NCBI RefSeq assembly: GCF_032191835.1
Contig: NC_083227.1
Location: 105,896,001-105,960,000 of the forward strand
DNA from: Heteronotia binoei
Taxonomy: Eukaryota
Length of the DNA: 64,000 nucleotides
Direction of reading: 5' to 3'
Shown: positions 1 to 64,000 of the stretch, piece by piece
Numbering within the stretch: the first letter of the stretch is position 1
Layout: each line of letters starts with the position of its first letter
Translations under genes and position numbers: made by a program
Notes under the pieces: model-generated
Told to the model about the DNA's origin: nothing
The model's database searches: none
Seen by the model: only the letters and a program-made list of their open reading frames with translations

Positions 1-220
1 AACATGTGAGAAAAGCTTTGAACACTGTGCTAAGTATTACTATTATTGTTGTATTATGATCCTCAGATCCCTGGTGCATTATAGATCCCAAAAATAATGT
101 AGAAAGCTTTAATCTTTCTCTACATGCACTGTTTAGCAAAGTAAAGAAGGGAAAGCATAATTCCAAGTGTTTGCAGAACAATAAGCCTTGAGTAAGCTAG
201 CAAAGTACACATGCTTGAAA

Positions 221-894
221 TGGGGTTGCCAATCCCCAGTTGGGAGCAGGGGATCCCCCCATTTGGAGGCCCTCCCCTCACTTCAGGGTCTTCAGAAAGC
301 AGGGGAGGGGAGGGAAATGTCTGCTGAATACTCCATTATTCCCTATGGAGATCAATTCCCATAGGGTATAATGGAGAATTGATCTACAAGTATTTGGGGC
401 TTTGGTGGGGCTGTGTTTTGAGATAGAGACGCCAAATTTTCAGCATAGCATCCGGTACCTCTCCTCAAAACATCCACCAAGTTTCCAAAAGATTGGGCTA
501 GGGGGTCTAATTCTATGAGCCACAAAAGAAGGTGCCCCTATCCTTCATTACTTCCAATGAAGAGGAGGCATTTAAAAAGTGTACGGTCCCTTTAAATATG
601 ATGGCCAGAACTCCCTTTGGAGTTCAGTTATGCTTGTCACCAGAAAAAAAATAGGTGGTAGAGCTCATCCAGGGGTTGTTATGCAGCTGAACCTACTATT
701 CAATGGACAAGGAGGTGGAACTCTCAGAAGGAGGAAATGGAACTCTCAGAAAAGTGCAGAAGCTGCGCTCCTGTGAGCTCCCACTGAATCTGAAGCCTGC
801 TTGTCACACCCTTGTTTTTGGATCCATCACTAATGTTTCCTGGCTCCACCACCAAAGTCCCCAGATATTTCTTGAATTGGACTTGGCAACCCTA
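221..894. mobile_element. hAT-type MITE (TAGGGTTGCCAA TIR family) carrying a nested insertion
   Basis: TIRs TGGGGTTGCCAA...TTGGCAACCCTA; 8-bp TSD GCTTGAAA/GCTAGAAA (7/8). Confidence 0.85.
641..799. mobile_element. Nested hAT-type MITE inside the 221-894 element
   Basis: Perfect 8-bp TSD CTTGTCAC (633-640, 800-807); CAG...CTG ends; interrupts sequence that is contiguous in the other copies. Confidence 0.8.
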
Positions 895-1314
895 GCTAGA
901 AAGTGGCTGTGGCTGTGGAAAACCCAGATAGAATCCAATTCATATTCATCTGGCCTTGTGTGCTTGTCACATAATCATTGGTAGTTGCAGAGCTAAACAC
1001 TGTAAAGAGCGAAGGGCAGACTTACATATATATCCATGGCTCCCCAGTATACCTGAGTGTTTTGGGTGCATGGATCTTCCATTTATACTTTGTGGTGTTT
1101 AGCACAATAAGAACAATGCAAATGTTAATCAGTACTCACTGAGTGACAATGGGCAAGTTAGTATTTCTCATTGTAATCTGTCTCACAGCTTGTTAAAGGA
1201 AGACGGAAATTCACTGTTAAGCAAATTGCCCTAAAAATAGGGTTTTGGGGAATTTAGAGTGGAGGGCAATCTGCCTTTTAGCAAGATCAAAAATCTATGT
1301 ATACAGAAGGTGTC

Positions 1315-1960
1315 TGTTTTGGAAGTTACCCAATAACGAGACTATATAATATAATATCAAAAAGTTTATTATGAAATAAAGACAAACATACAAGAATATA
1401 AAGTCACACAACGCACATACGATCCTAATACAATAAGATAGAAATAGACGGGTAAACACAAGGATTAACAAACAGGGTAATAATTACCTATCGTAGTCTT
1501 CAAGGAAGGCTCCAACGTGACGAAAAAGGAGATGGGGGATGGACCCTCAACTGATCAGGTATTGGGGGCATATCTAATAGTGGGGTATGGTGTACTGTCA
1601 GATGCACACGTGTGGGGAGTTGGGTCAGAGGTTATAAGGACTACCTTGAACCCTTAGAGGGTAGGAGGTGCAGGGGCGGATGACAGGTGGTCAGCTGGTA
1701 CATGACCTCAGAAAAGGGGAGGCTCCAAAGTGACCATAGAGGCTGGACTTGTGCAGTGGGCAGTGGCCAGTCTATTCTGGGTACCTGATTGGATACACAT
1801 ATCCAGCCAATGAGCGGACCTGGCTCTGGTTACCTGATTGGGTTTCCAGGTAACAATGGGCAAGGGGGAGGCTCCAGGGTGACAGTTTGGGCAAGGCATG
1901 GGTGGAAGAATGGGTGGAGGGGATTAAGCAAGCTATCCAAACTTATCTAAAAGTGACAAT
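1315..1960 (-). mobile_element. LTR-like fragment (low confidence)
   Basis: On the minus strand: three CCAAT boxes (two minus, one plus) in an internally duplicated block, a TATA-like site near 1635 and AATAAA near 1365; termini and TSD not resolved. Confidence 0.3.
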
Positions 1961-3926
1961 AGAGGGCCAAATTGGTACCTAAGGTGACACCCAATTTATA
2001 CAAAGAACTCCGGCTCTGAGTGAAGCTGTTCTTCCTCTTAACTTCTCTGCTAGCACCATCTTTTGTCTTGGGTTCCATTGGACAAAAAGCTTAGGCAGTC
2101 TGGCAGGATCCACACCTAAAATAAGCTTGATTGCCTTATGCAAAAGCAACAGCTGTTGAGTACGTGAGCCTCTTGCTTCGCTGTCATGGAGTCTGGCACC
2201 GCAGAAAGATGGTCGCTGATGAAGTTAGCCTACCAACATGGCTTTCATGGTCAAGGCTGGAAACCGCTTGTCCTGACAGCTCCTGGTGGCGCAACTTCTT
2301 CCACTGCAACGGCCGAGATGGTGCACGCACAGAGCAGCTGGAAAACCATCTGTACTTCTGACTAGCACTCTTCCAGAAATATAGAGTGCTGTTGTAACGC
2401 TGAGGCTGTTAGTATTCACATAAGTCTCTTATAAAATGGTAGATAAAACCCATGTTTCACAGCAGATGTATGTGAGTTGAATCTCCAGGCACCCTGGCAA
2501 CCAAACGGGTGATTATGATGTCCCTATATAACTAAAATTAGAGGTCTCTTGCTCACATCACATGTAACCAATAGATAAACCATCCCCATTTCACAGCCCT
2601 TTAAGGAGTATGTGCTTCAGCTATTCTTTCCCTAAGACTTTCTAATAAAGAAGGAACAGAGATTAAGATTACTCTCCCTTCAGCATGTCATAAAATATAA
2701 TGGGAAACGCCTCACTAAGCCGATTTTTATTGCTATCTCCACTAATGCTTTTCTTTTATTCAGTAAGTTTAATGATAAGATTAATACTTTCTATATTTGG
2801 GGACAGGAAACCTCTGTGATTTCAACAATACACCATGTTTAGTTTCAACTCCAACATTATTGTCAGTTTACTTATTACGAAAATAATATTTTGCTTGGCC
2901 ACAGGCAGCTCTGTTTGACATTAAGGCAATCAGTTGTATTCTGTCTCATTTTGTCTACTCTTGAAGCTTAAATATGAAAGGACTGCTAAGCCCTCTGAAT
3001 GAGGCAGGGCCTCTCCTGACTAATTAAGTATACTGCTATAACCAAGGACCTTTGAAGACTATCCGTTGGACAGGGATGTTTAACTTGATCTTGTAAAGCC
3101 AAGCCATATTGTTTGTATAATGGTAGTGATAGTGATAACTAATAAAAAGGCTGTAGTCTCTCATGCTACATCTGAAATCTTTTAATTCCTCAAATGACAT
3201 CAATTAGGATAATAAAGAATTGTATTGTACCACTCAGCTCAGCTAAGACCAGCACATTCCATTGGGGCAAGGTATAGTTTACTACTTAAAGAGGCCCTCC
3301 ACTTGCAGGACATACCTTCTGCAGACTGACTGCACTTTACACAGCTGTGACACATTTTCCCTGGCTGAGGGAAATGGTAAAATACAACTGACAGAGCCCA
3401 ATAAAAGGACTTTGCTGGCACAGAGGCTCAGGATGCTAAAAGTTGTTTCCACTCTTATAACAGGCTGATGACATCAAATGAGATGTTATTTCCAGCATCA
3501 AACTGTTGTAAGCCCCTGGTAGCTAACAGTGGTAATTCCTCTCACTAACTGGAGTTTGACAGTCATCCATGACTGAGATACTTGCATCATTAAAGATATG
3601 TGTCCTAATCCAGTGAGGACAATCTTTGTGTAAAAGCAGACATCTACACAACGATCCCTTTCTGGAACTGGCTAGTGCAGATAGTTGCTCCGTTGCTAGA
3701 TTTAGCGCATGAGGCTGCCTAACTGGATTGAGACCAGGCATGAAAAACCAAAGTTATCAGGCCCTTGAGACTGATGTGTTCAATTACCTTTCACTGTATA
3801 CACTGCACAATTTCACAGCTGTATGGTATGTCATGATCACAAAATGTTCTCCAAATTCCCTGCGCCCCTGACAAAGCCAAATGGGTTTTCTTTTGTCTCA
3901 TGTCATTATATACTACTTGTTACTTT

Positions 3927-4350
3927 ACATAAGAGAAGCCATGTTGGATCAGACCAATGGCCCATCCAGTCCAACACTCTGTGTCACACAGTGGCCAAAA
4001 TTTATATTTATATATATATATCTTGGCTTGACTTCGCGAATGAAGATTTAAGAAAGGTGCAGTAGTCCACGTCTGCTCCGATGGACCTCTGCTCCATATT
4101 TTTATCTAACCCCCTCTTGAAGCTGGCTATGCTTGTAGCTGCTACCACCTCCTGTGGCAGTGAATTCCACATGTTAATCACCCTTTGGGTGAAGAAGTAC
4201 CTCCTTTTATCCGTTCTAACCCGACTGCTCGGTGATTTCATTGAATGCCCACGAGTTCTTGTATTGTGAGAAAGGGAGAAAAGTCCTTTTTTTCTACCTT
4301 CTCCATCCTATGCATAATCTTGTAAACCTCTATCATGTCACCCCGCAGTC
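3927..4350 (-). mobile_element. CR1 LINE 3' fragment, interrupted by a short RTE-like 3' end at about 4001-4080
   Basis: Minus-strand peptide RTDKRRYFFTQRVINMWNSLPQEVVAATSIASFKRGLDK is the CR1 ORF2 C-terminus; CR1 3' UTR follows. Confidence 0.85.
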
Positions 4351-4464
4351 CACATGTTTGTTCACCCCCTCAAAGAAATGTAACAGGTTAGTGAGGCAAG
4401 ATCAACTTTGCCTGGTCTCGCTATAAATAATTTTCCATGATGGATGTCAACAAGATCCTGGCAC

Positions 4465-4753
4465 TGGTAAAGGCCACTACATGTACTCTGGATCTTTGCC
4501 CATCCTGACAACTAAAATCAGGGCTTGTTTTGTAGCAGGAACTCTTTTGCATATTAGGCCATACACCCCTAATGTAGCCAATCCTTCAAGAGTTTACAGG
4601 GCTCTTAGTACAGGGCCTACTGTAAGCTCCAGGAGAACTGGCTACATAAGGGGGTTTGGCCTAATATGCAAAGGAGTTCCTGCTACAAAAAAGCCCTGAT
4701 TTTAGTTGCCAGGATGGGCAGGGATCCAGAGTACATGTATTGGCCTTCACCAC
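4465..4753. repeat. About 290-bp fold-back palindrome containing a CAGGGCT-TIR MITE (4519-4698)
   Basis: Left and right arms are reverse complements over about 140 bp with scattered mismatches. Confidence 0.85.
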
Positions 4754-4983
4754 TACAATCAAGTAAGAACCACATCAACAAACAAATTAGCATCTATTGC
4801 AAATCAGTCAGTAACTCAGGGTATCTTGTGTTTGCTGCTTTAAAAAACCCTCCCTACAGTAAAATGATGTGGCCAATTACCGCCCAAGCTGTAATCTGCC
4901 CTTTCTGGGCAAAAAGCAGAAGCAGACCATCTCCAAGTTTTATTGGATAACTCATCAGCTCTAGAGATGGCTCTGCTACTTTC

Positions 4984-5482
4984 TAGGCTTCCCAATCCCC
5001 AGGTCCCAGAGGGGGATCCCCTGGTTTTACAGGCTTCCCCCCTCCCCCAGCCAGCTGGCCGGCGGGGGAAGCCCCGTGCCCAGAGCCATCATGCACCTCC
5101 ATGAACGATTCCCATAGGGAATGATGGGGAATTGATCCGTGGGTATCGGGGGCTCTGGGGGAGCTGTTTTTTGAGATAGAGGCACCAAATTTTCAGTATA
5201 GCATCTAGTGCCTCTCCCCAAAATACCTCCCAAGTTTCAAAAAGATTGGACCAGGGGGTCCAATTCTATGAGCCCCCAAAGAAGGTGCCCCTATCATTAT
5301 TCATTATTTCCTATGGAAGGAAGGCATTTAAAAGGTGTTCAGTCCCTTGAAATGTGATGGCCAGAACTCCCTTGGAGTTCAATTGTGCTTGTCACAACCT
5401 TGCTCCTGGCTCCACCCCCAAAGTCTCTTGGCTCCACCCCCAAAGTCCCCAGATATTTCTTGAATTGGACTTGGCAACCCTA
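4984..5482. mobile_element. hAT-type MITE (TAGGGTTGCCAA family)
   Basis: TIRs TAGGCTTCCCAA...TTGGCAACCCTA; TSD CTACTTTC/CTAGTTTC (7/8). Confidence 0.88.
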
Positions 5483-5494
5483 CTAGTTTCAGAT

Positions 5495-6190
5495 GATGAC
5501 CTCTGTCTGATCATAGACAAAGGCCATGCCTCTATTGCTCTTGTTGGACTTATCCACAGCATTTAATACAATAGATCATACTATGTTGTTCAGGCACTGG
5601 AAGGCAGAAGTAGGTATCAGGGGATGTGTGCTAAAATGATTGAAATCATTATACACAGATTGGACTCAGATGGTTGCTATTGGAAACTAGTTATCATCAG
5701 TGTGGGAACTGTCTTGTGGAGTTCCACAGGGTGCAATTCTATCTCCCGTGATTTTTAATCTATGTGAAACCCTTAAGACAAATCAATTGTCGCTTTGCAG
5801 TCAGTTGTCTACATGTGGATGACACCCAGTTCTATATATCCTTATCCAAATCTCCTGGTAATGTGGTAAAATTCCTGGCTACTGTGGCAAATTGGTTAAG
5901 AGTGAACAAATTGAAACTAAACACTGAAAAGACAGAGGTAATGCTGGTTGGGGAGGTGGAGACACTGTGCTCCCCACTTTTGATGAAGCTCAGCTGATCC
6001 TTGCTGATTCAGTTAAGAGCCAACAGGTTATACTAGATTCAATGTTATTACTGGAGAAGCAAGCTAATGCACAAAAGTCTTTCTTCCAGTTCATCCTAGC
6101 CCATAAGATGGTCCTTTACCTTAATACATCAGATCCAAACACCTGGAGCCATGCCAAAGTAACTACTCTAATGTACTGTGCATTGGTCTA
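5495..6190 (+). mobile_element. Degraded L2 LINE RT fragment
   Basis: GVPQGAILSP-like and HVDDTQFYIS (YADD box) motifs, LKLNTEKTEVMLVG; frameshifted. Confidence 0.75.
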
Positions 6191-6799
6191 ATTTAGACTC
6201 ATGGCAGATAACACAGAGTTACTCAATAGGATCAACAGGATAGGACATTCAATAAACAATGCAATAGTATTAGGCTGGTAGAACCAACCAGAAATCTAAA
6301 AATAGAACTGAAGCAAAACCTAAGTATGAACACAACCCATTAAATGATGTAAGAATTACATAGTAGGATCTTTCTGACAGCAAGCTATATAAAGTAGTAA
6401 ACAGCATAGTCCTTAATAATGTAAATAAATGAATGTATTAGAAAAATTCTTGCGTTTTGCATACTTATGTACACGTGGAATAAGAAATGGGTCCTGTGAT
6501 GGATTGATAAATTAAATTATTCAGATGGATCCTCTCATGGATTAGTTAATAGTTAAACTGTTATCTGATGAAGTGAACTTTGACTAATGAAACCTGATAC
6601 CCTGAAATAATTGGTTACTCTTTAATTACTCAAATTAGTTAAACAACTTGGAAGTAGAAGTAAATGAGACTGGGGGGAAGTAAGCAGTGAGGTCCCTAAG
6701 GGACTTTCTGTTGACACCAGTGCTGTTTAACTAGTTCATAAGTGATCTGGAATTGGGGGTGAACAGTGAGTTTGCAAAATGACAAGAAATTATTCAGGA

Positions 6800-7080
6800 T
6801 CAAAGACTGTGAGATGATCCAAAAGTATTTATACAAATGGTTTGAATGAACAACATGTCAAATGAAATTCAGTATGAATAAGTGTAAACTCGTGCACATC
6901 GGGGCAAAAACTCCTAACTTTAAATATTCATTAAGAGTTATGAACTACTGGGGATTGATTAGGAAAGGCGATTTACAATCTCAGTGGACAGCTGAATAAA
7001 ATTTTTGACTCAGTACATAGCAGTTAAAAAAGAAAAATCTGAACAAGGTATTATTAGAACAGGGAACAGAAATTATTTGG
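6800..7080 (+). mobile_element. Degraded CR1 LINE RT fragment
   Basis: QMKF..NKCKLVHIGAKTPNFKY-like motif, degenerate. Confidence 0.55.
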
Positions 7081-8765
7081 AAACCAGGACCAGCTGAACT
7101 GCTGAGCCTTTGTCTATCATTTTTTTAGGTACTTTGAAAAGTTCAGAATTGGCCACAGCCCCAAAGGCACAAGTCTTTAATAAGAGCCAAAGGGCTCTTG
7201 GCCTTTAGCTCATTGCTTGTGATTCTGTTTAAACTATGTTAATATGAACTGCTGCATCACAATAGAAAGTGAGGCATCATGACCCATGACTACCTTAATT
7301 GCCAAATCACTAGCAAGATAAGGTATAGCTGTAGAAATCTAGTTCAGACCATTACTACTCATTACCATCTGGTTTTATTTGCCTGATATGGGGGGTTAGG
7401 GGACTTACCAAGAGAAAGGCCCAGACCATGTCACCACTGTCACACAGGAAATGACATCATTGTGACAGCAACTTCCAGGTGATGATCTGGTATTTGCGCA
7501 AAAATTCTATGGTTCAATTGGCTTCTACTATAGAGTTTTTGCCCAAATACTGGAGCAGAGGTGTAGAATTGATTTCTTACAAGGGCTGGATCTGACAAAA
7601 ATGTCATTTTGTCAGGCCATGCCATGTGTGCCATAAAATGTCATGCCAGGTACCATCTTTATAAAGGACAGCAGTTGGTAAGCTCCAAGTTGGTGTGTCC
7701 TCACCATGAGGCTCTATGGGCTAGAGTGAGTGGATGCAAAAGAAAACCCTAATGGGTGGATTGGAAAGTCGGCAGTGCAGCACTGGGCAGATGCCACACT
7801 GCCTGAGGGGGGCAAACCCCTTCCCCAGCCTCCCACCACCATTGCTGTAAATCCAGGCCTCAGGGAAAAACACAAAGCATCTGTGCATTGCAAGCTCCCA
7901 CCTGCCTCCAAGCCACTGTGGAAGAGGACCAGGAAAATGAGTTGAACTAACCCTTCCGCACTTGCATAAGTGGAGGCCAGGCGCCAGGCTGCAATCACAA
8001 TGGAATCTAGGCTGAGCAAAACCCAATAAACCAGAGATGCCTGTGTGGTGGTGGCCACTAGGTGATCCATGGGGGAGCAGTGCTAGAGAATGCTGAGAAT
8101 CTGTGCTATTCCTGTGCAGTAGTAGCAACCACTCCAGGTCAAAGGCTGCCAGATTATTTGATGGGGGGGCACTGCACACACAAGGTTGAGTGTATGGTGG
8201 AGGCCCCATGCAGCCTAGCAACCAGTATAACTCAATATTGCTGGCAATGCTCCCCCTTGAGGCAGCAGCTATAGGCTGTTGGGTGGTCCATGGGGGAGCG
8301 AGGCTGCATGCTCAGCAGCAGGTCTAGGCCCCCAATGTGCAGAAGAAACTGCCAAAGAACACCCCCATGGACCAAAGCACAGCCGCTGCATGTAGGGGTG
8401 TGAATATGGTGGCAGCAGATGCCACCACCAGCAGGCCCTGGCAGAGGATTGTCTGCAAACCACCACTCCCTGTGCAAACACAATCCCTGTGGCCATCTGG
8501 AGCAGCATCTCTGGAGCTGCAGGTCAAATGGAGAACTGTGCAACCTCACCTTGGAACCCAGTGTGAATGCGGCTGAGGCAGCCTTCAGCTTACCAGTGAG
8601 ACTGCTGCTGAAACAAAGGGGTTGTTCTCCTGTGTGGAAGCCATGATCAGGGTGGCTCCACCCACTCATCCCCTTGAGCAGACTAACTTTCACACCAGTT
8701 GCTTGTAAGCCAGAAAAGAGCCCTGGATGGGCCAGTTCCAGCCCATGGGCCACATGTATGACACC

Positions 8766-9250
8766 TAGGGTTGCCAAGTCCAATTCAAGAAATATCTGGG
8801 GACTTCAGGGGCGGAGCCAGGAGACTTTGGGGGCAGAGCCAGGAGCAAGCATTGTGGCATTGTGACAAGCATAATGGTTCTGGTCATCACCTTTAAAGGG
8901 ACAGCACACCATTTCAAATGCCTTCCTTCCATAGGAAATAATGGATAGGGGCACCTTCTTTTGGGGCTCATAGAACTGGACCCCCTGGCCAATTTTTGAA
9001 ACTTGGGGGGTATTTTGGGGAGAGGCACTAGATGCTATAGTGAAAATTTGGTGCCTCTACCCCAAAAACTAGCCCCCCCCCCCCCCCCCGCAGAGCTCCT
9101 GATACCTGCGGATCAATTCCCCATTATTCCCTATGGAAATCATTCACCATAGGGAATAATTGCTCAGTAGACATTCCCCCCCCCCGGCCGCTTTCTGATG
9201 ACGCTAAAATGGGGGGGGGGGGGTTCCAAACCTGGGGATTGGCAACCCTC
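8766..9250. mobile_element. hAT-type MITE (TAGGGTTGCCAA family)
   Basis: TIRs TAGGGTTGCCAA...TTGGCAACCCTC; internal sequence shared with the other copies; TSD not clear. Confidence 0.82.
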
Positions 9251-9334
9251 TCTCACACACACACTTACTGGGTCTGGTTGAGCTGGTTCCTCCAGAACGA
9301 CATCTGAAAAGAACAGGGGCTACACTGCTCCCTT

Positions 9335-9335
9335 C

Positions 9336-9380
<45 letters not shown>

Positions 9381-9393
9381 CCACACACACACC
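9335..9393. repeat. Compound (TC)n(AC)n microsatellite
   Basis: Direct reading. Confidence 0.95.
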
Positions 9394-11074
9394 CAGTTGC
9401 TCTGAAATGAAAGCAAAACAAGCCAAGGGACTGTGTTGCTGACCCTTTCCATGAAATACTTCCTGCTCAACTTTAAAGGCACAGAGACACACACACATTT
9501 TGAAACGGACCTGTTTGCAGGTTTCTAAACCTGCCCAAGATCTAGAGGTGCATGGTGACTGAGGGGCAGGAGGAAGCCTGTAAAACTGGGGGATCCCCCA
9601 CTGGGACCTGGGATTAGGAAGCCTAATGACACCCCTGTACTAAAATGTTGCTTGGAAGTAACTGGTGTGATGACATCATTTCCTGTGTGATGCTGGCATT
9701 GTAACTTAGGCCTTTTTCTTTCTACTGGGAAGTCCCCCACTGCTGGCTAGCTGATCAGTGGCTGGGGGGCAGGGCCTGGTGATGGGGAACACCCACCTCC
9801 GCTGGGGGTGGTCTGGCAGTCCTATGGAGGGAGGAGTTATAATCCATGCAAGGAGGGGAGAATTCTACTGGACTTGCCTTTAAGAGGGAAACTCATTAGC
9901 GAACATTTGCAAATGGCCCACTGCAAACCCTCCCCCAAATTCCACTATCTTTATTGAAGTAGAATACTGATTTTGCTATTGTTATAGCCTGCTTATTGAA
10001 CAGAAAAATTATTTGCTTTGTTATTTTTTGGTCCCTCCCCTTTCAGTTCTCTGATTAAGGAGTCATTCAATGCACTAAACCACTGAGGGGAAAATAATTA
10101 GAATAATAAATGTGAAGCAAGGTATTTCTTCACACACTGAACTATCTGGGTAGAATCAATCAAGTTGCCACTTAAAAACTTGCTCCGTGGTGACTGTAAC
10201 CACATGATAAACCAACAGTGCAATCTTAAATAAACTCCCATCTTTCTAAGTCTATCAAAGTAAATGGGTTTAGAAACATGTAACCAAATTCAGAATTACA
10301 ATGCAAGTTACCCAGTTACAGCCTCATAATAATGGTTGGCTCATCAGGTGGCCAAAGACTGCAGATTACTAGCTCTTCTGATGAGAAATATTAAAGCTGC
10401 AACAACACAGTGTTTGGCCATGCAATTCCATTCTCTGTGATCACAATTCAAATAAAAGTGTAAATCAGGACTCTCTCATCATTTACTATTGTCCTGAAAA
10501 TGCTGCCTTTCTCTCACCCCATGCTTCTGGTGACATCTTCTTGGAGCGCTGTTTATAGCAAAAAGGAAGATTTATTGCAAATCTTGGCTCCTTAGAGCTG
10601 CTCTCTCCTTTGAACACAGCCCCCTGAGGATTACTAAGAGGGCCTCTTCAAGAGGAGGGGAATGCACAGCAATCAAAGTCTGTTCCAAGCTTTTGTATTT
10701 TATAGACTAAGCTAATATGGAGAAATCATGGAGTTAACAATATTGCAGGAGAAGATTTGTCCTAAAATGGAACTCAGTAAGAATTCTGAGGTAACTACAG
10801 ATTCTAATCTAAAGGAGGTTACATTTGTTCTTCTAACACTGACCTAGTCCTGAAGCCTGTAGATGGAGTATACCCTAATTCTCTGAGAGAAACTGTACAT
10901 TGCATAGAAGATCTATTAACATGTTCTTTCAGGTTAAAAAGTAGAAGCTGAAGGTCCCAATCTGGATCTAGGTCGCAGCCAAAGGGCAATTTAATATTTT
11001 CCCCTACGGAATTTTCCTGACAGAAATCCTCTCCTCAGCCTTCCCAAACTGGTATTAGCCCAGTATACAACATT

Positions 11075-11349
11075 AAGAAGAAGAGACTGGATTTATACCC
11101 CACCCTTCACTACTCAAGGGAGTCTCAGAGTGGCTTACTATCTCCTTCCCCTTCCCCATAACAGACACCCCATGAGATAGGTGGAGCTGAGAGATCTCTC
11201 CCAGAATCTGCTCTTGAGAGGAACAGCTCTGTGAGACCTTGTGACTGACTCAAGATCACATCAGCAGGTGCGTGTGGAGAAGTGGGGAATCCAACCCAGT
11301 TCTCACAGATAAGAGTCCACACATTTAACCTTTACACCAAACAGGCTCT
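11075..11349 (-). mobile_element. Squam3-type (CORE/Ther1-derived) SINE
   Basis: tRNA-like head GAGAGCC..TTGGTGTA..GGTTAA on the minus strand, CACCTCACAGGG core and (TTC)n tail; matches copies at 38493 and 40017. Confidence 0.8.
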
Positions 11350-13269
11350 ATCCTTTGTTAGGAAGCCCATAGCAGGCCCTTGATTGATGAACTTGGGAGT
11401 TCAGCTAGGAGCCGCCACCACCCTGTGGCCAGACTTACTGTCTAGCATGAAAAACAAAGCAGCAAGGGCATTTATCTTGTAGCTACTATTATTGCCCTAG
11501 CTCTCCTCTGCCTTCTTTCCTCGATTTGTTCCCCGACCCCAGCAACAACAACTTGAATGGACAGGAACCAACAGCTCCCAAAAAGTAACATGAGAAATTG
11601 TCCTGAGATTTTGGGATCTTTCAGTAACAACAAAGAAGTGCACCAACAAATATGACATTTAGGGGCAGGGCAAAGGTTACACAAGGATATCATATGCCAA
11701 AGAGAAGAAGGGTTTACTTCTAAGAATGTAAAGGAACACAGAATGGTCCAGAAAGACCACCTCCAAACACAGGCCATAATTTTACAGCAATTCCGGCTGA
11801 CAACCTTTGACAATACACAGAAAACAGAGAAGGATCCCCCCCACCTCAAATGCTCATTAAAATACTTTCTCTGGATCCTGACAGAAAAAAATACTAGCTC
11901 TCTTTGCAGCTATTCCAATTATAGCAGGAAGCAAAAGGGAGTGAAGATAAGAATGGGGGTAGAGAATTTTGATTAAAAGACTATACAGTCTTCATGCTTC
12001 AAACCAGGGAGGCAAAGATACTTAATGAGAAGGAGTAAACAACTGGAACTGTAAAAGAAGTTACAAAGCCCCACAAAACTGAAAGGTTGACACTGAAAGA
12101 CCCGATCATCCACAGCCTGAAATGTTGAAGGTTATAGGCTCCTTGCTAACAAGCCAGTACATTTTAAACATTATTTCCTATTATTATAAGAATCTTTCTA
12201 TTTGTTTTGGACACTGCTACTCTGTTAGCTCAGAACTAGCAACATTGGCTGCAGAATTCCAAAAAAAGCAAACCCAGGTGCAGTAGAACAAGGCCTTTCC
12301 CTGCTTATTCCACCTGTTCCCATTGTCCTTATCAGTCTTCTCATGCCCTAGAGAGTCACCTTTAAAGCAGACATGATCTTCAGACATCAGTGTCTCTGCT
12401 CATCCTGTTAGTAGGGGCAAGACTGACCCAAGGGGGAAGGCTGTGCTCGTGACATGTGTCCTCTAGGAATGAGACTGAGACCACCCACTCATTTCATAAA
12501 GCCCCATTGTACAGTGAGCAGCCACAGTTATTCCTGGCATGTGCTGACCTGATGCAGATTTGGAGCTAATGACCTAGAGGCAAAAAGCCTCTGTATTCAA
12601 ATCCAGCTTGTCCTTGCAATGGACTCCTCATGACAGTGATGAGTGGATAATGCTTGTTAGAGTCAGACAAATGCTGAGTGTATGACCACACACAATGCCC
12701 CTCAGTCCTGACCTTCACACCTTGCATTATTCCAGAAGGCCCAGACATACCTCTTTCAGTGCCTCTTGAGCTGCAAAATGTTGCTCTTCCAGCTCTCCGT
12801 TGATTCCCGCATCAACATTTAATATTGATTTTATGGACATTTTGACTTTCTGACCTGAGTTCCCCATAACTAGATTAAGCAACAGAAACCTAGTAAGAAG
12901 AAAATTTAAAAAGCTCTGTGCTATTTATGAAATCTGGATTCTGTTATGCTTCCCTTTTATGTGCTACTGCAGGCATAAAATGTGCTTGACCCCCTTCACA
13001 CAGCAGGGGACCAGGGAGGGCCTTCTGCTGGCTGCCATCACTCTGGTCAGGGTCTGTCTGGGAGACCCCAGAGCACACAACCTCCTGTCTTCTTTATTAG
13101 CAAACTGTCTGTGACCAAAGAGACATGAGGATCCAGATAGTTTGAACAACAACAGTTTATTGTAAGTGCTCAAAACAATAAGTGGTTTGTAAAAACTTTT
13201 TAGTGCAACAGTGAATATAGAAAAACAGTAAAGATTGGTACAAAGAAATAAAAGCCTGATGCAACTAAC

Positions 13270-13400
13270 TAGACATGGGTAGACGTGTTGGTCTGAAGCA
13301 ATAGAACAAAGCCAGAGTCCAGTAGCACCTTTAAGACCAAGAAAGTTTTATTAACGATGTAAGCTTTCATGTGCTAAAAGCACACTTCATCAGACAATAG
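13270..13400 (-). mobile_element. Penelope-like element terminal repeat fragment
   Basis: Shared with 24765-24900, 24965-25100 and 54905-54995 (AATAAAA...GGTCTTAAAGGTGCTACTGGACTC); contains a hammerhead motif. Confidence 0.7.
13358..13396 (-). ncRNA. Minimal type I hammerhead ribozyme motif (Penelope-associated)
   Basis: Minus strand UGU-CUGAUGA-A-GUGUGC-uuuua-GCACAU-GAA-AGCU-U-ACA: intact core, 6-bp stem II, palindromic AGCU in place of stem III, 3-bp stem I. Confidence 0.65.
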
Positions 13401-13844
13401 TATGGGATGAAATTAACAGTCCTACATGTATAGAGAGTGGGCAGTGAATTAGTACCAATCAAAAGAATAACAAGTTGGAGTCTGCTAATCATTGGTTTGG
13501 GTTGACTGAGCCAAAAAAACAGCAAATGCAATAAATATCAGAATTGGACACTGATGTCTATGTCATTAGTTTTCTTAATTGTGAACAATAATAAATCAGA
13601 GACATTCCCTTCTAATTTCAAACCAACTCCCCCTTCATGGATGAAGGATCCTTCTCCTGCAACCTGCCTCCAGTTCAGCCTTTCCAGAGAGAACAACCCT
13701 GTCGCTTGGCCTTTTAATCCTTTTCTCCCAGGTCCCACCCCTCTGGGCAAGTTTTCCCTCCAAAACTGCTTTCACCCAATCAGAGGGAGAAAAGGGATCC
13801 TAGGAAATGTAGGCCCATTTGTAGCTCCTAGGTAGGCTTCTCTC

Positions 13845-14314
13845 CAGGGTTGTCAAGTCCAACTCAAGAAATATCTGGGGACTTTGGGGTGGAGCCAGGA
13901 ACAAGGATGTGGCAAGCACAGTTGAATTCTGAAGGGAGTTCTGGCCATCACATTTAAAGAGATCTTTTAAATGCATTCCCTCCATTTGGAAGAATGAAGG
14001 ATGGGGGCATCTTCTTTTGGGGCTCGTAGAATTGGACCCCCCAGTCCAAACTTTTTGAAACTTGAAAGGGGGTAGTGTCACCTGATGCTACACTGAAAAT
14101 TTGGTTCCCGTGCCTCAAAAAACAGCCCCCCTAGAGCCCCAGATATCCACAGATCAATTTTCCATACTACCATATGGGAATCGTCCATAGGGAATAATGA
14201 AGTGCCCAGTAGTCATTCCTCCCCCCCCCCCCCCGCTTTCTGGTGACCCTGAAGTTGGGGGAGGGCCTCCAGCCCAGGGGATCCCCCGCCCCCACCTGGG
14301 GATTGGCAGCCCTA
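13845..14314. mobile_element. hAT-type MITE (TAGGGTTGCCAA family)
   Basis: TIRs; perfect 8-bp TSD CTTCTCTC. Confidence 0.9.
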
Positions 14315-15201
14315 CTTCTCTCTGCCCTCTAGGCCACACTGGGCCTAAGATCATGACACTCCCCCAGATATGAACTGATCCCGAGGTGTATCAATTCCAT
14401 TGTGACCTTTTCTGTTTTGCAATTATTCCATTATCTCCATTTGCACATTTCACAGCAAAAACCTGCTTAACCACAGGCAACAATGGGGCAAATGAGTGTT
14501 TACATAGCAAACAGTGCTCTACAAAGTAATTATTTTAAAAACTATGGTTTTCCTCCAGACATAAAGCATGTTACTGACTACAGAAGGTACAGATGAGATC
14601 TTGATTGGTTCTACTTTGTATTGTCCTAAATCTTGCAAAGTGAATGGCAAGAAATTTTCTCAGTTGAAAAAATTGCCAGGACTTGGAATTGTTGTTTTAA
14701 ATGTCAAGCCATATGTTAGACAGGTGATGGGTGTCTTTGTCATCCTATACAAAGGAATCCCTATGTAAAGGGAACTGAGGAATGTATGTCTTTCAAAGAT
14801 TGTATTGCTTCTGATATGTTACTTGATCTTTAGTTACACACGTTTTTCTTTTATGCTCTCCCATTGGGATTATCACAGCACTCTGAACACATTAAATGAA
14901 TTAAGCTTCTCAATGCCATTCTGAACTGGGTCTGTTTTGAAACAAATGGTACACAGGCTCCCCTGCCTTTCAAGGCAAGTTTCCAAGCAATGTGTTTATC
15001 AAGGGGACCTACAGAAGGAATTGTCTTCTTGAAGCTCATCCTTGAACTTTGATATGAAAGTGAAACCCTCTTGCACTGCCCTGTGCCAAATCCCCTTCTG
15101 CTAATAACCCAGTGGTCTCTCTGGAAAAGCTCAAATGGACCCTTGTGGATCCCAATCCACCATCATGGAATTTTTCTGTTATTAGATAAAACCCAAGGAT
15201 G

Positions 15202-15378
15202 CAGGACCGGATCTATGTATTTTTGAGGGGGGGGGGGCAAAATTAAAAAATGGCGCCCCCTTATGGTCCATTCTATCTTATGGTCTCATAGATACCATAC
15301 CCAATTTGGCGCCTCCCCTCTGTTGGCGCCTGGGGCAAGCACCCCCCTCTGCCCCCCCCCCCCCCAGATCCGGCCCTG
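15202..15378. mobile_element. hAT-type MITE (CAGGGCCGGATCT TIR)
   Basis: CAGGACCGGATCT...AGATCCGGCCCTG; TSD CAAGGATG/CAAGGTTG (7/8). Confidence 0.82.
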
Positions 15379-16420
15379 CAAGGTTGCAAACCTTCTTCAG
15401 GCTGGATTTCTATTGCTTTGGGACAGAGGTAGTGGACAAAAAGAGACAGAAATGCAGGAGAGGGACTTCAGAGAGTAAATTTCCCGGGCAGAGAGCAGAT
15501 TTGTATGCTGAGCATAAAGAAACTGAGTGAAATTAAATAAAAATGAAAGCGGTGTCCCAGGGAGTGTATGGAAATGTATGGTGTGCATTAAAATAGAATG
15601 AAAATAGAAGCACTGAGAATGTTGGGGGAGGGAGTGTAAGGGTGGAGGCCATTCTTGACTTTTGCCCAGAGCCCCAGAATTACTAAGACCACCCCTGTAT
15701 TCACCCCCAACAATGGGCCACCTGATGGAGACACAAACCCCAGAACAAGCCCATTTATCTTCTTCCGTTTACAAAGGCCAAACATGTCAGTTTCTGTGCA
15801 AAAGAATAAACGGATACAAATCAGCTACTAGAACATTCAGAAACTTGTGGTGTGGGTGGGGAGGGCTTTAGTCCTCCAGGACATTCTGTAGCAGACTCCA
15901 GAGTGAAGCTGCTGTGGCTGGAATATATTAGCACATTTGATACAGTGGATTCAGTAGAGACTGGAAGTGGTTAGCTCACCACAAAAAATAATTTCGGGGT
16001 ATTCATTTATTCTGTTAAATCTTGTTATGCCTATGCATTGCCAGTGGCTGCTAGTAAGAAATTAGTCTCATACATACTAATGGGGTCATACTGTATTAAT
16101 TTGATTGGGTCATGCGCTAATTTACTTTGATTTGTACTCATTTGTGCTCTGCATAGTAATATAGCATGTCTTTTGGCCAATTTGTTTTCTCTGTACACCG
16201 AGTATGTATACCTACCCAATGACATGACCACTTCTTGCTTTGGAAAAGTGCCCCCTCCCCATGGTAAAGAACTCACAATTTGTTAAGTTAGAGGTGCCAC
16301 AAGATATGCTATTTTTTGCAACAGCATGTTAATGCAGCTATTCCTCTTGAATATGTTGTAGTGATCATGAAGAAAGTCCTAAATGGTCACATAAGGCATA
16401 TAATGACAAGCAGCATGGAA

Positions 16421-16510
16421 TTGTAGAATCACAGAGTTGGAAGGGACCTCCAGGGTCATCTAGTCCAACCCCCTGCACTATGCAGGAAATTCACAAATAC
16501 CTCCCCTCTC
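16421..16510 (-). mobile_element. CR1-type 3' end fragment
   Basis: GGGGTTGGACTAGATGACCCTGGAGGTCCCTTCCAACTCT.TGATTCTA on the minus strand; same motif at 39795-39870 (-) and 54143-54218 (+). Confidence 0.7.
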
Positions 16511-17247
16511 TGCACACAGCATTATGGGCTCAGTCAAAATTTGGGTTGCCAGGTCCCAATTTCTCCCCAACAGGGGAATTTGGTGAGCATTCTGGGAGGG
16601 AACAGGGCTGTCCTCAATGTGATGCTGTCAAAGAGTGATATCATTAGGCACACACACACTTCCCCCCAACCATATAAAGAAACCTTCCCTTGAAATAGTG
16701 GGGGAGGGGGTGGAAGCAGGTGCCACATGCTCCTGCCTTCCAAGCCATGAAATCACAACCTGGAGGGCAAGGGCAGGCGATGTCTCACTCAGATGCTGCA
16801 CACCTTGCCCTGAAAGCCAAAAATTCAGGACTTGGGGGGTAAGTGTGCAAAGTGCCTATGGGGCCATGAAGGACTGTTGGGAGGGGATTTCCCCCACTGG
16901 CCAATTGGCTGGCATTGGGGGAAGCCCCCCCCCCAAAACCAGGGGATCTCCCACCCCTTCCTAGGGACTAGCATCCATAATCAATATTCACTTCGTAAAT
17001 TTTCTAGACTTTAGTATTGGTAGTGTTATATTGTGGCAAGTTGTGAATTTGATGATGTTCCCTTCTTGAACTGTTTAGTTATTTTCCCCTGATCTCTGAA
17101 GGCTGAAGTGCCATGGTTTGTTTTTACTTCCTGTTCTTGTTGGCTGATAGATTCTGTTCAAGCGGAGGTCAGGAAAGGCCCTGCTGTTGTTCCAGTAAAA
17201 CTTTCAATCCTTCTGGCAAGGTGTGCTTGTGCAATTATTACAAGTAG

Positions 17248-17446
17248 CAGGGCTTTTTTTGAGCAGGAACGCACAGGAACACAGTTCCGACTGGTTTGGT
17301 GTCACAGGGTGTGGCCTAATATGCAAATGAATTCCTGTTGGGCCTTTTCTATAGAAAAGCCCTATGTGAAACATTGGTGACATCAAGGTGTGTGGCCTAA
17401 TATGCAAATGAGTTCCTGCTGGGCTTTTTCTACCAAAAAAGCCCTG
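17248..17446. mobile_element. hAT-type MITE (CAGGGCTTTTT TIR) with internal duplication and two octamer motifs
   Basis: CAGGGCTTTTTT...AAAAAAGCCCTG; perfect TSD ACAAGTAG; ATGCAAAT at 17321 and 17402. Confidence 0.88.
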
Positions 17447-17541
17447 ACAAGTAGAATAACATATTTGGCTAGAAACACAATGGTTTACTAGGGAGAAAGG
17501 ATAGCCAAGAGATTCATCTATTTTGATCTTCATAACCAGAC

Positions 17542-17730
17542 TATGGTTGCCAAGTCTGTGTTGGAAAATACCTGGAGACTCAGGAGAGGTTGGGGTTTAG
17601 AACGGGAGGGGTCTCAGCAGGGTGCAATGCCATAGAGTCCAACCTTCAAAGCAGCCGTTTTCTCCTGGGGAGCTGATCTCTGCCAGCTGATCAGAGATCT
17701 CCAGGCCCCACCTGGAGACTGGCAACCCTA
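17542..17730. mobile_element. Short TAGGGTTGCCA-family hAT MITE
   Basis: TIRs; TSD AACCAGAC/TACCAGAC (7/8). Confidence 0.8.
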
Positions 17731-17796
17731 TACCAGACACTTTCTCTGTAGGTTCCCAAGCTTTGCAGGTGTGGAATAAAATCAAGGCTGTGCCAG

Positions 17797-18321
17797 TGTC
17801 ATTTCTATATGCATGCCATTTCTATATGCTCTTTCTAAGGGTGTTCAGCAGACAGGCCAGATACAAAGCAGGACACTCTTCATGCTCTCCCCACCCTCCC
17901 CCCTGCTGTCTCCTTCTAACCAAAGGGTGCATAATAAATCCATCTGGACCCAGGATGTTTAGAGTAACCTTGTACTAACAGTGTAGAGTGCCTCTCCCCC
18001 ATATTCACACAGCCAGGTCTTATCGCTTCCCATAGAATGTGTGAGAAAGGGAGATGTTTTTATTAGCTGATATTCCTTAGTCATAAAGAGATACTAGCGA
18101 GTAGCCTTTGAACCCTCAACTCAATTTGCATCTTTATGTTATCTTTTTGAAGTTATCTGTAACCTTTCCCTTTGAAGCATGCCTATAAGTTACTATGCGA
18201 TGCTATGTATGTCATTACTTCCAAGGAGTCCGTCCTTGGGCAAGCTATGGAGTTTTAACAATAAAGCAACTTTTGATTAAAGAACAAAAGCTTGATTATT
18301 GAGAAATATCGATGCTTGACA
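17797..18321 (+). mobile_element. Solo LTR
   Basis: TGTCA...TGACA termini; perfect 5-bp TSD GCCAG; AATAAA near the 3' end; homologous to 38924-39381. Confidence 0.75.
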
Positions 18322-21300
18322 GCCAGAACGTGGAAATGTCAGCTATTTGCTGGGGCCTCAAGACTGGCTGTCCCCAAAGTGCCAACATTCTCAGAAGGTC
18401 ACAGAGAATGTGAGAGAATTCTCAGTTTACATGCCTCACATCTTTCTTGCTAAGTAGGCCAACTGGAGGTTGTCTTACACAGGAGTTTTTGATAGAAATT
18501 GTGTATTTTACACTGCACAGGGAAGTGCACAACTTTCTAACCCCAAAGACAATTAAGGATTTAAGTTCTGATCCACCTTACTGTTAAATGTCCATCTATT
18601 TCAGTTTGGGGTTAGAAAGTTGTGGCCTATTTTGTCTTGCTATTTTAATATCTACTTAGGCTATGTTGGAATCTATTACATTTCAATGATTTGTTTTATA
18701 GCAGTTTTGCAGCAGCTGCCTCATGGCAGGTTGAATCCACTAGTAATTTTTTACTAACAGAATGTACTTCCATCAGCAAAACAGGACTTTCTTGCCTTCC
18801 CCCTACAGTTGCAGCCCACTGAACTCACCTGCTCTGAGGGACAGGGAACCCTCGGGAACAACATGTGAGGCAACTTGGAAGTCTGCAGTGGAAGCGAAAA
18901 AGCAATGGATTGGATCCAACCAACATTTTCACTCAGTCTTGCTCAGTTCCTCCATACTTTTGTTCATGCCCAATTCCCATGATAGCTATTTGCATGATCA
19001 GAGGAAAAGCCCTCTTCTTTTTCATTAACAGAAAAGTTGGTTGGATACAACCCACTGAAATCATCCTTTTATTGGCAGAAAGTTACAGGTGGATACAACC
19101 TTATAAGTCAGCAGACCATTTTATTATAATTTAACCCTATTGTAATTATCTGAAAGAACTCTAATAGAAATCAAGACAGGCATAGACAAGTCTTTGTTTT
19201 TTTTACAGAAGTTTCACTTGGATTTTTAAAAAATGGTTTTGTCTGTAACCTAAATTGTAATGGGAGCATGAAGCCCACTTCCCCGTAGAAAAATATATCC
19301 ATGCTGTGGCACCTCTGGCCATAAAACCAGCCCCAAAGGGTGAGGGGGAGAGTTTGATGCAGAGATATCATTGGGAACATGCAGCATTTGGAGCCAGCCA
19401 GTCTAGGGGATGGCACTAGAGGACAGATAGGTCAGGTGTATGTTCTTATCTGGTATGAAGCAATGAAGTGCACTGATTCAAAACTTAAGATGGTTGCTAA
19501 GGATTTTTTGGCATGCTAAAAAAAAGCCAAGCTCAGGGAGTGGATTGTCCTGCTACCTCCGATGCAAGTGGGTTAAAAGCAGTCTGCTGTGTGAGAGAGA
19601 GAGACAGACAGGTGGACACCTTCATCAATATGCATATCCTCTCAATATATGTTGCTGCAATTTCTCAATACACACAATTGGAAACAAACACATTTTTTAA
19701 GGGTAGGTGTTTGCATGTCATGAAGTTGGAAGATGCCCTGTAAACAAAAAATGCTAACCACGTGCATCGGGAAGATTGCAGGTAGCATATTCTTCCTTTA
19801 GATGGGGTTGGAGTGTCAAACTTGTAATGACTAAACAGTGCGACACGTAGCCCGACAGACAAGTAAAGGGCTTCTACAAAATTGGATTCAGGGGGGAAAG
19901 ATGAGTAGAGGAAAGGGGCCTAGAGAAGGAGAGGAATTTGCTTCCTTTCTCTTCTTCTGTCTTATTTAGAGAAAAGTGACAGCTGTTGCTTCTTGACTCA
20001 GCCTATAAGCCTGGTGCAGCTGCTCTTATGTCCTTTTCCTTTTACTATATACACTGAAATCTCAGTACAATACAGGTTTGTCAGATGTCCCTACCTTTCA
20101 TGGTTGCATCTTATTCCAGGGCAATAAAAACTCATACAATGTGATGCATGATTTTCATTTCAGGCTATAGCAATATGGCTCCCACACAATATATCCCACA
20201 GTATTACACTGTGCCTTATGTTTGGGATTCTGATCTGTTTACCAAGACAAATCCAGCACATGTCCACTGTACATATACAGACACGACCATGTGGATAAAC
20301 ACATGCATAAGGAGAGAAAATAGTGATGATATTAGAATATTAACCCATTTTGATGTAGACTTCATGAAATCCCAGAAAATTTCACCCATACCATTCTCAA
20401 GAAAGTGTGCTGAGACAGACTTGTAGTTCAGTTAAAGCCCGAAGACAACTGTTAGGAGATGACTGACCAGCAGAAAATCTTCCTGAAGCCTCAGCTCATG
20501 CCTTGATCGTGAACAAGTGTGACACAATTGTCACTCAAGCCAGCATGGGTTTCTGGCATTTTGTATATCCTTTGTTTTTTACCAAATTCTCTTAACTTAG
20601 CTGTACAAACGAATAATTTACAACTGTGACTACTGCTGGGTAAAGTCACTCAGCTGCTGTAGGGTTAGCCCTTGACCAGTAGTTTAGTATTAAATTACTA
20701 ATGGAAGACTCAGCAGTAATTTCAGGCCTCCTGAGGAAAACAATAAGGGATTACTGAAACTGTGTGGCAGGGTAGAAATCATACGAATGAATGCAAAAAA
20801 TGAATTGAGACAATTCTAGAACAGAGACAACTGCTGATCTCTTGGAAGAAATGGGTAGATTTCCTTGTCAGCCTCCATCTGTACTTGTTTTCTCAGTGCA
20901 AGGGAACAAAGGATAGCTACTACTTTCTTAAATGCGGCAAAGCTAAGCTGCAGTGGCATATTCTACATTGAAAAGACTGCAGATAATACAGAAATAAATT
21001 TTGGCTGCTGCTGAAAGTGCTAAAGTACATTACTGTTTGAAAAGACTGGTGTGAATGATTCTCTGGTATTTATCAGTCTCTGGGGCCTTTTAACATAACA
21101 GTGACCAACTGATTGTTGGCTGTCCTTTCCTAAGAGCCAGATGATGCCTTTGAAAGTATTATAAGGAACAAGAGATGAATATAACCTTAGCCTAAAATTC
21201 CTGGAACGTGTAGTGCCCTCTAAGACTTCTACAAGTAGATCTAATAACATTAATACTAGGTCTATGATGTTAATTCCATTCAGAAGCATACCTCAGGCTC

Positions 21301-22470
21301 TGACTTGGTTGCAAGACAGCCATCCAATATAATTAATGGGCCAATTCAGATACAATATCAAATCATAGTCTGAACAAGCCCTAGGTTTGTGGAGTCAGTC
21401 TTCCCATTCCTAATCTCTTACACATTGCTGTTCCTTTTCTCCCTTTTCTTTTCTCCCTTCTTTCTCCCACAATTTGTTGTTACATCTGAATCAGCAGACT
21501 CTGGTTTGTGCTTGCCTTCCAAACAAGAATTGGAAACCACTTTTTGATGGTGGTTTCCAATTCTGGTTTAGAGGACAAATGCAAAACATAGGTTGCTGGC
21601 TGAGATGTTGTGGAAAACTATGGTCTGCTATGAAAGGGAAAGAGCCATAGGTGATAATGTGAGAGTCCAAGTTGCTTCATGTAATGCCAAACTATGGCAT
21701 TACATGTGAGTCAAGCCAATGTGTTTTGTAATGAAAATACAGATGAGATATTAGTGAACTCTACACTGACAATCTAATTGTTAGATAAGCCTATACATGA
21801 TCCATCTAGAATGCTTTTTCTTCATGAAAGGGCTTTTCCTTATTTACGCAGCTTATTAAGTTTACATTTTGTATATACACACTGCTCATTGTTATTACCA
21901 CTGTCTGCTTCCTGAGTTGCATCTTGGAATCACTGAGTCCAGTCCTGAATTCTATGTTTTAGTTCTTTGAGTTGCCCCAAACTATAATGGAATCACACAA
22001 ATTTGTGAATCATATAGGAAACAATAAGGAACTAAAAATTATAAAGCACTATGCTGTTATTCATTGGGGCCAATGAGAAGAGTCTGAAGAAATGGCGCGA
22101 GTAGTCTGTTCAGAAGCCTAAAATCCTTCATTTTACCATAATCAATAACAACTAGGCCAAAATGATCCAGTTCAAAAACATGGCTTTGAATGATCTGTCC
22201 TGAAGTTTGTGCTGAAAGCACATTTTGATAGTGCTCTGCCAGAGAATAAAATGATTAATAGATTAGTTGGCTAGACTCTAATGGACATTAGCTGAAGAAG
22301 AAAGTTCTGAGACTTAAAAAAAAATACCAGCTGGATTGGTATTTCAAGTGAATGAGAACTGGGCATACAGAAGAGTGAACATTTTCTCTTTGTTTCAGAA
22401 CAGAGTTAGTACTCTTCACAAATTATCTTGCAGGCTAGCTGGGTCTGATGGGCATTAGAAATGCTGTAAT

Positions 22471-22590
22471 AGGAAGAATAAGAATAAGAATAATTTGGAT
22501 TTATACCCTGCCCCTCACTACCCAAAGGAGTCTCAGAGCAGTTTAGAATCTCCTTTTCCTTCCTCTCCCCACAACAGACACCCTTTGAGG
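22471..22590 (-). mobile_element. Squam3 SINE 3' fragment with (ATTCTT)n tail
   Basis: Matches the 3' part of the other Squam3 copies. Confidence 0.7.
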
Positions 22591-22689
22591 GGCAGGATTT
22601 CCCCCAATTTATTGGGGCACATCACACAGGGATGCTCTAGCATTTTGGTATAAAACTCTATAGAAAAAATATTTAGAGAATAAGGCTTG

Positions 22690-23170
22690 CCAACCATATA
22701 AATCCTTGGGGGATATGGGGATAGGAAGCTTTTGGAATTTAAAAAAAGATATTTGGGGAGAATAAAAGTTGTAATTAAATCAAGTTTTCTAACAATGTCA
22801 TATTTATTTTTTCTCATCCCTCCAAGGTAGATTTTACAGAACTATTCAGGAGTTTATAATTATAAAGATATAAATTGGATAAATGTAAAGGAATATTAAT
22901 TCCCAGATGCCTCCAAGATTTCGTTACCCACCTAAATGGAAAGCTATTGATTAAGGTTTTTCTAGTCTCATGTGTAAAATAAATGGGGTAAATTTCTGAC
23001 TTTGGCGACCCTCAATATTATATCCCTATGGAATATAAACTGGTCTTTAATGAATGGTGTCATCAGTAACTAACTACGAGTCAGAGGCAGTTACCTAAGT
23101 TGAAAAGAAGGCCAGAATAAGTTTGCCTGCTTTGTTATATAAAGATTTGCCCTAATTTGAAATGATTATT
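22690..23170 (-). mobile_element. Degraded L1-like ORF2 fragment
   Basis: Minus-strand ILPKYLFL resembles the L1 ILPK.LFLFQ motif; heavily decayed. Confidence 0.35.
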
Positions 23171-23189
23171 CTTTGTTCAGTCTAGAATA

Positions 23190-23460
23190 TGTAAAGCCCA
23201 GACTAGTCCAGTTTCATCAGATCTCGGAAGCTAAGCAGGGTCAGCCTTGGCTAGTATTTGGAAGGGCAACCTCCAAGGAATACCAGGGCCATGTACTTTG
23301 ATTTTTAACACTCTGTTATTTTAACTGTTGTTAACCGCCCTGAGCCCATTAGGGGAGGGTGGGATATAAATGCAATTACATAAATAAATAAAATGATGCA
23401 GAGGCAGGCAATGGATAGGGAAAATCTGAAATGTCTCTTGCCTTAAAAACAAATCTAGCC
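23190..23460 (+). mobile_element. 5S rRNA-derived SINE (SINE3, 5S-Sauria-like), interrupted by an L2 3' end (about 23290-23395)
   Basis: GATCTCGGAAGCTAAGCAGGGTC...TAGTATTTGGA...GGAATACC is the 5S internal control region; followed by a GCAGAGGCAGGCAATGG tail. Confidence 0.75.
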
Positions 23461-23470
23461 CACCATTTAA

Positions 23471-23745
23471 AAAGGTAAAGGTAAAGGTAGTCCCCTATGG
23501 AAGCACCAGTCATTTCTGACTCTGGGGTGACGTTGCTTTCACAACGTTTTCATGGCAGACTTTTTACGGGGTGGTTTGCCATTGCCTTCCCTAGTCATCT
23601 ACACTTTCCCCTCAGCAAGCTGGGTACTCACATTTTACCAACCTCAGAAGGCTGAGTAAACCTGGAGCTGGCTACTTGAACCAGCTTCCACTGGGATTGA
23701 ACTCAGGTCGTGAGCAGAGCTTTACCACTCTGCACCACGGGGCTC
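23471..23745 (-). mobile_element. Sauria/Squam1-type SINE
   Basis: (ACCTTT)n tail on the minus strand; GGCAATGGCAAACCACCCCGTAAAAAG body; also at 28203, 42408 and 53699. Confidence 0.85.
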
Positions 23746-24764
23746 TTTGCAACCCACCATCTAGTGGTGCATAAAACTAAAAGAGTTAGAACTTCTGGCT
23801 GCCAGACAACCTTAAGATCTCCTGGCTGTACTACACACAATGCCAGATGATAATAATAATGGTAGCTTCCTAGATCATAATATATTTAAATACCCAAGTC
23901 CCTAGCACATCATAATATAAGCACAATGGCTCCAGAGTCTTTTATTTTTGAAATCTTAACCATAAGCTGCAGCAGCTAGGTTATTTTTTAAGAAAGGAAA
24001 AGAGGATGCAATAGTGGAAAGAATGTCGGGTCTGGGGATAACTAGCTTGTCTGGGGTTTGGGGGTAATTTTTGTTTTGATAAGTCACTAAAAATTATCTC
24101 TGATCCATCCCAACCATTACCCCAAAATGTTATTCTTTATTCCTCTCAAACTAGTATAACCATGACAGTCACACACAAAACCCAGCTACAGTTAGCCTTG
24201 GCTGAAACTTCAAAATATCTCCTGAACTAGTAAATCCCCCTTTTTTATGCTTGCTAACTAGAAATCAAATGCTCATAGCTTTGAAGCATTGATTGTTTAA
24301 AGCTGCACTGGAATGTTTAAATTAAGCTTAGATTTATCATTTACAGATTTTCCTATCCATTAGATACTTGCTTTCCCTCCCTTTTATGTGTAAACTCTGT
24401 GACAAGCGGTTTCTGCTCTTCACAACTGGGAGTGCATTTAGGTAATGGTTTATGGCTGGGGTTACAATTGCCTCCCACAAGGGACCCTGCCATGAAACAA
24501 AAAAGAAAAATTACTTAGCAGAAAGTAAATTGGCTTTGAGCAAACCATTTGAATCAATCCACTTGAATTTTTCTTTTTGCTTCAGCGGAATGTGGATAGC
24601 AGCCAGACATTTTTCTTCATAAACCGCATGAACTAATGTACTTTCAGCTTCATCTCACTGATTTAAAGTAATACAATCCCATTGATCTGAGCAAGATTTA
24701 ATCAGAGTTCCAGCCATTCCCTAACCATGATTACTCCAAAGCATGTCCCAGTAGCTTACTCCTG

Positions 24765-25100
24765 AACAAAGTTGAGTCCAGTGGCATCTTTAAGATCAAC
24801 AAAGTTTTATTCTGGCTATAAGCTTTTGTGAGCATGCACACTTCTTCAGATACATTGAAACAGAAATCACCAACCATTACATATAGGTAGAGGGTGAGGA
24901 AGGTGTTGCCAGGAAGGGCCAATTATTCATCTTGACTCTAATTGTAATAGTTGGTGACTTCTGTTTCAGTGTACCTGAAGAAGTGTATGCCACTATAACC
25001 TGAAAGATTGTAGCCAGAATAAAGCTTTCCTGGACTTGAAGGTGCTGCTGGACTCCCACTTTGTTCTGCTGCTTCAGACGAACATGTCTAGCCACCTGAA
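24765..25100. mobile_element. Two Penelope-like terminal repeats in inverted (head-to-head) orientation
   Basis: 24765-24900 (-) and 24965-25100 (+) are homologous; both carry decayed hammerhead cores. Confidence 0.65.
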
Positions 25101-25445
25101 TCTATCTTGTAGTCTCTGTTAGACAGTGTGGCCACCCTCCAGGTGGGAAGCTCCATTTTTTTCCCATGGAGAAAATGGCTTCTTTGGAGGTAGACTCTAT
25201 AGTATTATACCCCACTGAAGTTCTTCCTCTCTCCAAACCATTTCTTCCCTAGGCTTCACCCCCAAATTACCAGGAATTTCATTGGCAGCCCAGTTGCTGG
25301 ATCAATTTCTAAAATAATTTCAAGTGAGGGACCCACAAGAACTTGTGGGTAGACCGATTTTTTCATCTCTTGCCCTACCCAACTATTTCTTCTTTCCTCT
25401 AGGACCTTTCCATTTGTTACAGGCAGTGCTTTAAGTATCTTATTT

Positions 25446-25952
25446 TGATGGGGAAATTACCTAAGAGACTTGGTAGAGCGAATTAGGAGCGAAGATCTTT
25501 GCTTTCCATAATATGGAGTTCAGGTTTTCAGCCAAGAATAGACCAAGCAATTGTATCTTTTATAGTGTTTACTTAGAGTATGTATCAAGAGGATTTATAC
25601 ACACATAGATGTTGTACAAGCATTCAAGAGTCTAAGAAAAATAGAGGTTATCGATAGCGGAATTCAAGGGTCGTTGAAGCAGGTTATTCACCTGATCCAG
25701 AAGAGGAGACGTCTGTCCAAAGGAAAAATACACGGAGAGGAACATGAACGACCAGCATAACACGCTCTATAGACCCAATTACAGGAGTAACGGGTGGTAC
25801 AGACTGCAAATGGCGTCCTACAGAATGCACACCGAGGTGGGGTTCTGACCCACACTTTATAGGGGTACGACGGATGGGGGTTGGTAGTTACCAAAGGGGC
25901 TTTGATGTTTCATAGATGGCTATCTTGGATCTCTATGTTGGGAAACTTCGCA
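25446..25952 (-). mobile_element. Probable solo LTR
   Basis: TG...CA ends; 5-bp TSD TATTT/CATTT (4/5); on the minus strand CCCTATAAA then AGTAAA. Confidence 0.5.
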
Positions 25953-26449
25953 CATTTCGCTAGGATGATAAGCTTGGAGGGGCTGCATAATTTGTTACTG
26001 GGTTTTGTCTGACACTTGGAAAAGGGATCAAGGATTTTAATAGTAGGATCAATCAAATTATGCATTTGATTGGATTTAGCAAGGTAGAGGTGATAGACTG
26101 GAGGAAAAGACTTTTGGCAAGTTCCAGAAGATCAGAGTGAGAGTACTACTTACCTGCAGTTCCCATGTCATTATGCATCCTGTTTGGGCGGGGATGCTGG
26201 AGGGGGAAATGGGTGAGATTGTGCTGAGATACAGACTGCAGGCGCCAACCAAACCGAGCTCTCTACTGGGTCCACTCCACCAGTTTAGATGGAGTGTTGT
26301 CTGGGCCTGTATTTGGTCAGACTCCGTTTTGTTTACCAAGAATAGGAGACCCTCTCTCTTTATTTGCACTGGGATGCAGCGCCTTTCAGTAACACGTGGC
26401 TGGTTAAGCTTCCAAATTACAGAAACCATGGCTTGGAATAGCAATATTG

Positions 26450-27560
26450 GAATAGCAATCGAGCAAACAAAAAATTTTAAATACTTGGGGATCACTTTTA
26501 ACCACAAGTTAAGCTGGGTTTCACATCGTAACAACACCATCAACTTGGCTAAGTGTTCAGCTGCTCAAATTAAACAGTTTTTCTTTGCAAAGGGCAACCA
26601 ATTAGTTCCAGCAGCTATTAAAGTATTCAAAGCCAAAACGCTTGCCCAAATCCTCTATGGTATCCCTATATGGATCTCAGCTTTTACCAGGAAAGTGGAG
26701 GGCATTCAAGCCTCATTCTTTAGACAAATTCTTGGTTTGCCAAAATGTGTGTCCTACTTTGCTCTCTGCTCTGAAGTGGGTCAGTCTTTGGTGGAGACAA
26801 AAGCCTGGATTGCAGTGTTTAAATTCTGGCTCAAAATTCATTTTAGAACAGATCCCAACAGCCTTCTTGATTGTATGAAAAGAGACCCATATATTTCGTC
26901 CTGGACAGCAGTGCTTCTGTCTAAACTCAATCAATTGGGGTTAGAGGTAGATGATTTTTCTACCTCTGAAGAGTCATATATCTTCAGATGTATTAAACTG
27001 AGACTGTGGGAATTGGAGGAAACGAAATTACGGCCAACTCTCCCTTATATTTGCTCTCCAGCTTCCTTAGGTCTTTATGCTTTTTGTGGCAAAATGCCCA
27101 ATTATCTATCAGACCTAACCACTCCAAGTCATCGCAGGGCATTTATGTTGGCCAGACTAAACGCGTTTCCCTCCAAAGTTTTACAAGGGAGATATCAGCG
27201 AGTCCCTTTAGCCGACAGACTTTGCTCCTGTGGAGCGAATACCCCTGACTCAATCCAGCATATATTGCTTGATTGTTCTTTTTACCATAACCTCCGTAAA
27301 GATTTATTTGGCAAGCTTTCTTTTTCTCCAGATTTGTCTATTCTGCCACCCTGTTATTATTTATTGAGTGATACTGAGGGGGTGGTTAGTGAGGCTGTGG
27401 CAAAATTTCTGGCTGACATCCTTAAATTTAATTCTGAGCATGTTTGAATGTATCTGTAAGCTCGGTTTTATTTTGATTTTATCTCCAATGTTTAAATTTT
27501 TATATTCTGTGTATTTTTATCTGAATCTATTATGCCATTAAAGGTTTGGTATGGTATGGT
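26450..27560 (+). mobile_element. 5'-truncated young non-LTR retrotransposon (RTE-X-like; RT thumb plus C-terminal CCHC zinc knuckle)
   Basis: IEQTKNFKYLGI, KAKTLAQILYG, IQASFFRQILGLP, RLCSCG...HILLDC; 332 uninterrupted codons to TGA at 27445-27447; (GGTAT)n tail; 7-bp TSD AATATTG (26443-26449, 27561-27567). Clade assignment is tentative. Confidence 0.85.
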
Positions 27561-27571
27561 AATATTGTTGT

Positions 27572-27586
27572 GGTTGCCTAGCAACC
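27572..27586. promoter_or_regulatory. RFX X-box-like palindrome GGTTGCCTAGCAACC
   Basis: Matches the GTYNCC-N-RGYAAC consensus; motif only, no functional evidence. Confidence 0.3.
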
Positions 27587-27678
27587 TTTGTGGCCATATG
27601 GCAAGCCTAAATGGATATAACCCTATGATGTGACAAACAGCATTGTTAGATTGATGTTTTCTGCAGTAAACTCTACAG

Positions 27679-28021
27679 CAGGGGTCCTCAAACTTTTTAA
27701 ATAGGGGGGCAGTTCACTGTCCCTCAGTCTGTTGGAGGGCCGGACTGCCGTTACTGTACAAGGCCGCGGGCCATCAGTTCTCCGTCTTCTGCATCTCTCT
27801 CCCTTCCCCACACCACACACCGCGGCCTGGGAACTCACCTCACCTCGGTATCACCTCACACCCTGTCTCCGCCACCTCAGCCCAGTGCCAGAAGTGTGCA
27901 TTGCTAACGCGAGTTTAGGTTGAACGTCACTTCCGGTCTGATTTTGCCATAACCCGGCGGGCCGCATAAACGTCCTCAGCGGGCCGCATCTGGCCCGCGG
28001 GCCGTAGTTTGAGGACCCCTG
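27679..28021. mobile_element. hAT-Charlie MITE with OC1/OposCharlie1-like termini
   Basis: Perfect 16-bp TIR CAGGGGTCCTCAAACT; perfect 8-bp TSD CTCTACAG; GGCCCGCGGGCC subterminal motifs; CpGs intact. Confidence 0.9.
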
Positions 28022-28202
28022 CTCTACAGTATGGGGGTGGGGGGTAAAATATATATGCATCTTTAAACACTGGGAAATCTGAGCCAGTCCTGTGTCCCAG
28101 AAGTATGTATCCTAGTGTTCAGAGATTCATATCCTCTATTGATCAAGTAGGCATTTTTTTCTTAAAGTTACAGGTGTTTCTATTATTTTGGGGGGTTTTA
28201 CT

Positions 28203-28412
28203 GGGTTCAGGTAGCCGGCTCAAGGTTGACTCAGCCTTTCATCCTTCCGAGGTCAGTAAAATGAGTACCCAGCTTGCTGGGGGTAAAGTGTAGATAACTG
28301 GGGAAGGCAATGGCAAACCACCCCGTAAAAAGTCTGCCATGAAAACATCATGATACGACATCATTCCAGAGTCGGAAATGACTGGTGCTTGCACGGGGGA
28401 CTACCTTTACCT
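28203..28412 (+). mobile_element. Sauria/Squam1-type SINE (5'-truncated)
   Basis: Ends GGGGACTACCTTTACCTTTT; same body as 23471 and 53699. Confidence 0.85.
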
Positions 28413-29612
28413 TTTTTACTCCCCGGGGGATTGTTGTTGTTGTTGTTGTTTGGGGGGGGGGGTGTTTCTTCAAACCTGGGACTTCCCTTAGGCTTGCAGA
28501 AATATTCTCCCATCTTTCATGTTTCATTTATTTCTGCAAGCCTGGGACTTTCCTCAGGCTTGATGAACTCCCTGCCTCATCTTTCTTTAGCTCTGCTTTA
28601 AAGATATCCTCTATGACATGGCTTGGAAATAGATATATGATGCCTCACTACAGAGATGAAGGAGCAGCATTTATTTCACATTGTGTATGGTTGACTATAT
28701 AACCTTCCATAATTTAAACTTGGCTGTAGGCATCACACCTAATACAACAATAAGGGTTTTCTTTTCTTTCTACTTAGCCAAAGAAAAGAGTTGTGTAGTC
28801 TACCTCATATACCCACCTGATCTCCCCAATAAATATCTGGCACCCTGTTGAGATCCCTTCAGCACCTGAGAAGTTGCAAGTTGGGACATGTGGTGGAAAA
28901 CAAGTTTAGCAATGGCATGATATATATGGAATGATTTCCCCAGGGAACTCTGCTTGTGTTCATTGTTGTTGCTTTACACTATTATCCTATGCAGAGTTAT
29001 TCATCTAAACCCATTGGCTTTTCCCCACAGCTGAACCACAAAGTAGCTTTACACCATAGCTCAAGTGGGTAAAGGGAATGAGAGGACCACAGAAGGGCCC
29101 AACATTATTGTTGTTGTGTGAGAGGGATGCAAGGTGGCAACAAGCACAGTGGGGGGATGAGACATAAGGACACCATCCCTGCCAGCTTCCACAGAACTTG
29201 ATGTAAGTGTCAGATGTGTGTTTGTTTATCTACCTTATTTATAATTTCCTTTTCTCACTGAGACTCAAGGCAGATTTCTGGATATAAGACAGTGCAGTCA
29301 AATAACATAAGAAATCAGAGATGGTAGATTAATTGTGATGCCATGTATACCCCACGCTTCACATGTGCTTGTTGCCAGTATAATTCTAGATCAGAAATGT
29401 ACAATGCATCTTAACAATGTCCATTTGGGAATGAAAAGGAATTGGAACAACACACAAGTGAGCTCCATTCAGTAGTACCAGTAGGCATGTGCCTGTTAAG
29501 GATTCCCCCCCCCCATTTGTTTTTTAGGTGGTAAGTGAATTTTCCTGACAACAACTACTCCTATGAGGAAGACTTTCTCACTGAAACAAGAACAATTTGC
29601 AACATAAAGGGG

Positions 29613-29748
29613 ATGATCAGCTTGATTTTCTGCAGATGCTGCTGCTTGGCAACCAACAAAGCCCTAGCAGTTGGGCTTGTTCTGCTGGCTGTTGAGAACT
29701 GTACTACCTTGAAGCAGGGAGTTCCCCGTCTCCGCCTCTCATATAAAG
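29613..29748 (+). CDS. SEMA3D-like coding exon 1 (signal peptide; [11 protein letters not shown]...VPRLRLSYK)
   Basis: ATG at 29613 with an in-frame upstream TAA at 29532; hydrophobic [11 protein letters not shown]; PRLRLSYK motif; donor G|GTAGGA, phase 1. A candidate acceptor TTTTTAG ends at 29527. Confidence 0.88.
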
Positions 29749-32700
29749 GTAGGACAGTTTCCCGTGTCACTTCCAGGTAGATATCTAGGATCCAAGCCCA
29801 GACCAGTAGCACAGATAATCAATATTTGTTAAAAAAAAAAAAAACTGAGGCAGAAGCAGGCTTCATACTTGACCTAGAAGTTTCCCCGGCACACCTTCTC
29901 TTTGTAATGTTCACTTATCCCAAGACCTCATCCTTTGACCCCTGCTAAATTAAGCCTCTCAGACTACATCAGGTATTTAAGCAGAAGCATTCATTCATGT
30001 CACGTTCAATAAAGCCTGAACAGTAAATCTGACTCTTCATCCCCTTCCTGCCCACATTTTGTACATTCTGATCTCAACTGACTTGCAGCTGAACTCAAAT
30101 CTTTGCCAGATAACCACAATATATATACAGTTGTAACTTGTTCGTTGTGATCCAGATGTTTTCTGAGAAGTACTTCTGTTGGAGGGATTTTGCAAATTTC
30201 AATATTCTGTCATTGACAATAAAGAATATTCTGCCAACACCATCCAGATAATACATGTGTTTGTTTATTCTGATTAATTGTCCTGCACCTTTCATTAAAA
30301 TCTCAAGGCTGCTACCATCTTTCAAAAACCACTACAAGGAGAATAGCAGTATAATAAATGAATAACGCAATGAAAGAAACCAGGGGAAATTAAAGTAAAA
30401 AAGGCAGAAGCGCATAATAAAAAAGCAAGAAGTTCGAAAAATTAAAAACCAGATTTTTGGGTTTTTTGGGCAAATGCTCTCTGAAATCAACTGGAGCCTA
30501 AATGCTATTACAGAGAGAGCCAGGTGGGTCTATCTAAAAAGCAAGGTTTGGTGCCCCTGATGAAAAAGTGCACCTGACATAGTGGAAGCACATTTGGCAG
30601 GGTATCTGTAGAAGATGGTAAACTAGGAGTGCCAGCCCTGGGTTGGAAAATATCTGGAGACTCTGGGGCAGGGTTTGTGGAAGGGGGGGGGGACTGCATT
30701 AGAGTATGTGTCACAGAGTCTATCTTCCAATGCAGCCACTTTCTCCATTGGAACTGATCTTGATCCTCTGGAGATCTGTAGTAATAGAAGGAGATCTCCA
30801 GATGCCACCTGAAGACTGACAACCCTATTCTAAACTCTGGGTATTTATGTAGGAAAAGACAACCCTTGATATATGCTGGACGGTGTGAACTGGGCTTAGA
30901 AATTAGTAGGAAACCAGAATAGATGGTGTGATCTTACATGATGTGATCCAGGCAGTGAGTATTTTGAACCAATTGCAAACTCTGATTGCTTTTCAATTGA
31001 ATTGTGCATAGCATTTAAAACCACTTAAATTTCACAGATATTAACTGTGACCCTAATCTCCTTAAAAAAGGTCCTCCTGAACATTCTGTTTTACGTATCC
31101 TGATGATAAAAACTTGGGGACCTTCCTGGCCTCATCAGGCAGAGGCAGGCCATTCCACCAAGAAAAGACTTGGGTGTGAGCAACCTTTTGCAGGGTGGCA
31201 CCTTCATAGGGTTGCCAGCTCTGTGTTGGAAAAGAGCTGGAGACTTTGGGGGTGGATCTGGGAGGGGGTGGGTTTTGGGGAGGGCAGGGGCCTCAGAATG
31301 GTACAATGCCATAGAGTCCACCTTTCAAAGCAGCCATTTTCTCCAGGGGAAGTGATCCCTGACAGCTGAAGATCAGTTGTAAAAGTGGGAGCTCTCCAGG
31401 CCCCACCTGGAGACTGGCAACCCCACACCTTCAGAAGGCTTTGCTCAGATGAATGAAGGTATTATAATGGAACACATTAGGAGAGGTGGTTCTGCAAATA
31501 TGTGGATCCTAGGCTATGAAGAGATTTGTTAGTAATAACCAGTACCACAGACTGAATCAGGAAATAAATCTTTAACCAATGGAGCAACTACAGAACTAGA
31601 TAAATGTTGCCATTTTAGATCAGATTTATATCCACCTATTCATATGCATAGCAACTGACCTGATCTTCCTACATAACCAGCACAAGGGCATTGTTGACAG
31701 ACTGCTGCATATATCATGCTCCAGGATCAGCAGCAAATGAGCCCTGGATAGTATGTCTAATGTGGTTAGGTCACTGCGTATGATCATTGTGCTTATCTGT
31801 GTACCTTTCAGTTTTGCATGGAAATGTCTCTTACAAACCAGGCCTTTTAGCTCACCTTTTCCATACTCCTCTCTGTCTGTACAAATATTGCTGAGAATTC
31901 ATTGTGTGCCTTTGATGGTGGGCTCAAGACCATGAAAGCTACCGCCACAATAAACTTTTTAGTTAAGGAGTTACAGAACTCTTCCTTTGTTCTTAGGCTC
32001 TGTAATGCTTGACTGGATATGAGGACAGGGTTGGCATCTGGAATTGTGGCTGCAAGGTCTCACTCCCCAGGCTAATGTTTCTGCTAGTTAATCAATTGTG
32101 GCTGGTGAGAAATTTATTTGTTTTGGGGACTATCTATAAGCAATCTGTCCAGGATGAACCGTAACAGTGCATCCTAAGCCCAATTGCACCCTTTAAGCTC
32201 ACTGAAGTTAATGGGCTTGGAAGGGTGTAACTGTGTTTAGGATTGCACTGTAACTCATTAATGCAACGTTGGACTAGTTTTAGCTGGGAGCTGTAAGTGG
32301 AGACTAGTGATAATCTGTCACTTTCTCTTTTGGGAGCAAGTACTCTGTTCCTGAGAACCCATCTGACCTTGACAGTTTGTTTTTTTCACTTTGTTGGGTG
32401 GATATTGCAATTTTAATATCTCTGAAGTGTTGCTTCCCCCCCCACCACCCCGACAGAGACAAGGCCAACGTGATAATAGCCCACAAAATAAAATTAATTG
32501 ATTTGGCTAGTTTTGAAACACTAGCAGCTGAGAATCTGTGACAGGACAGAAACAAAGCTGGATTCCCTGCTTCAAAGTTTATTGTGCGCTAGGACCAGGC
32601 ATGCTACAAACTCTTTATCTAAAAGGAAGTTCCCAGCCTGAGAGGACCAAGAGGCAATGCAAACAATGGCAGGAGGTGTGACTCACAGACATCACGCCAA

Positions 32701-35700
32701 GTTCAAGGCACGAGGGTGACGGGTTTACACTAGAAAAGCCCACAGAGACACTCTCCACCCTGGGACTAGAATAGAAGTGGGAGAGAGAAAGAAACAGATG
32801 GGCCCGCCAAAAGGAAATGAGAAAACCCAACACAGGGAGTGCAAAGGAAAGATGTGCTTGAGAGAATAAGGCCAAGAACAATAGAACACCACAGCAACAG
32901 AATGGTAGCTTTCATAGTGGTGATTGTCAGTGGGGAGTGGCAGGGACACATATGGGGAAAGATTCACATTGCAGACAGGAGGGATGCACTTTCTCTGCTC
33001 CCACAAGGCAGCCAGCATTTACTATGTCTTTTTTTGAAGGAAAAAAAAAATACCCTATACACTCTCCCTATTTGGTACCCACATTATCTAACAATATAAA
33101 AATAATACAATAGCAATAAACAATGCCAATAAACATGAATAAGAAATCTAAAGCAGCAGCAAACAGTAAATCAACAAAAATCTTGAAACAATAGTGAAAC
33201 CAGCAGAATAGTGATCCAATAATGAAGATAAAGAGGGCCAGCAACATCACTTAAAAGCAGAACATCAGGTTCTTAAGAAAAGAACCAGGAGATCAGTGTT
33301 ATTATTTTTGGTTTGAAGATATGAACATAGGAAGCTGCCTTATACTGAATTAGACCCTTGGCTCATCAAAGTCCGTACTGTCTACTCAGACTGGCGGTGG
33401 CTTACTTGCCTGGACCCTTTTTAGTTGGAGATGCTGAGGACTGAACCTGACCTTCTGCTTATCAAGCAGATGCTCTACCACTGAGCCACTGTCCCATTTT
33501 TTTTCTTTGAAACTATTTTTAATTGTTTCCCTTACAAAAGATTCTGTATAACTTAGAAGCTTGCTTCCAGAAGCTTGAGCATATTAGTTCAAAGATAATT
33601 GTAATAGTTCATGTCACTTGCATTCTTTCTCACATATACACAAACAGACATGCACAAACATTTTTAATTCCCTTTCAATTGCTGCTGAGTATCACCCATC
33701 AGCTAGACTTTTCCAAATCTATTAGACAAAAGGAAATATCTTCTGTTGGCTCTGTTACATCACATCATCTCCAACCCAATACATTTTGGCTCTCCACTTC
33801 TGATTTAATTGGTACAGTTGTGAAAATTCAAATTATATTAATAACAAAATTTAAACCCCCAAGCCAGAAAATGTGAGAGGAAGGAGTACATATGGGGGAG
33901 GAATTTGGGAAACCTCTTACCATGACTAAAGTGCAGTGAAATTAAATACCACAGGACTGTTCACCCAGACCGACATCTAGTCTGTGCTTTGTTGAGCAAA
34001 GCAAATTGCAAATTGAACTCAGAACAACTATTGCTACTTTATAACAAGTACAGTGGTTAAATATACAGAAGTATCATGCTGATAATAATTTATCCAGGAA
34101 AAAAAATAGAATATTTGCATCAAACAATATTAAATTACCAACCAGACCAGTCTGACCTTTCCACATATGTGGGTGAGGAGGAGGAGAAGAAAATGAAATA
34201 GGAGTTTCTGTATTATTTGAGCAACATAAAGACTGCTTGGTCTGGGGGACTCCTGGTGCTGTAATCTTATTAGAGGAAAAAAAAAGGTGAGGACTAGTTA
34301 CACCTTTGACCCCTTAAACTTCACGCAGCATTGTCTGATCCCAAACAACATTCTTAATAGGTTTGGTCTAGACCTGTATTTGAAGTTTAGTGCAGATAGA
34401 ACACCTGTGTACCATTTTGTCTTTTAATACTTCATATCTTTAAGACATGAAGTGTAGAAGTAGGAGGACACTCTGAGAATGGGAGAGAAAAGCCAAACTT
34501 CACTTTTAACTTGGTGAGGGTGACTGGAAATCCATTCAGACCTTTGGAAAGCCTTCCAGTGTGTTTTTGACAAATGCTGGATATTGCAGAATGTAACATT
34601 TAAGCAGGAGAGGACTGGAAGGAAGCAGGCAGAGTTACAAAGAGGAATTTGGCACCCTGAATGGCAGATGGTATAGTATGTTGTGTATTTTTTCCCCCTG
34701 GCTGACTTTAGTTCTCTGCTTTTTGCTGTTTATTTTCTGCAGTCATTTGTATTGTTATACACACACACACTGTAAGGCTTTTATATGCAAATTATATGGC
34801 ACATTTTTTATATGTGTAATGTATAAAACTAATTTACTGAGTTACAAATCACATTGAAGAATGCATATATTTATGGAGCAAATTCCAGCGTAAGGAAATT
34901 GAAAAGATGTTAACAGAAAGAATCATGGATTTGATTTACATAAGGGAAAAGCAGGGGGAAAAACCAATTTGGAGGTTGAAACAGCAGGGATGGGAAATTC
35001 GAAACCATCCCTAACAGAGGCTTTCACTTGGAAATCAAATTATGGCAGATTGCATTTGGCGATCTAAATAGTCAGCAGAGTTTTGCATTTGGCAACCCTG
35101 TCCTGATCATAGGAGCAACTCCCCATTCCTGCTCATAGTTCTCGCACTACTTCGTTTACTTTAATTATACCTTACTTTTCTCCCATAGGGGATCTAGATG
35201 AAAGATGTGTGTGTAATATTTGTTCATGTCTTGCAGCTCTCAAACATAGGACATTTATTTCACGTGGCTCTTACGTAAAGCAAGTTTGCTAGGGCCTAGC
35301 TGTAGATTATGTTTTCTCGCATATCATCCCTGGGCCCACATGATCAAGGGTGTATTGTGAATTCTAGGCTTGGAGCTTAATCCCAGGCATGTGCAGGCCC
35401 AATTCAGATCAGGGTCCTAGGGTTGCCAATCTCCAGGCGAGACCTGGAGATGTTTTTACAACTGATCTCCAGGACTACAGAAATCAGTTCCCCGGGATAA
35501 AAATGGTTGCATGCGGTGTGTGTGAACTCTATGGTCTCTCCTCCCTCCCAAACCCAACCCTCCACAGGTTCCATGCCCTAAATCGCCAGGTATTTTCCAA
35601 CCCTAGGCCTTGGAGAGAGGGGGCATCAATCTTCCCCTCAGGCAACTTGAAATGGCTTCAAGGTAGGCTTCCCAATCCCCAGGTCCCAGCGGGGGATCCC

Positions 35701-38700
35701 CCGTTTTCACAGGCTTCTCCCCGCCCCCAGCCAGCTGGCCGGCGGGGGAAGCCTCACCCCCTACAAGCTCCTGCAGGTCCGTTTTTAAAACATGTGCCTT
35801 TAAGCCTGAGCAGGAAGCAGGAAACAGGAAGGGCTTTGGAGAACGGCCCCTCCCTTTCTTTTGCTTTCGTTTTCAGATGAAGTAAAGTTCTGCAGGAACA
35901 AGACCCAGTAAGTATTTGTGTGTGAGAGAGAGGGAGGGGGCAGGGGATTCCCTGGTTTGGAAGCCCTTCCCCCGCTTTAGAAAGTGTGTGTGGGGGGGGG
36001 GAGGGAAATGTCTACTGGGCACTTTATTATTCCCTATGGAGAACAATTCCCATAGGGAATAATGGGGAATTGATCCACGAGTATTGGGGGCTCTGGGGGG
36101 GGGCCTATGTTTTGAGGTAGAGGCACCAAATTTTTAGTATAGCATCTAGTGCCTCTCCCCAAAATACCCCCCCAAGTTTCAAAATGGTTGGACCAGGGGG
36201 TCCAATTCTATGAGCCCCAAAAGATGGTGCCCCTATCCTTCATTATTTCCTATGGAAGAAAGGCATTTAAAAAGGTGTGCTGTCCCTTTAAATGTGATGG
36301 CCAGAACTCCCTTGGAGTTCAATTATGCTTGTCACACCCGTGTTCCTGGCTCCACCCCAATGTCTCCTGGCACCACCCCCAAAGTCTCCTGGCTCCACCC
36401 CCAAAGTCTCCAGATATTTCTTGAATTGGACTTGGCAACCCTACTTCAAGGATCTTTTTGTTGCCCCACTGAGAGTTTCTCATGCACTGATGTGGGGTAC
36501 ACCTAGGTTTCCCAAGTGCTCCTGTGCCATTTCAAGTTAGGAAAACAGCATAGGGGGACAGCCTTAAGTCTCCTCTCCTCACACAGAGTCCAAATCTAAA
36601 TAGGGTATGTGTGCCTGCCTTGGATTGACTTTCCAACAAAATACTTATGATATGTGTTTAATTACATGGATCCAGGGAGAACTATAATGTCTTTTTTTCT
36701 TTTTTTGCCATCTTGTAATTTTTTTATATCTTGTTATTTATTTTATTCCCCATCATGGCATAGCCAACTTATGGCAACACCATAGGATTTTCAAGGCATT
36801 GCTTGCCTCTGTGTGGGATCTGTGTAGGATCCCTGGACTTCCTTGGTAGTCTCCCATCCAAGTACTAACCAGAACTGACCCTGTTTTGCTCCTGAGATCT
36901 GACAAGATCAGGCTAGCCTAGGCTGACCAGGTCAGGGCACGTAACATCTAGTAAAGCTCTAATGTGGTTTAAATAGTGAGTGAGACTGGGTGTGCATTTA
37001 CCAGGCTCATCTACTTGAGAAGACCTGACAGGCCCTTTAATCAACACATTAACGCTAAACCCACAGACAACCAGTATTGCTTGTTTGTTGTGTCTGTACA
37101 CTGGTCAGGGGAAGGGGTTGGTTTCCTAGGGACAGACCCAGAGATGGCTATAGTGGAGTACCCATCCACCTGCGTTTGTGTCCCTCTTAAACCCAGGGAG
37201 TGAAACCTTCACTGTTTCCATGCTCTACCTTGCAGATCTGCTCAGGCTAAACAGTTCCCACCAACTATTAAACTCAGAGGATGACCTTGCATTCCAGTCA
37301 CTTCTTGTGGATGAGAACAGGGCATGGCTGATGGCAGGCGCTAAGAACCACGTATTCTTGTTGCACCTTGACAATCCCAATGAAGAGCCTCAGAAGGTCA
37401 GTACCAAAGGAGGTTGCCGTGTTCCCAATAACATATGGAGGGAGTTGGCTGCTTCAGCATTAGTGAAATCCAGAGGTCAGCATACCAGACCCCTCATTTT
37501 GCCAGACATTCTAAACCCACCGCTGGCCCTGAGCAAAATCCAACTTAATGTTCACCAGAAGGGTACACCTACTTTCTATTGTGCTGATTGTATTTTCTTT
37601 TCCAGATTTTCTGGCCAGCCCCTATAGAGCAAATGGAGCACTGTCGATTGGCTGGGAAGAATCCTGAGGTAAAGTGGGCTGCACAGAGACTTCATGGCTT
37701 AAGAAGAGGTGCTTCTGGGGTTTTTGAATGACTTGGTGAACTGTGGAGTTTTGGAGTTATTTACATATATATTTATATGGAACACTTCTCTCTTAGTACT
37801 ACTGTGGCACTAGCTCTGTTAGGGTTACCAGTGAGAAATTTTTGGAGATTTGGGGGCAGAGCCTGGTGAGGGCAGGATTTGGGGAGGGGCAGGACCTCAG
37901 TGAGTTATAATATATACAGAACTGATTTCTGTAGTGTGGACGTCAGTTCTAATCATAGGATATCTCTGCTTGGAGGTTGGCAACCAGTTTGGTGTAGGTG
38001 TCAGGCGTAGGTTCATTGAAGTTCACAAGTAAGCAGACTTGGGTATTTTGAAACAAAGTTGTCTTTATTGGATACTTCAGAGTTACTCCAGCATGGCGGT
38101 TATTGGAACTGATGGAGATCAGCTCGAACTATTGGCATTTAACCTTCTACATCAAAGCAATGGTTTCTACCCCGATTCCCAAAGCAAAAGGTTGCTTTGC
38201 ACATGAGACTTTTCCCCACGCTTCCCCCCCTTATCTTGTCCGTTGGTGGTTACAATTCCCAGAGGCAATGTCCTTGGGCCTCTGGAGAGGAGGTGAGAAT
38301 TTGGCACATACTGTATGCTTCAAAGGGATCTTGCCAACCTTTGATATTCATGGGAAGCGGCCTCTACTCTTCCCCCTCCCCCCTGGTTGTTCCCAGCTTC
38401 TATGTTAGTTAGCATTTCTAGGCAGCATTGTATATGGTTAGTAACAGCATTTCTTAATATCATAAATGAACAGAGCCTGACAGTAGAGGTTAAGAGCCAG
38501 CTTGGTGTAGTGGTTAAGTGCACGGACTCTTATCTGGGAGAACTGGGTTTTATTCCTCATTCCTCCACTTGCAGCTGCTGGAATGGCCTTGGGTCAGCCA
38601 TAGCTCTCGCAGGAGTTGTCCTTGAAAGGGCAGTTGCTGTAAAAGCTCTCTCAGCTCCACCTACCTCACAGGGTGTCTGTTGTGTGTGTGTGGGAGGGAA

Positions 38701-41700
38701 GGTAAAAGAGATTGTGAGCCACTCTGAGACTCTGAGATTCAGAGTATAGGGTGGGATATAAACCCAATATCATCATCAATCATCATCATCAACCCTAAGC
38801 CATATTCCGCATCAATAGCTTATTTAACGGTAAAAACTTAAAAGGAAAGAGAAATGTTTCTAAGTTAGTCAGTTTAACTGCTAAAGGTAACTTTTGAAGA
38901 TAAAAGTAGTCTTGAAATAAAATTGTCAAGCGCGCTCATTTCTGTAATGTATTTTTCTAGACAAAGAGCAGGTCACCAGCTCTCTATTGCTTCCCCCTTA
39001 TTTAGTCAGTGGTCAAGTAATAAATTCATCTGGCCCTAGGATGTTTATGCTACAGCCTGGCTGACATTACCTTCAAGTCGCCTCTCCCACAGTTTCACAC
39101 ACACAAACCTTATCTTCTCCCAGAGTAGTGTAGTTTGATGTTTCCAATAGTCTAAAATTCCTTAGTAATAAAATATAGTGGTTTAGTAACCATTGAACCC
39201 GTGACTCAAGCATGCATCTGTATGGTAACCTTTGATGATATCCTAAATAGCAACCGTGTAACTGTGTGTATGTCATTACTCCCAAGGCTTGTGTCCTTGG
39301 TACAGCTCCTGAGTTTCTAACAATAAAACTACTTTGATTTAAAACAAAGAACTGGTTATTGAGAAATATCAGTGCTTGACAAAAATGTTGCTGAGATGTA
39401 AAGTTAACCTTGCATTCTTTTTTCTTGTTCTTTTCAAAGAGTGACATGCAGGGCTTTTATTCTGGAAAAAGAGGTGCCAGAACTCTCAAGAGGGAAGTGA
39501 AGGAAAAACACATGGGTGTCCCTTATGAACTTTTAAACATTTTTTGAGAATTCTGTTTCCACAAAGAGGTTCCAGAACTCCATTCCACCATATTCCCTCA
39601 GAAAAAAAGCCCTGGTTTGTTTATAAATGAGTTATGGTAGTGGAAAGTGGTAACCCTATGGGATTTTCAGGGCAAGAGCTGTTCATGGGTGGTTTGGCAT
39701 TGTCTGGCTGGCTTCGCATCACATACCTGGTATTCCTTGGCAGTATTACAAATACTGACCAGAGGCAATTCTGCTTAGCTTTTGAGATCTGATGAGATTA
39801 GAATCATGGAGTTGGAAGGGACCTCCAGGTTCATCTAGTCCAACCCCCTGCACAGTGCAGGAAATTCACAAACACCTCATCCCCACACTCCAGTGGCACC
39901 TGCTTCATGCCCAGAAGATGGCAAACAAACCACCTTACAGAATCTCTGGCCAAACTGGCCAAGAGAAAAATTGCTGCCTGACCCCAAAGTGGTGAACAGT
40001 ATTTCCTGGGCATGTAAGAAAGAAGAAGAAGAAGAAGATATTGGATTTCTATCCCGCCCTCCACTCTGAAGAGTCTCAAAGTGGCTCACAATCTCCTTTA
40101 CTTTCCTCCCCCACAACAGACACCCTGTGAGGTGGGTGGGGCTGGAGAGGGCTCTCACAGCAGCTGCCCTTTCAAGGACAACCTCTGACAGGGCTATGGC
40201 TGACCCAAGGCCATGCCAGCAGGTGCAAGTGGAGGAGTGGGGAATCAAACTCAGTTCTCCCAGATAAGAGTCCGCGCACTTAACCACTACACCAAACTGG
40301 CTCTCCACAAGAACTAAGCACTGATGCAACCCATCCTGCCCTCCTCATAATCTGCCTAAGTTCACAGAATCTGTATTGCTGTCAGATGGCCATCTAGCCT
40401 CTGATTAGGTTAGTGTGGGCAATCCAGGTCAGGGCAATACTTACTATATATTATTATATATTATTAAATCCAGATCCTGATATCTGAGGCTAAACTACCT
40501 CAGATTCTGCTACACCTAAAACTGTAATGTTGATGCAATGGGCTCTGTACTAGGAACACTGGGACAAACCAGAGGTGTTCAAATAAAATCTGTCCTTTTT
40601 CTATGTCATTCTTGCTAGATGGAATGTGCAAATTTCATCCGCCTCTTGCAGCGTTTCAATAACAGTCACATTTTTGCCTGTGGAACAGGCTCCTATCAGC
40701 CCATGTGTGCCTTCATACAGCTCAAAGAGAGAGCGGAGGTGAGTTGCCAGAGACTTACCAAGAAGCAGTCATTTCAGACAGTGAGTTGTAGATGGGATGC
40801 CAGTGCTTCTGCACCCATCTTTGGGTGTCACTAAAACAAAAAAGATCAAGGGATAAGGTTAGGTTGACTTTCCAAATAGGGAGCAAATTAAAAAAAGGCC
40901 AAAAAACAGTAAAATATCTCCCATATCTGCAGAGAACAGGCAAAGCACTAATTGAAACTCTAGTTAATCCTTTCTATAGTAAGCAGCATGACTCAAATAC
41001 AGTGCTTAAATAAATGTGTCAGTCTTCAAGGCAACTTTAAGCCTGACTGATAAATTGTCTTTTCAACAGGAAGTGGGGGGGGGGGGGGAATCACCACTCT
41101 GTAAAGGTGCCTAGGATGAGTACAAAAAGTGGGGACCTAATCATTTGAGGTCTTCAAGTAGGACAGAAGTCTGCCATCTCTAGTAGCACCATGCCACCTT
41201 CTTCAATTTTGATCAGGCTTTTGCAGGTACAGATTGAAGACCAACTTCTGTTACAAATTCCTGATAAAATTGAAACCATAGACAGCTGTTGTTGGGGTGG
41301 CAGTGGGGCTAAACTACCTCAGATTCTGCTACACCTAAAGCTGTAATGTTGATGCAACAAATCAAATAATCACATGAAGCTGCAATTCTGTGTGTGTGTT
41401 TGTGGGGGGGGGGGATGTTCAGCTATGCTCTGTATCAAGAAGTACCTATAATCCAGTCATATTAGAATTTCCAATCACAGTAGAACTTTCTGGTAAATGT
41501 TTTGGCCATGTGAATGTCACAGCATGCCTGAAGATTTAGTTTGACTCTGATCATCAGCATCTTTAGCTATCAGGGTAAGATAAGAAAAAGTAAAATTTTC
41601 AACAAGTACTACTGAATAGTTCTGTCAGAAAAATCCCTGGAAAGGAACAAACAAATCCTCTGGTCCAAGCCCATGCAACAAGGCAGAACCATCCATCTAG

Positions 41701-44700
41701 TAGGTCTCTGCAGATCCATACACACAGTCCAGAGCACCAGTCACCACAAGCACAATGCAGAAAGATGCTTAGAAGAAAAATAATTTGTGTATGAGACTGG
41801 GTTGTGATTAAACTTAGAAGCCAGAATTGTTGGGATGCTTTTGCTTTACAGGGCAGGATGGTCCCTTTATGTAAGAATGGTGTTTCTGTTTGACTGATGT
41901 TTCTGGCATGGCTTATGCTTGAACTAAAAATTTCTCCTTTGGTTTTCTGCAGAAACCAGGGATTCCAGCTATGCAATTGGTGACTCACTCAATTGAATCT
42001 GGGAGAGGCAAATGCCCCTACAGCCCCCATGAGCCTTTCACGGGGCTGCTCATTGGTAAGAAGGAGGGCAAACAGACTAGTGAGAGAAATCTAGACAATG
42101 CAGTGGTAGAAACATTAAAAAAAGGAATCCAGCAGATGTTACCAGCTTTGCTTCCAGCAAAGGCTTCTAGAATCTGTATCCTGGTGACTATCCATGTACC
42201 TGTGGATTTTGCTGCCGTAATCTTTCCTCGTTGTGACTCCTTTATGCCAGGAAAAACTTCATCTATTGAATTTCTGCTGATTTAAAAAAAAATGCAGGGG
42301 GGAGAGATAGCAACCATATATGCCTTCCTTAGCCAGTATCTTTTCCCTCACTAAATTGTGTGTGAGGGAGCAAGAGACATCCTTTAAAATCCAAAGGAAA
42401 GAAAAGGAAAGGTCCCGTGTGCAAGCACCAGTTGTTTCCAACTCTGGGGTGACGTCGCTCTCACAACGTTTTCATGGCAGACTTTTCAAAACACAGATAC
42501 AAATTTTCTTTCAATATATCCTTTTGTTTGGTTATCACAGATGGGGAGTTTTATTCAGGTGCATCTGTTGACTTCATGGGAAGCAATGCTGCATTCTTCC
42601 GCACATGGCTTGATAGGTCTGACCAGAACTACATCCGGACAGAACAGAACCATGATAATTGGTTAAATGGTAAGTGGGTTATGTTGGTGGTGGAATAGTC
42701 TGCTAAGAAAGTGGTTCCCATAGGTGGTGGTAGACCTGCCATTGTCCTATATTGAACTTTTCAGATGTAACATCGATAGGGTTAGAATCCGAAGAAATTT
42801 GGTGCAAGCTTCCACCCAGAAGACTCCAGATAACAGTAACTGGGTCCTTTAGAAAGCAGCACTTCACCACTGGTGCCTCAGTTATAGCTATAAAGGGCCT
42901 AGGTACATGTTCTGGAGCAGGTCACGGTGGAAGGTTAACTGAGTTTTAGGAGGAGGAAACAGATTATGAACTTCCACGCCATACACTAATGAGTTTAGTT
43001 TAGTTATCCTAAATCACAAAAGGACTGATGATGTCTCTTAACCATTATAGATTTTTCTCCTGAATGAGCTTTAATGGCTTTAGGGAACTACCACCATCCC
43101 TGTTGGCTGAAGAGAAAGGACAGATGTATGCTTCTGTGAAAAGGGAGTGCAGTTTGGATGCTGGAAGAGACAGAGGCGTTCACGTTGTGAACCACCTAGA
43201 CCATTTTTCATTTTTTTATAGACTTCTCTGAGATTGAAATAGCACCCAATACTGTTTATTTTTTTAATTATTCTGTAATTTTATATGTTTATGATTGAGG
43301 TTTATATCGTTACTGGTTTTTATTGACTTTTATTAAATGTAAGCCGCCTTGAGCCTGTTTCAGCAGGGAGAGCGGAATATAAACTGAAAAATAAATAAAT
43401 AAAAATAGTCCTTTTTGTTTCAGAGATATACCTACACACTTCAGCTGTGATCTTTCCAAAAAGATTGTACCAAGCCAGGTTTGGGAAATATTGGAGTGCT
43501 CTCTTCTTCACTCTCTGGGATAATGTGGGATAGTAGATCTGCTGTCTCATAGGACTCCCTCTTTGCCTCCACACATGTTCTACTTATACAATTGTATTTA
43601 TATCAGATACTACAAATAAGCCTTCAGTGTTCTTTCCTCCAGTCAGTAAAAATGAATTCACCAGCTGGATAAGGAAGCTACACCAGACACTCATTCCTCC
43701 GTGGAGTCTGGCACAGTAGCTTATTACTGTTCTAGTTTCCCCATGCTGCAAGTAGCAGTTCTTGCAAGATTATAAGCTTTTTCTAGCCAGCAACAGCCCA
43801 TAACATTCCTATCTTTTTTATAGCAGCACCATTTTATATAGCACTATGATGACAATAATCTGTGCTCTTTATGATCAAGACCACTGGAAGGGGGTAAAAG
43901 ACTCTGAATAATCTGCTCTGCCAACATGTTGATTTGTGCCTAAATTTCCCTCTTCACAGAACCTGTGTTTATTGGTGCTTTTGCCATTCCTGACACCTAC
44001 AACCGTGATGATGACAAAGTGTACTTCTTTTTTCGAGAAACTGCCGTAGAAGCTGGACAGTGGGAGAAAAGACGCATCCATGCCCGGGTTGCTCGGGTCT
44101 GCAAGGTCAGCTATAGCAGCCACTTGAAGGTGCCAACTCAGGCTCTGCTTAGCCTATAGACATTGTTGGCTGAACTGCTCTGAATATTTAGCCTTAGCAT
44201 CTGCAAGGACTGTACTATTAACAGTGTGGGGCTTATCTAGGACTGCAGATGAGAGGCTGCCAGCAAAAGCCTGTGAGGAGAGTACATTAAAAGGTGTATT
44301 TACCTTTTCTATGGTTTCTCCATACAGGTTAAGTCCCATCTTTCTCTACCTTAGAACATGGGGACCATCTGAGATGAGCAGTTATTCCCAAGACTGAATA
44401 GTGTACGCTGACAACCAATCTGTAGTTTATGATCCATTTTTGGGAATGTGTCCATGTGAACTCATTGGGGTTTACTTCTAAATAAACATGCATGGAAACA
44501 TGCCTGAATGAAAGAAGGTGAAAATTGCCGGGGGGGGGGGGTGATCTAGGATCTGAGAAGATTTGGGTTTGTACTCCACTTTTCTCTGCCCTAAGGCATC
44601 TCAGTGGCTTACAGTCACCTTCTCTTCCTCTCCTCATAACAGGCACCTTGTGAGGTAGGTGGGGCTGAGAGAGTTCTGAGAAAATTGTGACTGGCCATCC

Positions 44701-47700
44701 CTGCTCTGTTACAGAAGTTTGAAGGGTGACACAATCACTTACTAATGTATTTAACAGCCTCATAGGGATGCTGTGAGGATAAAATTGAGGAGAGGAGAAG
44801 GACATAAGGAACTTTGTGTCACTTTGGGGGAGAAAGGTGGGGTATAAATAAAGTAAGTAAATAAATAAACCTACCATTTCCCAGAGCAGTTGTCAAAAAA
44901 GGATAGACAGTCCTGACTTTCTGCTAATGCTTCACTGGAGGTGCTGTTTCTAAAGTCAGGAGTCAGTATGACAGTGTGGTTTGTGTGGTTCTAGGACTGG
45001 GGGAGACCTAGGTTCAAATCCCTATTTGGCTATGAAGCTCACTCAGTAACCCTGGAACTGTCAATCTCTCCTAACCTTCCTCACAAAGGAGAATGAAAAT
45101 ATGGAGGAACCATGCCTTGGAGAAGTGATGGAATAAAAATGTAGACGGTAGATAGATTTGCATTGGTAGAGAACCTGATGTGACCCTTACAGAACTGCTC
45201 TCAGTCAGAGCTCTACACAAAGAGGCCATGAGGGACATTAAGATGTCTTCTTACTCCTTTGTGGTTGGCAGAATGATGTTGGTGGAAGGTACAGCCTTAT
45301 CAACCGTTGGAGTACATTCCTAAAAGCCCGGCTAGTTTGTTCAATCCCAGGTCTGCAGGGCACTGCAACTCACTTTGATCAACTGGGTAAGTTTGCGTTA
45401 TTTCATATTCTTTGCTGGGGCACTACAGCCTATAACTGCACTGCCCATAATCTCTTCTCCACCATAACTAGTATTGTGTAGATTCTCTGACTGCACTGCA
45501 CAAATGTGGCAATTGGCTCAGTATTCAGCAACATTTATAAAAGCAACCTGTAGCTGTAATAAAGGAAGTCAGTTACAAGCTTGGTAGATAACCATGGAAG
45601 CAATATGTGATCAAAACGTGGCAGCAGAAGGCTGAGCAAGATTTTCAGTGGTAAGTAGTAAAGTAGTATGTGGGGCATCAGAGCCCACAGATCTTGTTAC
45701 CCCTCAATGTCAGAAGCAGAATAAATTATGTAAAACAAGCTTGCTTAGTTTGCATAATTTATGTAGGTTGCAGAATTTCATCTCTCCTAATACATAATTT
45801 TATTTTTTTTTTGCAATGGAGCAGATCTATTATTCTGATTGTAATCTTGCAATTGCCCCTGTTCTCCATTCCCTGCACACCCTAGCTTTACCTGTAGCTG
45901 CTGAAGAACCTGCAGAGCTGGAGATGTTGGTTCTGGAACTGTCAGTCAAAGGTCACATGTACAGGTGAAAAACTTGACAAATGGTCTCCCTTCCTGAGGA
46001 GCTAAGTATCTATGATTGTCCTAGCTGTCTGAGCGGATTATCTTGTGTTTTTGTTTTATCCCCTGCAGAAGATGTTTTTCTCCTTCACACCCGCAATTTG
46101 CAGAACCCTCTAGTTTATGGCCTTTTCACAGTATCCAGGTTAGTAGAAATATGAACAACGCACACAATGAAGGAAGTTAGATAATTGCTTTTGCATTGGT
46201 CCGCTGTGCTTCTGTATGACGGAGTGTATGACAACATATCATTTTATAGAGTGTGCTTGTGCCTCACATAGGTGTAGATGGAACAGTTGTCTTGTGCAGT
46301 AGGTACTGTGGCACTGATTGGAAGATCTGAGCAGGGGTCCTGTACAGTTGCTCTATACAGCTGAACAGATTTGGTGAAGTGGGGGTGGGGGTGGGAATAC
46401 ATTTGGAGCTAAATTTTTGTGCAGTCAGGTAGATGAGACTTAATAAGAAGATAAAAATCAATATAAAATGACAATGAGTGCTGCCCCCTCCTCTGTCATT
46501 TTTCCTTCCTTCCTTTGTGTTACAGCATTAATAAAAGTTTTGTACTGGTTGGCCAGTTCCTGGTAGCAGGAGAAAGCACTGTTTGTGTTCCATGTTCCAA
46601 AGCACTGTTTATGTGTTCCAAGACACAATGATAATGAAGCTATTTAAGGAATGTAAAAATGCTGGTTTGTGTTTAACAATTGCAAGATCATCTAGGCGTT
46701 TGGGGATCGAGGTCCATGAATAAAAATGAATTTAGGCTCCTCTGTGCACATTTTTAGTCTCTCTTCTAATCTTTATGAAAGTTACTGGGCCTACCATAAC
46801 ACAGACATGTCCTTTGTGCTGATTTATGGATCTGTAGCATTAGTAGAAGATGTTTTTAGGGTTTGCCAGTCAGTGTGCCCCTGTCCTTTTCTTTCCTAGT
46901 GGCATTTTTAGTGGCTCTGCTGTGTGTGTCTATTCCTTGGCAGCCATTCGGGCTGCTTTCAATGGGCCCTTTGCACATAAGGAAGGCTTGGACTATCAGT
47001 GGGTGGAATACAAGGGAAGGATCCCCTATCCTCGTCCAGGAACAGTACGTATGTAAAACACAAAGTCCAAATTCTCAGTTAACCTTTTCTCTGTCTGCTG
47101 CACAGACACATAGACAATGGTTACTGTAACCCACAATTCAGCCATACTGTGAATGAGACATGACAATTATTTATGACAATACAAGGAGGGGAGGAATTGC
47201 TGGAGGGGTGAACAGTTTGGAAACTTTACAGTTATACTGCATTACCTGCCTACCTAGAGAGCCCTTCAAGTCTGTGGAGGCTCCAACCATGCCTGATGGT
47301 GGCCTGCTAGTGCTGCTTTTGTGATTGATACATGGACCAGCCACTTTACTATTAGCCATAGTGATGATTAAGTACAGATAAAACTAAAGTAATGTCAGAG
47401 CAATGCCAAAGGGGTCATGGCTCAGTGATAGAGCATCTGCTCAGCATGCAGAACGACCCAACTTCAATCCCCTGCATCTCCAGCTAGAAGAGTGATGTAA
47501 AAGGGTATGCCAGTCTCCACAGCAGGAGGGGGAATTGGTAAAAATCCCCCCGCCTCTTCCTTCCCTAGCAGAAATTATTTTTCACTGGTGAAAAATAAGT
47601 ATTGCCTCCAGGCCTATGCAAGAACATTGTAAAAGCTCCCAAATGCCTCCCCTCAGTTCCCTCATATAGGGAGACTGCAAACGTTCACCATTGTCTGTGG

Positions 47701-50700
47701 GATGTGTGTTCCCATACACAGCAAGAGAAGCTGTCCCCTCATTCTTGCCTTCTGGAATGGCCTGCTGAGATCCTGAATCCTCTCTGTATGCAGAAAAACA
47801 AAAATGTATTAGATTCAACATTTAAGCAGTATATTCCACAGTATATGCCAGCCTGTTACTGCAGTTGAAGCAAACTGTGAGATAGTGGTATCATGGAAAA
47901 AACTAAAGGCACAAGAGAAGTTGTTACTGTGTTGTATTTTAATGTTGTGCCTTACACATCCATAGGCAACAGCGTACAAAAACCTAGACCACAAATTGAT
48001 TAGTTTTTGTCATCTTCCTACTACAAAATGGCAAGATTGTTTCTTGTGGAATTGAATGTTCACACACTTACAGTTTTTAACATCTTCATTCTCTGTCAGT
48101 GTCCCAGTGCAACGTACGACCCACTCGTCCAGTCAACAAAAGACTTTCCTGATGAAGTTATCAGTTTCATGCGTACCCATCACCTGATGTGGGATCCGGT
48201 TTATCCACTCCACTGGAAACCTGTTCTGATGAGAGTCAATGTGCCTTTCCAAATCAAGCAGCTCGTAGTGGACAGGGTGGAGACAGCATCTGGACATGTT
48301 GATGTCCTTTTCCTTGGAACAGGTAGAGAGGTCCTAAGCAACAGTGCCTCACAGTCCTTGTTACATACTGCATTTTAAAAATACCCCACCCTTTTCAGAT
48401 TCTGCATTCCAGCTCAGCAAACTAAAGAAGGTGAGGATAGGTATACTGTCCGAACTCCACTGATGAAAAATAAGTATTACCTATTGGAAGCAAGTGTGAT
48501 GTAAGAGCTAGAGTGCAGGACTAGGACCTGGCTTCAAATTTCTACTCAAGCCATCAAGCTTAGTTTCTCTCAGCCTGATCTAGATGATGATGATAGTGGA
48601 AAATCCTGCATACTATCCCAAGCTACATAGAGGAAAAGTCAGGAAAACATGCACTACATATATAGCTATTGCATTGTGTTCCAAAGGAAAGTGATAGTGG
48701 CACTCAGTAGAATCTAAGATTCCAACAGGCCAAGAAATTTGGGATGCCTTCCACTGGATGAACTCTGTGCTATAACTTAGCTGACATACAAGGAAGGGAG
48801 TCCTGCTGAATTCTAAGTTCTTGGTTCTAGGAATGGTCTTCTTCTAAGTTAACTCGGTTTTAGGAATGATCTGGAAGGAGGGAGGGTTTGTTCATCCTTG
48901 TAACCAAGTTTCAGTTGGTAATCGATACACTGGGATTTAGGGCACATCTAGACTCAATATAGGCATGACCCAACTTGGTTCATGCGGAAGCCCCATAAAC
49001 TGTTGATAGTGGCAGGGCGTTTAAAGTACAACTTGGATGGATCAATGGATGGGAGGAACTTGACCCTTCTCCTGAAATGCTTTTGCTTCAGCTGTTTTCC
49101 TCCTTATGGGATGGGTTATATGGGATAGACTTCCTGCTGAGGAGCAATTTTCCAGCCAAGCATGCTGTGTTTTACACAACCCCCCCCCCCACATCTTTAT
49201 AGGGAATCATTTGCAACTCTGTTCTGAAATGTGATTGTGACACTATCATGTCTGGTTTGGCCTTGGGTTCTACTCCAGCAGCATGAAGTATCTGTATGCT
49301 TCCATGCTATTGGTTCTTGCTATTGCTTATTAACACCAGTAGAACTAAAGGAGTTGTTTGTTTGAAAGGTCATTTTGTAAGTGAAGCACGCATCCAGCTA
49401 ATAAAAATCAGCTTCTCTAAAGAGAATTTAAGATCCTGAAATATAAATACAAAATTATATATACAAAATGTACAGCAGGTTTCCATTTGGCTAGAAGTCA
49501 CTGGAAAAATCAGCTCAGTTCTTTGCAGCTATCAAAACAGCGTTAGCGACTCTTAGCACAAAAATGAAACATTAACAAAGAAAAATATCATAATAGTGCT
49601 GCATAAATATTCTTCATAAGTCCACATCTTGGTCTCAGCATGCAGTTCTTCCAATCATCCCCTCTCAGGAAAGAGATATCACAGCAGGAAAATGTGTGGA
49701 AAGGAACAACACGATGATTATGGAATAACTTCTACATGAGGCTGTTCCAGATAGGAAAAAATTACACAGATGTTTGCTCAGCAGTGCTGAACTCCTGAAT
49801 GTTAAAGTGTTTGTACTGATTTTTGAAAATTTCTCATTCATGCTTTAGAGAATGAGAGGTTGCAGATGCCCAGAGCTTCAATAATTGTTTTAGACAAGGG
49901 AAACATCTTAATTCCAAACCTATATAAGGAGTTATCGAGGCAGACTTGGAGCCAAGGTGGGGTGTGTATGTGGGGTGGGGGAGAGAATGGCAGAGGGAGT
50001 GGAGATAACAGTGAAAGCTTTCCACTCCTGTGGCTTGTGTTTCAGTGTAGAAAAAAAGCTAGCAGTTCCCTAAGATGGAGTTGCTACCTTACCACTTCAG
50101 TTTAACAGCACTCAAGGTAGACAATTGTAGAGCATGTAGATAAGCACTATCTGAAGAAGCACCCAATGAAACAACAAGCTGGAGTTGAACTCAACAACAT
50201 GGCTCCCTAGTTCTTAGGTGGGATTACACAATCCACACATATGAAATAAATGAAAATAACCCTGTTGCCACTGCCTTGTATTAATAAAACTCTGGAAACA
50301 TGCCCAATCTTCTGAATTTTACATACATATATTCTGGCAACTGGCCCTGAAGCTGAGGAGGCATCCGGGCTGTTCTTGATTTTTTTTGGCAGGCCTATTC
50401 CTGGTAGTGTTTTGGCACAACAAACCCTTGACCTAGCTGCAAACAGAATGGGAATCAACACTGTTCCCATCTGTTTTATTCAGTTTGCCTGACCCTTGCC
50501 AACCACTCCATTTGGAGCAGCACCTGAAAACAGCCAACTCTAGTAGGCCATGGGCATCTTTCCATCAAAACTGAGAGCTGTTTCATCTAGTCCTCAGGTC
50601 AAGCAATGGCCCTCTGCATTATGGAATGAGAGGAAAGCCATTGCTGGGTTCCAGATTGCAAACATATATGCCTGCAGCCTGAAAAAGAATGCAAAGACCC

Positions 50701-53700
50701 AAGAACTTGTTTGCGTCAGAACACAGAGTGTTATGCTCACAAGGTTTTTAGGCCTCTGCAGCAGAGAAAGACTGATCTATAGGAGATGGATGTATTCTTT
50801 TGGCAACTGGTTTGTATACTGAGCAGTGTCTGACAGTGACATCTTTTAGAAGTGGCTTACTGGATTGAGATAGCCAGTGGCTTTCATACACCATGAAAAT
50901 AATTATATTCAGTTGGAAGTGACAGTCTTTTTCTCCTGACATGTCCTTACCTTTTGCTTTTTCTCCAGATGAAGGCAAAGTGCTGAAGGTGGGCATTGCC
51001 AGCATGAGAGGCCAAGACCCTCAGGAGATTAGCTTGGAAGAGATCAGTATTTCAAAGGTACCTTACTTGTCTGCTTTACCTTTTTGTGGCTATGGCTCAA
51101 TTGAGGAAGCCTCACTGACAAATCATGCCTGTTGAAAACAGCTGCCTTGTCTCTTGGCTCATCTTCATTTGTTAGGATGCTGTTCAATTGGTGCAGCGGA
51201 TCCTTCCCCACCTGGAATCCTGCTGTAGGGCAATAATCCCCACAATCTTCCCTTATAGCCAAGCTTGTTGACGAAGTTCCATGGGGCTCCACCCTGCTCC
51301 CCATGCCTTTCGCTCTCTCCCTAAAGCCCTTAAGACAAGTCAATTGTAGCTTTGAGGATGGCTGTCCTCAATATGCTTATGACCCCAGCTCTGTATCTCC
51401 TTATCTAAATCTCTGGTGATACAGTGGAGATCCTGAGCCACTGTCTGTCTGTCTGCAGTGGTTAAATGGCTAAGAGTGAACAAACTGAAACTGAATCCTG
51501 AGAGACAAAGGTAATGCTGGTTGAGAAGCCTGAGATCTTGAAGGACATTGTGCTTCCCACTTTTGATGGGATTCAGCTGGCTCTTGCTGACATAGTGAAG
51601 AGACTCGGAGCTATATCGGTGGAGCAGTACTGCTAGAGAAGCAAGTTAACACAGCTGTGAAAAATGCTTTCTTCCAATTCAGTTTGCCTGGAAAGTGGCT
51701 GATCTGGTCTCCTGGATCCATGCCACAGTAACATCAAGACTGGACTATTGTAATGTACTCTACAGGGGCCTGCCCTTGAAGTCAGCTTGGAAACTCCAGT
51801 TGGTATAGAATGCTGCAAGCTGGTTACTATTGGGAGCTACTCAGAGTAGGCATTACATCCATTCTGCAGTCTCTCCATTGGCTGCCCACCAGTTACCAAG
51901 CTCAGTTCAAGTGATGACTATCACATACAAGGCACTTCGCGGCCTAGGACCCTCTGATCTGCAACACCACCTCTCCTCCTACCTGCCCTGACAGTTTTGT
52001 TCATCCAAGCAGGGTCCTTCTGGGGATGCCACCCTACAGCTAGGCAAGATTACCATCTGCTTGTACACACTCTGCGTTCTGTTGTTGCCTCCATTTTCTG
52101 GTATTGTCTGCTGAGAAGACCAGGGAGACACCCATATAGGGTTGCCAATTCTGGATCAGGAAATTCTTGAAAGTTTTGAGGGTGCAGCTCAGTGGGGTAT
52201 AATGCCATAGAGTCCACCATCCAGTCAGCCATTTTTCTTCAAGGGAGCTGTAGTCTGGAGGTGAGTTATAATTCCAGGACATTTTTAGGCCCAACTGGAG
52301 GCTGGTAATCCTAACTCAATGGGCCCCCTTAATCATTTTGAAAACTGCTAAGCAGCCCTGATGTGGATAGCCCAGGCAAGCCCAATCTCATCAGATCTCC
52401 AAAGCTAAGCAGGGCTGGCCCTGGCAAGTACTTGGATGGGAGACCTCCAAGGAATACCAGGGCTGGGATGCAGAGGCAAGCCATGGCAAGATGGCTCTCT
52501 GAACATTCAAGCCCCAGTAGGGGTCACCAGAAGTCAATTATGACTTCCAGGCGCACATCCAAGATACCAAAGAAAACTGCTAAGCTATGCAAGTATTAAA
52601 ACTGTATTTAAATTAGATTTTGTTAAGCACACAAAGGTCTATGCTAAGGTACCCTTCTGGGTTTTTTGCAGATGCCTTTGGCCATTCTAGACATGCAGCT
52701 CTCTCTAAAGAGGGTAAGTCTGTATTTGTGAATTTCTCAGTAACATTTTGCTAGAGCTGTTACTTCTACAACAGGGGCAAGTCAACCTCAACACTTCGGA
52801 AGTAAAAACAAGTTAAAGTTTGAGGCTTCTGTACCATCGTGAACTTAGAAGAATTTGGCACTTCAGGTGACTTCTTAGTGGAAAGGGAAACAAAACTTGA
52901 TGTCTCTTGCTATTTTTGGTTCTGTGAGCAGCAGGAGATGTTTGTGACCACCACAAAGGGCTTAGTCCAGCTCTCCCTGTACCGCTGTGAACTCTATGGT
53001 AAAACCTGCATAGGCTGCTGTCTTGGCAGAGATCCCTACTGCACCTGGGATGGCAAGTCCTGCCGGCCCCTCCTGCATACTAAAAAAAGGTGAGGCTGTG
53101 ACCTATTCCATTAGAAAAGTGCCTTTACTCTTCCCAGTATATTCAATTCATGTGTTGGAACACTGTCTTTATATGATAATATTTCCACATTGCCGCAAAA
53201 TTAAACAGGAGGCCAGTGGCTTTTCTGAGTCAGAGCCTGCTTCATCAGATGCATGAAGTGTACATACGTAAGGCAAACAGATAGAGCTACAGACAACAGA
53301 AAGAGGAAAGGGTAGATGTTACTCCTCAAGCTCAGTTTGAAAATATCCAATCAAAAAAGTGGGAACCATTCTGATCTGTGCTATCTTAATTGGATTTGCT
53401 TTATCACATCCCACCATGTCCTTTCCTGGAGTATTTTATTTAAAAGATTTATATATGCTCTTTTCTCCAAAGCATTTCGAGTCTTAAGACTGGTGTCAGG
53501 ACGTAAGTCTACTGCTCCTTGTCCCTAGAACAATACCCTGGCATATGGGTCCTTGAGGTTAAATGCACACAGATAAAGCGCGCGCACACACACACAGAGG
53601 TTTCTTCAAAGATTTGAAAAGATATCACTACGCAGTAGTCTCTATAGCTTAGCAACAGAGAAAATAAAAAAGCTAACTGTTCTATCTAATACATGGATAA

Positions 53701-56700
53701 AGGTAAAGGTAGTCCCTTGTGCAAGCACCAGTTGTTTCTGACTCTGGGGTGATGACGTTTTCACAGCAGACTTTTTTTACGGGGTGGTTTGCCATTGCCT
53801 TCCCCAGTCATTACTTTTCCCCAGCAAGCTGGGTACTCATTTTACTGACATCGGAAGGATGGAAGGCTGAGTCAACTTTGAGCCGACTACCTGAAGCCAG
53901 CTTCCACCAGAATCAAACTCAGGTCATGAGCAGAGAGCTCGGATTGCAGTACTGCAGCTTTACCACTCTGTGCCACGGGGCATGGATACCTGGTATTAGA
54001 TGGCATATCTTTTTGCAGTACAAGAATCCAACCTGTAGTATAAGAATATTCTATATGTTGCAGTCTCTTTTCAAAGATTTAAAAAGATATCACTTCACAG
54101 TACAGTCAGCAATGAAGACCTGCAAATTTAGGGGGAGGTATTTGTGAGTTTTCTGCATTGTGCAGGGGGTTGGACTAGATGACCCTGGAGGTCCCTTCCA
54201 ACTCTGTGATTCTATGATGAAGCACATCATATCAAAGTATACTAGCGTGGCATGGGGTTCTCCTATACCTTTATTATTGCTTTTTGCCCGCTGACATCAG
54301 GTGGTCCTTTGGATCCAATCAGAAATCTCTCGATGGAACTTTCCTGAGGACTTCAATGTCTGCTCCTAATCCCTTCCTGCCATCTGATTAAACAGATGAG
54401 CACAGGTTTTTGTGATTAACCAATTACCACATGCCTGAGTCCAGCCTGGTTTGACTGGGTCAGTCACAGTGCTTGAAAGAGCTGCTCTCTCAAGAGCAGT
54501 TCTCAAGAGTTCTCTCAGCCCCATCTACCTCACAAGGTGTCTGTTGTGGGGAGCGGAAGGGAAAGACGATCGTAAACCATGCTGAGACTCCAAGTGAACA
54601 GGGTACAAATCCAATCTCTTCTCTTCTTCTTGAAAGAGATAAAGATGGTAGCTGCAGGAAGGCTCAAATCACAAACACCTACAAGCTGGACTATGTCCTG
54701 TAGTAATCACTAACTCTTGAGGGAAGTTAAGGTGCTCTGCATCACAAGCGGTAATGAGAGTTTAAAAGCAATTGAATAAAACAAAAATTAAATCAGCCAT
54801 AAAAATGTTAAATCTGGTGTTAATCCCACTTTATATATCTAACAACCATTAGGATTGCTTTTCTGTTGTTTGTAGCTAATTATAACTATATCTGCCTAGT
54901 GGGTTTATACTTCATGCATCTGATGAAATGACCGTTTCATGAAAGCTTATACTGGAATAAATGTGGTTAATCTTTAAGGTGCCACTGGATTCCTGTTTTA
55001 TTGATACATGAATGTGAATTGGATGTGTATTTTACACTGGCAGTCTGTAGCGCAGGGCCTGTTCTTCATACCTTTTAGATCAGTATGTGGGCAGCTCTCC
55101 TTGCTGCTTTTCCTACAAGGCTCTGCTCAGGTGCTTCTGTCCCAGATCCTTTCCTACCACCATTCCTGCTGGACCAGGGACATGTAGGACATTGGCCATT
55201 AGCTTTCAGTTACATCATTGGGAAACAATGATGCAGCAAGCCCAGGCTTGCTCCCTTTCATTGAATTATTACCAGATGACTGTGGGGAAAGGAGAACTCC
55301 TATGTCTCGCTGACAGGATAATGGAAGCAACTGTTTGGGTCTGTAAGCATGAGGTGGCCCCTTACATGCATTCCACTTCCCTGCCAAGTGCTGAGATGCA
55401 CTGTCCTTACATTGACATTCTTCTCCTGTTCATTCCCATCATGGTCTTGGCCCACCAGCACCCTTGAGCTAATCAGTATAGAAGAAACTGTATTGCAGAA
55501 GAGGTTGCAGAAGAAACTGGGTTTAGTCTCTGAACTGTCTTCCTTGCAGGCAAGCACAATGCCAAGATTTGTTAAAAGCCAACCCAATCAGACTATGCCA
55601 AGATCCTACAAAGGGTGAGTCATGGGACATCCACTGGGCACGACTATAAATAAACTATTTCAATGTAAGGAAAGAAAACTACATCCAGCTGGTTTAACTG
55701 GAGAAAACCTCAAAGATTATTTAAATCCAGCCCTTTGCACTGAAGGAGGTTTTAGAGCACCCAAGCTCATCCCTTGCCAGAAGTTGATACAGCTTCCTCT
55801 CTATTTCTCACAGCTGCTAGGGGTGATTAGCCCACAGAACACTGGCTTAAGTGGCGAAGACTTAAACACAGATTTGGAAAGCGACCACCTGGGAAGTGAA
55901 ATCTATCTTGTTTAAAGTGCACATTGATTTACATTGATGTTTGCAGTTGACAGGGCTATTCGTATTAATCCAGCCACAGCTATACAAAAGATGGATAAAT
56001 AGAGGTGCTCACCTGAGTTTCCATAAACACTTGTCAGCTCTGCATTTAGCCATGGATATTAATGTAAACCCCACCATTAATTCAGATCTGCAGCTTTCTG
56101 TAGCTGAGACTGAGGTTTCTTTACACAAGGCACCTGATATTACCCTAACAGGGCAGCTGCATGGGTAGGTTATGGACATCCATATCTCCTAATGATAATT
56201 TCCATATCTGCCTTGCTAAATTGCCTTCTGGCAGGAATCACCCACCTCTGTATTCTGTGCTCTCTAAACAAGGACATTTCTTCTCCTTCAAAGTAGTAAT
56301 TGTTCAAATACAATTTAACTGGTATACAAATGTATTCGGATTAATTTTCTGCTGAACATTGTGCAAAATGGTAGACATACCGTATTTTTCGCACCATAAG
56401 ATGCACTTCCCCCCCAAAAAAAGTGGGGGGGAAAGTGTGTGCGTCTTATGGAATGAAGGTATGTACCTTCCTCCGGGGGGGGGATCTGCTGCCTCCGCCT
56501 CTGATCCCGGCGCTTCCCCCGCGCCTGCCTGCCTGGCTCCAGCTCTGATGCTTACAGCAAGCGCCAGGATCGCTCCCTCCGCCCTCCGATCCCAGCGCTC
56601 GCTTTAAGCACCAGAGCTGAAGCCAGGCAGACAGGCACGGAGAAAGCACGCTGCCCCCTCCACAGCCGGCGCTCGCGAAGCGCTGGGTTTGCGGAGGGGG

Positions 56701-58474
56701 TGGGTGCTTCCTCCGTGCCTGTCTGCCTGGCTTCAGCTGATGCTTAAAGCAAGCGCTGGGATTGGAGGGCAGAGGGAGCGATCCTGGCGCTTGCTGTAAG
56801 CATCAGCTGAAGCCAGGCAGACAGGCACGGAGGAAGCACCCGCCCCCTCCGCAAACCCAGCGCTTCGCGAGCGCCGGCTGTGGAGGGGGCGGCGTGCTTC
56901 CCCCGTGCCTGCGTGCTTGGCTGGGAGACAAGCGGCGAGATCGCTCCCTCCGCCCCCATTACAAACCCAGCACTTCGCAGGGAGCGATCTCGCCGCTTGT
57001 CTCCCAGCCAGGCACGCAGGGAGACAAGCGGCGAGATCGTCTCCCCGCGCCTGCATGCCTGGCTGGGAGACAAGCGGCGAGATCGCTCCCTGCGAAGTGC
57101 TGGGTTTGCGGTGGAGGCGGAGAGAGCGATCTTGCTGCTTGTCTCCCAGCCAGGCACCTGCGTCTAATGCTCCGGAGCGTCTAATGGACCGAAAAATACG
57201 GTAACTCTTTGGGGTAGTGATACTGAAGTTCAGTGATGACAGGCAAGCAAGCAGCAGGGTTTCCCGTGTCCACCAGCAACCAAGGACAGCTACTAATGGT
57301 TTAAGAAAGGAACATACAATTCTTTCTACACAGGTGTTTAAAGTCAACAGTGCGTGGTGCAGGTGCCCACATAGCTAGAACTCAGGAAGGCATCTCATGG
57401 CCTCACTTCCTCAGAGGTGATGGGGTCAGTTTTTTGAAAATGACAGTCAGTGGTTTTCTCTTCCTTACAGGCAGGCATTGAATAAATTTGAGTCCTGACA
57501 CCAATAGTGGGAAAGGAAGTTGAAAAATTCTGATTGTTGTGTATATATATCACAAGAGTGCCCATTATCATTGGACTCTGTGAGCCAAAACTTGTGACAT
57601 CAGGGCTTAAATCCTCCACTGTAAACATTAAAAAAGCAGAGCGCAGGGTGGATTTGGATGGAGTTTTCATGGTTGAGTATATTCCAAAGGAGTTAAATGC
57701 TTTAGTTTTTTCTATCCATTCTGGCCAAACACCATGTCTCTGTTCCTTTCATGCAGGGATTTCACTAGCTGAAGAAAAGGTGATATTTGGGGTGCAGAAC
57801 AACTCAACATTTCTTGAGTGCCTTCCATCTTCCCCACAGACAACAATTCGCTGGCTTGTACAGCGCAGCAATACAGCGATCCTGGAAGAGGTAATGTGGG
57901 TGGGAAGCTAAAGGAAAGGTGTTTTTTTTTATAAACTGTGGGATTCCTGAGTAATGGAAGGAAGAAACAGCAACATTAAGAGAGGACAAGTATGAAGGAA
58001 AGGGAAACTCCTCTATCTTGTCTCTGGCTAAAGAGGCCATGGTTTTGTTCCCTGCAGGTTGGGAGCACTGGCCGCTTTTCAATCCTGGAGCAAGGACTGC
58101 TGATCAGCCAGCTGACACAGGAAGACGCTGGGATCTACCACTGTCAAGGAATGGAGCAGTCCTTTTCCCAAACTCTTATCCACTATGGCCTTCATGTAAT
58201 TGGGAATCAGGCTATGGAAGTTTTAATCTCCAGGACTAGCAAAAATACAGAAACAGCAGCAAGCCACCATAGTATCATCCCCTTGGCAGAGACGCAGCTT
58301 CCTCACAAGAGCTACTCAAGGGCTTTGGGTGCATTCAGCTCCAATTTGGATGAGTTCTGCAATGCTCTCCAGCAGAGGAGAAGGGGGAGGCAGAAAGACT
58401 GGAACCGGAAGTGGCAAAGGCATCACCAGGAAAGCAAGAGAGGAAGAGTGAGGAGGAAGCCTGGGCCTCCATAG
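29613..58474 (+). CDS. SEMA3D-like: Class 3 semaphorin, semaphorin-3D-like (17 coding exons, 771 aa; signal peptide-Sema-PSI-Ig-basic tail)
   Basis: Exons assembled by hand. All 16 introns are GT-AG with matching phases. Exon lengths 136,161,63,120,103,129,146,115,70,145,223,89,42,158,65,134,417 sum to 2316 nt, open to TAG at 58472-58474. Motifs [101 protein letters not shown] identify class 3; TLKQ.VPRL, TYDPLV.ST.DFPD and AEEKVIFG are SEMA3D-like. Paralog versus ortholog needs a phylogeny. Confidence 0.93.
30624..30827. mobile_element. Short TAGGGTTGCCA-family hAT MITE
   Basis: Degenerate TIRs; TSD TGGTAAAC/TTCTAAAC (6/8). Confidence 0.7.
31207..31425. mobile_element. Short TAGGGTTGCCA-family hAT MITE
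   Basis: TIRs; perfect TSD CACCTTCA. Confidence 0.88.
33320..33500 (-). mobile_element. tRNA-derived SINE with LINE-like tail
   Basis: Minus-strand TGGCTCAGTGGTAGAGCATCTGC...GGTTCAG head; a similar head lies at 47412-47500 (+). Confidence 0.6.
35418..35605. mobile_element. Short TAGGGTTGCCA-family MITE
   Basis: TAGGGTTGCCAA...CCAACCCTA; homologous to 31207 in reverse orientation. Confidence 0.7.
35664..36443. mobile_element. Longest (780 bp) TAGGGTTGCCAA-family hAT MITE
   Basis: TIRs; perfect TSD CTTCAAGG; contains both left-end modules seen separately in other copies. Confidence 0.9.
36755..36935 (-). mobile_element. 5S rRNA-derived SINE
   Basis: Minus-strand TTAGTACTTGGATGGGAGACTACCAAGGAA, 5S box C-like. 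Confidence 0.7.
37236..37396 (+). CDS. SEMA3D-like exon 2 (DLLRLNSS...NEEPQK)
   Basis: ttgcag|AT, AAG|gtcagt; 161 nt; [19 protein letters not shown]. Confidence 0.93.
37606..37668 (+). CDS. SEMA3D-like exon 3 ([21 protein letters not shown])
   Basis: ttccag|ATT, GAG|gtaaag; 63 nt; IxWPA..C..AGK motif. Confidence 0.93.
37820..37986. mobile_element. Short TAGGGTTGCCA-family MITE (degenerate)
   Basis: TAGGGTTACCA...TTGGCAACC. Confidence 0.65.
37999..38482 (-). mobile_element. Solo LTR
   Basis: Perfect 8-bp terminal inverted repeat TGTCAGGC...GCCTGACA; TSD GTAGG/GTAGA (4/5); minus-strand AATAAA near 38064. Confidence 0.75.
38493..38792 (+). mobile_element. Full-length Squam3 SINE
   Basis: Pol III A/B box head, CORE-like body, (CAT)n tail. 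Confidence 0.85.
38924..39381 (+). mobile_element. Solo LTR
   Basis: TGTCAAGC...GCTTGACA; perfect 5-bp TSD AAAAT; AATAAA near 39322; homologous to 17797-18321. Confidence 0.82.
39449..39614. mobile_element. CAGGGCTTTT-TIR MITE
   Basis: CAGGGCTTTT...AAAAGCCCTG; no TSD found. Confidence 0.6.
39620..39795 (-). mobile_element. Degraded 5S-derived SINE
   Basis: Minus-strand TCAGATCTCAAAAGCTAAGCAG...AAGGAATACCAGG. Confidence 0.55.
40017..40304 (-). mobile_element. Full-length Squam3 SINE with (TTC)n tail
   Basis: Reverse complement of the 38493 copy. Confidence 0.87.
40488..41357 (+). repeat. 51-bp direct repeat pair (40488-40538, 41307-41357) flanking exon 4
   Basis: GGCTAAACTACCTCAGATTCTGCTACACCTAAA(A/G)CTGTAATGTTGATGCAA, 50/51 identical. 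Confidence 0.92.
40619..40738 (+). CDS. SEMA3D-like exon 4 ([10 protein letters not shown]...KERAE)
   Basis: tgctag|ATG, GAG|gtgagt; 120 nt; ECANFIR, ACGTG. Confidence 0.95.
41953..42055 (+). CDS. SEMA3D-like exon 5 (KPGIPAMQL...[11 protein letters not shown]...LLI)
   Basis: ctgcag|AAA, G|gtaaga; 103 nt. Confidence 0.93.
42408..42485 (-). mobile_element. Sauria/Squam1 SINE 3' fragment
   Basis: GTGCAAGCACCAGTTGTTTCCAACTCTGGGGTGACG matches the 23471 and 53699 copies. Confidence 0.7.
42541..42669 (+). CDS. SEMA3D-like exon 6 ([14 protein letters not shown]...DNWLN)
   Basis: tcacag|AT, G|gtaagt; 129 nt. Confidence 0.95.
43250..43405 (+). mobile_element. L2 LINE 3' end
   Basis: TGTAAGCCGCCTTGAGCC...GGGAGAGCGGAATATAAA...(AATA)n. 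Confidence 0.65.
43960..44105 (+). CDS. SEMA3D-like exon 7 (EPVFIGA...[11 protein letters not shown]...RVARVCK)
   Basis: tcacag|AA, AAG|gtcagc; 146 nt. Confidence 0.95.
44555..44870. mobile_element. Squam3/CORE SINE fragments in opposite orientations
   Basis: Match the Squam3 3' region. Confidence 0.6.
45272..45386 (+). CDS. SEMA3D-like exon 8 ([27 protein letters not shown]...FDQL)
   Basis: tggcag|AAT, G|gtaagt; 115 nt. Confidence 0.96.
46069..46138 (+). CDS. SEMA3D-like exon 9 (EDVFLL...[11 protein letters not shown])
   Basis: ctgcag|AA, AG|gttagt; 70 nt. Confidence 0.94.
46900..47044 (+). CDS. SEMA3D-like exon 10 ([12 protein letters not shown]...PYPRPGT)
   Basis: tcctag|T, ACA|gtacgt; 145 nt. 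Confidence 0.96.
48100..48322 (+). CDS. SEMA3D-like exon 11 (CPSATYDP...VLFLGT)
   Basis: tgtcag|TGT, G|gtagag; 223 nt. Confidence 0.96.
50969..51057 (+). CDS. SEMA3D-like exon 12 (DEGKVLKV...LEEISISK)
   Basis: ctccag|AT, AAG|gtacct; 89 nt. Confidence 0.92.
51345..52060 (+). mobile_element. Degraded L2 LINE RT/3' fragment
   Basis: YAYDPSS (YADD-like), [25 protein letters not shown]...KLQLV motifs. Confidence 0.75.
52137..52313. mobile_element. Short TAGGGTTGCCA-family MITE
   Basis: TAGGGTTGCCAA...CTGGTAATCCTA. Confidence 0.7.
52364..52560 (+). mobile_element. 5S rRNA-derived SINE
   Basis: CAGATCTCCAAAGCTAAGCAGGG...AGTACTTGGATGGGAGACC...GGAATACC followed by a non-5S tail. Confidence 0.78.
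52672..52713 (+). CDS. SEMA3D-like exon 13 ([14 protein letters not shown])
   Basis: ttgcag|ATG, AGG|gtaagt; 42 nt, the short exon typical of class 3 semaphorins. Confidence 0.92.
52932..53089 (+). CDS. SEMA3D-like exon 14 (PSI domain; QEMFV...[16 protein letters not shown]...HTKK)
   Basis: gagcag|CAG, AG|gtgagg; 158 nt; tandem NAG acceptors make the exact start uncertain by +/-3 nt. Confidence 0.93.
53699..53980 (-). mobile_element. Sauria/Squam1-type SINE
   Basis: (ACCTTT)n tail and conserved body. Confidence 0.87.
54916..54952 (+). ncRNA. Minimal hammerhead ribozyme motif in a Penelope terminal fragment (54905-54995), sense strand of intron 14
   Basis: GCAU-CUGAUGA-A-AUGA-ccguu-UCAU-GAA-AGCU-U-AUAC; core intact, one mismatch in stem I. 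Confidence 0.5.
55550..55614 (+). CDS. SEMA3D-like exon 15 ([22 protein letters not shown])
   Basis: ttgcag|G, G|gtgagt; 65 nt, phase 2/1 as required; QD..K..P...C aligns to QDVKYGDPITQC of SEMA3D. Confidence 0.9.
56380..57201. mobile_element. Non-autonomous Tc1/mariner-superfamily element (Tc2/Kanga/MER104-like TIR) with CpG-rich palindromic interior
   Basis: TA|CCGTATTTTTCG...CGAAAAATACGG|TA; TA TSD. Confidence 0.88.
57757..57890 (+). CDS. SEMA3D-like exon 16 (Ig domain start; [22 protein letters not shown]...LEE)
   Basis: atgcag|GG, GAG|gtaatg; 134 nt. Confidence 0.94.
58058..58474 (+). CDS. SEMA3D-like exon 17 (Ig end and basic tail; ...DAGIYHC...DEFC...[11 protein letters not shown])
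   Basis: ctgcag|GTT; open to TAG at 58472-58474. Confidence 0.94.
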   Translation, partial: VGSTGRFSILEQGLLISQLTQEDAGIYHCQGMEQSFSQTLIHYGLHVIGNQAMEVLISRTSKNTETAASHHSIIPLAETQLPHKSYSRALGAFSSNLDEFCNALQQRRRGRQKDWNRKWQRHHQESKRGRVRRKPGPP

Positions 58475-59897
58475 CAGGCTTGCCTGTGCTGCAAAGGGAT
58501 GCAAGAAGCCCACTAGCTCACCTTCTGAGTCCCTTCAGCTGAAGAGCCCCATGGTGGAGCCTCAAGGCTTCAACTGCTGCTGCCAAGGCTAAGAGAAATC
58601 AACAGGTCCTTCCTCAGGGTGCAACTTCAATTGTTGCCATCTTCCTCACCTTGGATACCTGAGGAAAGTTGGCAGTATAACTTAATAGGGATGTGTGAGG
58701 AATGCACTGGGATTCCATGCCTAGCCTCGGGCCAAACAGACTGCCTTTTCTGGTCTAGCAACTGGCAAAACTCTTTTCAGAATAGGCTAGACAAGAGAGC
58801 ATCAAGTTCTCACTATACTGCAAAATCCTTTATTTTGTACATGTTGATCTTCTCTGTATTGTTTCATTTTCAGTAGACGTGCTGACAAAACTAGTATTTC
58901 TATGCATGGCAGTTACTTAGTACAATAGTTTTAACTGGGGAAATCAAGAGGACAGAAATTTTCCTATTGTTTTATATTCAAAGGAAGACCTATAATTCTA
59001 AATAGTGGTATCGTGTCATCTGCAGATGCAAAATTGTGGGACACTGGCTTCTTAGAGGCAAGAGAGAAAAGCTGTGTTTCCTACAAATAGGGAGCTGCTT
59101 TACCTTTTGTGCAGTGGGACAAACATCTACTACTATACATGCCTAATCCAATCTCCTTGGGTCTGTCACAGTTTAAAATGCAGATGTCGTACTTTCAGAT
59201 GTACATCTTACACATTTAGTACACAGACTTCAGTTCCTAGCAATAGGCGCGTTACTGTTTTGCTGTGCTCATGTCTGCTCTAGGAGCAGTTCATCCACGA
59301 CCTTTTACTCTTAATTTTAATTGCTCTCCCCACTGCCACTCTTAGCCTCGCAGCTGTTGCCCTTACCCTCCCCCACAGCACTGGAGGGAGGGCCTTTATC
59401 ATTCAGTGATAGAAAATGCTTTTGGCAATGCTGAGTTAAAGGGAGATATCAAGTAAAACTAACATGGAAAACCTTGGTGGTCTCTCTTCCTACTACTGGA
59501 AGACCAGTAGTAGGCCAACCAGTCAGATAATGCTGAACTGAGCCCCACTGGTCCAAATCAGACACAGCAACTTCTTATATTACACACAATCACAATGTGG
59601 CTGGAACTAAATAATGGCCAGGTCAGAAAACATAAGAAAAGCTGAGAGCAGGTGCAGTAGGTCTTCTGGAATTAAGGGGACCTTAGTCTGTGGACCTTTC
59701 ACACCACGGCAGATATATGCTAGCTCCTTATTTCCTCGGTATTTTATTCACACTTTTTAAACAAGCCATTTTCAAAATTGGCATATAATTATCAAATAGT
59801 TTCAGTGAAACTGAATTGATCTTTTATACCATTAACTTAACAGAACTCTACCTCAGCATACAATTGTTACAATTTGAACGGATTGCTGCTAACTTGG

Positions 59898-59991
59898 AAT
59901 AAAAAGTTGTTATAATTTTTTTTGCAGTCTTACGGAAATGTTGAACTAGGACACTTTTGTACTCACCTGTCATTTTGGTGCATCAAATAAA
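59898..59991 (+). terminator. Candidate polyadenylation signals of the semaphorin gene (AATAAA at 59898 and 59986)
   Basis: AATAAA hexamers followed by T/GT-rich tracts about 1.4-1.5 kb after the stop codon. Confidence 0.45.
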
Positions 59992-60264
59992 CTTTTTTTT
60001 TTTGTCTCTGCCAGAAGAAAATGAAGCAACATTTTAATAAGTTAACTAAATCTTTAAAAGTTTGTATTACATGTTGATAAGACTTTGGAAGACTAATGAT
60101 ATCGGGCAATTAGACATGAGAGTGTCATACAGCCGGAATACTATTTTACAGATTATCTGGCTTCTCAAGTGTTCAAGTTCATCTCAGCTGCTCACACTGA
60201 ATTTGCTCATGAAATTCCTGATCAGCAGTGTCTACTAGTAGCCTGCACTGACATGAATGGCCAA

Positions 60265-60440
60265 AGCTAACCAGATCCCTTCAGATCTTGGAAGCGGGTT
60301 GGCCCTCTTTAGTATTTGGAAGAGAGACCACCAAGGAAAACCAGGGTCAGTATGCAGAGGCAGGCAATGGCAAACAGCCTCTGAATGTCTCTTGCCTTGA
60401 ATATCCTACAAGGATGGCTGTGTGACTTGATATCACTTTC
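60265..60440 (+). mobile_element. 5S rRNA-derived SINE
   Basis: CAGATCTTGGAAGC...TAGTATTTGGA...GCAGAGGCAGGCAATGGCAAAC. Confidence 0.7.
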
Positions 60441-60896
60441 CACTACCGGTCTCTGCAATTGCTATGGAAAACAGGGCTGATTACTGTTTTTCTCAGAAAT
60501 TCCTCTGTGTGGAATATATGTGGAACTGGTATGTGCACAGGCCACAGCATGGCTCTTTTAAGAGGGCATGAGGTGACTTCAGGCTTGAATTTTGTCACAT
60601 CTCGAACAAGAACTAAAGGGCATGGACTTTCCAACTCAGTCATAACTGCTACTAAGACGAGCAGAAATGCCCAGTGGAAGATATGTCACGCTTCCCTGCA
60701 ACAGAGAGCTTGTAACCAGAGCTGTGTCCAGTTGAAGTGCTTTTCCATACTGGCTCCCACTGAACTAAGACTGATGTCAAGTTTCAAGTTTGTTCCAAAC
60801 CATACATCCTACTAATTCCTTGTGTTGGCAATCCTGGAAACAAGCCACCTCCTCCTTACCCAATTGGAAGGGAGGCAGAAGAAGTTACTTACTGTT

Positions 60897-61040
60897 ATTA
60901 GGGTTTATAGAATCTTTCGGGCTCAAGTGCCATGTTCTACTGGAGAAAGTTTTCCTTCCAGTAGAACACGGCACTTGAGCCCGAAAGATTCTACAAACCC
61001 TAATGATGTTACCAGCCGTGAAAACCTGAAATCTTTGATA
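60897..61040 (+). mobile_element. Penelope-like terminal fragment with inverted partial copy (about 108-bp hairpin)
   Basis: Arms 60897-60945 and 60953-61004 are near-perfect reverse complements; continues ATGATGTTACCAGCCGTGAAAACCTGAAATC. Confidence 0.65.
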
Positions 61041-61800
61041 CTTACTGTTAATTTGCTAGTATCCAGCACAGTGCCAAACCACATACTGTGTAAAAACTCA
61101 TGCTAAGAAACAGGGCAAGGTGAAAGTGACAATATGAAGGTAGAAAGCCGTGCAGAAATTAAAACTGTTTGTTATTTGTAAAAGCAGTAAAGATCTTCCC
61201 TCCAACAATCCACACACATAAAACACATTTTCTTGTAGCCAGTACTGTTTTATGACTTGGATACAGACAATGTTTATCAGACTAATGTGACCTGTGCTTC
61301 AAGATTTTGAGAGTGAGTGCATGCTTATTTCAACAACCTATCAAGGACCACACAGCAGAAAGGACTGTACATTCTGAGGTAGAAAAAAGGGGTTGGAATT
61401 GCTGATAATATCCATTCCCTGACAAACAGGCTGCCCCATTACCCAGTCATATTTGGCTGAATCAGGCATGAAGAATTGAGTGAATTCACCCTTCCTCACT
61501 TAAAATATCCACTAACCTTCAGCTTCTATATGACAAATGCCCACATCCAGCTAAAGTTAAGCATGATTTAAGTTCCACTGAAACCAATAGAACAATTAAT
61601 TTTTATGAATTGTTTGCTAGTCTATGACTGTTATAAATAAATACATTCATTAAACAATTAGTTACCCACTGCTTTTAACAGGGCAGTCTAGACTAGAGTT
61701 AGCCCAAGTGTGGTTTCTGTGCAAGAAATGCTGTGAGCTGGAAAACAAAGGCCAGATTCATTCCAAACCAAGATCACTGGACTGGTTCTAATGTTTGAAG

Positions 61801-64000
61801 TTTATTTCTTAAAAAAGAAGAGAGAATTGATAGGCGTTATACCAACTTACAATTTATTATTTTTTTAAAAAAATGACATGAAACACAAGTAAAAATAAAT
61901 ACATCATATAAACAACAAAATTGTTCAATGTCTCTGTTCTGGGAGACTGGGTGAGCATGTCCCATTAGACAGAGAGATGAGGGAAGCACATGACCATGAG
62001 TGCAACCAGCCGACCAACTGACCCTGCTACGGAAATGCCTTTTTCCAATCACAAAAAAGACAGGCCACAAACTAAAGGTGGAACAAAAACAAATCAAGAA
62101 AACCATTGGATTTACTCAGCTCCCCTGTACAAATAGATCTCATGGAGGGACAGAACACAAGCTGGGAAGCTAACAATCTAAGACCAAAAAAAGCAATGCA
62201 GCTGTGGGCAGTGGTTAGTGGTATTTTATTACAGAGTACAAAAAGAATCCCCCTTTCTCTGCCTGCTCTTTACTCCACTCCTACTCCTTACTGATCCTCC
62301 CTAAACTTGCAGTATCCTCCCCCTTTACAAAAGACTCTTCTTTTTGTTTGAATAAAAAGGGGCAAAACTTCCCAAGACTTTGTGCCCTACTGGTAAACCA
62401 ACAAACTTGGATTACCATGGTTTAATGTTAAAGGGGGGGGGGAGGATTTGTGCATCTATTGATGGATATGTCCGTTGTTCAGCGGGTACACAGATCAAGC
62501 ATTTTTCAATTTAGTAATTACATCTACAGTGCCTAGACAGATCAACTCAGGTTTCAGTGCAAATACATGTAAGGTTTTATTGAGCTGCTACACGATCTTC
62601 CCAGGAACATCTGCACTGCTGCAATTCAATTCCATAATAATTCACTGTCAGTACAAGTCAGCTTCCTCAGAAAACAGCAAAATGCCAATCCTTATGAGGG
62701 AGCAGAAAAGGCCCATATATTGCAGGGACTCCAGGCAGCACTGGCGAGGGGGGGGGGGGGGGGTTGGGGTTGGCTAGTTTCCCTTATCTGCATTCCAGAT
62801 GACAGCCTATTTACTTTGTCCCATAGAACTCAATTGGAGCCATATGAAGTACTGAGCCTGCCTGCCCTGGGCTCCATCACTTGGTCATATAGGAGTGTGA
62901 CAAAGAGACGAAGTCCAGAAACTAGCATGCATATACACATGTATAATTCTTATTGGCAAGAAAGAAGTCACCAAGATTTGTTCCTATGAAGAGGAAAGAA
63001 AGGTACTTTATCACAGGCAATGTATGTCTACATAAACCTTAGCCAGATTCAAAATGTTTGTTGCCCAGTACTGGAGCAGAACTGAGGACTGCAGTATGAA
63101 GAGCTGAGAAACATCACAGTTTAAGGTCACTCCTTTCCCCTTAGTATTTACAGGGGAGCAGTTTCATTCTGTACCATGCTGTTACTCTAAAATCACTGCT
63201 GAAATACTAACAGTATTTGGGACATAACTTGCAGTGAAAGTAGCCTGAAAAGGACAGCCCAGTTATGACTCCAGCTCTAGGGTATGGAAGAGATGGAACC
63301 CTCCTCCCTTCAGCATCCTAAGGCCTTGTATTGGCTCTATATTAGTACCAGTAAAAAGCTAACTACAAACTAATCTGCTCTGTTCTTCTGTAGCCTGAAA
63401 TCTAGCAGAGAAAGTCAGAAAGAGGCTGAAGTGCAGTCCTCAGGAATACAAATCAGTCAAAGGCAGAAATGTTACTGGAAATTAAGGAGAAAGGGACTCC
63501 AAGTGGCTACAGGTAGATTCCAAAATTTCTGGCACCAAGAGCCATAAGAATGGCTTCTCAATTGCCACCCATGATAAACGTGCAAGCTGCTCAGCAATTC
63601 TGACTCAAACTCCCTGCCCAGGGTTTTCTGTCCTTCCAAGACAAGGCACAGCAGTCACTCTCTTGCTGCTAAAAACCACAGCATCTTGAATGAGTGTTAA
63701 CATATAGGAGAGTGGCATTATTTTTAGTTGAGAGGGAGTTGTGTGCCTGTTAAGACAAAAGAGTGCAGAACAGAAGCATGGCCAGGGGATCGTTTCTTGG
63801 CAAGTGCTGGGGAACAACAGTTTAAACTGACAGATGAGTTTAAATCCCTAAGAGTAGGAAAGAGACCCAAGCTCAGGCACTTGCTGAAGTACAGGCATCT
63901 CTCCCAACAGACATACTTCTCTCCAAAGTTTATAAAAGGTGGCTCGTTTAACTGAACGTCAACTGAGAATAAGGATGTGGATTTTTTTCAGCGATGCAAA
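61801..64000 (-). other. Probable 3' UTR/terminal region of an unidentified convergent gene
   Basis: No recognisable transposons; U-rich/AU-rich on the minus strand; minus-strand AATAAA at 61853-61858 and 61801-61806; no coding exon inside the window. Confidence 0.4.

What the first reader, a model, noticed from the sequence alone, without database searches (positions are those of the whole stretch)
29613..58474. Complete, compact and divergent SEMA3D-like paralog: candidate class 3 semaphorin without a mammalian ortholog
Seen: an intact 771-aa reading frame with class 3 exon architecture within 29 kb. Against the recalled human SEMA3D sequence, even the best conserved exon (exon 8) matches only about 27/38 residues, too low for a normal amniote SEMA3D ortholog. 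Known: class 3 semaphorin clusters arose in the vertebrate genome duplications (SEMA3A/C/D/E and SEMA3B/F/G regions). Inference: this may be an additional ohnolog retained in reptiles, perhaps related to fish sema3h or sema3d-like genes, with uncharacterised function.
Basis: partly seen in the sequence, partly recalled or inferred. Interest (0 to 1): 0.7.

Follow-up and report, generated by a model that had tools for sequence, protein, structure and literature searches.

The report
Intact non-mammalian SEMA3D-like semaphorin gene
This is an intact gecko gene, kept by selection, for a secreted class 3 semaphorin that is not SEMA3D itself but the reptile and bird counterpart of an unnamed fish gene (zebrafish si:dkey-49n23.1), a guidance-cue subfamily that is annotated in many genomes, unstudied, and apparently absent from humans.

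Summary
A 17-exon, all GT-AG gene on the + strand (29613-58474) encodes 771 aa with the layout of a class 3 semaphorin: signal peptide, Sema, PSI, Ig and basic tail.

It is not gecko-specific and not unannotated. Orthologs labelled "semaphorin-3D(-like)" occur in lizard (80% identity), turtles, alligator and birds. They share the exon layout and a downstream SNF2-helicase neighbour.

In maximum-likelihood trees these sauropsid genes form one clade with a ray-finned-fish family (sturgeon, gar, bowfin, teleosts; UniProt name Si:dkey-49n23.1). That clade stands apart from canonical SEMA3D and from 3A-type sequences (support 100/99). An AU test rejects a clade with canonical SEMA3D (p = 0.0005).

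The sturgeon ortholog lies next to DCAF1, and the chicken one lies on chromosome 12 after an RBM6-like gene. This is the 3p21-type neighbourhood, not the SEMA3A/3E one.

dN/dS between gecko and lizard is 0.155, so the gene is under purifying selection.

All sauropsid copies carry Cys in place of the P1 Arg of the internal furin site. The C-terminal RVRR site and the tail cysteine are kept.

Three points were not shown: absence from all mammals, ohnolog status, and any relation to sema3h, because no named SEMA3B/C/E/F/G/H sequences could be retrieved. Gecko RNA evidence was unavailable.

Verdict: a real but ordinary new member of an annotated, unstudied subfamily.

The parts
29613..29748 (+). 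coding exon 1: start codon and signal peptide (hydrophobic core at residues 16-27)
   Evidence: an in-frame stop lies 27 codons upstream
37236..37396 (+). coding exon 2 (Sema domain)
   Evidence: AG/GT; same 161-nt size in lizard, turtle and chicken
37606..37668 (+). coding exon 3
40619..40738 (+). coding exon 4
   Evidence: a GC donor at 40732 scored marginally higher, and the GT donor at 40738 was chosen
41953..42055 (+). coding exon 5
42541..42669 (+). coding exon 6
43960..44105 (+). coding exon 7
   Evidence: 28/38 identical to canonical sturgeon 3D and 33/38 to the lizard ortholog
46069..46138 (+). coding exon 9
46900..47044 (+). coding exon 10 (Sema)
   Evidence: Pfam Sema E 2e-16
48100..48322 (+). 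coding exon 11 (Sema)
   Evidence: Pfam Sema E 1.7e-18; PDB Sema3A E 4e-18
50969..51057 (+). coding exon 12
52672..52713 (+). coding exon 13 (42-nt micro-exon)
   Evidence: found only with the lizard guide at relaxed settings; the same 42-nt exon is present in all four orthologs threaded
52932..53089 (+). coding exon 14 (PSI domain)
   Evidence: weak Pfam PSI hit, E 0.005; all PSI cysteines conserved
55550..55614 (+). coding exon 15: linker holding the degenerate internal furin site (K-K-R-Q-A-Q-C). The Cys571 codon is at 55560-55562.
57757..57890 (+). coding exon 16 (first half of the Ig domain)
58058..58474 (+). coding exon 17: rest of the Ig domain and the basic tail, with Cys734 (58358-58360), the C-terminal R-V-R-R motif (58445-58456) and stop TAG (58472-58474)
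61832..62075 (+). conserved block downstream of the stop, probably part of a long 3' UTR of this gene
   Evidence: 80% identical to chicken over 246 bp, 77% to turtle, and part of a 1.4-kb block shared with the lizard. The chicken copy lies inside the 3' UTR of an intronless chicken cDNA contig, L002.

Best explanation
The locus is a functional gene for a secreted class 3 semaphorin. It belongs to a separate, unnamed orthogroup, which databases call 'semaphorin-3D-like' in sauropsids and 'semaphorin-3D' or Si:dkey-49n23.1 in ray-finned fishes. It is not the canonical SEMA3D.

Shown here:
- The ORF is intact and all splice sites are canonical.
- The domain order is signal peptide, Sema propeller, PSI, Ig, basic tail.
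- The 17-exon layout is shared with the orthologs.
- It falls in a clade with the fish family, apart from canonical 3D and 3A-type sequences.
- It is under purifying selection.
- Gene neighbours are conserved (SNF2 helicase in sauropsids, DCAF1 in sturgeon, RBM6-like in chicken).

Inferred from what is established for class 3 semaphorins:
- The protein is secreted as a dimer, disulfide-linked through the tail cysteine (Cys734).
- A furin-type protease trims it at the C-terminal R-V-R-R, exposing a C-terminal arginine that docks into the neuropilin b1 pocket.
- It signals through a neuropilin/plexin-A receptor complex to steer axons, vessels or migrating cells.

Inferred lineage-specific twist:
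- In all sauropsid copies the P1 arginine of the internal furin site between PSI and Ig is a cysteine.
- In the gecko no R-x-x-R remains at that site. The cleavage that splits other class 3 semaphorins into a weaker Sema-PSI fragment is therefore predicted not to occur.

Also inferred: the subfamily has no human ortholog.
For: - Gene model.
- Domains: Pfam on exons; PDB Sema3A matches to an exon and to the lizard ortholog over residues 31-583 (E 8e-193).
- Orthologs and identities. Identity is 80% to lizard, 62-70% to turtles, alligator and birds, 51-54% to the fish family, 48% to canonical sturgeon 3D and 36% to a 3A-type sequence.
- Same 17 exons, with nearly identical sizes, in lizard, turtle, chicken and smelt.
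- Trees: the X+fish clade has support 100/99 on 768 columns and 100/98 on the C-terminal region against 22 fragments of other class 3 types. The AU test rejects X plus canonical 3D (p 0.0005).
- Shared C-terminal K-[GA]-R-V-R-R-x-P signature in X and the fish family, against R-N-R-R-[HT]-H in the 3D and 3A types.
- Synteny.
- dN/dS is 0.155 overall and between 0.14 and 0.21 in every domain.
- All structural cysteines are conserved. Position 571 is Cys in 12 of 12 sauropsid rows and Arg in every fish-family, 3D and 3A row that covers the site.
- The chicken ortholog is transcribed: an intronless contig with UTRs.
- Fish orthologs carry the zebrafish symbol Si:dkey-49n23.1 in UniProt names. No paper in the library holds that symbol.
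Against:
- No named SEMA3B, 3C, 3E, 3F, 3G or sema3h sequence could be retrieved. The other C-terminal types are unnamed fragments that I labelled from remembered motifs. Formal exclusion of orthology to a 3p21 gene (3B/3F/3G) therefore rests on database naming and on zebrafish nomenclature, not on a tree made here.
- Identity to the fish family (51-54%) is only slightly above identity to canonical 3D (48%). The grouping depends on the tree, and the sauropsid stem is long (0.50 changes per site), which invites long-branch effects.
- Receptor binding, secretion, dimerisation and furin processing are all inferred.
- The identity of the SNF2 helicase as RAD54L2, and the human map positions, come from memory and protein length only.
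Confidence: 0.8

Rival explanations
1. It is simply the gecko's canonical SEMA3D, evolving fast.
For: Automatic names of the orthologs say semaphorin-3D or semaphorin-3D-like. Canonical 3D is among the nearest paralogs by C-terminal similarity.
Against: - The trees place it with the fish Si:dkey-49n23.1 family and apart from canonical 3D.
- The AU test gives p 0.0005 against a clade with canonical 3D.
- Canonical-type and X-type genes coexist in Acipenser ruthenus (P0033 and P0187). Both types occur in birds (P0007 and P0188 against P0063 and P0115) and in squamates (P0010 against P0235).
- Neighbours are an RBM6-like gene, an SNF2 helicase or DCAF1, not SEMA3A/3E.
Confidence: 0.03
2. It is a strongly diverged ortholog of one of the mammalian 3p21 genes (SEMA3B, SEMA3F or SEMA3G), so mammals do have it under another name.
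For: The orthologs lie in the 3p21-type neighbourhood: chicken chromosome 12 after an RBM6-like gene, and DCAF1 in sturgeon. No named 3B/3F/3G sequence was available for my trees.
Against: - In the exhaustive search with the last exon, 3D-type and 3A-type tails scored E 1e-13 to 1e-10. The two fragments that I take for the 3B/F/G type scored only 2e-4 and 7e-4, and they sit across the 100/98 split.
- Annotation pipelines name the family after 3D, not after 3B, 3F or 3G.
- From my own knowledge of the nomenclature, zebrafish has separately named sema3b, sema3bl, sema3fa/fb and sema3ga/gb, while the fish ortholog here keeps a clone-based symbol.
Confidence: 0.1
3. It is an unexpressed or decaying gene copy that merely looks intact.
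For: No gecko transcript data could be obtained. The sauropsid stem branch is long. The internal furin site is lost.
Against: - 771 codons lack any stop or frameshift, and all 32 splice sites are canonical.
- dN/dS against the lizard is 0.155, and low in every domain.
- All structural cysteines are kept.
- Orthologs have been retained since the sauropsid-fish split.
- A conserved 3' UTR block and conserved upstream blocks are present.
- The chicken ortholog is transcribed.
Confidence: 0.03

Closest known systems
Sauropsid 'semaphorin-3D-like' genes (lizard Elgaria P0235, turtle Emydura P0145, alligator P0093, chicken chr12 P0115, Zosterops P0063)
   Same: - Orthologs at 62-80% identity.
- The same 17 coding exons.
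- The same downstream SNF2-helicase neighbour.
- The same Cys at the furin P1 position.
- The same K-G-R-V-R-R tail.
   Different: - The gecko and lizard copies have also lost the R-R-A-R that still precedes the Cys in turtles, alligator and most birds.
- The gene spans 29 kb in the gecko, 4.8 kb in chicken and 45 kb in Elgaria.
Ray-finned-fish family named Si:dkey-49n23.1 in UniProt and 'semaphorin-3D' in NCBI (sturgeon P0341/P0187, gar P0315, bowfin P0331, smelt P0203)
   Same: - Sister clade in both trees.
- The same exon layout.
- The same C-terminal R-V-R-R signature and tail cysteine.
- The sturgeon gene lies next to DCAF1, which fits the sauropsid helicase neighbourhood.
   Different: - Only 51-54% identity.
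- The fish copies keep the canonical internal K-R-R-A-R-R furin site and a more basic tail.
Canonical SEMA3D (sturgeon P0033, garter snake P0010, bird fragments P0007 and P0188)
   Same: The same class, domain order and cysteine framework. It is among the nearest paralogs by similarity, with 48% identity and exon 8 at 28/38.
   Different: - A separate clade; joining the two is rejected at p 0.0005.
- A different tail signature, K-K-K-R-N-R-R-H-H.
- It coexists with the X-type gene in the same species.
SEMA3A (solved structures 1Q47, 4GZ8, 4GZA, 7M0R)
   Same: The lizard ortholog aligns over Sema-PSI at E 8e-193, and a gecko exon aligns at E 4e-18. The expected fold and receptor logic (neuropilin plus plexin-A) are taken from this protein.
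   Different: - 3A-type sequences sit across the 100/98 split.
- The internal furin site is altered and the tail is different.
Zebrafish sema3h
   Same: By my own knowledge, a class 3 semaphorin without a mammalian namesake.
   Different: Not tested, because no named sema3h sequence could be retrieved. The fish orthologs found here carry another zebrafish symbol, so sema3h is probably a different gene. Only 7 papers in the library mention sema3h, and none treats its phylogeny.

Membership tests
Class 3 (secreted) semaphorins | Sema domain | tested here: met
   Pfam PF01403 on exons 10 and 11 (E 2e-16 and 1.7e-18). PDB Sema3A match. The ortholog aligns to Sema3A over residues 31-583.
Class 3 (secreted) semaphorins | PSI domain followed by a single Ig-like domain | tested here: met
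   The PSI hit (E 0.005) and the V-set hit (E 0.004) on single exons are weak and below Pfam's cut-offs. However, every PSI and Ig cysteine is conserved in the alignment, and the orthologs carry PF01437, PF00047 and PF28354.
Class 3 (secreted) semaphorins | Basic C-terminal tail with a furin-type R-x-[KR]-R site and a tail cysteine; no membrane anchor | tested here: met
   R-V-R-R at residues 763-766, Cys734, and a stop five residues after the motif. No hydrophobic segment follows the Ig domain. Cleavage and dimerisation themselves were not tested.
Class 3 (secreted) semaphorins | N-terminal signal peptide | tested here: inconclusive
   A hydrophobic core at residues 16-27 (Kyte-Doolittle mean up to 2.98), at the position of the orthologs' N-termini. 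No signal-peptide predictor was available.
Class 3 (secreted) semaphorins | Binds neuropilin and signals through plexin-A | not testable with these tools
   Inferred from family membership only.
Canonical SEMA3D orthogroup | Falls inside the SEMA3D clade | tested here: not met
   The AU test rejects the clade at p 0.0005.
Canonical SEMA3D orthogroup | Lies beside SEMA3A/SEMA3E | tested here: not met
   There are no other semaphorin exons in the 64-kb window. The orthologs are flanked by an RBM6-like gene, an SNF2 helicase or DCAF1. The flanks reached are only 5-29 kb.
Canonical SEMA3D orthogroup | It is the only SEMA3D-type gene in the genome | not testable with these tools
   Only this window of the gecko genome is available. 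In Acipenser ruthenus both types exist.
Si:dkey-49n23.1 / 'semaphorin-3D-like' orthogroup | One clade with the fish and sauropsid members, with branching that follows the species tree | tested here: met
   squamates, turtles, and alligator plus birds on one side; sturgeon, gar and bowfin, and teleosts on the other.
Si:dkey-49n23.1 / 'semaphorin-3D-like' orthogroup | Shared gene neighbourhood | tested here: inconclusive
   An SNF2 helicase of 1467-1484 aa lies tail-to-tail with the gene in chicken, alligator, turtle and lizard. DCAF1 lies downstream in sturgeon. That the helicase is RAD54L2, and that RAD54L2 and DCAF1 are neighbours in human 3p21.2, is from memory. The gecko window ends before any neighbour.
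sema3h orthogroup | Clade with zebrafish sema3h | not tested

The most novel reading that the evidence does not exclude
The sauropsid 'SEMA3D-like' genes and fish si:dkey-49n23.1 form an unrecognised additional class 3 semaphorin subfamily. It dates at least to the bony-vertebrate ancestor, sits in the RAD54L2/DCAF1 part of the 3p21-type paralogon, and was lost in the mammalian line. In sauropsids the arginine-to-cysteine change destroyed the inactivating internal furin site, completely so in squamates. This would yield a guidance cue that cannot be switched off by that cleavage and may gain an extra disulfide.
Probability: 0.5. Interest if true: 0.55.

Novelty: new member of a known kind. Interest (0 to 1): 0.4.

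Why it matters
Textbook accounts give vertebrates SEMA3A to SEMA3G, plus a fish sema3h. Here a further class 3 gene appears, conserved from sturgeon to birds and geckos and hidden under the label "semaphorin-3D(-like)".

That label can mislead orthology-based work. Bird, reptile or fish "SEMA3D" expression or knock-down data may concern the wrong gene.

If the subfamily is really missing from mammals, chick and zebrafish, the two main non-mammalian models for axon and vessel guidance, carry a neuropilin/plexin ligand that mouse genetics cannot reveal.

The sauropsid-wide replacement of the furin P1 arginine by cysteine is a natural experiment on how proteolysis tunes semaphorin activity.

For the gecko genome itself the result is an ordinary one: a correct gene model and its proper orthology.

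Tried and rejected
- **Neighbour genes in the window.** The 29 kb upstream and 5.5 kb downstream hold only repeat-like ORFs and conserved noncoding blocks, so synteny had to come from orthologs.
- **Cluster look-ups.** C-terminal fragments were looked up to obtain named full-length SEMA3A-G anchors. This yielded only 3D-type and fish-family members.
- **Region-limited homolog search.** A search with the turtle tail returned only 8 proteins, because the word index needs shared 5-mers. It gave the lizard ortholog but no view of other taxa.
- **Full-length homolog searches.** The two searches list only the best 120 hits, all sauropsids or all ray-finned fishes. They therefore say nothing about mammals, amphibians, sharks or the other paralogs.
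- **Atlas searches.** These gave cluster names without usable ids and did not identify the helicase tail.
- **Unnamed fragment loci.** Loci for two unnamed fragments, P0050 and P0014, gave no diagnostic neighbours.
- **Look-ups that found nothing.** Gar and Betta look-ups found no record.
- **Literature.** No paper holds the symbol dkey-49n23.1. Nothing relevant appears for 'semaphorin-3D-like'. The semaphorin evolution paper PMC6374515 does not resolve class 3.
- **Earlier scan notes.** Notes of this scan hold nothing on RAD54L2 or RBM6 in this genome.
- **Joined protein model.** The joined 771-aa model has no reference. It was built only inside scripts, from window.fa, for local alignment, trees and dN/dS. 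It was never sent to a search tool. Database searches used single exons by reference, or ids of orthologs. The search with the joined model was left out.
- **Fragment P0012.** P0012 is an unnamed 3D-type fragment seen on many metagenome contigs, so it is possibly host-derived and mammalian. It was used only as one row in the tree and was not pursued.

Full report
**What is in the sequence**

The window comes from a gecko; earlier notes of this scan name it Bynoe's gecko. On the + strand between 29.6 and 58.5 kb, the stop-to-stop open segments contain a series of peptides that read as a class 3 semaphorin. Pfam finds the Sema domain on two of these segments (E 2e-16 and 1.7e-18). It also gives weak PSI and V-set hits on the segments that should hold those domains. 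The largest Sema exon matches the solved Sema3A structures at E 4e-18.

I mapped the turtle and lizard orthologs onto the window. For each of the 16 junctions I then searched for donor and acceptor pairs that keep the frame and best fit the lizard protein. The result is a model of 17 coding exons. Every intron is GT-AG behind a pyrimidine tract. The CDS is 2316 nt, which gives 771 residues plus TAG, from ATG 29613 to stop 58472-58474.

Two small exons, 52672-52713 and 55550-55614, appear only with a close guide protein.

The joined protein has no reference. It was made only inside scripts and was not sent to any search tool. Searches were done exon by exon or with ids of orthologs, and the joined search was left out.

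**It is a maintained gene**

The same 17 exons, with almost the same sizes, were recovered by exact threading of the annotated proteins onto the lizard, turtle, chicken and smelt loci.

dN/dS between gecko and lizard is 0.155 (dS 0.69). It lies between 0.14 and 0.21 in the Sema, PSI-linker, Ig and tail parts. All cysteines of the Sema, PSI and Ig framework, and the tail cysteine, are conserved.

I could not obtain gecko RNA data. For chicken, a public assembly contig (L002) carries the whole ORF without introns, with 308 nt of 5' UTR and 755 nt of 3' UTR. The chicken ortholog is therefore transcribed.

**Who its relatives are**

- An exhaustive profile search with the last exon found the closest clusters in a turtle and in birds. 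After these came fragments with other class 3 tails.
- Cluster look-ups led to full-length bird proteins.
- A homolog search with one of those bird proteins listed 120 sauropsid proteins named semaphorin-3D or semaphorin-3D-like, from birds, alligator and turtles.
- A lizard ortholog, Elgaria P0235, came from a further search.

Identity of the gecko protein to these and other sequences:

| Compared with | Identity |
|---|---|
| Lizard ortholog | 80% |
| Turtles, alligator, birds | 62-70% |
| Ray-finned-fish family | 51-54% |
| Canonical SEMA3D of sturgeon | 48% |
| A 3A-type sequence | 36% |

The ray-finned-fish family was found through smelt P0203. NCBI mostly calls it semaphorin-3D. UniProt, by projection from zebrafish, calls it Si:dkey-49n23.1. 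It includes sturgeon, gar, bowfin and many teleosts.

**Orthology**

Trees:
- A careful maximum-likelihood tree used 27 sequences and 768 columns. It unites the 12 sauropsid genes with the 12 fish genes, against canonical SEMA3D (sturgeon P0033, garter snake P0010) and a 3A-type sequence (P0055, confirmed as Sema3A-like). Support is 100/99, and both halves follow the species tree.
- Forcing the sauropsid genes together with canonical SEMA3D costs 26.7 log-likelihood units and is rejected (AU p = 0.0005).
- A second tree, on the last ~220 residues, adds 22 fragments of other class 3 tail types. It again isolates sauropsid plus fish as one group (100/98).

Tail signatures:
- The group shares a C-terminal K-[GA]-R-V-R-R-x-P signature. 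The 3D and 3A types end in R-N-R-R-[HT]-H.

Coexistence:
- Canonical-type and X-type genes both exist in Acipenser ruthenus (P0033 and P0187).
- Both types occur in birds and in squamates.

**Synteny**

- In chicken the gene is on a 20.1-Mb chromosome record (GRCg7b CM028493.1; chromosome 12 by my memory). It lies after a 1180-aa protein with OCRE and G-patch domains (RBM6-like) and before a 1473-aa SNF2 helicase on the other strand.
- The same tail-to-tail helicase (1467-1484 aa) follows the gene in lizard, turtle and alligator.
- In sturgeon the downstream gene is DCAF1. In a second sturgeon species the downstream gene is 1513 aa long, about DCAF1's length by my memory.
- From memory, human RAD54L2 (1467 aa) and DCAF1 are head-to-head neighbours at 3p21.2, and RBM6 is at 3p21.31. 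If that holds, the family belongs to the 3p21-type region (the SEMA3B/3F/3G side). It does not belong to the 7q21-type region that holds SEMA3A/C/D/E, and no semaphorin occupies the corresponding human position.
- The gecko window itself ends before any neighbour gene. It contains no second semaphorin.

**How it most likely works**

By its parts, the protein should behave as class 3 semaphorins do. It should be secreted, be dimeric through the Sema interface and the tail cysteine (Cys734), and be trimmed at the C-terminal R-V-R-R (residues 763-766). That trimming would leave a C-terminal arginine to engage neuropilin, with signalling through plexin-A. All of this is inference from the family. 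None of it was tested.

One feature is specific. At the internal furin site between PSI and Ig, the fish family and the 3D and 3A types have K-R-R-x-R-R followed by Q-D. All 12 sauropsid sequences have Cys at the last arginine (gecko Cys571, codon 55560-55562). Turtles, alligator and most birds still have R-R-A-R before the Cys. The lizard has K-K-R-R-A-Q-C and the gecko K-K-R-Q-A-Q-C, with no R-x-x-R left.

This agrees with another first-stage note on this window (s1-325732) and extends it. The cysteine is a trait of the whole sauropsid clade, not of the gecko alone. The change coincides with a long stem branch (0.50). In other class 3 semaphorins, cleavage at this site yields a shorter, less active or differently active fragment. 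That is established knowledge, not tested here. The gecko protein is therefore predicted to stay full length. Whether Cys571 forms a disulfide is unknown.

**What remains open**

- I could not retrieve named SEMA3B, 3C, 3E, 3F, 3G or sema3h sequences. Each homolog search lists only its best 120 hits, and those were filled by birds or teleosts.
- Hence three claims are inference: that the family has no mammalian ortholog, that it is not sema3h, and that it arose in the genome duplications.
- That inference is supported by the clone-based zebrafish symbol on the fish orthologs, by the weak similarity to the tails I take for the 3B/F/G type, and by the accepted human catalogue of seven SEMA3 genes.
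- The literature library holds nothing on this family.

**Verdict**

The gene is not new to databases and not peculiar to reptiles. It is a new member of an annotated but unnamed and unstudied class 3 subfamily shared by sauropsids and ray-finned fishes. Interest is moderate. The value lies in correcting a misleading label and in pointing to a guidance cue that mouse work cannot address.

Noticed in passing
window 55560-55562 (Cys571), exon 15: The Arg-to-Cys change at the P1 position of the internal furin site is shared by all 12 sauropsid orthologs examined. It is absent from every fish-family, 3D-type and 3A-type row that covers the site. Squamates have additionally lost the preceding R-R-A-R.
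   Followed up: partly
window 61832-62075 (wider block 61741-63140, and 63598-63959): Noncoding block 3.4 kb after the stop. It is 80% identical to chicken and 77% to turtle, and lies within 1.4 kb shared with the lizard. In chicken it lies inside the 3' UTR of the cDNA contig L002, so the gecko transcript probably runs well beyond the reported end of the gene.
   Followed up: partly
window 14628-14875, 19849-20005, 20407-20859, 21759-22038: Upstream noncoding blocks, 68-81% identical to the region 5-10 kb upstream of the lizard ortholog; two of them are also conserved in turtle. They are candidate 5' noncoding exons, promoter or enhancers. The true transcription start may lie 8-15 kb before the ATG.
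   Followed up: no
window 56500-57200 (intron 15): GC-rich (about 51%) array of degenerate direct repeats with spacings of about 190 and 142 bp, with internal inverted segments. It keeps long ORFs open on both strands.
   Followed up: partly
window 26080-27444 (+): A 455-aa open frame with no Pfam family. By eye it resembles the C-terminal part of a LINE ORF2. A short peptide motif recurs in many ORFs across the window (for example near 800, 5450, 8780, 13850 and 36400), pointing to a dispersed SINE or LINE family.
   Followed up: no
L001 10001-14785 (chicken chr12): The chicken ortholog packs the same 17 exons into 4.8 kb, with introns of about 70-300 bp apart from a 1.1-kb first intron. It is so GC-rich that both strands stay open over long stretches.
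   Followed up: no
proteins P0032 and P0213-P0226 (Paralichthys olivaceus, one 29.9-Mb chromosome): The flounder carries many separately numbered, truncated (149-436 aa) 'semaphorin-3D-like' proteins of the fish-family tail type on one chromosome. This suggests a local amplification of the 3' half of this gene.
   Followed up: no
window 36344-36411: A 22-bp tandem repeat, 3.1 copies, in intron 1.
   Followed up: no

What the first reader, a model, noticed from the sequence alone, without database searches (positions are those of the whole stretch)
53079..55568. Internal furin site is naturally ablated (KRRxRR-QD -> KRQAQC-QD) with a new cysteine at P1
Seen: exons 14/15 encode H-T-K-K-R567-Q-A-Q-C571-Q-D. 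Known: SEMA3A (KRRTRRQD) and SEMA3D (KRRARRQD) carry an R-x-R-R proprotein convertase site here. Its cleavage separates Sema-PSI from the Ig-basic tail and changes activity, and furin-resistant SEMA3 mutants have been engineered at such sites. Here all three motif arginines are replaced and the remaining TKKR lacks the P4 Arg. The new Cys brings the PSI-region count to eight versus seven in recalled SEMA3A/3D. Inference: a naturally cleavage-resistant, possibly disulfide-stapled, constitutively full-length class 3 semaphorin.
Basis: partly seen in the sequence, partly recalled or inferred. Interest (0 to 1): 0.8.

Follow-up and report, generated by a model that had tools for sequence, protein, structure and literature searches.

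The report
Gecko semaphorin lacking its internal furin site
A gecko gene for a secreted class-3 semaphorin (a nerve- and vessel-guidance signal) has lost, in three ancient evolutionary steps, the internal cutting site that normally lets furin-type proteases switch such signals down. The cysteine that replaced the key arginine is fixed in all reptiles and birds, not new to this animal.

Summary
The window encodes, residue for residue, the 771-aa "semaphorin-3D-like" protein annotated in the gecko Heteronotia binoei (17 coding exons). The exon 14/15 junction reads H-T-K-K-R567-Q-A-Q-C571-Q-D, and spliced RNA reads support it.

The interpretation needs re-framing.
- The gene is not SEMA3A or SEMA3D. 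It is a separate, unstudied class-3 paralog, found in all reptiles and birds sampled here. It is sister to ray-finned-fish si:dkey-49n23.1.
- 118 of 120 fish orthologs keep a canonical site (92 read KRRARRQD).
- The cysteine at the P1 position is invariant in 143 of 143 informative reptile and bird sequences, so it is old.
- The arginines were lost stepwise: KRRARC in birds, crocodilians and turtles; KKRRAQC in most squamates; KKRQAQC in all six gecko species sampled.
- The gecko protein has no R-x-[K/R]-R, R-x-x-R or K/R-x-x-R motif in this loop. It keeps both C-terminal tail sites (RRRGR744, RVRR766).
- The gene is under purifying selection (dN/dS 0.14-0.26).

The protein is therefore predicted to resist internal furin cleavage while still being trimmed at its tail. 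Actual resistance and the partner of Cys571 are untested. This is a new variant of a known kind, of moderate interest.

The parts
29613..58474 (+). Complete coding region (17 coding exons plus the TAG stop) of the class-3 semaphorin gene 'semaphorin-3D-like', 771 aa. Exons: 29613-29748, 37236-37396, 37606-37668, 40619-40738, 41953-42055, 42541-42669, 43960-44105, 45272-45386, 46069-46138, 46900-47044, 48100-48322, 50969-51057, 52672-52713, 52932-53089, 55550-55614, 57757-57890, 58058-58471.
   Evidence: Exact spliced mapping of P0270 onto the window, with GT-AG junctions. Pfam finds a Sema domain (E 9.8e-55) and Ig hits below Pfam's curated cut-offs. The PSI exon matches Sema3A chains in the PDB at E 6e-16.
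52932..53089 (+). Exon 14: end of the Sema domain and the PSI cysteine knot (C533, C540, C543, C544, C551, C558). It ends ...R-P-L-L-H-T-K-K plus the first two bases (AG) of R567.
53090..55549 (+). Intron 14 (2460 nt, GT..AG). It carries interspersed-repeat copies and no alternative coding exon for an RxRR-QD peptide.
   Evidence: RNA joint 53089>55550; regex scan of three-frame translations.
55550..55614 (+). Exon 15 (65 nt): third base of R567, then Q568 A569 Q570 C571 Q572 D573 ... C583 Q D P T K. This is the former site-1 proprotein-convertase motif plus the last PSI cysteine.
   Evidence: The exon has the same 65-nt size in Gekko, Eublepharis and Lacerta.
55560..55562 (+). Codon TGC = Cys571. 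It occupies the position of the P1 arginine (R555 of Sema3A) of the canonical KRRxRR|QD site.
   Evidence: It is invariant in 143/143 informative reptile and bird orthologs, 0/120 in fish orthologs and 0/24 in other class-3 sequences, including 11 fish orthologs.
55596..55598 (+). [quoted passage not shown] It is a candidate partner of Cys571.
   Evidence: The pairing is inference only.
58358..58360 (+). Cys734, equivalent to the interchain-disulfide cysteine (C723) of Sema3A.
   Evidence: Conserved column. Its role is taken from PMC8155012.
58376..58456 (+). C-terminal basic tail with the two retained proprotein-convertase motifs: R740-R-R-G-R744 and R763-V-R-R766|K. These correspond to the 731-735 and 758-761 sites of Sema3A.
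   Evidence: Motif scan: RVRR766 is the only R-x-[K/R]-R in the whole protein. Translation check. R763 and R765 are at least 90% conserved in alignment A1.

Best explanation
The window holds the Heteronotia binoei ortholog of an unnamed, ancient class-3 semaphorin paralog. NCBI calls it 'semaphorin-3D-like'. It is sister to ray-finned-fish si:dkey-49n23.1, and the two together are sister to true SEMA3D.

The ancestral protein carried the usual inter-domain proprotein-convertase site 1, K-R-R-x-R-R|Q-D, in the last loop of the PSI domain. That site was taken apart in three steps:
1. The P1 Arg became Cys before the last common ancestor of living reptiles and birds, and has been fixed since.
2. 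The P2 Arg became Gln in stem squamates.
3. The P4 Arg became Gln in stem geckos, and independently in Varanus.

The gecko loop T-K-K-R-Q-A-Q-C therefore matches no furin consensus, whether strict, minimal or degenerate. The two basic sites in the C-terminal tail are intact.

Predicted mechanism (inferred, not shown): the protein is secreted as a covalent Sema-PSI-Ig-tail dimer linked through Cys734. Furin-type convertases cannot convert it into the monomeric, low-activity ~65-kDa Sema-PSI form. They can still trim the tail to expose a C-terminal arginine for the neuropilin b1 pocket.

Cys571 is under strong constraint, so it is most likely disulfide-bonded. Its partner is unknown.
For: Identity of the gene
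- All 771 residues of P0270 map exactly onto the window.
- The reptile-and-bird clade and the fish clade each have strong support, and the fork joining them has SH-aLRT 100. That pair is sister to SEMA3D with support 99.

State of site 1
- Fish orthologs: 92 of 120 read KRRARRQD, 118 of 120 are canonical, and none has the Cys.
- Reptile and bird orthologs by clade: birds, turtles and crocodilians mostly read EKRRARCQD; 16 informative non-gecko squamates read KKRRAQC-type; 7 sequences from six gecko species read K[KS]RQA[QK]CQD.
- The same gecko's SEMA3F keeps KRRSRRQD.
- In the gecko protein the only R-x-[K/R]-R is RVRR766. R-x-x-R occurs only at 280, 741 and 763.

The gene is functional
- dN/dS is 0.14-0.26 in all six pairwise comparisons of four squamate coding sequences, with identical exon structure.
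- RNA reads span the exon 14/15 junction.

Background from the literature
- Site 1 (RTRR, 552-555) yields the released 65-kDa form with reduced activity, and R554A/R555A or R551A/R555A block it (bioRxiv 10.1101/851121; PMC8155012; PMC6695400).
Against: - No cleavage assay exists for any member of this paralog, so resistance is inferred from motifs alone.
- A tribasic K-K-R remains in a loop that AlphaFold2 predicts to be flexible (pLDDT below 50 for residues 564-570). PC1/3, PC2 or other trypsin-like proteases could cut there.
- RNA support is thin: 4 junction reads in one run, of which only about 6% was read.
- The tree lacks a named SEMA3A, and no amphibian, mammalian, lungfish or shark ortholog was recovered. 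The timing of the Arg-to-Cys change is bounded only between the fish-tetrapod split and the reptile-bird crown.
- The chicken and turtle motif RRAR|C still fits R-x-x-R. The Cys change alone need not have abolished processing.
Confidence: 0.7

Rival explanations
1. The decisive change was the ancient Arg-to-Cys swap, or site 1 was never used in this paralog. On this reading the squamate and gecko Arg-to-Gln changes are neutral decay of a motif that was already dead, so the gecko protein behaves like every other reptile or bird ortholog and nothing is special about this window.
For: - The Cys is fixed in all 143 informative reptile and bird sequences.
- The same Arg-to-Gln change arose again in Varanus, and related Arg-to-Gln variants (KRQARC, RRQARC) occur in some turtles and birds such as Gopherus and Eudromia. 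This is as expected for weakly constrained positions.
- Two gecko species even read QAKC.
Against: - KRRAR is kept almost unchanged across about 120 bird, turtle and crocodilian sequences. That argues the basic cluster stays under constraint there, either as a shifted RRAR site or as a glycosaminoglycan or receptor contact.
- KKRRAQC and KKRQAQC are each stable within their own clades.
Confidence: 0.35
2. The loop is still a processing site. The residual K-K-R567 is cut by convertases that accept dibasic sites without a P4 Arg (PC1/3, PC2, PC5/6, PACE4) or by extracellular serine proteases. A p65-like form would then still be made in some tissues.
For: - K566 and R567 are at least 90% conserved across the 63 class-3 sequences in A1.
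- The loop is predicted to be disordered and exposed.
- The furin motif is described as degenerate (K/R-XX-R, PMC8155012).
Against: - P4 is Thr and P6 is Leu, so neither the two-of-three basic rule at P2/P4/P6 (recalled from the furin literature, not re-read here) nor K/R-XX-R is met.
- P1' is Gln.
- Blocking Sema3A cleavage needs only R551A/R555A or R554A/R555A (PMC6695400; bioRxiv 10.1101/851121).
Confidence: 0.2
3. The reading is an artefact: a mis-assembled or mis-annotated exon 15, an allele private to this assembly, or a decaying pseudogene.
For: None found. RNA depth is low.
Against: - The spliced RNA reads come from an individual with different SNPs and keep QAQC.
- The same peptide and the same 158-nt and 65-nt exons occur in independently assembled gecko genomes.
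- The reading frame is intact and dN/dS is about 0.2.
- No alternative RxRR-QD coding stretch lies in the flanking introns.
Confidence: 0.02

Closest known systems
SEMA3D, SEMA3A and the other named class-3 semaphorins (3A-3G)
   Same: - Same architecture: signal peptide, Sema propeller, PSI knot, Ig domain and a basic tail with an interchain Cys and tail convertase sites.
- All 19 cysteine columns that are conserved across class 3 are present.
- The best PDB matches are Sema3A chains.
   Different: - It is a separate orthogroup, sister to SEMA3D.
- In chicken it lies in a 3p21-like neighbourhood rather than in the SEMA3A/C/D/E cluster (inference).
- Site 1 reads KKRQAQC instead of KRRxRR.
- One extra conserved cysteine, C571, is present.
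Ray-finned-fish si:dkey-49n23.1 (annotated 'semaphorin-3D' or '3D-like')
   Same: It is the closest outgroup clade (SH-aLRT 100, about 50% identity) with the same domain order.
   Different: The fish proteins keep a canonical site (92 of 120 read KRRARRQD) and lack the extra Cys; 118 of 120 are canonical. The reptile-and-bird stem branch is long (0.46 changes per column).
Engineered furin-resistant class-3 semaphorins (Sema3A R551A/R555A or R554A/R555A, Sema3C R548A/R552A, UNCL-Sema3E)
   Same: The same P1 arginine, and in geckos also P2 and P4, is replaced. The expected result is a full-length, uncleaved ligand (PMC8155012, PMC6695400, PMC6387194).
   Different: This variant is natural, hundreds of millions of years old, and uses Cys rather than Ala at P1. 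Its resistance has not been measured.
Canonical eight-cysteine PSI domains (plexin, MET, integrin beta)
   Same: With C571 the region reaches eight cysteines. C571 lies between the sixth and last cysteines, where the seventh cysteine lies in my recollection of the MET PSI pattern (not checked here).
   Different: The usual partner of that seventh cysteine is absent (W-D instead of W-C). The class-3-specific doublet 'CC' has no counterpart in canonical PSI domains. The connectivity was not determined here.

Membership tests
Class 3 (secreted) semaphorin | Sema domain followed by a PSI cysteine knot | tested here: met
   Pfam Sema, E 9.8e-55. The PSI exon matches Sema3A PDB chains at E 6e-16. 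All seven class-3 PSI cysteines are present.
Class 3 (secreted) semaphorin | Ig domain and a C-terminal basic tail with a conserved interchain Cys and a convertase site; no transmembrane segment | tested here: met
   Ig-family hits over residues 595-671, below Pfam's curated cut-offs. C734 is conserved. RRRGR744 and RVRR766 are present. The protein ends 5 residues after RVRR766.
Class 3 (secreted) semaphorin | Conserved R-x-[K/R]-R convertase site 1 after the Sema domain ('all class-3 semaphorins', PMC6387194) | tested here: not met
   The loop reads TKKRQAQC, with no R-x-[K/R]-R, R-x-x-R or K/R-x-x-R between residues 500 and 739. This feature is regulatory, not structural. I still file the gene as class 3 and call it a variant.
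SEMA3D orthogroup | Groups inside the SEMA3D clade | tested here: not met
   It falls in a separate clade with fish si:dkey-49n23.1. That clade is sister to the SEMA3D clade (Thamnophis, Acipenser and eel sequences), with SH-aLRT 99-100. Caveat: no named SEMA3A was in the tree.
'SEMA3D-like' / si:dkey-49n23.1 orthogroup | Monophyly with reptile and bird 3D-like and ray-finned-fish si:dkey-49n23.1 proteins | tested here: met
   SH-aLRT is 100 for the joint clade. The window row nests within geckos next to Gekko japonicus. The window protein is 100% identical to Heteronotia binoei XP 'semaphorin-3D-like isoform X2'.
Furin-resistant semaphorin (functional class) | No furin-dependent 65-kDa fragment on expression | not testable with these tools
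   Only the motif-level prediction is available.
Disulfide-stapled PSI loop | Cys571 bonded to a defined partner | tested here: inconclusive
   No cysteine column co-arose with C571. The AlphaFold2 model gives pLDDT of about 49-55 over residues 561-590, and no coordinates were available to measure distances.

The most novel reading that the evidence does not exclude
Two linked readings are not excluded by the evidence.

First, SEMA3D-like may be the 'missing eighth' class-3 semaphorin. It would be the whole-genome-duplication twin of SEMA3D, sitting in the SEMA3F/3B/3G (human 3p21-type) cluster, possibly lost in mammals (no mammalian ortholog was recovered).

Second, in its reptile-and-bird form the protease switch at site 1 may have been replaced by a covalent lock. 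Cys571, sitting exactly at the old P1 position, would bond to the otherwise orphan last PSI cysteine (C583) or to the class-3-specific C544. The Sema-PSI and Ig-tail halves could then no longer be separated. Geckos would show the end state, with every furin determinant gone.
Probability: 0.3. Interest if true: 0.6.

Novelty: new variant of a known kind. Interest (0 to 1): 0.45.

Why it matters
Cleavage at site 1 is treated as a universal regulator of class-3 semaphorins. It usually inactivates them, and furin-resistant mutants are being built as anti-angiogenic and anti-tumour agents (PMC6387194).

Here a whole reptile-and-bird paralog has carried a Cys at P1, by standard divergence dates (not tested here), for roughly 300 million years. 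It also offers a natural graded series:
- fish: KRRARR
- birds, crocodilians and turtles: KRRARC
- lizards and snakes: KKRRAQC
- geckos: KKRQAQC

This series allows a direct test of how much each arginine contributes to processing, and of whether evolution can dispense with the switch.

The work also flags an unnamed class-3 semaphorin, absent from the mammal-based 3A-3G nomenclature, whose receptors and biology are unknown. The significance is moderate. The functional consequences are predicted rather than shown, and the feature belongs to the gene family in reptiles and birds, not to this genome alone.

Tried and rejected
- **Cys571 partner.** The AlphaFold2 model gives low confidence in the loop and returns no coordinates, so no partner could be assigned.
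- **Literature.** Searches for the paralog under 'dkey-49n23.1', 'semaphorin-3D-like', 'sema3h', 'sema3bl' and 'collapsin-4', and for a class-3 phylogeny paper, found nothing that describes this gene. Adams et al. 1997 (PMC1326291) is not held.
- **Unnamed fragments.** The cluster look-up of short Logan fragments P0001-P0014 gave no organism names, so it did not help date the Cys.
- **Gene neighbours.** Look-ups for gecko SEMA3F and chicken SEMA3B found no record. Linkage therefore rests on shared contig lengths and on the chicken neighbours.
- **Earlier scan notes.** Nothing had been recorded near this place, and no finding matched the search words.
- **Tandem repeats.** None were found in 53-58 kb. 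The 455-aa open stretch at 26080-27444 has no Pfam hit.
- **Rejected ideas.** An alternative exon that restores RxRR, in-frame skipping of exon 15 (it is 65 nt long), an assembly-private allele and a pseudogene.


Full report
**1. What is in the sequence**

Exon 14 ends CAT ACT AAA AAA AG|gtgagg at 53076-53089. Exon 15 begins ttgcag|G CAA GCA CAA TGC CAA GAT at 55550-55568.

The exon 14 peptide is a class-3 PSI (plexin-semaphorin-integrin) domain. Its best PDB matches are Sema3A chains at E about 6e-16.

A search of 1.84 billion representative proteins with the 74-aa Sema exon at 48100-48321, followed by two word-indexed searches, led to P0270. NCBI names this protein 'semaphorin-3D-like isoform X2 [Heteronotia binoei]'. 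All 771 of its residues map exactly onto the window in 17 GT-AG coding exons, 29613-58471, with a TAG stop at 58472-58474.

**2. Is the junction real?**

- RNA-seq reads carrying the same species label were laid on 52600-55700.
- Run X3 gave low coverage of exons 14 and 15. Four reads with two start points join 53089 to 55550 with GT..AG ends. Among the listed joints, none other leaves exon 14 or enters exon 15.
- The reads differ from the window at 53064 (synonymous), 55562 (TGC>TGT, still Cys) and 55594 (L582Q, the residue that three of the other five gecko species carry). They are therefore an independent individual that still encodes QAQC.
- The introns between exons 13 and 16 contain no open stretch that could supply R-x-R-R-Q-D.
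- Exon 15 is 65 nt long, so skipping it would break the reading frame.
- Exons 14 and 15 have the same sizes (158 and 65 nt) in Gekko japonicus, Eublepharis macularius and Lacerta agilis.

**3. Which gene is it?**

It is not SEMA3A or SEMA3D.

The 120 best-scoring hits in each, and the 120, fall into two groups:
- a reptile-and-bird group (birds, crocodilians, turtles, squamates), mostly labelled 'semaphorin-3D-like';
- a ray-finned-fish group labelled 'semaphorin-3D' or 'Si:dkey-49n23.1'.

A maximum-likelihood tree of 45 class-3 proteins gave these results:
- The fork joining the reptile-and-bird clade and the fish clade has SH-aLRT 100.
- The pair is sister to a SEMA3D clade (support 99).
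- SEMA3F, 3G, 3B, 3C-type and 3E-type sequences lie elsewhere.
- The window row sits inside geckos next to Gekko japonicus.
- The reptile-and-bird stem is long (0.46 changes per column).
- Caveat: no named SEMA3A sequence was available for the tree.

No amphibian, mammalian, lungfish or shark ortholog was recovered. The listings were saturated by birds and teleosts, so their absence is not shown.

In chicken the gene lies on the 20.1-Mb chromosome record that also carries SEMA3B. It sits 5 kb downstream of an OCRE plus G-patch gene of RBM5/6 type and next to a 1473-aa SNF2 helicase gene. In four lizards it shares the chromosome-scale record with SEMA3F.

From my recollection of the human gene map (recalled, not re-checked here), this looks like the 3p21 SEMA3F/3B/3G neighbourhood. 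The gene may be the duplication twin of SEMA3D there. This is inference.

I found no paper on this paralog in the library searched.

**4. History of the site**

| Group | Site 1 reading | Source |
|---|---|---|
| Fish orthologs (120) | 92 read KRRARRQD; 118 are canonical [KR][KR]xxRRQ[DN]; none has the Cys | |
| Other class-3 paralogs, including this gecko's own SEMA3F (KRRSRRQD) | canonical | |
| Birds, crocodilians, turtles | K-R-R-A-R-C-Q-D, with few variants | |
| Non-gecko squamates (16 informative) | mostly K-K-R-R-A-Q-C | |
| Geckos (7 sequences, six species) | K-[K/S]-R-Q-A-[Q/K]-C-Q-D | |
| Varanus | K-K-R-Q-A-Q-C, reached independently | |

The cysteine is present in all 143 reptile and bird sequences whose models include the exon-15-type peptide.

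In Sema3A numbering (551-RRTRR-555, PMC8155012) the order of events was:
1. R555C on the reptile-and-bird stem or earlier in tetrapods.
2. R554Q on the squamate stem.
3. R552Q on the gecko stem.

R551 (gecko R567) and the preceding Lys survive.

**5. Cysteine bookkeeping**

On an alignment of 60 class-3 proteins, 19 cysteine columns are shared by nearly all paralogs:
- nine in the Sema domain,
- seven in the PSI region,
- two in the Ig domain,
- one in the tail.

C571 is the only column that is 25/25 in the 3D-like clade and 0/24 elsewhere. No second cysteine arose with it.

The 65-kDa product of Sema3A leaves the basic C-terminal part without reduction: it is not retained on cation exchange, whereas full-length protein is (bioRxiv 10.1101/851121). 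From this I infer that the last PSI cysteine (gecko C583) is not bonded to the upstream knot in canonical class-3 proteins and may be an orphan. C571, twelve residues upstream in the same exon, could pair with it. The class-3-specific second Cys of the 'CC' doublet (C544), an interchain bond and a free thiol remain possible.

The AlphaFold2 model (63-sequence alignment, mean pLDDT 73.8) gives pLDDT below 50 for residues 564-570 and 585-591 and returns no coordinates. The partner is therefore unresolved, and the loop is predicted to be flexible and exposed.

**6. What the motifs predict**

In the gecko protein:
- The only R-x-[K/R]-R is R763-V-R-R766.
- R-x-x-R occurs at 280 (inside the propeller), 741 and 763.
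- Around R567 the residues are P2 Lys, P3 Lys, P4 Thr, P5 His, P6 Leu and P1' Gln.

This fails the strict motif, the minimal R-x-x-R and the degenerate K/R-x-x-R motif quoted in PMC8155012. It also fails the rule that two of P2, P4 and P6 be basic, which I recall from the furin literature and did not re-read.

By the same rules:
- Lizard K-K-R-R|A still fits K-x-x-R.
- Bird R-R-A-R|C still fits R-x-x-R, but with an unusual Cys at P1'.

The family thus offers a graded series. Laboratories block site-1 cleavage of Sema3A and Sema3C with only two Ala substitutions that include P1 (PMC6695400, PMC8155012; R554A/R555A in bioRxiv 10.1101/851121).

The two tail sites that generate the C-terminal arginine for neuropilin are retained: RRRGR744 and RVRR766, matching Sema3A 731-735 and 758-761.

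**7. Is the gene alive?**

Yes. Coding sequences from Heteronotia, Gekko, Eublepharis and Lacerta have no indels and the same 17 exons. Pairwise dN/dS is 0.14-0.26 overall and 0.13-0.55 in the short PSI-linker segment, where counts are small.

**8. Verdict**

It is a clade-wide, conserved state.

Two points need correcting:
- The cysteine is ancient and defines the reptile-and-bird ortholog group rather than this species.
- The proper comparison is with the fish orthologs of the same paralog, not with SEMA3A or SEMA3D.

My best reading has confidence 0.7. It is a natural class-3 semaphorin resistant to furin at site 1. It should stay a full-length covalent dimer and still undergo tail processing.

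A partly overlapping alternative is that the gecko-specific changes are neutral erosion after the much older Arg-to-Cys event. Residual cutting at K-K-R by other proteases cannot be excluded.

Noticed in passing
L004:1-24785 (chicken CM028493.1:2808356-2833140): The chicken ortholog is a compact 4.8-kb gene. It lies 5 kb downstream of an OCRE plus G-patch (RBM5/6-type) gene and beside a 1473-aa SNF2-helicase gene, on the same 20.1-Mb chromosome record as SEMA3B. This suggests the paralog belongs to the SEMA3F/3B/3G (human 3p21-like) cluster and may be the duplication twin of SEMA3D.
   Followed up: partly
P0142 (Lissotriton 'semaphorin-3A-like') and P0066 (Acipenser): A second non-mammalian class-3 clade also has a degenerate site 1 (QRRSTRD and RRRNARQ instead of KRRxRRQD). 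The 'universally conserved' internal site may be a mammal-centred generalisation.
   Followed up: no
P0284 (Varanus komodoensis 3D-like): Varanus reads KKRQAQCHN. This is the same Arg-to-Gln change as in geckos but arose independently, since its relative Elgaria keeps KKRRAQC.
   Followed up: no
window 53640-54263 and 54472-54575 (intron 14): Interspersed-repeat copies draw very high multi-copy RNA depth, with many mismatches and loose ends, in all four runs. These are transcripts of repeat families from elsewhere, not evidence of an exon here.
   Followed up: partly
window 55594 (codon 582): The window reads CTA (Leu582) but all 5 RNA reads read CAA (Gln), the residue that Eublepharis, Sphaerodactylus and Gekko japonicus carry. 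This is a polymorphism or a lineage difference within the Heteronotia binoei complex.
   Followed up: no
window 26080-27444 (+): A 455-aa open stretch lies in the 5' intron and upstream region and has no Pfam hit. It is possibly the remnant of a transposable-element ORF.
   Followed up: partly
window 56400-57200 (intron 15): A GC-rich stretch is open in several frames on both strands and shows repeated peptide-like units (for example ...RQDRSLRP...ACLPA...). Tandem Repeats Finder reported nothing at default settings.
   Followed up: partly
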